Positions 1 through 37,223 of a stretch of DNA of 37,223 bases are shown in pieces; the first letter of the stretch is position 1, and the number at the start of each line of letters is the position of its first letter. The translations under genes and the position numbers were made by a program. The notes under the pieces were generated by a model. The model ran no database searches and had not been told where the DNA came from. It worked only from the letters and a program-made list of their open reading frames with translations. This DNA comes from Psammoneis japonica. Its lineage: Eukaryota. Location of the stretch: contig QPGO01000118.1 in the NCBI GenBank assembly GCA_008632985.1, positions 186,001 to 223,223 on the forward strand, in the 5' to 3' direction.

Positions 1-275
1 CAGAGAAAATGGGATCGTGCGAATGGGGAATCTTGCCAAATCCCCATTCGTTTGCACTTGGATCACATTAAATTGATCGTGCGCTTGCATTGTGGATCGT
101 GCGAATCAAGCCATCACGCGCCATGCACGAGTGATGTCATCGTGTGGAATCACGCTACCATCGTGGGCCAGACGACGGGCTGGTGTGCTTCACACGGATG
201 CTCTCTTAGCATCCTTCTGGAATTGCCTGAGACCTAGAGCCACGCCCTCCTGTGGTCGTGCTTCCCAGGTGCGTG

Positions 276-629
276 TCAACAATGCTGCTTTGCCATGCAC
301 AAGAGGCTTGTGCACGGTCTCGCCGTGTTGTCCAGCAGCGAGGCACACTGCAAAAGAGATGTTCCGCTGGATGGGGAAGATGATTGGGTTGTGCGGCGCA
401 ACTGTGTCAATGGGGGAGGGAGACCAGATGCAGCAGTGCAGTGCCGAGACAGGTGATGCTGCACATTGTTTTCGGAGTCAAATCCACGTTGTCCACAATG
501 AGGACAACTGAAAGACTTGGTGGGAATGGTGGAACGGAGGCAGCCAGTTGCAATGTGCCTGCTGAGACCACGTTTGGAAAAGAAACCAGTTCGTTCACAC
601 CAAGGACAAACAAGACCATCAGACAACAT
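276..629 (-). pseudogene. Degenerate ORF with two C2H2/C2HC-like zinc fingers, probably transposon-derived
   Basis: VCPWCERTGFFSKRGLSRHIATGC and FSCPHCGQRGFDSENNVQHHLSRHC (CxxC-F-L-H spacing twice); ATG at 629; lies in the mutated domain. Confidence 0.5.
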
Positions 630-1020
630 GGCCAATGCACAGAGACAAAGGAGTTGAGAAGAGAATCAAAAGGAAACAGTGTGTGCAGCAACAATCACTT
701 GGGGATTTGGTGAGGGTGGAAAGATGTGAAGAGAAACAAGGTGCGATTGATGGGGGAAGGCGTCATGGCTGGACAGGACAGAAGGATGGAATGGGCAGGG
801 AGAGAAAGTTTAGAAGACTGCCTTGACGAATGCATGCGACAATTTTGATCCAGAAAGTTGATTGACACACAATCCAGAAATCAACATGGAACTGAACAAA
901 CACATGAGGCTTGTTGGATGGGGGGGGGGGGGGGGGGGGGGGGGTTGAATGGTTGAATTGGGGAGTGCAGATGTTTGTTGTTGAACATTTCACAAATGCT
1001 GACTTGACAAATCAGCATGA

Positions 1021-1700
1021 TCATGGATTGGGGGGAGAGCATGTCGGGTTTAATTTCAAGCAATCTTGACGGCTGGTGCGACACCTGGATTGTTGGTGTC
1101 CCAGATGTGACTTCATCACATGCACTTTCTGTGTGGCATCCCGGATGGTTTCAGAAAAGCTGTGCTTGTGAACCTCATCACATGATGAGGGGGAGAGCTC
1201 CTCCATGCCCCTGTCATGCTTGAGGTGTTTGATCCCTTGACAATGAGTTTGCCATCCTTTGCAACTTCCAAACAAAATTCATGATTGCAGCTGTCAACAT
1301 TCTCAGCATGGGCAATTGCCTCTTTGAAAAGAGTGCAAACAGGGTGAGTTTTGACAGTTGAAACCATGTGCACACAATTGAACAATGGAGTCCAAGAATG
1401 AGAGTGAAGCTTGAGTTGCTGCTCAATCAGCACAACAAACTCAAAAACAAACATGACAACATCCCAACTCACCATCTTGCTGCCTGTGCTGATGATGATG
1501 ATCAAATTGAGTGCATGTAAAACTTTTTTGCAAGAAGTCCCAAGTGTTGAATTCCCCAGCTCTCACTTGGCAGTCTTCAAGCCATTTTTGCACTTTGCAC
1601 CAGCAACTGGTTCCCAAGGAGGCATTGTGGTGAATCTTGTTGTTCTTCCTTCTTCCTCTTCTTCTTTCCAGCTTGTTGCTTGCTTGGACAGCCCACTGGA
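1021..1700 (-). pseudogene. Decayed relative of the Crinkler-like gene, sharing its intron (1322-1472)
   Basis: 1322-1500 aligns to 7792-7975; exon end HHHQHRQQD|G versus QQQQHRRQD|G; donor GTGAG at 1472, acceptor TTTTCAAAG at 1322; the flanking exons differ from those of the intact gene. Outer limits approximate. Confidence 0.7.
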
Positions 1701-2395
1701 AATTGCAAAATTCAGACTTGGGCATGCTGGTGCCCAAACAAGAAACAACAGCAACACACGCATAAATTTTTGCATGACCCCAGTGTGCATGATGCATGCA
1801 TGACATCTGCTGCATGTTCAGCACCAGACTCCACAAGGGAAAAAACAGACAGATGCAAGGGGGGAGAGATCCGTGATGACCAGAAATGTGTGGTGGGAAT
1901 GAAAGTGCAGTGACAGCCAAGTTGCCCACCCTCCTGCATTGAGAAGCCTCTGAGTGGCCATCATGTGCTGTTGCATGCTGCAAAGTTGTGCACACATTCT
2001 GCACAGATGTGACATCACAAAAAACCATGTTGGGGAATGAGCACACATTTTTTTGCACATGCTCCACACAAGCACTGCGAGGTCTCTCTTGTGTGACCTC
2101 ACTGTGCAAGCCATCAACCAGGTCCACAATTTCAAACATTGATCATCTTGGAGAGTCAAATCAAATTATGACTCCATTCTGTGGCAAGTCTGCTTTCCTG
2201 CAGAAGGCAAACATCACCATGGAAGAATGACACCAATTTCAAAGCACTGCAAACACCACCACTGTTGTCTTGCACCAATCCACATTGACTCACTTTGCCT
2301 CCAGTGGGTTGATTGGTGTTGCAATTCACAAGGGGCCCACTCACCCCATGAGCATTCACACCACAGGTGGAACAACTCACACCATCAACAGTCTG

Positions 2396-2612
2396 CTCAA
2401 ATTGTTGATGTTGTGTGCCTGTGCAGGACAAACCTCAACTTGTTTCCTCGCAATTCTGCAACATGTCCCTCATCACATTTGTTTTGATTGTCATCATGCA
2501 ACCTCAAATTGTTGATGTTGTGCCTGTGCAGCAGGACAAACCTCAGCTTGTTCCCAATCCTGCAACATGTCCCTCTCATTGCATTTGTTTTGATTGTCAT
2601 TGTGCAACCTCA
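2396..2612. repeat. Tandem duplication, ~107-bp unit x2
   Basis: ctcaaattgttgatgttgtg...gttttgattgtcat..tgcaac starts at 2396 and 2503; a third ctca starts at 2609. Confidence 0.9.
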
Positions 2613-2949
2613 TGGGACAGCATCTCATGCCTTGCCTGAAGGCTCAACACTCATCACTTTGTTAAAATTTCTTGGTCTTGTGTGCCTCAACACCATGCAG
2701 AACTCAGGCCATCAAATGGGGAGAACATTGCAGTTGCAGCAGACATGCACTTGTCATGATGCGATTCTTTGCTCCATGTTTTCTTGGTCTCACACACCTC
2801 TCACATTGGGTTGTGCCTCCCCACCCACCACCTCCCCACCCACCACAGCTTGTGCCATGTGTTCTCAAACTCACTTGTGAGCCATTTGTTCACTCTGCAA
2901 AGGACAGAAAGTGCAGCTTCCTGTCACATTCAAACTCAATGATCAACAG

Positions 2950-5260
2950 ACTCATGGTCTGAACTGCTCAACCCTGGCCCTGCTCAGCAGTTTCAGTCCT
3001 TGGCCAGTTTCCTGCAGCCAACTGCGTTGCTTGGCCACATCAATGTCACACCATGGGCGGCCATCACAGAGGTGTGGGCCTTGAGCCACCCCACTCTGTC
3101 TGCATTCCTTCCACTCTCTCAACTCTTTTTGTTGCTGCAAGGGCTTGCATGGAACAGAATTGTTGATCTGCACACCACACTGCATTGCCTCTGCATCCCA
3201 ACCAGCAACACTTGTTGCAAGTTTGGGGAGAACAAGTTGGTTGCAGACAGTGCTGCCATCCCACACTCCAAGTTGCACAAGTTCCATGGCATTCACGAGG
3301 CAACTGCCTCCAGTTTTCTCAAGCTCCCCTTTGTTGAAGGCTCCTGCAGCCCTGCTGGCATTTTCAGCAAGCACTGGGGCAACTCCCAGATCTGGAATCT
3401 TCTCTGTTCTCTCATTTTACTTTGATCCTGAGGCCTTCAGCCGCTCCAATCTCAACTCCACTTCTGTGCCCCCCTCTTGAGCAAAATGGGGAGTGACAGG
3501 ATTTGAACAGGATTCAGTTGTTTGCGCTGTGTCAGTTTGTTGCACACAGACACCTGTGCTCTTGGTTCCACGCATTGCTGTTTGATGCAGTTTTGCTCTC
3601 AAACCCACACACATGGCTCACAAAAATGATCTCAGGTCACCCCTGCACAGACAGTGGATTGCTCTCAGGTTGTGAGCTTCACTTTCGTGAGCAACAAAAC
3701 AAACGAGTGCTTGCAAATGACAACATGTGATTTGTGCACTTCTGGGCACCTCTGCCACACACCAGCATGAAATGAAACAACAATGCTCACAATTGCATGA
3801 CCACATCAACACTGCTGGCAGACCTGATTTTGAATGAGAATGCTGCTGTTGCTCTGTCAACATCAATTGTGGGCCTTCATTGCTCTCATTGTCAACATTT
3901 GACAATGTGCTGGGTGTGGCGTGGCACATTTCATGCTTGCACAAGACCTGCGTGAGAGTTGTGCCATCTGCTTCTGCACTGGGTTGGATGCTGCATGCAC
4001 ACTGGAGCCTGCCATGCAAGACTTGAGAATGCCCTTGCCACCAAGCTCTGTCACTCCTCCAACAACATTCACCTTGAGCCTGCAAATCCAGTTTCCACCC
4101 AACCACTTGTCTGCCCCGCCAATGTCAGCATTTCCGTGCCACCTCCTGCTTCTTTTTCTAAGCTCCCTCCTGCTGCCACCACTGTGTTGCAGTTGACTCC
4201 CAAGCTCCTTCTCACCCTCCTCACAGTCTGCCCACTCCCTCTTCCAATGATTTGACTGGGGCACACCACTTGAGTGTGAGAACAAAGTTTCTTGGACCCT
4301 CTGGCCACCTCTGCTGATGGATCCCTCACAATTGCCTCACTCAATGATGATGGCATCTTCCTCCTCACTTTCACTGTTGAGACCACCTTGGTGGCCTTGG
4401 CTTCTTCTGCCATCAATTTAACTTTGGCTCTTTGCTTTCCTCCACTTGCTGTTGGCCCAAGCCTCCTTGGTCCTCCTCCTCTGACCTGCTCTGCAACTCT
4501 GACACTTCCCATTGCACCTTTCTCCATGCCCTGACCTCTCCATCCACCCTCCTTCCTTCTGCTGATTTTGCCTGGAACCACCTTTCCAGTGATGCATGAT
4601 TCTGCCTCTCCCTCTCAATGGGCCCTTCAAATGCCAGGGCATGGCCTGGCATGCCATCTTTCCATGATGCCCTTTGCTTTGCCTCCTCCCTTCACACTGA
4701 CTCATCTTCCATCCCTTCTGCCAAATGCCCCACATGCTGCATCATGCGCCCCTGCCACTCTTCCACTGCTGCAGCTGTTTCCCTGCCTCCTTCCATTCTC
4801 ACTTGGTTCAAAGCCACTTCTCCACCAGCTGGCAGCTCACTTCTTCTTTTCATCAATGGCAACTCACTTGTCAATGAGCAGAGAGCAAGCTTGCTTGCAT
4901 CACAGCGCACCCTTGTGGCTCTCCTGCTGGAGCTCTGCATCTCTGGGCTCCTCAAAGATTGCTCGTGGCTTGCACCACAACCAACCAGAGACACAGCTCT
5001 GCAGGGAGCACATCATCAGCCACAAGAGAACGAGTGACAGAAGACAGAGAGCAATCGTCAGGCGATTGCTCCAAAATTGTCTTTCGGCAACAGAGCTGCC
5101 AGCACTGAGTGAACGTTGGATCGCATGGATTCATGTGAACAAGTTTGAAGGGCAAGTCCCCTCCAAAATTTGCCTGCTCAGCCGATTGCGGTCCCTGAAG
5201 AAAATCCAATCAGCACTTGCGACTGTTGTACAGGGTGCTGTGATGGTGACGAAAAGTGCC
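2950..5260 (-). mobile_element. Unclassified decayed coding element (possible retroelement ORF1/gag-like remnant)
   Basis: Broken minus-strand frames with charged protein-like text (e.g. QQKELREWKECRQSGVAQGP, ERERQNHASLERWFQAK); no diagnostic motif recognised. Confidence 0.3.
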
Positions 5261-5686
5261 ATCCAGTGAATTAGCAGGGATAGATGGGATGTAAAGCAGT
5301 AGATTTCAGCATGCGTGATTTAGTACATTTTGATGAGTTGGATCTCTATTAATGTTCGAGTCTAGCTAGGTGCTGGTGCCATTCCAGGATTCGCACTCCT
5401 ATCATCCTTGGATGAAGCTTTCGCATAAACTACTTGACCGAGTCGCCCACGCCCCAAAATTGTACGAACTAAAGCAGCTGCTGCATAGGATCCCAAGCGG
5501 AAGGTAAATGTCCCAAAAAAGCAGCCAGCGAGTTACACCGGGGCAGAAGTTTCAGTTGAATAAGACACGTTGCCACAGACAACGGACACCATCAAGGGTA
5601 CTGAGGCAGTCAAACGAGCTTGTTTCGTCGAACCATCACTGCCGTAGACACGTGCGACGATGCCCGCAGCGGCTCGAGAGAGAAAG

Positions 5687-8160
5687 TTATTTACACGGCG
5701 TACCACCGGGATACGGCTTTGTCCCATCATCACGAATCACCGCAGATGCGAGTTCGTGGACAAGAGCGTTTACGTCACCTGAATTGCTGTGGTCGGCGCA
5801 AAGAAAACGGGCGATTGTGGGACAAGATACTTCATTAACCACCGCGACAGCAGTCTCCAAGTTTCTTGGATGTTCTGCATACCCCTCATGATTGAACTCG
5901 TGCTCACATGCAAAGACGGCCGTAAAGAAGAAGTCCGATTTAGTTCCTGCATGCTCAGAAGCTTTCGCGAAGAACGCTTCACAATATCCCTTCAGTTTTG
6001 CTCGGTCATTCTTGTATCCCGTTTTGCATTCCACTATGACGTACGCAGCCTTGAAACCAGCCGGGACTTCAATTGAGTATGCAAAGTCTATCCATCGATT
6101 TTGATGAGAGTTGTGCTGGTCCAAAACGATCCATGTATAGTTCGTTGTGTCACCGCCGGCAATCTTCTCATAGACTTTTGGGCAAGAGAGTGGAACTGCG
6201 CCAATGCATTCCGAGAGACGCTTGCGATTAGGCGGCATCAGCGCATCAAATTCTGAACGAGGAGACGAAATATCGTAGGCCACCAGCCATTCAAACAAAC
6301 GGCCTTTGATTCCAAACTGAAGGACTCCACTGACGCGGAGGAAAGATATAACAGTGTTGCAGCTGTGTCCTGAGTTCGTACGGGCAAGCAGTCGTTCAAG
6401 GAGCTCGAGAACACATCCAGCGGGGTAGAAGATTGAAATATCGCTCCCCATCATTTCCTTCACGTTGAGCCCGCCACCCGCAATATAAGACTTCTCAGTC
6501 TCGGAACAGTTTTTGAGTATTGCGATGCCGTTGACTATCATCTCAGAGTTGATATCCAGAATCTTTGCGAAGACAGTGCATGCAACTGAAGATACGTTGA
6601 TAGTTTCTCCTCCCATGTTTCCAGCAATTTGTCGACTCATTGCACTAAGTGCCGAGTGATACGCATCATCAACAAGGGAGGGATCAGCGATGCCCTCGCC
6701 TCGTTTGTCCCACAAAGCACAGAAAAATCGTTCGGTAAAGCGTCGGTTGTGGCGACAGCGTTCCAGATATTTCTCGTTGTCTTCAGCGAAAAATGGCATG
6801 AGCTCATATTTCCTCGCAAGCTGGCATACAAAGTCACGAGAAAAAGATCCCTCCATCGGTATCAATTCTGTTTTCACTTGACTGCCCACATTGATCTGTG
6901 TGTCCGAGAAGATATTGGTGCCTGTCATTACAAACTTGAGCCACGAACGTTGGTTCTCCCCATGTTTGTTGATCAACGCATCACATTCTTTGGCCAGGGT
7001 GGTCACAAGGGAATTATCTCTGTCTCCGCCATCACTTGGAGCTCTCATAATCGATTGAATTTCATCAAAATGAAGCACCAGCACCTTTCTCTCTAGAGGT
7101 ATCGCATTCGTTTCGCAGTCGCAGAGTGTTGCTACCCATTTCAAGAGGAACTGCTTTACCTCCCTCATCGTGGACAAGTTCGCGTTAGACATCTTGAATT
7201 TGTGATACTCCAAACCAAGACTATGAGCTGCTTCTTGTACAGTCCGGGTCTTTCCTGCCCCGGGCATCGCAAATATCAGAGCAAGCGTTTTCACCTCCGA
7301 AGCCAACGGCTTTGTTCTTTCTTCTCTTCCCTGCTGGAAGAACAATCGTAACGAACGGATCACCTCGTCTTCGTACAACTCTGGTATAGCTGCATTGAAA
7401 GGATTCTCGCGAAATAGGTTTTGGATACATTCAGCGAAATTCGACTCCTCCTCGGCCTGGATACCGGTACTAATGTATTCGTCGCTAATAGGACTTGATG
7501 TAGGAGTACGGTAAGGCGACAACTGAAACATAATCCCGAAGCTGGGGTCACCCTCAGCATAATTTGCCGTATTTTTGGGATTGTCGCTCAATTTTTCCCA
7601 ACCCATAAGCATTTTTACCGTGACACACGCAGAGTCAACGGTCCGTTCAAGGCCCGTCGCCTCCCAGAACTCACCCACAGTCGATGGAAAACGCTTATCG
7701 TGGAACTTAATAACATTCGTGACTGACAAATTGTGGTTTCTTACGAAGACAGTAAACATGCCAGTCCGCTGCTGCTGCTGCAGTGAAGCTACTTTGAAAA
7801 GAATAGACAAGTACAAACAGTATGAGTTTTTATAGTTGAAACCGTATGTGCGACGAAACAATAGAATCCAAGAACGAGAATGAAGCTCGAATCGCTGTTC
7901 AACCAGCACAATGAATTCGAAAACAAGCGACAACATCTCGACTTACCATCTTGCCGTCGATGCTGCTGCTGCTGCGGACCAATTGTGTATTTGCCGCCAT
8001 CCTCAAGCGATTCAAAGCCCGAAATTTCGTATCCTTCAACGTCGATCAAGCATCGTACCCCACGCCCGTGAATCCACGTGCGGAACTCTTCATCGTTGCT
8101 TAATATTGCTTTGCTCTCTTCACCACTCGCGTCTACTACTCTAATCCTCTTTGGCGCCAT
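5687..8160 (-). CDS. Crinkler/RHS (CR)-like protein: N-terminal header + P-loop NTPase + PD-(D/E)xK nuclease-like domain; exons 8160-7947 and 7791-5687, ~772 aa
   Basis: ATG at 8160; phase-1 intron 7946-7792 (GTAAGT...TTTTCAAAG) joins QD-V-ASL in frame; Walker A AMPGAGKT, Walker B LVLHFDEIQ; C-terminal WIDFAY...VIVECKTG. Confidence 0.8.
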
Positions 8161-10099
8161 TGTAAATAGACAGCAATCTCAACAGTAGAAACGGCAGCAG
8201 CAAAAGCGTTATCGAATAAATGTACCAGAGTCTACGTGGTAATCTTTCTACGGTTTTCGCGCGTAGGATGCAGGCTTCGCACAACGCGCGGAAGCGACGA
8301 CAACACACAAGACGACAACACTCAAGACGACACATTCATCATCGTTGGTCGTTGGCACTGTAACACAAATCGGCTGCGTATCGTCGTCGTATTAATCGCG
8401 ACAGTGTCAACAATGAACCAAGAGCGGCATTGTGTGTGAAGCATGCGAACACTCATTCGTTCTGCTTCTTTCTGTTTGCGCTTGTTCTTTGTTCTTGTGG
8501 GTTTGGTTTCGCGTCGGCATTGTTGTTGGTGGGGCTGGTGCGTTGTTTCTTTCGTTCGTTTCCTTCATCATGTGTCTCTCTTGACCCATTCTCGATAGCT
8601 CTTTGGCAATGGAATGTCTCAAGGGAGAGGTGAAGCTTTGACAGCAACTTGTCGGGGAGTGTGGCTTGATTTTGGGGCGGCTTGTTTGCAAGAGAATTCC
8701 TCGTGTCACAGCTTCCACAGGAAACAAAATGCACTTGCTGGTTTCTACACTGCCTGCCAAAAAAGGCACTCCTAAGATCCAAGTCTTGGGCGATGTTGCT
8801 TTGTTCAAACTTTCCCACAATGTTTGTCTCACAGACATTGCTTTCCCTTTCCTGAACATTCCCACCAAACCACCATTGTGCGCGGCAAACATGCACTGAA
8901 TGGCTCCCGCACTTGATTCTTGGTGATTGACATCACAAATGGTTGATTGGAGGGCAGCCTTCATGGCATTCCGACAATCAAGGCGTGAGATTCCCCCTTC
9001 TAGAGCATCGCGCCATCGGCGGGTGGTGGATCCGCAGCAGCCGTTGTCGATTTGCTCGACATTGTCGTCATTTGGACCGCAAACAACCAAATCTTCCGGC
9101 ATGAGACGCAGTTAAAATTTCATGGCAATGTCTGTTGATCTGCAGTGTCTGAAGTTCTGACTCTCATTGCAGGTTGAGCAGCAGCAACGCAAGGTTCGTC
9201 ATTGTCGACAACATGCCGGTGCGGCAGTGACACCATGCCAAGGTTTATTTTGGATCTCAGCCGCACAAGGCGTGTGTGCTCTTCATGCTTCCGCGTGGCT
9301 TTGCCGTGCAAAAAGGCCCGTGGGTTTTTGCGCTTTCACGCGAAAAAGCGAAAACCATGATTTTTCCGCACCCATGCGGTTTTGCGCGATTGCCCCATTC
9401 AAACAAAATTTGCAATGATGAAGAATGCCAAAATGAACTGACAGAACTCTTCCATTTAAAAACAAACACAAACAAATGTGTGCAGTTTCAACAGTGACAG
9501 TTTTGTCTGATGGCATTGCAAGCCCCAGCTGGGACAGACTTTGGACCTGCAGTTTGGGCAATTTTGAAGAGATCTGTGCCTTGCGCTGTACAAACCCGGA
9601 TGACACATCTGAGTGGACCAGGGCAACAGGGTGCAAGAAAGTGACGGACAGACGCATGCATGCTGGGGACGCATTGCCATTTGCTCTGTCAAATTCTGCA
9701 CAATTTGCACCATCCTCAATTGAGGTTTTTACCTCAATTCATTGCAGGTCCTTGGGAGAAGCACCAACTCCTCATCATGGAGATCCTCGCCAAATTTTTG
9801 CCATGTCTGTCGGGCATCAGGTTCATGAATTTTCCCAACCCCTCCCGGCACCGGTTCAGGTGGGCGCACATGCTGTGCTGGACTCGCGAGCACTTGCCGG
9901 TGGAAAAAGCACACGTCAACACACAAGTCGACAGTCAACACAAAATGACCATGATGGTTTCAAATGATTCCTCTCCATCACCTTCCCCCAAAACATCACC
10001 ACTTGATGCATTTAAGAGTGTTTGTGGTGTTTTGTTTCTGTGGCTGTCACAGGCCCATTTCTGCCAAAATTAGAAGTTGTTTACAGACACTCTGTTTCT

Positions 10100-11040
10100 C
10101 ACGCTCCAGCACCGCTCCCACAGGTGCCACAATGAATGCAACGCAGTCAGCACCATTCAGGCTGCTGCCACACCCTGTGCTCTTTGTGCTGCACGTGTTG
10201 CAGCAGGTGACATTGTTTCCATGGGTGTTGTGTCCCCAAAATGTCAAAAGTGCAATTGCACCATCTCACTCTCTATTTTTTGGCACGTTCCAGCGCCTCC
10301 CACAGGTGCTGCAATGAGTGCAATGCAGTCAGCACCATTCAGGCAACTGCCACACCCTGTGCTCTTTGCACCACACGTGTTGCAGCAGGTGATGTTGTTT
10401 CCATGGGTGTCGTGTCCCCAAAACATCAAAAGCACAATTGTGCTGTCTCACTCTCTGTTTTTTGGCACGTTCCAGCACCTCCCACAGGCGCCATGACGAA
10501 CGCAACGCAGTCAGCACCATTCAGGCAACTGCCACACCCTGTGCTCTTTGTGCCACACGTGTTGCAGCAGGTGACATTGTTTCCATGGCTGTCATGTTCC
10601 CAAAATGTCAAAAGCATGATTGCACTGTCTCACTCTCTATTTTTTGGCATGCTCCAGCGCCTCCCACAGGTGCTGCAATGAGTGCAACGCAGTCAGCATC
10701 ATTCAGGCGACTGTCACACCCCATGCTCTTTGCACTGCATGTGTTGCAGCAGGTGACATTGTTTCCATGGGTGTCGTGTCCCCAAAACATCAAAAGCATG
10801 ATTGCACTGTCTCACTCTCTATTTTTTGGCACGTTCCAGCGCCTCCCACAGGTGCTGCAATGAACGCAATGCAGTCAGCACCATTGAGGCAACTGCCACA
10901 CCCCATGCTCGCCCTGCCACACATGTTGAAACAGGTGACATTGTTTCCACATCTGTCATGTTCCCAAAATGTCAAAAGTGCAATCGCGCTGTCTCGCACT
11001 CTGTTTTTTGGCATGCTCCAGTGCCTCCCACAGGCACTGT
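10100..11040. repeat. Tandem array, 182-bp unit, ~5 copies
   Basis: tccagc(g/a)cctcccacagg recurs near 10105, 10289, 10471, 10653, 10835 and 11017; period is not a multiple of 3. Confidence 0.95.
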
Positions 11041-11189
11041 GGTGACGACAAATGCTGCTGTGTGATTTTACACTTCATGATGCGTTGCACCATCTGCCAG
11101 TGAATCTTGCGTCCAAGGGACTCCAAAGGTGCCAAAAGGAACTTGCGCTGAATGCTGAGAGAGTTCGGTGTTCAAGATTGAAGGCTGGC

Positions 11190-14100
11190 TCATTTGTTGT
11201 GACAGTGGAACAAGTCTGTCTGCCGCCAATCCTGAAGAGATCTCACAAGTGACATGATGGTTGGATTTGCTGCGAGATGTGAATGTGGTGACAGCAGTGG
11301 TGGCAAACAATTGCTTGACAAAGAGTTCATCTGGCTTGGCAAACTGTCCCAGGAATGTGCACTTTGGGCCATTTGTTGTTTGTCTTCTGTGCAGTGCAGT
11401 GAACGATGGATGACAACGCCAGTCACATTCTTTGGCATGGCAAGCAAGATGAGCCTCTCATCACCTTTATCTCGCAACAATGCCGGGAATGTGTTTGGAA
11501 TCAGCAGTTGCTTCTGCAGCTCTTCATGCTCCTTTTGATCACCCGGCGCCAAGGGTTTGCCGTTGTGCTTGTGGAGGCTCGGGCAATTTTGGATGGTGTG
11601 CCTCGGTTTTCCACAGGCACTGCAATTTTTCTTCCTTGTCTTTGCCAGTGGAAGATGGTCTCCATCATTGGAAGACATCTTGTTGTCAGTTGGTTGCTTG
11701 GCAAATGCAGTCCCCTGGTTGATGCTTTTGTCGCATTTTGCCTGAGTTCATGCCTGGACCACTTGCATTGTTGGTGAGATGCTTGTGGCATTGGCCGCAG
11801 GACACCAGGCAATGGGTTTGCTTCTGGGTTTTGAAGAAGTTGTGGCTGGGCAGATTCAAAGGTGGCGTGCATGCTCAACCCACGTCTTGCTCGGTCGGCA
11901 ATTGTTTGGAGCAATGAGGAAAGTGCTGCCATGTTAGATTGGTTGCCTTGCACCAACCTCATGACATTTGACGCTTGAGAGGTCAATTCCTGGTAAGTGA
12001 GATGTGGAGACTCATCCTCTTTGTCAGAATTTCTGTCGAGCATGTTAACTGACGCGTTGTCATCATCGTTGTTGCTGTTGTCGTCACTGCCCTCGTCCTT
12101 GTCATCTTCAGAGGTGCATTGGCATTTGGTGTTAGAGGTGGATGCAGCATCTTCTTGTGGGACTTAACCATCACAATGGGGAGACCTGTCCTCTGATCCA
12201 TCCCCATCATGATTCTCGGTTGCCGAAAAAGTGTGCACATGACTTGGGGTTTCTGCCGAGTGCACTCGCTCCGACAGCCATCGAGGATGCCATTTCATCA
12301 GCACCAGTTTGCCATTGGAGCTCAGTTTGCACTGACACTGAGCACCAAACACGATTCGTAAAAGGCATGGACACCGTTCTCCTGATGGTGTGATGACACA
12401 TTCGTGACAGGTGATGTCCTTGCCACAAGGCCAAACGTGCTTTGAGTTGTTTTCTGCCGCACTGACTTGAAGGCACTTGCTTTTGTTTGTGGCACAGGTG
12501 CACAGATTCTTGTGTCCACATGAAGAAAAGGTTCTCTCAGCCAACTCGTCATCATTGCCAACTTGGCCTCTGTGTTTGGATTTGCACCAAGAGGAAATGA
12601 CGTGAAGATTGTCTTCCTCTTTTCTCTGCTTGCGCTTCAGAATTTCCTGGTGCTCAAGCAAGTGCTTTGTGTGTTCTGCAATCAACCAACTAGCACCAGC
12701 ACCAAGGTGAGCCACCAGACTTGCATGATTCTGTTCTGCAGCTGCAGAACCCTCAAGATTGAGATTCATTTCTGTTTGCCGCAGATGACACCCCGCACAG
12801 CACTCTGGGTTGCCATGAATTTCTTGCAGCAATGACAGTTTTGCGGCATCGGCCTCAACGGTTTCCGCTGCAGCATTGCGTGCAGTGTCCCACTCCTCTT
12901 TGCTTTTGGATTGGAGCATGCAGCAGAGTTGATTGCGGATGAGGGAACACAATGCAACTCCAAAGCATTCGTTGGATGGGAACACTTCTTCAAGCAGGTG
13001 GCAATGGTTGCCTTGGAGAAGGACGCGATTTTCAAAATCAACCTTTTCACTTTCTAGTGAATCAACAAAGCCTTGAGTTGTGTGCTGGTCGGCAAAGATG
13101 ATTCGGACATTGTTGATGCTCCAATGCGGCTCCATTTTCTCCATAGACAAGACTGTTCATTTGTGGTGCTTGTGGGCTTCCTTGACACAAATGCACTCAG
13201 TTGCACATTGAACTTTCATCTCACAGTCCTTTGCAGTTGGCCCAATGCATGGCCATCCTTGGCTGTTTGCACTGTCATTTCTGGCTGTCCAGGAAAAGAA
13301 TGTCACTGCACCAAATCAAGTCATGGCGCATTTCTGCTGTCATGCAGCAAATGTGGCTTCTGGGCGGCCGGTCCCATTGCGTTTCAAATGAAAGTCAAAG
13401 CCATGCAGCGACTTCTTAAATCCTCTGGCCAAACGCAGTGCATCCGAAGTGGACCCGTCCTCTTGCATTGTTTTCTTGAGCATCTTTCCAAGATTGACTC
13501 TGGTCAAAGAACTGTTGGCAACAACCAGTTTGTTGGCAGCAATGGGTTTCTTTGACATCAATTGCTTTAGATCTTCATGCCTGACTTCTTCTTCTTCTTC
13601 ATGATTCAGTGTCCAGTTGCTGACACAGCTGCGGAAGTTGCTCGTGCACTTTGCATCAGCATCCACGCATGAAAGCAAACACTTGAGGAGCTTGGGGTGG
13701 AGATCTTCAGCCTTCATGCTTGGCTTCACACAAAGATCCTCTGCAGTGCTCTGCAGTCCTTGCAAGCTGGGTTGAGTGCGCCACTGCCTTGTTTTGCCTT
13801 TCGACAACACACCGTGTTCAGCTCACAGGTGTGCTGATGCACCGCCGATGTCATCTTCACTTTGCAGAAAATGTCTGGCCAAACCTTCTTTGCAAAAGGA
13901 TCCTTTTTCTTCTCTACAAAGCCATGCATTGTGCGGAATGGGCATTTGCACTGGCTTTTCACAGTGGGGCCGACGTTTCTGCGGTTGGATCCTTCAGCCA
14001 GTGGCTGGACCTTCTTTTTCTTTTTGGTCTCAGAGAAGTGGCAGCAGACACTTTTCTGTTCATGCACTCCCACTGCTCCCCACATCTCCAAAAATTCCCT

Positions 14101-14466
14101 TGCCGCCTGCACAAGCTGCACATGACTTGCAAACATTCGGCCTTGAGGAAACAGCTGCGCAGCCTTGCGTTCAAAGGCTGTCTTGCAACGCTCATTGTCT
14201 CTCTCTCGACTTGTCTCCTCATTGGAAGGAGCATGCTTTCGCATCTCCTCTTCCAAACCTGTGGTGACCCATTTCTTGGTTAAGAGCTCTTTGCTTTGCT
14301 TCTTGAGCTCGACTTCTGGTGTGTTGACGGCACCACACTGGCTGGCCCAGTCGGGCACATACAACGCATGAGACAAACTCATGAGACTGCAGAGTTCAGC
14401 CTGTTTGCTGTCCTTGCGGTCTTGATGAGCTCCACTCGTCATGAGATGGGTCTTCAATTTTTGCAA
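11190..14466 (-). pseudogene. MULE transposase remnant (FAR1/WRKY-like finger, DDE core, SWIM, CCHC knuckle), several frameshifts and stops
   Basis: CKCPF...HQHTC; DILFLDSQK (~13270-13310); GWPCIGP; RIIFADQ; GNHCHLL; SAAAEQNHASL; CPCLLRIVFGAQC; CSACGKPRHTIQNC, in MULE order across ORFs 13726-14466, 13340-13810, 12164-13150, 11501-12043 and 11190-11678. Confidence 0.85.
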
Positions 14467-15365
14467 CTTGCTGATGCTTCATCACATAAATTAGGGACTT
14501 GCTGACAACAACCCTGGGTTGGCAAGGAAGGGGTCATTCCAGCCCCTGTCTGCAGATCCGAAGGCCTTCACAAACCAAGAGAAGCCTCCATCTTAAGACG
14601 ACACAGGAGACACAATCAAAGCAACTGAACTGAGACAAGCAGAAAGAAAAAGGCAACAGATGGACTGTGAGCACTTGTTGTGACAGAGCCAATGCATGTG
14701 CATCATGTTGGTGGACAGAGACTTTCTCGTGAGCATCTCACCTTGATGACAGAGAGCAGAAGACAACACAGTTTCTTGTGGTGCTGCAACGTTTCCACAC
14801 AAATGATGTTTGCTGCACACGCTGCTGGCAGAGAGCAGAGAGATCGGCAGAAACTAGAGAAGATGATGCAGCGCAGCATGCGTGCGGTGCAGTTTGTGCC
14901 GCTTGTCGGTGGTTGATGTTTTCGCATTTTTCTGGTGCGTCAGGGTGGTTTGATGCCGGGGGGAACATCTTCGGGTCGAAAGAGTGATGTGGCAGTTTGC
15001 ATGTGAAGAACGAAATGACGTTCAATCATTTAACGAAAAAGTCGTGGTGAGAATTTGGTGAGGATCTCCGTGGTGAGGAATTGGCACTTCTCGTCCTTGG
15101 CAGACTGGGACACACGGCATTTTGTCGCATTTGGCGACATTTTCTTAAATGAATTGATGATTTGTCGCGAAAAGACGCGAATTGCGACAAAATGTCCGGG
15201 TTGGCGATAAACGGGACAGAAACATTGTTTAGTTATAAAATGATTAATGTCATTATTTATAACCAACCTGAACTTTGGCGATGTCGTTTCAATAAGTGGG
15301 GTAATTAACAGAATTTGGCGATCGATGTCATCGACGAAAATTAATTAATCCGACAAAATTTGTCC

Positions 15366-15441
15366 ACGACACGACAAGACACGACACGACACGACACGAC
15401 AAGACACGACACGACACGTCACGACACGTCACGACACGACG
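15366..15441. repeat. (CACGA)n pentanucleotide microsatellite inside the MITE
   Basis: acgacacgacacgac run with few variants. Confidence 0.95.
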
Positions 15442-15736
15442 ACTCACGAACGAAACACCCACGCCCCCCGCACACGCTAGGGCCCTAACCGCTAACGTCT
15501 CCGTTGACACTACCGGTATGTCTCTTTTGCACGATGATGCAAAGCGACGATCATGCCGCTCTCGGCGGTCTCCATACTCTCGTCAATACCGGGACAACAT
15601 CGTACGCTTCTACATAGTGCAACGGAATGTACCGGTATGTATTGCTGTACTGTACCTTTTATCAGTACGACTGGGCACTTCTGAATGTTGGGGAGCGTTG
15701 CGTTATCGGTATGTCGCAAACGTCCGTCTGTCGGCG

Positions 15737-15940
15737 TTTGTCGGCTCTTGTCGGCGTTTGTCGTACGTTGTCGGGGTTTGTCGGGGCTTGTCCGTCGGGG
15801 TTTGTCGGGGTTTGTCGGGGCTTGTCGGGGTTTGTCGGGGTTTGTCGGATACGACAAAATTTGTCGTACCTCCGACAAAATTTGTCGTACTTCCGACAAA
15901 ATTTGTCGTATCCGACAACATTTGTCGTACGTACGACAAA
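15737..15940. repeat. 10-bp (TTTGTCGGGG) and 21-bp (CGACAAAATTTGTCGTACYTC) tandem repeats inside the MITE
   Basis: 10-mers ~15737-15848, then near-palindromic CGACAAAATTTGTCG units ~15852-15940. Confidence 0.95.
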
Positions 15941-16437
15941 ATCGCCAAAACATTAATTAATAAGTACAGTCTTCGCAGAAAGTTAAATTCATCATGTTTT
16001 AGCACTGTAGTTGATATAACGTTTGTGTTTAGGACACGCCATCGCCAATTAAATGATGATTTTGTCTTATTTATCGCCAACGGTTGAAATTTGTCTCAAA
16101 GGGCGTTTTTCACGACAAATCGTCCAATTCATTTATGGGAATGTCGCAATTGGCGACAAAATGCCGTGTGTCCCTGGGCCAAATCTGAGTGGGCGAACAC
16201 CACTTTTTGGCGCAACTTGAGGGTCCGTCCGCCCTCCGTCAATTGCTTGGCGACAACGGAACTTCTTCGCATCTTTTGATTGATTGACAAAATGCTCTTC
16301 TCATGACAACTCATTCATTCTTTTCCTTATTACCCAGTAAGGAATTCCAGCTTTGCAATTTGCCTGTACTCCCATTCAACGTCGTGGAGCCTTTGTCAAG
16401 TCTTGGGGTGGTCTTTATGTCTCAGCAAGGTAGTGAA

Positions 16438-17892
16438 ATGAGAAGAAGAGATCAATGTTGTTTCACAAGAAGATTTTGCATTCTATTGCTGTGGTTACGG
16501 CCCGCAGATAGCTGGATGGAATGCGATGGTGGTGGTGTCTGTCCCGACTACTCTACTTGCTGTCCTTCGGAAACTCCCGGCGTTCCAAATTGTATAACTG
16601 GTCATCCAGAAAATCATACGGATGTCTTTCGAACGGGAGAGTGCTGCAATCTACAAACAGGATGTCCATATGGCTTTGGCTGTGCCGTCCAGGACAATGG
16701 CAAGGAATTCTGTGAACTCAACCGAACGGATCCTCCCAAAGATCACTTTCATGATCAGCCTCGATACACAATGTGTCAAATTCCCGATGTGAGCATGACT
16801 GAAATGCATGGATTTTCCTGGCCTACTTGGAACCACATGAAATTGGCGTATTTTTCCAACATGGGCATGCTGGAGGAACTAGAGGAGGATTCTGGAATTG
16901 AAAAAGTATTAATTTCTGTTCATGGATCGGGTCGAACCGCTGAAGATCATCTTTGTACCCTTCTTACTCTCATTACACCCGAGGATGAGGGCAAACTGTT
17001 GGTAATTGCACCAAAATTCCTAGCTCCTAGCGACAATGGTGCGGCAGATGGCTTTTTGGTTTGGGAAGATACGCCCACAGATCAGTATCCTTTGGGTCAT
17101 AGCTGGCGGTATGGATCCGATGCCTTGAATGGGTTGCGAAATGGCGAAACGAGTAGCTACCAAACTTTGGACATTATGGTTCATTTCCTGGCTGCTCGTC
17201 TCAAGAAATTGAAACAGGTTACAGTGATTGGACACTCTGCAGGAGGTCAAGTTGCCCATCGGTGGGCTCTGTTATCCAGCATTGACGAATGGAATCTTCC
17301 ACATTTGACAATGCGTGCTGTTCCGTGCAATCCGAGATCGTATTGCTATCTGGATGCCAGACGAGTCGGGTACAACAAATACCACGAGAAATCATTTCGA
17401 GTTCCATGCAAGAAGGATATTGAGCGGTGCCCAGACTATAACCATTGGAATTGGGGACTAGAACCGGGTGGTGACCTTTTTGTTCCATACAAAACTCGTG
17501 CATTGCAAAAGACACCTCGGCAAGACATGGCGCAAGAGTATGCCGCCAGAAATGTTGTCTATCTCACCGGTGAATACGACACGATTGAACAACTAGATCA
17601 TTGTTCGACCTATGATTGGCAAGGTCGCAATCGCCACAAACGAGCGCTTCACTATTTTCAAGGATTGCAAGGCTACTTTGCAACCAATCTTACTGCCCTG
17701 AGACACGAAATACACACAGTTCCAGAATCACCGCACGATCACACTCTCATGTAAGCTATGTGGAGTTTACTTTTGTTTTACCTTGTTTGTTTTGCTCACT
17801 AGGTTTCTTTTGCATGCTCTAGGTATCAAAGTGCCATTGGTCGAAGTGTTCTTTGGACTAGCTCTACGACAAAGGATGTTGCCCTAGACTAA
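16438..17892 (+). CDS. Secreted alpha/beta-hydrolase with N-terminal granulin-like Cys-rich domain; exons 16438-17750 and 17823-17892
   Basis: Hydrophobic leader FCILLLWLRPADS; C-CPDYSTCC...C...CC...CPYGFGC; VHGSGR; nucleophile GHSAGG; GEYD; intron GTAAGC...TCTAG restores HDHTLMYQSAIG and stop TAA at 17890. Start could be 16417 or 16303. Confidence 0.8.
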
Positions 17893-17929
17893 CTCTTACT
17901 CTAATTTTTGTTGGTTAAGCCATTGGAGA

Positions 17930-20200
17930 ATTGGGGAAGATTCGTGCTGTAGACTGGCATTGCCAATGGTTGTCGAAACGCGTGCATGCAAAGACTGCCT
18001 CCGGCTCTTGGCCCCTGACCCATGGCGGCACAATTCACGCCATAACAAACATGATGATGGGTGCAGCGCGCTGTTGGCTTTTTCCCCAACAAGACAAAGG
18101 GGCTCAGCAATGCCTCAATGGCTGTGGTTGGAAAGTGGGTGAGTTGCTTTTTCATTGACTTCCTTTGCTTTGCCTGGCAAAGTCCCCAGATTTGAGGCAC
18201 TGTGCAGCGGTGCAGCAGCCATTGCTGCACCATGAGGCTCACCTGAAATCTTCTTGCAGGCACTGAGCCTTGGTGTGCATGGTTGCTTCAGAGCTCTGTC
18301 CCCACAAAAGAGCCCCAGCTTGGCTGCTGTTGTTTCCCAAAGTCACAGCACATGTGCTGGCTGGTTTTTGGCCTGGCTGGGAGAGGGGCTTGTTGGCCCA
18401 TCTTTGTCAGTTTTGTCTCAACCAGATGACCCACCAAGCCTGACTGTCCACAAAGAAATGCACCCAAGGTGTCATGGTGGTGGAAGCTTCCCAAGTCGAG
18501 CACCCCATTTCCAAAACATTGTCACTTTGGTCCCACGGCTGCAGTGCTGGCTCTTGGCTCCTCCTTGTGCACCTGCACACAATGGCAGAAATTTTCTGTG
18601 CTGTCACAAGCATGACCATCACATTGTGCTTGTCTTTCTGACCACTCTCACTCAGGCAGAATGCAGGAATCATGCAATTTCTTTGCGGCATTTTTCAGGG
18701 CTGCAGCACCCCTGCAATGGATGCACATTTGAAGCTTCAAATGCTGCCGCTCCAGTTGGCCTGTGCCCATTTGCCAGGTTGAGGTTGCCACCAATTTTTG
18801 CCAAAATTGTCCCACTCACAGGCATGCTGGTGTGCCAACCAATGTGCCACATGACTTGAGGATGGATGCTCAGGGGTGGGGGTGGATGTTCATGATGGGC
18901 CACGAATTTCCTGCACACTTTGCTGCATCATTTGAAGCTGCCTCTGAACACCCCCAAACACTTGTGTGCTCAACAAACCTTCATCAGGGCTGTTGAACTG
19001 CTGCATGAGAGCTGCACATTTGAAGCTTCAAGTGCCATTCTAGTTGGCCTGTGCCCTGTTGCCAGGTTGAAGTTGCTGCCATTTTTTGCCAAAGTTGTGC
19101 CACTTGTGCCTCTCCAGGAAATGCCAAGAACAATTTGTGTTTGATTGGCTGTGGGGACACACCTGCAGTCAATGAGCTGAACTTTGTGCATGGCCACAAT
19201 CATTGCCCAGTCCATGCATTCTGTGATGTCCCAGGAATGGACAAAGAGTTCAGCCCATTGCTGGAATTTTCTTGGCAAGCACATGTGCATTCAGTGCAAG
19301 GCATCCAGGGTTTTTTCCAAAACATTTTGGGTTCACAAATGTTTGCCCTCACCCCTGCAGATCTGTCCTTGAAGACAGCCCAAGGGAGAGCCTCAGAGGG
19401 CCAGCTGTGCTGCTTGCTTGATCCAACAGATTGTGCCAAAAAAGAACAAACACAAGGCACAGCAAGCCGCTGGCTTTTTTCCTCCAACAGCGCAAGGAGG
19501 CTTGGCAAGTTTTCATTGCCATGGCTGTGGCTGGAGAGTGGGCAAGATTTTCATTGATTTCCCTTGCACTCTGTCCACCCTGACATTGCCTGGCAAAGAC
19601 CCCAGATTTGAAAAGACCGGTGTGTGCATGGAGCAGCACTCTGCACCGTGAGGCTTGCCCAAAATTTTTTGCAAGCAAGCCTTGGCATGCTTGGTTGCTT
19701 GAGAACTTCATTCTCCCACAAAAAAGAAGCCCCAGCTTGGCTGCTGTTGTTTTCCAAAGCCACAGCATGTGCTGGGGTGGCTTGGCAGTGGGGGGGGGGG
19801 GGGAGGCTTGCTCATTTTGGACCATCTTTGTTGGTGTCAGACGACCCACCAGCTGCCTGGGCAACTGACAACTGACGACTGAACCTGACCACCCACAAAG
19901 AAATGTGCCCAACAATGTGCCACAGTGGCAGCAGAAACTTTCCTAAATTGAGCACCCCATTTCCAAAAGGCAACGCTGTTGCTGACTGGCACAGCTGTGC
20001 AGCGCTGGCTTTGAGCTCCTGCTTGCTGGACGAGCTGCGGGTTGGAAAATTTCTGTGCCATCACAAGCAATGACCAGCACATTGTGCTCATCTTTCCAAC
20101 CCTTCTCACTTGGGCAGAATGCAGGGGTTGCTTGGCACAACAGCCCTGATGAGTGATGAGGGCTTGACGAACACACAAGTGTTTGGGGGTGCTCCGAGGG
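17930..20200. repeat. TpA-depleted domain 3 with diverged direct repeats (18065-18669 ~ 19460-20126; 18695-18815 ~ 18984-19105)
   Basis: Shared blocks ttgcctggcaaag.ccccagatttga, ccccagcttggctgctgttgttt, gagcaccccatttccaaaa, ggcagaatgcagg; and tgcacatttgaagcttcaa...agttggcctgtgccc. Confidence 0.8.
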
Positions 20201-20363
20201 AGGTCAAAATGACACGGTGAAGTGTGCGAAATGCGAGCTATTTTAAATTAGAGCGCTCAGCAAATCAGCGAGGAGAGAGGGGCGGGGGCCACCGCATCCA
20301 ATTGGGATGAACCGACCATCGCTTTGTCTACCATCTACCGTACCGTAGAGCATTGCGCTCTCT

Positions 20364-20370
<7 letters not shown>

Positions 20371-20398
<28 letters not shown>
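20371..20398. repeat. (AG)14 microsatellite upstream of the LRR gene
   Basis: Direct read. Confidence 0.95.
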
Positions 20399-20404
<6 letters not shown>

Positions 20405-20436
20405 AAAATAGCCTGAACGTGGAAAGCAACCGAAAA

Positions 20437-21793
20437 ATGCAAGCGAGGTCTCAAATCGAACCTGCACGTCGCCGTTCACCGCGGCTTCTTCATCGGCACT
20501 TACGAAAGGATCTTGTTCGTAAATTGGATCGAATTGCTTCAAACGATCGGGAACTCAAGATGATGACATGTTCTCTTGATGATTATGGGGCTGAAGCCTT
20601 GGGTTTGGCGCTGAGGCAACGAAGTTCCTTCGAAAAACCGCACGTCATCGGATGCCTCAGATTGGTGGATCGCGGTGACGCCTTGTCTTTCCGCGGAGTA
20701 CGGGCCATTGCTCAATGGCTCCTCGAGAGCTTCAGAAGTTTCAATTGCTCTGTTGAGATTGGAGATGAGGGAGCTGCGGAGCTTGTCCATCAGCTGTCTC
20801 TGGCCTGGGAAGCAGGATCATCCAACCACAACTTGAGTTGTATTTCTCTAGTTCGCAATGCCATTAGTGACGAGGGACTCTCTATCATCGCGAATGGTCT
20901 TATCGCAAATCCTTCTTGCACTCTACGGACATTCCAAGTCGCTTCGGATCGACTTTCTTTCGAAGGATGGCAACCTTTATGTCGAGCATTGCGTGTCAAT
21001 ACGTCGCTAACGACCTTGATGATCCATGGAATCGATGCGAAGGTTGCATATGCGCATTTGAAGAATTGAAGCACAACAAAACCTTGCAGACATTGCATTT
21101 AGAATCCAGCAGATTTGGTGATGTGGAAGCTGCTGCTCTCGGCGAGTTGCTGAAAATGAATGGTGCCAACGCACCAACGGGCCCTCCGCTCAAACAGATT
21201 TATTTCTGTGGCAACAATATAACTGACGAGGGTGCTATAGCGATCGCCGGTTCTCTCAAAGACAACAGGTGCTTGGAGCATCTTGATCTATCTTTTAACG
21301 AGATATCCAAGAGTGGGGCGTTGGCTCTTTTGAAGTCTGGCCCTCCTCTCAAACGGATTTATCTCTGTGGCAACAAGATCACTAACGAGGGTGTTATAGC
21401 GATCGCCGGTTCTCTCAAAGACAACAGGTGCTTGGAGCATCTTGATCTATCTTATCACGAGATTTTAGAGAGTGGGGCGTTGGCTCTTTTGAAGGCTGTT
21501 GAAACGAATTACACCATAACGCTACTTGACCTGTTGGTGCTCGCGATGAGAGAACAGTCTCATTGGTACGTCAGATCGATTTTCACTGTCTCTTGAATCG
21601 TGCGGGACGTCAGCATTTTGGAGACGTCTCCATGCCGTCATCCTTGTGGCCCCTCATCTTGACCAAAGATGGAATCAATGATAATCCAAGCGTGCTATTT
21701 GGGGTGATTAGAGAGAAGCCTGACTTGTTTCAGCGGCAACATCCAGTCGCTTCGCAGGGACAAGGTCGAAAACGACGCTATGACGAAACGTAG
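20437..21793 (+). pseudogene. RNI-like leucine-rich repeat gene with two frameshifts (~21040, ~21535); pseudogene or assembly indels
   Basis: 28-aa LRRs (LEHLDLSFNEISKSGALALL, NNITDEGAIAIAGSLKDN); C-terminal LLNRAGR...LWPLIL motif; three overlapping ORFs 20353-21069, 20916-21596, 21563-21793. Confidence 0.8.
21180..21494 (+). repeat. In-frame 159-bp tandem duplication (two LRRs, 53 aa) within the LRR gene
   Basis: ggccctcc.ctcaaac.gatttat at 21180 and 21339, with a long identical core. Confidence 0.95.
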
Positions 21794-21889
21794 AAAATTG
21801 TTGTTTTAGTCCAACACAAGTGCCACATCATTTTATTTTTAGAATAGAATGAGTCAACCCCAAAAGTATTGGTGATGCATTAGCTACGG

Positions 21890-22290
21890 CTGTCGGTGGG
21901 TTTCCGAAGCTCTCAATGACAAAAGGTGCTTGGAGTGTCTTGATCTATGGGAGAACGTGATTTCTGAGAGTGGCGCTTTGGCTCTTTTGAAAGCTGTTGA
22001 AACGAACGACTTGAACCGCAGACGAGTGATCGCGATGAGTAAACAGTCTCTTGAATCGTGCGAGACATCAGTATTTTTAAGACGCCTCCATGCAGTCGTC
22101 CTTGTAGCCCCTCTTCTTGGCCAAGGAAAGAATCAATGATCGAGATAAGCCTGAAATGTTTCAGCGGTACCATCCAGTCGCAGCGCAGGGACAAAAGGTC
22201 AAAAACGACGACATGATTGATTCGTTTTAGTCCGACACCAGTGTCACATAATAAAATAGCTTTGAAGTAAAATTAGCCAACCCCAAAAGC
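21890..22290 (+). pseudogene. Partial, deleted duplicate of the LRR gene 3' end and 3' UTR
   Basis: Matches ~21410-21870: ggtgcttggag..tcttgatctat, gtctcttgaatcgtgcg, catccagtcgc..cgcagggacaa, gttttagtcc.acac, caaccccaaaag. Confidence 0.85.
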
Positions 22291-22543
22291 AAACGAGACG
22301 CCTCAGAGCCAAGTGAAATGATAACGCGCTTCGGGTGACCCAAGACTTGCCGGGGAAGGAACACTCGGAAAGTGGATAGCAACTACGTTTGCGTCAACCG
22401 TCAGCAGTATCAAATGACGTTCATGGGGGGGGGTGCAAAAGAGCTCTCGCTCGTTGTTCAGCCGCATCCATGTTGTTTGTTTAGGCTTTACCCGTTCCTT
22501 CACCACCACCACCACCCCAAAAGAATTATGAAAGCCCCAGTAC

Positions 22544-23854
22544 TTATTCCTTGTCGGAAGATGACACATTTGTCGAGTCCACGTCGGGCAAAGCAACAGA
22601 AGGGCGTTTGCTAGCTTTGGTCCCACTCGAAGATGACTTCATCAAACTAAGCACTTCTCCCATTGCCGTCTTGAAGAGCCGTCCGGTATTTGTTTTGGCT
22701 GTTTCAGCCAAGATTCGTTTCAGTACCACATCCAACAGTCTATCAATGGGTTGATAGATACTCGGCAATGGGTTTTCAGATGATGCAGTACTGTCCATTA
22801 GTGACATGGGCGGACACAACTCGGCAGAACGAATCGTGACCTCGTCAATCACAATTGGTTTGTTCCAAATATCTTGACTCGACTTCTTTTCTAATTCCCA
22901 ATTATCCTGCGTAAAGATTCGCATTTCCTTTAACCGAATACGCCCCACTCGTACATAGAGTGGCGGAATTTCCTCCATGGATTCTCGTCTCTTGGGCGCG
23001 GGCGGAATCTCATTTGTGGTTTTGACTACGGTTTGACCAACATGCATTATAACCCGGGATCCCTCTGCCAGAGCATGAACCTTTTTCTTGTGATCCTTCA
23101 ACTCCTTGAGCTTGGTTGTAATCCTCCGTCGTTGCTTGTCCAAGGCGTTCTTGAGACTCCCCCGTTGGGCCGCGCGACTGAGCGAGTTGACGGCAGAAAA
23201 CATGTCTTGAACAATTTCTTGTGCTTGTGCCTTGGTTATGGAATCGTCGTCGGAATCATGATCATTCTCGTCATCCTCTTCCGCATCCTCGCGTTCCTGT
23301 TGTTGCTCCTGTTGTTCGTGTTTTAATATTTCTTTTGGATCGGGCAATTCCAGAGACGCATCGCACAAGTAGAAATTGAACACGTGACTTCGTCGTTCGA
23401 TAAAGACTTGCACATCGGAAACTTCAATCGAGTACAAATCCAGTCCCGATGTTTGTGACTGCCCTGGTAACTCATGTAGCAGCAGCATGGATCTTATAAT
23501 ACCAAGCAAATTGAATTCAACATAAACTCGCCCCGCTCGTCCCAAGAGCGGGGAAGACCATTTCCACTCGTCTCGGCCGGGCTGATGAATTACCACATTG
23601 GTAGCGTATGCGTTTCCTCTCAGCAAATCATACTCCAAGGATCCCAGTGTGAGTGGCGTCCCATTCAAAACATTCTTGGAAACATCGTGTTCAATCCATA
23701 ACCACAGCGCACGCTTGATCCAACCCAAATAGTGAAAAAACGAAAGGACGAGCGACGTCAGAATCAAGACGTATGCTGCTCTTAGAAACAGGGCCAATAC
23801 GACATCACATATCCATTGCCAGGCTTCTACTGCTGATGTTGCAATTGTCGTCAT
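22544..23854 (-). CDS. Hypothetical membrane-anchored protein with AsmA-like N-terminal beta region, 436 aa
   Basis: Intact ORF, normal composition; N-terminal TM (VVLALFLRAAYVLILTSLVLSFF); GTPLTLGSLEYDLLRGNAYATNVVIHQP...IEVSDVQVFIER..VFNF pattern recalls AsmA-family N-termini (family call from memory). Confidence 0.75.
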   Translation of the reverse strand: MTTIATSAVEAWQWICDVVLALFLRAAYVLILTSLVLSFFHYLGWIKRALWLWIEHDVSKNVLNGTPLTLGSLEYDLLRGNAYATNVVIHQPGRDEWKWSSPLLGRAGRVYVEFNLLGIIRSMLLLHELPGQSQTSGLDLYSIEVSDVQVFIERRSHVFNFYLCDASLELPDPKEILKHEQQEQQQEREDAEEDDENDHDSDDDSITKAQAQEIVQDMFSAVNSLSRAAQRGSLKNALDKQRRRITTKLKELKDHKKKVHALAEGSRVIMHVGQTVVKTTNEIPPAPKRRESMEEIPPLYVRVGRIRLKEMRIFTQDNWELEKKSSQDIWNKPIVIDEVTIRSAELCPPMSLMDSTASSENPLPSIYQPIDRLLDVVLKRILAETAKTNTGRLFKTAMGEVLSLMKSSSSGTKASKRPSVALPDVDSTNVSSSDKE

Positions 23855-25180
23855 GGTTGGATTGCAAGAGATTGTGGTCGGAGTTGGTTTGCAGGAGCAA
23901 TGACGACAACAACATCACCAACAAGTTACACTGTGTTGTTGAAGTTTCAGAAAACGATGTTTTTTGACGCAATTTCGCAAGTTTTCCAAATTGCGAGGCT
24001 TTTGCGCCGAAACATTCAAAAACAAAAATTAGCTCGTCGGCCATGATGAAAATGATCACAAACATGGTTCATTGAAAAGCCGTGTAACTAGAGAACGATT
24101 TAACTCTGCCATGGGAAGAAGAGCAAGCGCAACAGAGCAAAGGGCAAGCCATCACAGCCTGCACTGCGAGTCAATTGGCAAGCGCGACGGAGGAAGAGAG
24201 TAGCATGGATGCGCATAGCTAGTGACGTGATGCAATATGTAGCTTGCTGCTGAATGAAAGTCTTGTTTTAGATAAGAAGTTCATGCGATGCTTTTCCTTT
24301 GAGTCGAGGTGGTGAAATAATTCTTGATACAGTATTTGTGGCCGTATATGCCCTTTTTCCGTAATCATACCAATCCCGACAAGTGACAGGATGATTCGAT
24401 CCGGCGATACTGCAGATTCTTTTCCAGCGCGAAACTCTCATACCGGTACAGCGTATCTCCCGTTGTCGAGAGACCCAAGTTACCGACTTCCAAGTGTTCC
24501 GTCCATGCGTTTTTGGAAGCCCTTCGTCACAGCATCCGTGAGTCTCTTGTACGCTTCATGGTAACTCTTCAAACTGATGTACCACTGCTCAGAGCGATAG
24601 GCATGCGCTTTGCGTTTCAAGGTTGGTACGCGTTCAAGGTAGGTATAACACTTTCAGAAGAGACCATCAAGGCCACAAAACAAATGCGTCCTATCCTGAA
24701 CAGCAAAATTCTGTCACTCTTTTGCCATCCGAATAGCGTGCTCTGCTGTGTTTCCGTCAAACTTGGGGTATGCTATAGTAGCCTGATCCAGTATCTTTTG
24801 GAAACCCATTGTCGCAGCCTCCGAGAGGTCGTACTATCCATGCATGCCTCAAAGAAATGCCTCAATAATGGCCTGTCGTCAAACAATGTTAACATGCATT
24901 TATTGCTTACCTGTGTCTCCAAAACGAGACGGGCAAAATGAAACACAAACATCTCACTGTGTGCAGCATGCATTCTAAATGCTTATCGGTGATATCGAGA
25001 CGATACGAGAGAATACCATATTATGTGTTTTTGATAAGAAGTTATACACTTAAATTCGTACGACTATATGCCTGGTAAGCTCGCTTATAAGGTCTTCAAT
25101 AAACACAGGCACCCACGAATCAATCTGCTTACGTAAGTATGAAACGATCAACAACATGCACGTCACATTTCTGGCCATAT

Positions 25181-26631
25181 CTAACTGGAACCGCCACCAC
25201 TGCTTCCGCCTCCATAATGCTTCTTGTAGCCGCCACCACTGCTTCCTGAGCTTCCATAGCCGCCGCCGCCACTACTTCCTGAGCTTCCATAGCCGCCGCC
25301 GCCACTACTTCCAGAGCTTCCAGAGCCGCCGCCACTACTCCCAGAGCTTCCGGAGCCGCCACCACCACTACTCCCAGAGCTTCCGGAGCCGCCGCCACCA
25401 CTACTTCCAGAGCTTCCAGAGCCGCCACCACTACTTCCAGAGCTGCTTTTGCCAGGACCAGGGCTCGGGCCAGGGCATTCGTTGCAATTGGTGTCATCAC
25501 CCAAATACTTTCCAAAGCAGCTACGTTGCGTGACAATTGTACACGATCCAGGTGATCCACCACTGCTTCCAGAGCTCCCACTTCCTGAACTACCGGAGCC
25601 GCTGCCGCTGCCGGAACTACCGGAGCCACTTCCAGAGCTGCTTCCGGGACCGCCACTAGAGACACCGGGGAAACAGCATGCCCCCATTCTAGTGTCGGGA
25701 GCAGGACAGTCTACTTGAGGACACCTGAGGCCCTCTTTGAGCACACCGCCAAACCTATTAGTGCAGGCCCTTTCCGTAAAAACGTTCCTGCACAAACCAT
25801 TCGGTAGGCAGCAAGCTGACTTGGACGGGCGTGGCGGGCGTGGAGGTGTGGGGCAAGTAACTTGTCTACACTTTTTTCCTTCGCTGAACACGCCTCCAAA
25901 TTTGTTAACGCAGGTCCTTTCTTTAATGACGTTCCTGCACGAGCCGTCCTGTAGGCAGCAAGCTGATTTAGGAGGCCTGTCGGGAGGTTTGCAGATGCCG
26001 GCGTCCCCACAGCTAGATCCGATTCCTTCAAAGTTTCCACCTTTCCTCTTGCACATGTGTGCATCCGCAGTAACGCAACCGGAACTTGAGCAGCAGGCTC
26101 CATAGATTGGGCAAGTTTCTTGATTGCAATTGCTTCCAACGCCCCCGAAGTCGCCGTGCTCGTAGATGCAGTACGCTTGTCCTGTCATCTTGCACTTGCC
26201 AAGAGCGAGCAAACAGCAAGCTCCAATGCCATACTAACAAACAATCAGAAGTCACAGTATCGTTAGGGTGATCGAGACCTTCGAAAAAGCAAAGGTATGA
26301 AAACGAGATGTAACCAAACGTACCCCAGAGAGGACTCTTCCGGTCTTGAAAGCTGCCTCATCTCCGACAGCTTCTTCCAACACGGGCTGAAGAATCGATG
26401 GGAGTTAGAAAAATCGGGGAAATGAAAAACTGGAAGCTAAAGTGAATTCTTCTTACCTCAGCCTTGGACGGGACGCGGTCTGAAATTGAAATAAAAAGCT
26501 TCTCAAATTGAGAACACTGCCATGATGTCACTTGTCAACGTGTCGACAGCCAATTGCGTATGGTACGTACCTGGAGCTGCACAAACTGCCACGGCAAGAA
26601 GAAGAATGGCTCCCCTTGAGAGTAGCGTCAT
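25181..26631 (-). CDS. Secreted Cys-repeat, Gly/Ser-rich protein (~399 aa); exons 26631-26571, 26479-26457, 26386-26324, 26233-25181
   Basis: Signal peptide MTLLSRGAILLLAVAVCAAP; three GT-AG introns splice in frame (1200 nt total); GRVLSG motif; five (G/S)ACC-C-C-G-C-C repeats; GGGSGSSGSS tail. Confidence 0.85.
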
Positions 26632-27404
26632 CTTGTTTTCAAATCAATCTGCTATTGCGTTTCACGACGATCCCTGTTGCAAAAATAATGAAAAGATACA
26701 CCGAACAGTTGCGAATCAATTCTCGAATTTGGATTTGACGTCCATGATGAGAACATCGTGATCTTGTGTGATGTGATCTACATTTAAAACAATTACTTAT
26801 GAATCTACAGCCACCTTTGACATACTATCGATATTATTGTGCACTGAATGTGTCGACCGTCTGTGTACATTTAGGGATTATAAAGGTATATCAAAAAGTA
26901 TGGTGAGAAAGACGAGTTGGTTCCTAAATATTAAAATGTGTGGAATGGACACAATTGTGAATGGTTGTCACTATTATCATTATTAATCATGGATAGAATC
27001 AATTGAGTTTGCGTTTAAATAAACTCGAACATTTAACCATTATTGAATGACCGTTGGGCCTACGTAGAATTTTCTGAGACCAACAAAATTGGGGATGGTT
27101 CAATTGCCCACACATTTTACTGCTGTACATGGCTCTACTCTAGCTCTAGAGTCTACTCTCTAGCAGCAGCTACCACTGGATGGTGGCTCTAGCAGCAGTA
27201 GAGAGTAGCTCTACAGCAGCTACCACGGCAGTGCTGTTCGTGGTGTGTGCTGGCAGCACTGTCGGCCACGAACAAAAACACCACGACTGCTGCTCTCTTC
27301 ACCAAGCAGTGGGGCAGCACAGAGCTTGGAGAGAGAACCAGACCAACTGCTGCTGGCCAGCTCTCTCTAGAGCAGAGAGTGCAACAACTGTGCACAAATG
27401 CCTG

Positions 27405-28080
27405 ACACCCAATTTGTTCAACAATGGGCTTCACAATGTCCAGAGTTGGTTTGAGCCCCATTGCCATTTGACAATGACGGAGCTTGCCACAACAAGTGAT
27501 GATGATTGTGTGTGATTGTTTGAGCTCCCAACCTGACTCCTGATGAAAGCAAAACACAGTCAGACCCAACTTGACAAAATGCTTAAAGCCAGTTTTGCAC
27601 TTGAGAACATCTTGCACTCCTCTTGGCAAAGAGAAGACAAACTGGGCATTTCAAAGCCCTCATTGAATGAACAAAAATTAGAGACCAGTTGAGCTCATCA
27701 ATCTTTCTCAGGGATGATTGGAAAGCCTGCCCACCCAGCAAAACCAAAAGGTCTTGCCACTCCCAACTTTACAAGATGTTGAAGCTTTTTCTTGAACATC
27801 TCACTCTGAATCTTTTGGAGACAGAGCAAGGGTTGAAAATGTGAGGCAGACACAGTGGCTTCAGGGTCTGCTCCAAAGTGAGCCAACTTGCAAGGATGTT
27901 GACCCAATTTTCCATTGAGTGTCTCAGGAAACTTGGGTGGCACTTGTTGCAATTTTTTTTGGTCTTTTGAAAGACAAGATCCTTCAGAAGATGCTGGCTC
28001 ACGCTTGGCACCCAGAATTGAAGTGGAGTGCTCATCATGTGGAAACAGCACAGTGAGTGATGGCTGGCATTTGCCTGAAT
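27405..28080 (-). mobile_element. Ty3/Gypsy pol fragment (linker + N-terminal reverse transcriptase), decayed, within TpA-depleted domain 4 (~27230-28940)
   Basis: KFPETLNGKLGQHPCK, FKKKLQHLVKLGV, W..FPIIPEKD, QDVLKCKTGFKHFVKLGL, TIIITCCGKLRHCQMAMGLK. Confidence 0.85.
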
Positions 28081-28188
28081 TTGTTTTTGCTGCTTCTGGA
28101 CCTGCAAGAGAAAAGTGAACACTCTCCCTGTCATCCCAGAAAGCAAGCTTTTTCATTGCTGGTGTGGACTTGTTTGTTTGTTGTTTTA

Positions 28189-28789
28189 CAGCACCAGATG
28201 AAAAAAATTGCATCAATTCCTGCCTGCGTTGTTCAAAAATGTGATCAAAGAAGCAGATGATGAAGGCACAAGGTCACATTTGGAAACATGTTCCAGCCCT
28301 CCTGGGTGGGACTCCATGTGCCACTTGGTGCACAGAATTTCCATGTGCAAGTTTTGCATCAAAGTTGCTTGGCAGCAAATGTGTTGATGATGGCCAAGAG
28401 AAAATGAGGCAGTTTTGTCATCCGAGGAGTGCTTGAAGTGCGTTGTCAGTGGCTTGCCCCTGGGTGTTTTCTTGAGACATTGAAGAAATTGTCCAGCCCA
28501 GCTTTGTTCTCAAAAAACTGATCACAAGAAATGACAGCCTTTGGCTTTGCAAAATGGGGGGCATGGAACAACTCTTTGCAAAAGAGTGCACACACAGAAG
28601 TGGTGTGTGCGCATGACACACAGAACATGATCAAAAAACATTCTGGGGAATGAATCTGGACAGCTGCTGTTCAAACAATCAGCATGTGCAGGATTTGTGC
28701 TGGAACAGTCTGCCAATCAGTGCAATTGAGGCATTTGGAAAAATCCAGTGAATGCTGGGCAGAGTCTGCATTTTTTTCATCTGGTGCTG
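28189..28789. mobile_element. Candidate ~600-bp TIR element abutting the Gypsy remnant
   Basis: cagcaccagatgaaaaaaat at 28189 and its reverse complement ending at 28789; TA on the left flank only. Confidence 0.45.
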
Positions 28790-29363
28790 CTGTTCCCCAA
28801 CTGGTTGCAAAAAGCAATCTGAACTCCACTGATTTGTCGCGAGATCGAAGTGCCTCACGTGAATCATCTGGAGGGGGGCTAAAAGAAACGAAAGTGAAAG
28901 GGAAAGAGAGAAGTTTCAAGCCACAGAATGCGCTGTTATGCTGACGCTAAAAAGTTGCTTTTCAAACAGAGGTGCATAAATCGTCTGTCTGTCGTCTTCC
29001 GCTCGAGTGTGCAAACACACCTCTGCGAAAGAAGCTACTACTAGCTAGAGTTTGTCTCCCATGGCGACCTGAAGTTGCACTCTGGAGATTATTCTAGAGA
29101 GCGTAACGGTAGGGCCTACGATAATTTTGATCCATTTAGCGATCTCCAAGCACAACTCCATTTTTCTCCAAGAATTTAACTCTCACATCGCGCTGGTACA
29201 GTCTCATGAAAATAGCAATGAAAATAAATAAACCACTCTGAGATTGAGCACTCAGCCAAATCATTCATTGCATATTCGGGAAGAAGCCAGCATACGCGAA
29301 CGGAACAAAGACATCCATGCATGGCCAAAGCGAAGAAAGAGTAAAACAGGATGTTCAATGCCA

Positions 29364-30512
29364 TTAATGCAGAAAATCAACCTCAGGCGACTCCTCCTGC
29401 GCTGCTGCTGCTGCTGCTGCTAACTGTCTGTAGTGTTCGTTGCTATGTCGTTTGCGGAGGGACCATTCGAATCCAATTGATTCCAGCTTTTCAATTTGTT
29501 CGGGAGTGATTCTCCTTTTGCTTGGCTTGGAGACATTGCTTGTGAAACACTTGTATGCGTACCTCATGTCTTGGACCCATTCTCCCAAGCCCTGTGGATT
29601 CTTAAGCAATTGTGGCACGCGGACGTGTCCGTTCTCTTCCTTGAACTTGAGCAGTTGTTGGTACCGCTCTTCCCAGGGCAAATGTTCGTTTTTGAGCTTC
29701 TGCCAAATCATTCCAATGCTGTCGAGTTTCCGAATTTGTTCCGGAGTTATTGTGGTTTGCTTTCCAAAAGAATACAATTTTCGTTTCGATCTTTGCCGAG
29801 AGACCCAGTGCCCAAGCTCTGGGTATTGCGGATGCTTTTTTGGTACATCACAGTTTCCATACGTCGACTTGTAGGCCTTAAGCTCTTCAAAGCGCTCTTC
29901 CCACATCCGAGAAAGAGCGGCACTCGATTTTCCGCGCTTTCGTCTTGGCGCATCAGCTTCGCCGGTAGCGTTTCCTTTGAGCTTTTCGACTTCTTTTTCG
30001 AGTGCATTGATTTTTCTTTCATCCTCTTTTTGTTTTTCTTTACTCGCAGCCAGGTCAGCCGAAAGTTGTTTGTTTTTAGCCTCTTGTTTCTTGTTGATCT
30101 CGGCCAGTTGCCTATTTTGAGCTGCCATACCATTCATTTCGGCCCTGTGCTTTTGTTTCAATTCGACAATTGCAAGGGCGTGGTTTTTCTGCATTTCGCT
30201 TTGTTGCGCCTTGAGCGCATTTTCATCTTGAGGCATCGTCGCCACAGGGAACGGGTGATGAATTGGATATGTTGGAAAGAAGTATGGTGCAGTCCCATAT
30301 GGAGGATATAGCGCAAACGGCAAGCCCATACTTGGCCCGTTGTTGGTCGCCGGTGCTCTGGCTTGCGCCTCTGTATTGGGTAACGAATCGTTCCCGTTCT
30401 TGTTTTTCGGTTCTGCGTTTGTATGCTTCCCCGCTGGTTTGACAGCACCGCCTCCCGCTCCAGGGGCAGATGCCGTGTCAGAATTGCGTTGGCGTTCTGA
30501 AGGCTGGCCCAT
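29364..30512 (-). CDS. Helicase-associated (HA) domain protein: coiled coil + two HA repeats, ~382 aa
   Basis: WEERFEELKAYKSTYGNCDVP...LGHWVSRQR...LDSIGMIW and WEERYQQLLKFKEENGHVRVP...LGEWVQDMR...LESIGFEW; first ATG at 30512. Confidence 0.9.
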   Translation of the reverse strand: MGQPSERQRNSDTASAPGAGGGAVKPAGKHTNAEPKNKNGNDSLPNTEAQARAPATNNGPSMGLPFALYPPYGTAPYFFPTYPIHHPFPVATMPQDENALKAQQSEMQKNHALAIVELKQKHRAEMNGMAAQNRQLAEINKKQEAKNKQLSADLAASKEKQKEDERKINALEKEVEKLKGNATGEADAPRRKRGKSSAALSRMWEERFEELKAYKSTYGNCDVPKKHPQYPELGHWVSRQRSKRKLYSFGKQTTITPEQIRKLDSIGMIWQKLKNEHLPWEERYQQLLKFKEENGHVRVPQLLKNPQGLGEWVQDMRYAYKCFTSNVSKPSKRRITPEQIEKLESIGFEWSLRKRHSNEHYRQLAAAAAAAQEESPEVDFLH

Positions 30513-30729
30513 GATTAACTTGAAACTCTTCTGTGAGCTTCTGTCCTTGCTAAAGTAAATACGCAACCGCTAGTCAAGGATTGTACGATGGTAACCGAAG
30601 GCCAAGCTCTCCATTCAAGAAGCTCTGTGAGTCTGCTGCTGCTGCAATGACTATGAAAATTCTTGATTATTCAACACCCGACACCCCCGCTCGCGCGCTC
30701 GCAGATTGATTCACGTGTTGTATGTGCGG

Positions 30730-32240
30730 CACTGCTCGCTTCCACTGCCGGCACCGGCACACAGTTGCTGCCCAACTTCCTCAACTGAGGGGCTGAGAAA
30801 GACTTGCTTTTTTCTTTTTAAACAAACCTGTTCGACCCAGTGCCCCCTTTTTGGGGATGGATCCCGGTGTAACCCATGCACACCAAAGGATGCAGCAAAA
30901 ATCAGCTCCCACCAGAGCTTTCGCTGATTCTTTGTTGGTGGTTGGCCCATGATCTGCAAAATGTGTGTGCATTTCTGTCCTCCCAAGCAACAATGCAAAA
31001 CTTGTGGGCAACCCAAGTGAGACAGCTTGAGTGTTGCAAAAAAGTTGTGGGGCTGTTTTGTGGAGAAGAAAATGTGTGTGTGCAGTGGTGGCAAGAAGAA
31101 GACACATGTGGAGCTGGAACCCCTGTGTGAAGTCAGTCATGGTTGGTGCACAACAGGCTTGGCATGAGCTGTGCTTTCTCAGCACACATGCTTGCACATC
31201 ATTGGCTGTGACAACAGACACATGGCAGAAGTGGTGCTGCTGTGTCACAACAGGGGGGTGCCCACTGCAGGTGCAGTGCTGGACTCCCTTGCCAACAAGC
31301 AGCAAAGCTCTCAAACACGGACAGCTGCGCCGCCATGCACAAAAATGCAGGCTCATCAGCTGTGTGGGGCACCAAGCATGTGCAAAGCTTGCTGTGCATT
31401 GCAAAGCCCAGATCTGCTCTCTGCAAGAGTGGTGGTCTTTGTTGCAACACAAACAGCCCAGAAACAAAAAAATGTGGACAACTCTGCAGTGCACAGTGCA
31501 CTGAAGCATGCAGGAGGCAACACAGAGCTTGATCAGACAAACACATTCATTCATTGTCAACCCAAACATGCTGGTTGAATGAGCACCTGCATGTGAAGGA
31601 CACCAACAGTCAGTTGCAACTATGGCCAGCCAGATTGAAACAATCACAAAATTCCATTGAGAACAGCCAATCACTCTGCACACCATGGACTCCAGTGGAG
31701 TTTTGTCAGGCATGCCAAGTTGCTTGACAATGAGAACCTGTTGGTTTGTTTTGGAGACACAGCAGCTTTCATTGAAAAAAGAGCCTCTTCTTTTCAACAC
31801 TTTGCAGTCTTCTTCCTTCTCTCACATGCAGCACCTCCTGTTGTTGCATGGTGCAAACTCAGTGGCACTTTGCCATTCAGAGCTGTGCAAAATGGGGGCA
31901 CACTGAAAAAAGAGCAGAGTGTTGATCCCAGCACACGACCTGTGCATCATCACATGTGTGGCAGCATCTCTGGAATGTGAGCAGCTGCACCACCTGCAGA
32001 GAGAATTTGGCTGTTTTGGAGCAGCACACCACAGGGCCACTCATGACCTTTCAGAACACAGCATCAAGTGCAACCAGGTGCAACCAATGAAACTAAGTCA
32101 GTGCAGCAGTGGCAAGGTCTCAATGGGTGTGAGTCTGTCCACACCTCACCAAATTGGTTCGCTGACAAAGTGATGGAGGATCCAAAACAAAGTGATGGAG
32201 GATCCAAAATGCTTGAAGGAAATGAGTTTGAAGACTGAGG
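30730..32240. other. TpA- and CpG-depleted domain 5, unclassified decayed sequence
   Basis: Almost no TA or CG; no recognisable motif; 22-bp tandem duplication at 32165-32208 near the right border. Confidence 0.8.
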
Positions 32241-32455
32241 GATCCAGCTAACTTGACTTTCTAGAGAGAATACCTGCGGTCTAGTAGTCGTACAGTAGTC
32301 GGGTCTCAGCGATTGTTGGCACTAGCACAAAAGGTTGCGGGTAAGCTCCAACTTGCGAGAACAACAAAAAAGAGAACAATCTCCAATCTGCGTCGTTGTC
32401 GTACGCTATACTCTTTCTGCTACTCTCTAGAGTCTCGGTATTACCACATTCTTTT

Positions 32456-33844
32456 TTAATACAATCTCATGAAAATGATAAAGAAAATCAAAATCCCAAA
32501 CACCTTGAGAATAAGCGCACGGTTTCCCTTTTTGAGCGCATGCAATTTATTGATTTCCTCGTGTCCGGCATGCACGTCCAGAGAAGCTCGTTCGACATCG
32601 TCTTCAATCTTTTCCAAAACTTCACCCTGCGAATGAATCAATGTGGACATTTTACCAAAGAGCTGTCCCAAATCGGCCAAGGACCGTTCCGCCATGCGAG
32701 CGTGTTCGAGACGTTCTTGGGTTTGGCGGTCTTGTTGGCGCATTTGAATCTGTGCTTGAATCTGTTCCGTGTCGTCATTGTCTTGACTACTAGTTTTGGA
32801 TTGTAAAGACGCTGCTTTTCGTTGTCGCATTCCAGTAGTGGATGGAGCCGAGCTTCCACCATAGCCTCCACCACCATATCCACCATAACCCGAAGATCCA
32901 CCACCATAGCCACCGCCACCATAATAGCCAGAAGTTGTGGTTGTACCAGCAGCACTTCCTCCATATAAATGAGGAGCGCTCTCGTGACTTCGGGGTGATG
33001 ATTTTAACTTTGCCGTATTATTTGCAGTAGTTGGTCGAGGCAGAGCCGTTGCCGATCGCGGAGCTGCTGCACTACTGGAACGCGTTGCTGCTGTTGTTGT
33101 TGTTGTCATTGTAAAGAGAGGACTATCCATGGGCATTCTAGCACTGCTGCTTCCGTTGCTACTGTTCTTTTGTATAGTAGAATTTTTCTTTTTGGCAGAA
33201 CTCGGATTCAACAATTTCCGTCGTTGCGCTTGATCCGCCAAGACACTACCACGTACTTTTAATACCTCTTTTAATCGCAAGGTTTGTTGTGACGCGACTT
33301 GTTCCAACCACACGGCAACCAATTCCAAATGCCGACCGTGTTGTTTCGATTTCTGAAGGGACGGTGATTGGAGAGACGCCACCACAACCGCCAACTCCTT
33401 GGCGTCCGTTTCTAAATTGCGTACCTCCACGGCAATGTCCTTTGTGGGGTCATTGACGTGTCCCCGTCGACGTACCAATCCTTCTAATCGCTGTAGGCCC
33501 GTTTGCATGGTGCGGAGCAACTCGAGGCCATCCACGAGAAGCGCAGCAATTTGGGAATCACCTCGGGATGATGTAGTTTCTTGATGCAAATGTAACTGAG
33601 AAGGATCGACCGACATCCACCAGGGCGGTTGCTTTTGTTGTGATGGTTGGTATTGTGTCTTTAATATTTTGAGTGCTGTTCGTGCACACGACAAGAGCTC
33701 GGATGATCGTGAAACCGCATGAGACATTGTTGAATTACTGCTGCTGTTTGTTGTAGAGCCGTTGTTGCCATTGAGCGATACAGGTGGTGACGAGGATGAA
33801 ATCAAGGATGAAGCAGGGCCACCGGGAGCATAATACGAAGTCAT
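32456..33844 (-). CDS. STX5: Syntaxin-5-like Qa-SNARE (Sed5/SYP3 family), 462 aa
   Basis: LVRRRGHVNDPTKDI (Habc-region motif), SNARE coil ERSLADLGQLFGKMSTLIHSQGEVLEKIEDDV, C-terminal NRALILKVFGILIFFIIF anchor. Confidence 0.85.
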   Translation of the reverse strand: MTSYYAPGGPASSLISSSSPPVSLNGNNGSTTNSSSNSTMSHAVSRSSELLSCARTALKILKTQYQPSQQKQPPWWMSVDPSQLHLHQETTSSRGDSQIAALLVDGLELLRTMQTGLQRLEGLVRRRGHVNDPTKDIAVEVRNLETDAKELAVVVASLQSPSLQKSKQHGRHLELVAVWLEQVASQQTLRLKEVLKVRGSVLADQAQRRKLLNPSSAKKKNSTIQKNSSNGSSSARMPMDSPLFTMTTTTTAATRSSSAAAPRSATALPRPTTANNTAKLKSSPRSHESAPHLYGGSAAGTTTTSGYYGGGGYGGGSSGYGGYGGGGYGGSSAPSTTGMRQRKAASLQSKTSSQDNDDTEQIQAQIQMRQQDRQTQERLEHARMAERSLADLGQLFGKMSTLIHSQGEVLEKIEDDVERASLDVHAGHEEINKLHALKKGNRALILKVFGILIFFIIFMRLY

Positions 33845-34513
33845 ATTGTTGTTATTGTTGGTTCATAGATTGTATGGAAACGACGGGAATGACTTGAGCA
33901 CTTGAGCGTCATTGTGGGATTGAGCATCGTCAGTCGTCAGTGAGCAGCGCACACGGACGAAGGCAAGACGTCTCGCGAAAAACGCGCGCGCAATGGGCAT
34001 ACATACGTTCATTACTACCATACACGTAGATTAGACAAACACTCAATCCTTCTTCATTTACAGTGCATCTTTATTAAGCTTACAAATAAATTGGTTCCTC
34101 CTTTATGGTAGGAACTCTGGACACGAAGTGAGGAGGTGTGGAACCCGGGCTGGTTTGGATTGCCATGCGCGCGAGCATCAAATTTTAGAGCTTTGATCTT
34201 TACTTGCCACCAATCATTTTTTAAAAAATTCGCACGCTTAAATGATGGGTTCGCAATTAATTAATGTGCGACGTAATTCTATATTTATGTTTTAACATTA
34301 TATCAAAAAATAATGGCGATTTAATTCTTGTGTTCGTGCATGGACACATTATAAGAAGAGACGTGGGTTTCCCCTTTTTGATAATTCTGGTGTGATCGTT
34401 CTATGGTAGATGATGAGAGAACTGTCCTAACGTTGTGTGTCACTGGTTGCTGAGTGTGTCTGTCATTGCAATAATGTGCTAACATCGATTTGTTAGATTA
34501 GACCCTTTGTTTT

Positions 34514-37223
34514 CTATCGGTTGTTGCCGGGCACGCCTGCAAGCCCGCGTGCAAAGCTTGGAACATTTTCCAAAATGTAGAAATGATTCCCACATGCAGT
34601 GTCAAAATGTTCTGTGTGTCAATTGGACTGCAAAATGTCATCGTGCTGTTCGTTGGTGAAGCATGTGACACTTTTTCCTTCCATCAACCGGAGCAGGGCG
34701 TTGTGCCCATCCGGCAGTCTGTGTGGACTTAAATCTCTCTTCAGCGGTTGCCGAAGATGCAGACCATTTCTGGTCTTAACCCTGGAGAGCATGACATGTG
34801 CCCAGTTTTGTGCACAGCTCCAGCCATGTACAAACACATTGTCGACACCGCTTCCTTGAAGCTTGTGTCCTGCAGTCGCGCTGTTCATTGTGAATGGCAA
34901 CTGGGTTGCTTTCAGTCCGAGCATGTGTTTCTCTTTTTCCTCAGCTGTCATCTGTTGGGTTGGGTCCTTCAAACAGGCTTTGAAAGTGGAAGACTTGGGC
35001 TTGAGCAAAAAGGTGGGTGGATCGATGCTTTTGTTGCTGTGCTTGAGTTCTACATGATCCACCTGGGATGCTGTGACACCTCGAATGGATGTTCCACAGT
35101 CCAAGACCACTTGCGATGAATGTTCTCCTGGTTTCAGCACGACTTTTGCTGCAGTTGCTTGTGTTCCGTTCGCAATGCCATTTGCCACATTTTCATTGTA
35201 CGGGATCATAACTCTACATCCCTTGCACGTTCGTAATGCTGGATCAAGCCTGCCAGATTGCATTTCCACATCGCTCTCTCCACAGTTTTTCCAGAATGTT
35301 TTGCACACCGGGAAAGGCCTCTGCACTGTCTTGCTCCGTCACGCACTTGTAAATCGTCACTGAAAATGGCTAGAGAGTCCAAGACTTCTCCATCTCTTTG
35401 GTGCAGTCTCTTGGTCCTTTCCTCAAACAAGGCTGTGTTGATGGAGTCTCTTTTTTTGTTTCTGCATGATGCACGTTTGATGTTCTCTGGCAGTTGTTGA
35501 CCCTTTCTTGCTGCTCTTTCATTGATTTTGTCGACATCTTCGAGAGTCGCTTTGCCATCTCTAAATCGTTTTAGCAAACTGCCCCATTCTGGATCCTCAC
35601 TGAATCTGTGCATCCCATGCAACTGGATGTGGCAGTTCACCCATTCCTGGAATTCGGCACAGGTCTCCTTGTGCAGAGGGTGCATTCCGTGTCCAACTGG
35701 CTCGAGTTGTCTCAGGTCCCCTGCAAACACTGCATTTACACCCCCACAAGGCCTGTCTAAATTGGATTTCACGATGGATAGATTGGCATGTAATTTTTCT
35801 AAATCTCTTCTGCAAGCAAATGACATTTCGTCGACAATCAGCAGACGAGTGTCACTCCAGCTTTCCATTTGTGTTTCTGTCATTTCTTTTTTCCTGTTTA
35901 GATGGGCAACTCTGTGAATGGTGTCTCCTTTCAGAATTGTCGCTGCAACTCCAGTCATGGCAGTGACGGCAATTGTTTGTGCAGTGAATGGTCGTTCAAT
36001 TGAAGAGCAATGTTCTCTTGCGTGCAAAACAACAAGATCGACAACAGTGGATTTGCCACTTCCTCCTGCTCCATGCAAGAAACAAATTAACTGTGTGCCT
36101 CTTCGTTCTCGCACTTCAACTGACTCAGCTAATCTCCTGCATTCTTTGTTAAATTCGTGTCTAATTCCTCCTCTTACATTGCCACTTGCTTGTTCTCCCA
36201 GAGCATCTTTGTGGCACGTCAAAATGAAAGTTCCTGCCATGACTTCAAAAGCACGACTTTGATGTGGGTCTAGCTTGGCTTTTTTTGACCAATCAACCAA
36301 GCTTTTAGCTGAGCCGTTAGCTTCAAGGACATCAACGGCTTCTTCCGAATTAGTTGTGTCTTGGAAAGATCGTCGAATGCGTCCAGTCTTGGTCAGCAAC
36401 ACTCGAACTACATCTTGTTTCCTAATTTGAGGCACAGGTTCTTCATCTGCTTGCATGCTGTTTTCATTGTCTTCTTCATTGACCTCAATTTCTGGTGGCT
36501 CCATTGTTTCTACGACAGGGACCGAATTGACAACAGTGTTTTGATCTGAAGAAGTCATGCACATGCATGCCAAGTGCTGACATCCTGCAAGGTGACTTCC
36601 CTTCTGTCTGGTTTGTTTGCCACTTAAATTCGTGGGTGCGGCTGCTTCATCATTCGCTTCCATCCCGTCTTCGTGTTCATGGTTCACCAATTCATCTAGA
36701 AGAGCATCAAGCATTTGTCCTTGCAAAGCCGTTCCGATGTCGTCTTTGGTGTCGCTTTCACACCTTGCACCAAATTCATTGTCGTCCGATGTGCACTCAC
36801 GGGCAGTGCATTTAAGAAAATCTGATGTGCTTTTTAATCGCAGACAATTGGATTTTGCATCTTGCAGATTTTGCAAGAATTTCAGATTTTCTTCAGTGAC
36901 GATTTCTCTCTCCACTGCTTGACGGAATGATTGTAAGTGGGTTTGATCGAACAGTCGCACATCTGAGGCAGTCCGACATGATGTGAACAAAGCAAGAGCT
37001 GGCTTGCAATGTAACTCTTTTTCAGGCGAGGATGGTGCATTGCTGTCCATGAGAGAACTGCCGAATTTTGCTGCATCTGGGAAATCACACTGGTGTGTCT
37101 TAACTGAGCGAGTGTCTTGTCTTGGTTTGATGCCTTGCAGAAATCTGTTTGATCTTCTTTGATGAGATGGATGGGTGCAGGTGGAGTTGTCGAATTGGCA
37201 AAGAAGACCTTCATTTTTCTTGG
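34514..37223 (-). mobile_element. Decayed Helitron-like element, PIF1-family helicase half (ORFs 35206-37050 and 34619-35326, frameshift ~35330); continues beyond the window
   Basis: GAGGSGKS, TAMTGVAA...GDTIH, LLIVDEMS, GGVNAVFAGDLRQLEPV, HRF, NGTQA, HKLQG, HVMLSRV; GC-rich hairpin 34528-34552 downstream. Rep domain not in the window. Confidence 0.8.

Follow-up and report, generated by a model that had tools for sequence, protein, structure and literature searches.

The six TpA-poor blocks and their contents

The window, that is, the whole stretch of 37,223 nucleotides analysed here, contains 811 TpA dinucleotides, an observed/expected ratio of 0.33, and the corresponding ratios for CpG, CpA and TpG are 0.64, 1.49 and 1.46, respectively. 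A two-state hidden Markov model run on the TpA positions returned six depleted segments, 20,098 bp together, with 13, 36, 3, 5, 4 and 37 TpA (blocks 1 to 6; rho 0.02-0.20), separated by five gene-bearing segments with a TpA rho of 0.49-0.65. Six such blocks between normal host genes had been described in the original prediction, and its coordinates agree with those of the model to within about 150 bp. Host DNA is itself mildly low in TpA (rho 0.59); the 98 TpA seen in the blocks compare with 1286 expected from base composition and about 758 expected at the host rho. CpG was low in the same six blocks (rho 0.13-0.56 versus 1.01 in host DNA), a loss absent from the original prediction, and the TpA and CpG decays followed the same rank order among the blocks. 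TpG and CpA were increased to an extent matching the loss of TpA plus CpG, and the summed YpR rho was nearly equal in blocks and host DNA (3.88 and 3.94), as expected if TpA and CpG both become TpG or CpA. ApA was not depleted (rho 1.23 in blocks versus 1.17 in host DNA). The stop triplets TAA and TAG occurred 2.3 and 1.4 times per kb in the blocks versus 10.0 and 8.7 in host DNA, which makes them 4- to 6-fold scarcer. The block edges were abrupt: with 10 edges pooled, the TpA rho rose from 0.07 in the 200 bp on the inner side of the edge to 0.78 in the 200 bp on its outer side, and this sharpness reached the first flanking TpA. Erasure amounted to 80% in block 6 and 96-98% in blocks 1 and 3 to 5.

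Block 1 (1..5228; TpA rho 0.04, CpG rho 0.22) is erased, repeat-like DNA that extends past the left end of the window, and its sole Pfam match is a C2H2 zinc finger in an ORF at 279-665 on the minus strand. At 1330..1502 on the plus strand lies a fragment that resembles the 5' end of the adjoining host gene (about 74-77% identity to 7808-7976) and represents a copy of host sequence that has since mutated. The seven TpA of the host copy read TG (3), CA (2), GG (1) and GA (1) in the fragment, and its 11 CpG read CA (4), TG (4) or something else (3); TG and CA were retained at 11 of 13 and 12 of 13 sites, respectively. Block 3 (17951..20238; TpA rho 0.02, CpG rho 0.19) is an erased element with two diverged direct repeats at about 18064-18667 and 19460-20125. 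Block 4 (27222..28879; TpA rho 0.04, CpG rho 0.17) had been called a Gypsy element, which our results do not support: the block had no Pfam match even at E<=10, so that reverse transcriptase, RNase H and integrase domains were all absent at this threshold, and longer relatives were not found. Block 5 (30722..32248; TpA rho 0.04, CpG rho 0.13) contains a 346-aa ORF that had no Pfam match and whose best Atlas score, 0.76, was at chance level.

Block 2 (8394..15145; TpA rho 0.085, CpG rho 0.51) is an erased element with a coding remnant at 11283..14376 on the minus strand, corresponding to a protein of about 1000-1300 aa that is probably a divergent Mutator-like transposase. The ORF at 12167-13156 on this strand had 284 relatives at E<=1e-3, and tblastn with long relatives as queries gave coverage from 14376 down to 11283. 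For one relative, P0148, all 10 of the best named Atlas clusters carried MULE (scores 0.86-0.91), and Pfam searches with the relatives returned a sub-threshold ZSWIM1-3_RNaseH-like domain (PF21056) in 2 of 14, whereas the MULE transposase domain PF10551 had no Pfam match in the window ORFs. The MULE assignment of the original prediction thus persists as a plausible lead, short of a Pfam-level match. Long terminal inverted repeats were not found at the block ends; the best inverted pair, 53 nt with 79% complementarity (9756-9808 and 15040-15092), does not lie at both ends, and the ends of the element may be eroded. The block also carries five tandem 182-bp units (10115..11024, plus strand), whose alignment showed 47 transitions versus 8 other changes in the variable columns; among its dinucleotide columns, 11 held only CA and TG, 4 held CA, CG and TG, and 6 held CG and TG.

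Block 6 (34579..37223; TpA rho 0.20, CpG rho 0.56) is partly erased, extends past the right end of the window and is multi-copy, with a summed contig depth of 380-1750 versus about 60 for single-copy DNA. It contains the remnant of a PIF1-like helicase (34622..37221, minus strand; PF05970, E 9e-16) in two frames, 35209-37221 and 34622-35338. The original prediction had read this block as a Helitron. The helicase agrees with that reading, but a Rep/HUH domain (Helitron_like_N) was found in none of six long homologues at E<=0.1, the N-terminus of the window copy lying outside the window, and we class the element by its PIF1-like helicase only, not as a Helitron.

Of the 131 ORFs of 80 aa or longer in the blocks, 129 lacked a credible Pfam match. 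A transposable-element protein was recognisable in two of the six blocks and in none of the other four, for which the label transposon is an assumption, and the non-coding blocks were erased as strongly as the rest. At least one multi-copy stretch, at about 34100-34578, had normal TpA and CpG, indicating that not all repeats are affected. Repeats freed of TpA in this way present long, stop-free and tyrosine-less ORFs, so that gene predictions become inflated and domain searches fail.

Direction, strand symmetry and context of the changes

The original prediction held that A:T changes to G:C at TpA on either strand of repeat-derived blocks only, and it pointed to four peptides, NWAHVMLSRV, GWPCIGP, IWCSDILFLD and GQHPCK, in which Cys or His stands where Tyr is expected. 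All four were present where it had implied. In the helicase remnant, compared with 23 relatives of 31-52% identity, none of 16 conserved Tyr columns kept Tyr (7 Cys, 7 His, 1 Arg and 1 Gln), whereas 269 of 370 other conserved columns were retained (Fisher p 2e-9). In the MULE-like remnant, 11 such columns read 1 Tyr, 4 Cys, 3 His, 1 Arg and 2 Phe, with 138 of 214 other columns retained, and Tyr made up 1 of 756 residues versus 3.4% in the relatives. Pooling the two families, Tyr was kept in 1 of 27 columns; Cys or His stood in 21 of the other 26.

Relatives of the helicase element in environmental sequences gave the direction of change. The TpA rho was at least 0.5 at 63 of 80 loci, so that these elements are not equally TpA-poor elsewhere; together with the Tyr columns lost in two families, this bears out the earlier view that the bias is not a property of the elements themselves. 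Four of the 80 loci had a TpA rho below 0.2, and these had also lost CpG and gained TG/CA; one of the four (L009) kept Tyr in 1 of 14 conserved columns (7 Cys, 4 His) and other conserved residues in 301 of 337. Two loci, L021 and L069, are 91% identical over 1386 nt. The 50 TpA of L021 read TA (15), TG (17) and CA (16) in L069 with 1 reverse change, and the polarised spectrum of the pair contained 35 changes from TA to TG or CA versus 1 reverse, the excess that the original prediction had anticipated. CG changed to TG or CA 13 times, versus 1 reverse, and AA was unchanged at 127 of 138 sites versus 15 of 50 for TA. Other relatives had lost CpG strongly while TpA was normal (L047, CG 0.02 and TA 0.42; L050, CG 0.06 and TA 0.59), so that the TpA and CpG processes are separable.

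We also compared the window with a public run, X1, whose sample may be that of the assembly itself. Contigs made from X1 alone reproduced the TA-free blocks 3 to 5 plus flanks, which answers the concern, raised in the original prediction, about a polishing artefact. Over about 13.5 kb, 14 differences were listed or counted. The contig over block 3 had 10 in all, 7 of them with positions: 18657 (CA/TA), 19945 (TA/TG), 19490, and the CG/TG differences 18686, 18903, 19468 and 19491. Block 4 differed at its edge (27222, TA/TG) and at 28187 (TA/CA). Among the differences listed, 3 of 13 block TpA (edge site included) were affected versus 1 of 412 host TpA (p 9e-5), and 4 of 56 block CpG versus 0 of 508 host CpG (p 9e-5). 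This clustering on the remaining TpA and CpG suggests that the process acts in place and has done so recently. The differences might instead reflect allelic or strain variation or leftover consensus errors; those that fall on TpA serve as a proxy for a de novo rate.

Both strands were affected equally: Tyr changed to Cys and to His in a ratio of 18:14, and TG was about equal to CA in five of the six blocks. The base following TpA mattered as well. Surviving TpA in blocks 1 to 5 were followed by A (48%), G (29%), C (13%) and T (11%), versus 24, 21, 28 and 27% for A, G, C and T at host TpA (p 3e-10), and direct half-site rates were 13/22 for TAT, 11/20 for TAC, 5/21 for TAG and 6/37 for TAA. These data show that 5'-TAY-3' is mutated fastest.

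The process and its possible agents

TpA hypermutation has been reported for integrated NCLDV and virophage DNA of Bigelowiella natans (Mettrop et al., bioRxiv 2026, 10.64898/2026.01.13.699255). The footprint, for which the original prediction knew of no description, is thus not undescribed, although as far as the accessible literature goes it appears so far in this one preprint only, on a distantly related alga. We found no literature report for diatoms, for near-saturated transposons or for a +1 preference.

We consider it very probable that a targeted process in this diatom-like nuclear genome converts TpA into TpG or CpA in repeats, in place. The process proceeds by transition, is limited in the window to repeat-derived elements and accumulates over time, with TpA erasure exceeding the decay of CpG to TpG or CpA in the same blocks by a factor of about 1.3-2.9. 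Adjoining single-copy genes are spared right up to the base pair at which the element ends. Because it strips both Tyr codons (to Cys or His) and the stops TAA and TAG, the encoded proteins are wrecked while long frames stay open. The CpG loss is presumably ordinary 5-methylcytosine deamination of the same methylated elements, and that the blocks are silenced, or the process a defence system, is what we infer from this picture.

As to the agent, our tentative candidate, which may well be wrong, is a TadA/ADAT2-like enzyme that would be brought to repeats or heterochromatin and there deaminate the adenine of T-A-Y in DNA, yielding hypoxanthine. ADAT2 is also the candidate named in the B. natans preprint (10.64898/2026.01.13.699255). 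The 5'-TAY-3' preference provides one handle, to be matched by any candidate enzyme, and the parallel with CpG decay provides another, making a modification-based mechanism testable. The enzyme question is approachable in knockout-amenable diatoms if the footprint is present there, and diatom species with gene knockouts exist (PMC9998398). To our knowledge, the tRNA substrates of eukaryotic ADAT2/3 have no +1 pyrimidine bias, which counts against an ADAT-type agent.

That the footprint recurs near saturation in transposon-like repeats of a diatom-like genome, and separately in several environmental relatives, points to a widespread process rather than to a peculiarity of one species. A broader and more speculative reading, which we regard as possible rather than probable, is that a repeat-directed system acting at T-A-Y on both strands is shared across SAR as an ancient second arm of defence. 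TpA erasure would then record, as mutations, the activity of a system that modifies or edits DNA bases; this could be an adenine deaminase acting on genomic DNA, or a TpA mark maintained as a counterpart of CpG methylation. Genomes sharing the system would include that of the rhizarian in the preprint, the diatom-like one analysed here and no fewer than three others from environmental sequences, and the system would have been overlooked because stops are removed and its victims resemble long orphan ORFs.

Among the rival explanations, the one that survives best, though we think it rather unlikely, is that a symmetric epigenetic TpA mark in repeats decays, mispairing or misrepair giving T to C or A to G. 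Candidates are thymine oxidation (5hmU or a base-J-like product of a TET/JBP enzyme) and N6-methyladenine, and TpA would then be lost much as CpG decays, as a side effect of silencing and with no need for a dedicated mutator. The target is a palindromic dinucleotide with both strands equal, TpA follows CpG in blocks and rank order, the edges are as sharp as those of a chromatin domain, and the graded erasure of block 6 and blocks 1 and 3 to 5 looks slow and cumulative. Base J occurs at TpA in the telomere repeats of kinetoplastids, but we know of no such TpA or thymine mark in diatoms. Dinoflagellate 5hmU is enriched on repeats and silences transposable elements, with a TA/TC preference in Crypthecodinium according to older work cited there (PMC11572971, PMC11071213), whereas a base-resolution map in Breviolum showed 5hmU without sequence preference (PMC11071213). 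Moreover, hypermutation in B. natans, as far as the preprint was accessible, is episodic and affects some lines only, a pattern more easily reconciled with a regulated enzyme than with steady decay.

Very unlikely, in our judgement, is editing before integration, in which single-stranded or extrachromosomal intermediates are deaminated and the mutated copy is then inserted. APOBEC3 deaminates retroviral cDNA in this manner, a helicase-bearing element could have a single-stranded stage, and the razor-sharp edges would be accounted for. However, X1 contigs over the same insertion sites differ at block TpA, indicating that change goes on after insertion; a single passage would hardly suffice to erase 96-98% on both strands, the host-gene duplicate within block 1 is also erased, and the B. 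natans mutations arose in place according to the preprint. We give still less credence to Pol eta-type error-prone repair at WA in repeat chromatin, which the original prediction had offered as an agent. Its WA to WG spectrum does include A to G at TA, but ApA is undepleted, AA sites in the L021/L069 pair stayed largely unchanged while TA sites did not, and strand bias is absent. A composition intrinsic to the elements or selected, for example through UA avoidance in transcripts, could draw on the mildly low TpA seen everywhere, but it is already contradicted by the Tyr replacements in two families, by normal TpA in most relatives and by the equal erasure of non-coding blocks, and we find it barely credible. 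The chance of an assembly, polishing or base-calling artefact, or of RNA editing fixed via reverse transcription, is negligible: modified bases may cause systematic long-read errors, but X1 reproduces blocks 3 to 5 and the same erasure occurs in unrelated metagenome assemblies, and the strand symmetry and the DNA-transposon-type proteins of the two identified elements argue against editing of a sense-strand RNA.

Comparison with known systems

Fungal RIP changes C to T at CpA and so enriches TpA and stop codons. It shares with the process described here dense transitions confined to repeats, sharp limits and the inactivation of transposons, but it runs in the opposite direction, adding the TpA and stops that are here removed while open frames lengthen, and it is ruled out by the TpA rho of the blocks and the scarcity of TAA and TAG. 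Deamination of 5-methylcytosine accounts for the CpG half of the changes in the same blocks, and diatom transposable elements are major targets of CG methylation (PMC9998398), but it is unable to remove TpA.

The ADAR and APOBEC3 systems of animals, which hyper-edit repeat dsRNA and edit retroelement cDNA, respectively, resemble the present case as deaminase-type, context-dependent hypermutation of repeats or invaders. They act with strand bias on RNA or replication intermediates, whereas the genomic DNA of elements resembling DNA transposons is changed here, in place and symmetrically. ADAR prefers G on the 3' side, in contrast to the pyrimidine found here. ADAR-type editing fixed in DNA was rejected on the Cys:His ratio, the equality of TG and CA and the differences at fixed insertion sites. 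On the 5' side of the edited A its preference is for U, according to work cited in 10.64898/2026.01.13.699255. The 5hmU of dinoflagellates is likewise a modification on repeats, of thymine, with a TA/TC preference in one species and a role in silencing, but TpA erosion is not reported in the accessible portions of these papers (PMC11572971, PMC11071213), and a link of 5hmU or base J to the erasure described here is purely inferential.

The closest known system is that of B. natans, where 231 de novo changes were seen in two integrated viral regions and 230 of them were A to G or T to C, all at TpA (10.64898/2026.01.13.699255). According to the accessible portion of the preprint, the changes there fall only at TpA, on both strands and in foreign or repeat-like DNA only, and the long-term footprint is a clustered TpA depletion with CpA and TpG enrichment, as it is here; a further likeness is that the TpA-poor coding sequences of B. 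natans are enriched in DDE and reverse-transcriptase domains. The hosts differ, a diatom-like stramenopile versus a rhizarian, as do the targets, transposon-like repeats versus integrated viruses, and the extent of erasure, which approaches saturation here (rho 0.02-0.08) versus 0.45 in the B. natans NCLDV region. Evidence in B. natans includes de novo mutation data, while the process here is known from its footprint and from the comparison of copies. The +1 pyrimidine preference also sets the present case apart, the words trinucleotide and context appearing nowhere in the accessible preprint text. CpG decays in parallel here and is never mentioned in that text; the near absence of G:C to A:T changes, a trait of the B. 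natans spectrum, is not shared by the blocks, where CpG becomes TpG or CpA. This counts against identical systems, and the two may differ. Since the signature matches that of the B. natans mutation-accumulation lines, we nevertheless read the process described here as one of the same kind, operating in a stramenopile and on transposons.

Six TpA-depleted blocks and what they carry

Over the whole window, the observed/expected ratio (rho) was 0.33 for TpA and 0.64 for CpG, and about 1.47 for TpG/CpA. A two-state HMM run on TpA positions showed that the TpA deficit is uneven: block 1 (1-5228), block 2 (8394-15145), block 3 (17951-20238), block 4 (27222-28879), block 5 (30722-32248) and block 6 (34579-37223) are depleted, and five normal, gene-bearing host segments lie between them. 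The six blocks (20,098 bp) hold 98 TpA, against 1286 expected from base composition and 758 expected at the host rho of 0.59, which bears out the block coordinates and TpA counts of the original prediction. The edges are sharp; with ten of them pooled, the rho of TpA goes from 0.07 over the final 200 bp of a block to 0.78 over the adjoining 200 bp beyond it. The original prediction had not mentioned that CpG is also low in the blocks (rho 0.13-0.56 vs 1.01 in the host), that the summed YpR rho is kept constant through a gain of TpG and CpA (3.88 vs 3.94), or that ApA is unaffected (1.23 vs 1.17). GC-biased gene conversion was rejected as the cause, because the rho values of AA and AT stay near those of the host and GC content has scarcely risen, so that the AT to GC change is not general. 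Block 1 also contains a run of 25 G at 920-944.

The host segments carry long intron-poor ORFs, one encoding two Helicase-associated (HA) domains and another a SNARE resembling syntaxin-5, of which every named relative comes from a pennate diatom (40-43% identity). The host is referred to here as diatom-like. A host leucine-rich-repeat (LRR) gene has a 159-bp internal tandem duplication (91% identity) and diverged LRR units (21180-21498 and 21900-22290). Contigs assembled from X1, a public sequencing run, differ from the window near 21214-21255 in this gene, probably because they derive from paralogous LRR units. A minus-strand host ORF without a Pfam match contains a GC-rich (0.61) coding tandem array at 25228-25444 with periods of 33, 63 and 96 bp.

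In their 20 kb the blocks contain 131 ORFs with a length of 80 aa or more; TAA and TAG occur there at 2.3 and 1.4 per kb, compared with 10.0 and 8.7 per kb in the host. Long ORFs abound because TGA is the sole stop codon left in TA-free DNA. Chance ORFs of this kind, for example 30784-31821(-), 4535-5266(+) and 1444-2142(-), are ones that a gene finder would report as orphan genes. The Pfam scan took in all 131 ORFs at E<=0.01 and was repeated for 24 at E<=10; 129 gave no credible match, and the other two encode a PIF1-like helicase (block 6) and a C2H2 finger (block 1). A 346-aa ORF in block 5 was treated as spurious, its best Atlas score (0.76) being at chance level.

A 330-aa ORF in block 2 proved to be real in an exhaustive HMMER search, which returned 284 relatives at E<=1e-3. 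Its long relatives align over about 3 kb of the minus strand, from 14376 down to 11283. One of them, P0148, fell among MULEs in all ten of its best named ESM Atlas clusters, and a sub-threshold match to the ZSWIM1-3 RNaseH-like Pfam family was seen in 2 of 14 relatives, making "MULE" a reasonable lead for the probable class of block 2. The assignment of block 4 to Gypsy in the original prediction found no support: the Pfam scan at E<=10 and a search of its 191-aa ORF against longer proteins were both blank. The original prediction's Helitron label for block 6 is unverified: six long homologues of the block 6 helicase have PIF1/AAA domains and no Rep domain, and the window stops short of the N-terminus of the block 6 copy. 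Block 6 is multi-copy in run X1, with a summed depth of 380-1750 against about 60.

Loss of TpA by mutation in place

We aligned the helicase remnant of block 6, 34622-37221(-), with 23 relatives. Conserved Tyr was lost in all 16 columns (replaced by Cys in 7, His in 7, Arg in 1 and Gln in 1), whereas 269 of 370 other conserved columns were kept (p 2e-9), and Tyr makes up one of its 671 residues vs 2.7% in relatives. Many other forced single-step changes were also of the TA type, for example TTA to TCA, CTA to CCA, ATA to ACA and GTA to GCA, and T|ACN to GCN across a codon boundary. The MULE-like remnant of block 2, 11283-14376(-), kept Tyr in one of 11 Tyr columns, the others reading Cys (4), His (3), Arg (1) and Phe (2); Tyr accounts for one of its 756 residues vs 3.4% in relatives. 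CpG-type changes were found here too (Arg to His 4, Arg to Cys 2, Asp to Asn 5). Two database relatives are similarly poor in Tyr: P0202, a MULE-like protein of 188 aa, has none (Cys 4.3%, His 5.9%), and P0141, a helicase of 483 aa, has 0.2%. Both may have been predicted from erased copies in further genomes; as a control, none of 120 SNARE relatives lacked Tyr.

Block 1 holds a 170-bp duplicate of the 5' end of the adjacent host gene, in which all seven TpA are gone (3 to TG, 2 to CA, 2 to other) together with all 11 CpG, and TpG/CpA was kept at 23 of 26 sites. No larger host-gene duplicate was found inside the blocks when 10 host ORFs were compared with the window by tblastn. The direct repeats of block 3 were rejected as a clock: they have diverged too far, and their alignment, with 79 apparent transversions, is too noisy. 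Their 21 TG/CA double differences serve as illustration only. The {CA,TG} dimorphism in tandem units was likewise dropped as evidence of TpA mutation, because TA and CG ancestry are inseparable there.

Run X1 contains 87% of the words sampled from a 10-kb stretch. Contigs from X1 alone cross blocks 3, 4 and 5 with their flanks and, over about 13.5 kb, differ from the window at 14 places. The reads themselves thus carry the TA-free state, which upholds these blocks of the original prediction against an assembly artefact, with X1 possibly being the assembled sample itself. Within the blocks, the window reads CA and X1 TA at 18657, and the window reads TA and X1 TG or CA at 19945 and 28187; a TA/TG difference lies at the block-4 edge (27222). 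The other listed in-block differences are four CG/TG sites, one other transition and one transversion, and four more lie in 9.9 kb of host DNA. Among the differences listed (three more in the block-3 contig fall outside the listing), X1 differs at 3 of 13 TpA in blocks vs 1 of 412 in the host (p 9e-5, or 0.004 with the edge site counted as host) and at 4 of 56 CpG vs 0 of 508 (p 9e-5); these differences may be alleles, strain differences or consensus errors. Over block 6, higher-depth X1 contigs differ from the window almost exclusively at YpR sites; the 20 places listed include five CA/TG double differences and three CA/TA sites. In all, 395 variant places were counted, and the totals for X1 are 287 transitions and 100 transversions. 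No sequence from a further run, X3, aligned to the window.

Environmental relatives and the preferred site

A metagenome scan with the helicase alignment as the query gave 80 loci. The rho of TpA was at least 0.5 in 63 of them, so low TpA is not inherent to the helicase family. The pattern of the window was seen in four, with TpA at 0.03 (L009), 0.08 (L020), 0.16 (L069) and 0.19 (L057), CpG at 0.3-0.5 and TG/CA at 1.4-1.7. L009 shares 39% amino-acid identity with the window copy and kept Tyr in 1 of 14 Tyr columns (7 Cys, 4 His), compared with 301 of 337 other conserved columns (p 2e-11); L009 is thus an independent case of erasure, from a different genome.

Over 1386 nt, L069 and L021 share 91% identity. 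The 50 TpA of L021 read TA 15, TG 17, CA 16, CG 1 and AA 1 in L069, and the 16 TpA of L069 read TA 15 and CA 1 in L021. CG to TG/CA changes numbered 13 vs 1 in reverse. The 109 mismatches comprise 35 of the TA type, 13 of the CG type, 35 other transitions, 24 transversions and 2 reverse changes; the pair thus supplies a polarised spectrum, with a single reverse change at TpA, of the sort that the original prediction had called for as a check. L021 has a near-normal TpA (rho 0.52), yet Cys or His already stands at 4 of 14 conserved Tyr columns. L021 seems to have been caught early in this erasure, with L069 more advanced. CpG was almost absent at normal TpA in L047 (CG 0.02, TA 0.42) and L050 (CG 0.06, TA 0.59), so the two decays are separable, and these loci are instances of CpG-only decay in other organisms.

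The changes are strand-symmetric: Tyr to Cys and Tyr to His stand at 18:14, and TG and CA occur in roughly equal numbers in five of the six blocks, the exception being block 6 (283 vs 222). Surviving TpA are chiefly TAA or TAG. In blocks 1-5 the base that follows them is A in 48% of cases, G in 29%, C in 13% and T in 11%, vs 24/21/28/27% in the host (p 3e-10), with the same bias in block 6 when compared with normal relatives (p 1e-8) and in the four erased metagenome loci (p 4e-4). Half-site rates between L021 and L069 were 13/22 for TAT, 11/20 for TAC, 5/21 for TAG and 6/37 for TAA (TAY vs TAR, p 1e-4). Because TAA and TAG survive and TAT and TAC change at higher rates, the preferred site is 5'-T-A-Y-3', with A as the changed base. 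TpA and CpG decay co-vary across blocks, and within each block the ln-decay of TpA exceeds that of CpG by a factor of 1.3-2.9 if the elements began at host values.

A stretch adjoining block 6 (about 34100-34578) is multi-copy (summed contig depth about 850-1150 vs about 60 for single-copy DNA), with normal CpG and a TpA rho of about 0.6-0.8; the process has spared this repeat, or has done so until now. The sequence at about 34530-34557 is a GC-rich palindrome (GCACGC...GCGTGC). Elsewhere, inverted repeats (15107-15234 and 16047-16174, 77% identity) bracket a CpG-rich (o/e about 1.7), TpA-normal stretch with (CACGA)n, a 10-bp repeat and a palindromic 21-bp repeat array (15841-15942), and 15107-16174 may be a small non-erased TIR element.

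Candidate mechanisms and the known case

We show that the TpA process is repeat-restricted, symmetric and context-dependent, and we consider it very probable that a targeted process converts TpA to TpG/CpA in repeats, in place. Its agent could be a DNA adenine deaminase of the TadA/ADAT2 kind, a candidate that we hold tentatively, at somewhat less than an even chance; the UAC anticodon-loop substrate of TadA is consistent with T-A-Y. It is rather unlikely that the transitions instead come from decay of a maintained modification on palindromic TpA, an explanation that fits the strand symmetry, the CpG parallel and the domain-like edges; 5hmU is reported to mark and silence dinoflagellate repeats (PMC11572971, PMC11071213). 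Pre-integration editing, Pol eta-type repair, intrinsic composition, artefact and RNA editing all fit poorly. Aberrant T:G glycosylase repair was rejected; it reportedly yields CpG, yet CpG is depleted in the blocks.

The closest known case is TpA hypermutation in Bigelowiella natans (Mettrop et al., bioRxiv 2026, 10.64898/2026.01.13.699255). This preprint reports two integrated viral regions in which 230 of 231 de novo changes were A to G or T to C, all at TpA. It counts 124 TpA-poor clusters in the genome and names an ADAT2 candidate, which is the same deaminase proposal as ours. The "reverse RIP", of which the original prediction knew no description, has therefore meanwhile been described. 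In a literature search with most subscription journals outside its coverage, TpA hypermutation was described only in this preprint and not for diatoms. The words "CpG", "diatom", "trinucleotide" and "context" are absent from the text of the preprint, whose Tables S2-S12 may hold context data. The feature is real and striking and belongs to a kind of process described only very recently. Compared with the B. natans case, what is new here is the lineage, the transposon-like targets with an erasure of 96-98%, the independent cases among environmental loci, the coupling of TpA loss with CpG decay and the TAY preference.

Follow-up and report, generated by a model that had tools for sequence, protein, structure and literature searches.

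The window analysed here, 37,223 nucleotides of Psammoneis japonica contig QPGO01000118.1, contains two related segments that resemble the same intron, one at 1.4 kb in DNA that is almost free of TpA and the other at 7.8 kb in a gene of normal composition. This raises the question whether one copy was altered by a targeted mutational process and, if so, in which direction and by what kind of chemistry. A preliminary description had regarded the pair as a built-in control, i.e. a mutated and an unmutated copy that together give the direction of mutation. We consider it likely that both copies derive from one gene segment of about 180 nt and that the copy at 1.4 kb was hypermutated from TpA to TpG or CpA, with CpG decay added.

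The alignment between the copies proposed earlier (1322-1500 with 7792-7975) is real. Comparison of the window with itself by blastn matched 1332-1500 to 7810-7974 with 77% identity over 171 columns (E = 2.4e-28). A transition-tolerant local alignment of 1332-1491 with 7810-7965 scored 208, compared to a mean of 29.3 and a maximum of 34 in 20 shuffles. Mismatches occupy 34 of the 156 ungapped columns, 30 being transitions and 4 transversions; the indels are one 8-nt gap and two 2-nt gaps. All seven TpA of the 7.8-kb copy are altered in the 1.4-kb copy (to TG 3, CA 2, GG 1, GA 1), and so are all ten CpG (TG 4, CA 4, TT 1, CT 1). Jointly, 17 of 17 TA and CG dinucleotides were changed, 13 of them to TG or CA, and both outcomes are intermixed along 160 nt. 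Pre-existing CA and TG were retained at 20 of 22 sites (CA 12/12, TG 8/10). The statement that no TpA or CpG of the intact intron survives thus proved correct, and each of nine changes itemised at the time was found again (alignment rows 7813, 7833, 7844 and 7846, 7863, 7944, 7875, 7888, 7893 and 7919). Over their full lengths, the intact intron (155 nt) has 8 TA and 9 CG; its counterpart (151 nt) has neither, together with 20 TG and 15 CA.

Fifteen of the 34 mismatches (44%) are located outside TA and CG, over 122 positions, which corresponds to 12% per site. They are all transitions (from intact to decayed T>C 6, A>G 5, G>A 3 and C>T 1), and three of the 15 are GAAT to GAGT. Such a background alone would alter about 23% of the dinucleotides; by our own arithmetic the probability of 17 out of 17 is then about 1e-11. 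The differences outside TA and CG may reflect either old copies with a background divergence of about 12% or weaker secondary targets of the process.

The intact copy is part of a Crinkler-like gene composed as follows:

7947..8160, minus strand: exon 1, a small N-terminal header, collinear with the N-terminus of the homologue P0003
7792..7946, minus strand: intact intron, 155 nt, GTAAGT..AG, phase 1
5687..7791, minus strand: exon 2 with the stop codon, a P-loop ATPase (Pfam AAA)

Joining 8160..7947 to 7791..5687 produced a 772-aa frame with a single terminal stop. This frame is collinear across the junction with P0003, which has no insert there. With GT..AG borders and a removal that restores the collinear frame, 7792-7946 qualifies as a predicted spliceosomal intron, and in this respect the earlier wording 'same intron' was appropriate. 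Exon 2 matched Pfam AAA with 24.2 bits (cut-off 21.2); exon 1 gave a weak Doublecortin-like match below the cut-off (E = 0.03). In a set of 5.8 billion proteins exon 2 had 14 relatives, all without names. In the ESM-Atlas the nearest cluster is named 'Crinkler family protein' (score 0.96), and 45% of its members carry the Crinkler header family PF20147. We treat the Crinkler identity as a lead from this cluster, not as proof of membership. By our own reading of the sequence, a candidate nuclease motif may be present near the C-terminus. A first scan of metagenomes for DNA of the relatives returned none, and a second returned four short, distant loci of normal composition and no alignable intron. 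An RNA gene inside the conserved intron was considered and rejected, as no Rfam family reached its gathering score anywhere in the window, the intron included.

What remains of the gene at 1.4 kb is small:

1322..1472, minus strand: mutated intron counterpart, 151 nt, GTGAGT..AG retained
1473..1500, minus strand: match to the 3' end of exon 1, about 28 nt, fading beyond

On one side the homology ends at the 3' splice site, on the other it reaches about 28-35 nt into exon 1. Searching 1-2200 by tblastn with exon 1 and 15 family proteins gave nothing else significant, and transition-tolerant alignments of the two flanks with the intact gene stayed within the range of their shuffles (scores of 43 and 46.5, shuffle maxima of 57.5 and 70.5, respectively). 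The segment had been called a host-gene-like paralogue. A shared stretch of about 180 nt within the block is upheld; a gene-wide likeness is not, as neither flank is significantly similar. By the limits of the alignment, 1322-1500 is a fragment of about 180 nt, consisting of the intron and about 28 nt of the preceding exon, embedded in transposon-type DNA. Its origin may be a decayed paralogue, the capture of a gene piece by a transposon, or the mobility of the intron itself. A high-copy mobile intron ('introner') was rejected: contig depth of the intron did not exceed that of the rest of the gene and the block copy was single-copy, in a check that registers copies of at least 90% identity.

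The mutated copy resides in one of several blocks with an extreme dinucleotide composition. In the TpA-poor blocks the observed/expected ratios (o/e) are 0.05 for TpA, 0.29 for CpG and 1.78 for CpA/TpG; in the rest of the window they are 0.57, 0.99 and 1.18, respectively. Base composition is equal between poor and normal blocks. Across the poor blocks TpA o/e ranges from 0.02 to 0.08 and CpG o/e from 0.13 to 0.49. The blocks are:

235..5229: block A, about 5 kb, containing the mutated intron copy; TpA o/e 0.03, CpG o/e 0.17
279-665, minus strand: C2H2 zinc-finger ORF in block A (Pfam)
8393..15031: block B; TpA o/e 0.08, CpG o/e 0.49
18043..20239: block C, with direct repeats of about 600 bp at 18064-18667 and 19460-20125
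27368..28880: block D, TpA/CpG-poor, TpA being absent already after 27221
30870..32094: block E, TpA/CpG-poor by composition
34578..37223, minus strand: block F, partly depleted, with a PIF1-like helicase ORF at 35206-37221

At the borders of the TpA-poor blocks TpA content switches within about 100 bp. At most borders the loss of CpG sets in 50-250 bp farther inward, and in block B it is half complete. Every island of normal composition carries long ORFs, i.e. the Crinkler-like gene, LRR, HA-domain and SNARE proteins. The Crinkler-like gene occupies an island of 3.2 kb with 233 bp upstream and 458 bp downstream. A contig from the source sample, produced by another assembler, spans 1081-3509 with 0 differences and another one crosses the edge at 18043. 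The contigs thus match the window and the poor blocks are present in the reads, a support that is not independent of the sample. Among the source-sample contigs listed, none bridges the edges at 5229 and 8393.

What are these blocks? In block B an element bounded by inverted repeats was recognised:

9756..15092, minus strand: MULE-like DNA transposon, 5.3 kb, block B
9756-9808 and 15040-15092: its 53-nt terminal inverted repeats, 79% complementary
9748-9755 and 15093-15100: 8-bp target-site duplication GTCCTTGG, identical 8-mers
11504-13156, minus strand: transposase remnant with an in-frame stop
10115..11034: five tandem units of 182 bp within block B, which differ mainly by TG/CA/CG at the same dinucleotide sites
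15107-16174: adjacent high-copy element with inverted repeats and normal TpA and CpG

The ORF at 12167-13156 (minus strand) has 284 relatives; PF21056 (ZSWIM1-3 RNaseH-like) was seen, below the Pfam cut-off, in two of the eight relatives scanned. The MULE superfamily assignment of 9756-15092 is tentative. We had considered the in-frame stop of the transposase as an example of CGA to TGA, which was rejected since the stop is a residual TAA. The right end of the element is where TpA returns; at the one place where both can be located, the domain edge coincides with the transposon end. Block F is, as judged from its PIF1-like helicase ORF, Helitron-type. Where they are identifiable (B and F), the TpA-poor blocks are transposon remains. 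Pfam searches of ORFs of at least 100 aa identified no recognisable transposon protein in blocks A, C, D and E; 59 of the 67 such ORFs in the poor blocks were covered, with the C2H2 zinc finger as the sole match, and the other eight all belong to block F. Over the element at 15107-16174, whose composition is normal, summed contig depth rises to about 4000; single-copy DNA has about 60. Hence, either repetition alone is not the trigger or this element is too young.

The direction of change cannot be read from the intron pair by itself because an alignment of two sequences is symmetric; the direction given in the preliminary description actually came from block composition. Its direction was nevertheless right, as outgroups and repeats in the window demonstrated, but the two-copy comparison does not suffice as proof. 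The first line of evidence is provided by tyrosine codons in the transposon ORFs. The PIF1-like ORF (35206-37221, minus strand; 0.1% Tyr) was aligned with 23 of 26 relatives of 40-50% identity, the three weakest being dropped, and columns with Tyr in at least 60% of the relatives were scored. Not one of 12 such columns kept Tyr (Cys 5, His 6, Arg 1); 212 of 320 other conserved columns were kept. In the MULE-like ORF, aligned with 22 relatives picked for long coverage among 150 of the 284, none of 11 Tyr columns was kept (Cys 6, His 4, Arg 1), compared to 85 of 126 other conserved columns. Of its seven Arg columns three were kept, two read His and two Gln. In total, Tyr was retained in 0 of 23 columns (Cys 11, His 10, Arg 2). 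TAY to TGY or CAY is equivalent to TpA to TpG or CpA, and the balance of both outcomes at Tyr codons indicates that both strands were affected.

The second line of evidence comes from sister repeats. In the tandem array 47 of 55 variable columns are pure transitions, and at 23 dinucleotide sites the variants are limited to TG, CA, CG and TA. Eleven of these are {TG,CA}, eleven have CG in some unit and one is {TA,TG}. The direct repeats of block C are 76% identical and contain 21 TG-versus-CA sites, against 0, 2 and 1 in three repeat pairs from normal blocks, in which transitions about equal transversions. TG in one unit and CA in another at a given site require that the ancestor had TA or CG there and that each unit changed on its own once it had been duplicated. 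Together, outgroups and repeats indicated that the direction in the block copies is from TA and CG to TG/CA; for the intron pair, which has no outgroup of its own, the polarity is carried over from these other parts of the window.

The few surviving TpA in the poor blocks are unevenly distributed with respect to their flanking bases. Counts of sites surviving in poor blocks and of those in normal blocks were:

ATAT (RTAY): 0 surviving, 39 in normal blocks
ATAC/GTAT (RTAY): 1 surviving, 109 in normal blocks
GTAC (RTAY): 3 surviving, 60 in normal blocks
TTAA (YTAR): 20 surviving, 47 in normal blocks
CTAA/TTAG (YTAR): 21 surviving, 59 in normal blocks
CTAG (YTAR): 8 surviving, 34 in normal blocks

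If the elements are taken to have started out with a composition like that of the normal blocks, survival was 0-0.8% in ATAT/ATAC against 38% in TTAA, with mixed flanks in between. RTAY sites are nearly all gone whereas about a third of the YTAR sites remain. For CpG the flank effect is weak (survival 0.28-0.55).

From these data we propose that transposon-derived domains were hypermutated at the DNA level and on both strands, TpA being converted to TpG or CpA almost to saturation. This would be an A:T to G:C transition at a palindromic dinucleotide. The same domains also lose CpG to TpG/CpA. The mutation pattern shows a process that changes DNA itself, hits both strands, is specific for certain dinucleotides and stays within domains. 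It operates on sequences already inserted or duplicated, and it spares genes together with their introns and short flanks. For the TpA part the most likely chemistry is that an enzyme aimed at silenced foreign DNA deaminates its adenines. If thymine were instead modified so as to mispair with G, the outcome would look alike; because TpA is palindromic, sequence does not tell this from adenine deamination. The CpG part would be the ordinary deamination of 5-methylcytosine in methylated transposons; the CpG deficit and TpG/CpA excess observed here, in the affected domains only, match what this decay leaves behind. We infer both the 5-methylcytosine decay and the silencing of the blocks. The CpG loss was taken as separable because it is nested 50-250 bp inside the TpA-poor domains and has gone much less far in blocks B and F, and the weak flank effect is a further reason to treat it apart from the TpA reaction.

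The TpA part is probably the process seen live in the alga Bigelowiella natans. There, TpA-to-TpG/CpA hypermutation of foreign DNA was shown by mutation accumulation (Mettrop et al., 2026 preprint; bioRxiv 10.64898/2026.01.13.699255). Of 231 mutations that arose in two integrated viral regions, 230 were A>G or T>C and were reported to fall on TpA; the genome has 124 TpA-depleted clusters, TpA-depleted genes are enriched for transposon Pfam families, and its authors proposed an ADAT2-like enzyme (bioRxiv 10.64898/2026.01.13.699255). Several properties are shared. In the window TpA is likewise changed to TpG/CpA on either strand (7/7 in the intron pair, 5/7 to TG/CA), Cys or His replaces Tyr at 21 of 23 conserved codons, and one {TA,TG} site was caught in between. 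TpA depletion is regional and accompanied by an enrichment of CpA and TpG, the targets are foreign or transposon-type (blocks B and F), and a defence-like reading fits. There are differences as well. Depletion is near saturation here (o/e 0.02-0.08) compared to a Rho of 0.45 in the giant-virus region of B. natans, and the targets are MULE-like and PIF1/Helitron-like elements here but giant-virus and virophage insertions there. Live mutations were measured in B. natans, whereas the window is represented by contigs of one sample. Almost no G:C to A:T changes are reported for B. natans, and CpG is mentioned 0 times in the main text (bioRxiv 10.64898/2026.01.13.699255). The CpG loss in our window therefore is outside of the process as described in that text, and the exclusive A:T to G:C change does not apply here. 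Beyond this preprint on one alga, we found no literature report of a targeted TpA hypermutation of foreign DNA. The window looks like a further, very clean and nearly saturated instance of a recently described process, not like a new kind.

Could a single enzyme system, a deaminase or a 5-methylpyrimidine oxidase acting on transposon chromatin, convert both TpA and CpG to TpG/CpA? In its deaminase form such a transposon-directed system would act on double-stranded DNA, at TpA by adenine deamination with an RTAY core and at CpG by cytosine deamination, with domains that stop at transposon ends. That the same blocks lose both dinucleotides, that both end as TG/CA with base composition unchanged and that the intron pair lost 7/7 TA as well as 10/10 CG would agree with it. 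ADAT2-type enzymes are reported to deaminate both A and C in DNA, as cited in the B. natans preprint (bioRxiv 10.64898/2026.01.13.699255). The two losses are, however, not congruent. The CpG-poor domain begins inside the TpA-poor one at most edges, block B combines a TpA o/e of 0.08 with a CpG o/e of 0.49, and the tandem array keeps CG in some unit at 11 sites but TA at only one. Further, the flanking bases matter much for the survival of TA but little for that of CG (28-55%), and the almost complete lack of G:C to A:T changes in the B. natans mutation-accumulation lines is at odds with cytosine deamination by the same system. We therefore regard a single system as unlikely. If it did exist, it would parallel fungal RIP in function while using the reverse chemistry, and it would occur outside of the chlorarachniophytes. 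Our preference remains a TpA-directed process with a separate CpG decay.

Even less probable, to a degree that we would hardly entertain it, is hyper-editing of RNA by A-to-I (ADAR-type) and C-to-U (APOBEC-type) deamination followed by reverse transcription into the genome. Hyper-edited retro-copies are known in animals. ADAR typically prefers an A after U, as stated in the B. natans preprint (bioRxiv 10.64898/2026.01.13.699255). A cDNA should display one polarity, yet changes of both strands are intermixed over 160 nt of the intron pair and the Tyr codons turned into Cys 11 and His 10 times; editing of RNA is already contradicted by this strand symmetry. In addition, the inverted repeats and target-site duplication of one affected element mark it as a DNA transposon, and tandem units resolved independently at one locus need mutation in place. 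The reverse direction, with a TpA/CpG-free ancestral state, or a selection against TA and CG is scarcely credible. The symmetry of a two-sequence alignment would allow it and many viruses avoid UpA and CpG, but Tyr is conserved in the 22-23 outgroup relatives and absent in the window copies, TG versus CA in sister repeats is unreachable by one step from either state, and depletion extends to non-coding tandem repeats and to pseudogenes with stops while conserved cellular genes sit in normal blocks. By the outgroup tests, this possibility is also already contradicted.

With other known systems the proposed process shares individual traits. As in fungal RIP, dinucleotide-specific transitions occurred in place in transposons, on both strands and in sharp domains beside normal genes. 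RIP is a C-to-T change at CpA and hence creates TpA (PMC2621366). In our window TpA is destroyed, A:T to G:C changes dominate and the composition is the reverse of the TpA excess and CpA/TpG deficit typical of RIP; a dependence on duplication was not seen either, considering the high-copy element of normal composition at 15107-16174. The decay of methylated CpG has in common the change of CpG to TpG/CpA in transposon DNA only, genes having a CpG o/e of 0.99, but it would account for the CpG half only. ADAR and APOBEC enzymes also deaminate foreign sequences, with a preferred 5' U/T neighbour in the case of adenine. Their substrates are RNA or single-stranded DNA and the changes have a single-strand polarity, whereas resident double-stranded DNA is changed here on both strands, and the favoured flank is RTAY instead of a 3' G.

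The window puts a nearly completed process on view: sharp domains of transposon size, spared genes, both strands, CpG decay and a flank preference. Such saturated domains constrain the candidate enzymes. They also offer simple tests by which the process can be sought in the sequence of any genome, i.e. a search for Tyr-free transposon ORFs and a comparison of TG versus CA between sister repeats. For annotation, the poor blocks are treacherous because only TGA stops remain, so that they yield long spurious ORFs, and they conceal transposons from profile searches. Tyr-poor relatives of both transposon proteins are present in public data. One of them, P0036, has 0.2% Tyr over 483 aa, and P0097, P0086 and P0053 have less than 1% (3 of 110 relatives of at least 150 aa). 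This suggests that the process operates elsewhere too.

Survival of TpA depended strongly on the flanking bases when all TpA-poor blocks, i.e. the transposon-type domains in which TA and CG have turned into TG/CA, were compared with the normal blocks. RTAY sites (R, purine; Y, pyrimidine) were nearly all lost, 4 being found in TpA-poor versus 208 in normal blocks, and about a third of the YTAR sites was left (49 versus 140). For CpG the same comparison gave only a weak flank effect. The two depletions also differ in extent: the CpG-poor domain is nested within the TpA-poor domain and begins 50-250 bp further inside. At window 1-600, for example, the sequence is TpA-poor from 235, yet CpG-rich up to about 600. 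Such edges were located at:

near 235-600, 5031-5229, 8393-8600, 14845-15146 and 19974-20239: block edges with a nested CpG-poor domain

Outside TA/CG the mutated and intact intron copies differ at 15 positions. Three of these are GAAT to GAGT changes (7866, 7880 and 7891 in the intact copy versus 1390, 1404 and 1415 in the mutated one). They may reflect a weak secondary target, an A preceded by A, or chance.

Within block B depletion can be followed across a single element and its internal repeats:

9748-15100: insertion of a MULE-like DNA transposon that retains part of its transposase and ends in 53-nt terminal inverted repeats, flanked by an 8-bp target-site duplication
10115-11034: tandem array of five 182-bp units

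The insertion looks complete; the transposase remnant contains an in-frame stop. TpA depletion spans the whole element, and at its right end TpA is back within about 50 bp. Differences among the five tandem units are nearly exclusively transitions, which account for 47 of the 55 variable columns. At 11 sites some units have TG and others CA, and at one site TA is retained in three units.

For want of TpA, stops in the TpA-poor blocks are reduced to TGA. Because this is the sole remaining stop, all six frames contain long spurious ORFs, which can mislead gene prediction; of the 108 ORFs of at least 100 aa in the window, 67 fall in these blocks. A further long ORF is located in an island of normal composition, and a Pfam search with it gave no match:

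25181-26233, minus strand: 350-aa ORF in which repeated Cys-rich modules precede long Gly/Ser runs

P0036, P0053, P0086 and P0097, which come from other public data sets and are related to the PIF1-like or MULE-like proteins, are likewise almost devoid of Tyr and have raised Cys and His contents; in P0036 most conserved-Tyr columns hold Cys/His.

One element combines inverted repeats with a very high contig depth:

15107-16174: element with 128-nt inverted repeats (77% identical) at its ends and an internal 260-aa ORF

Its summed contig depth reached about 4000 versus about 60 for single-copy DNA; despite this, it has normal TpA and high CpG. Possibly it is a high-copy transposon that is either young or exempt. 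Over 5437-7781 the same sample also contains a variant of the Crinkler-like gene that is about 2.5% different (60 other letters and 13 gaps across 2.3 kb). Its depth is 2-4 times that of the copy in the window. Either the gene has recently become multi-copy or it is strongly heterozygous, although it is free of hypermutation.
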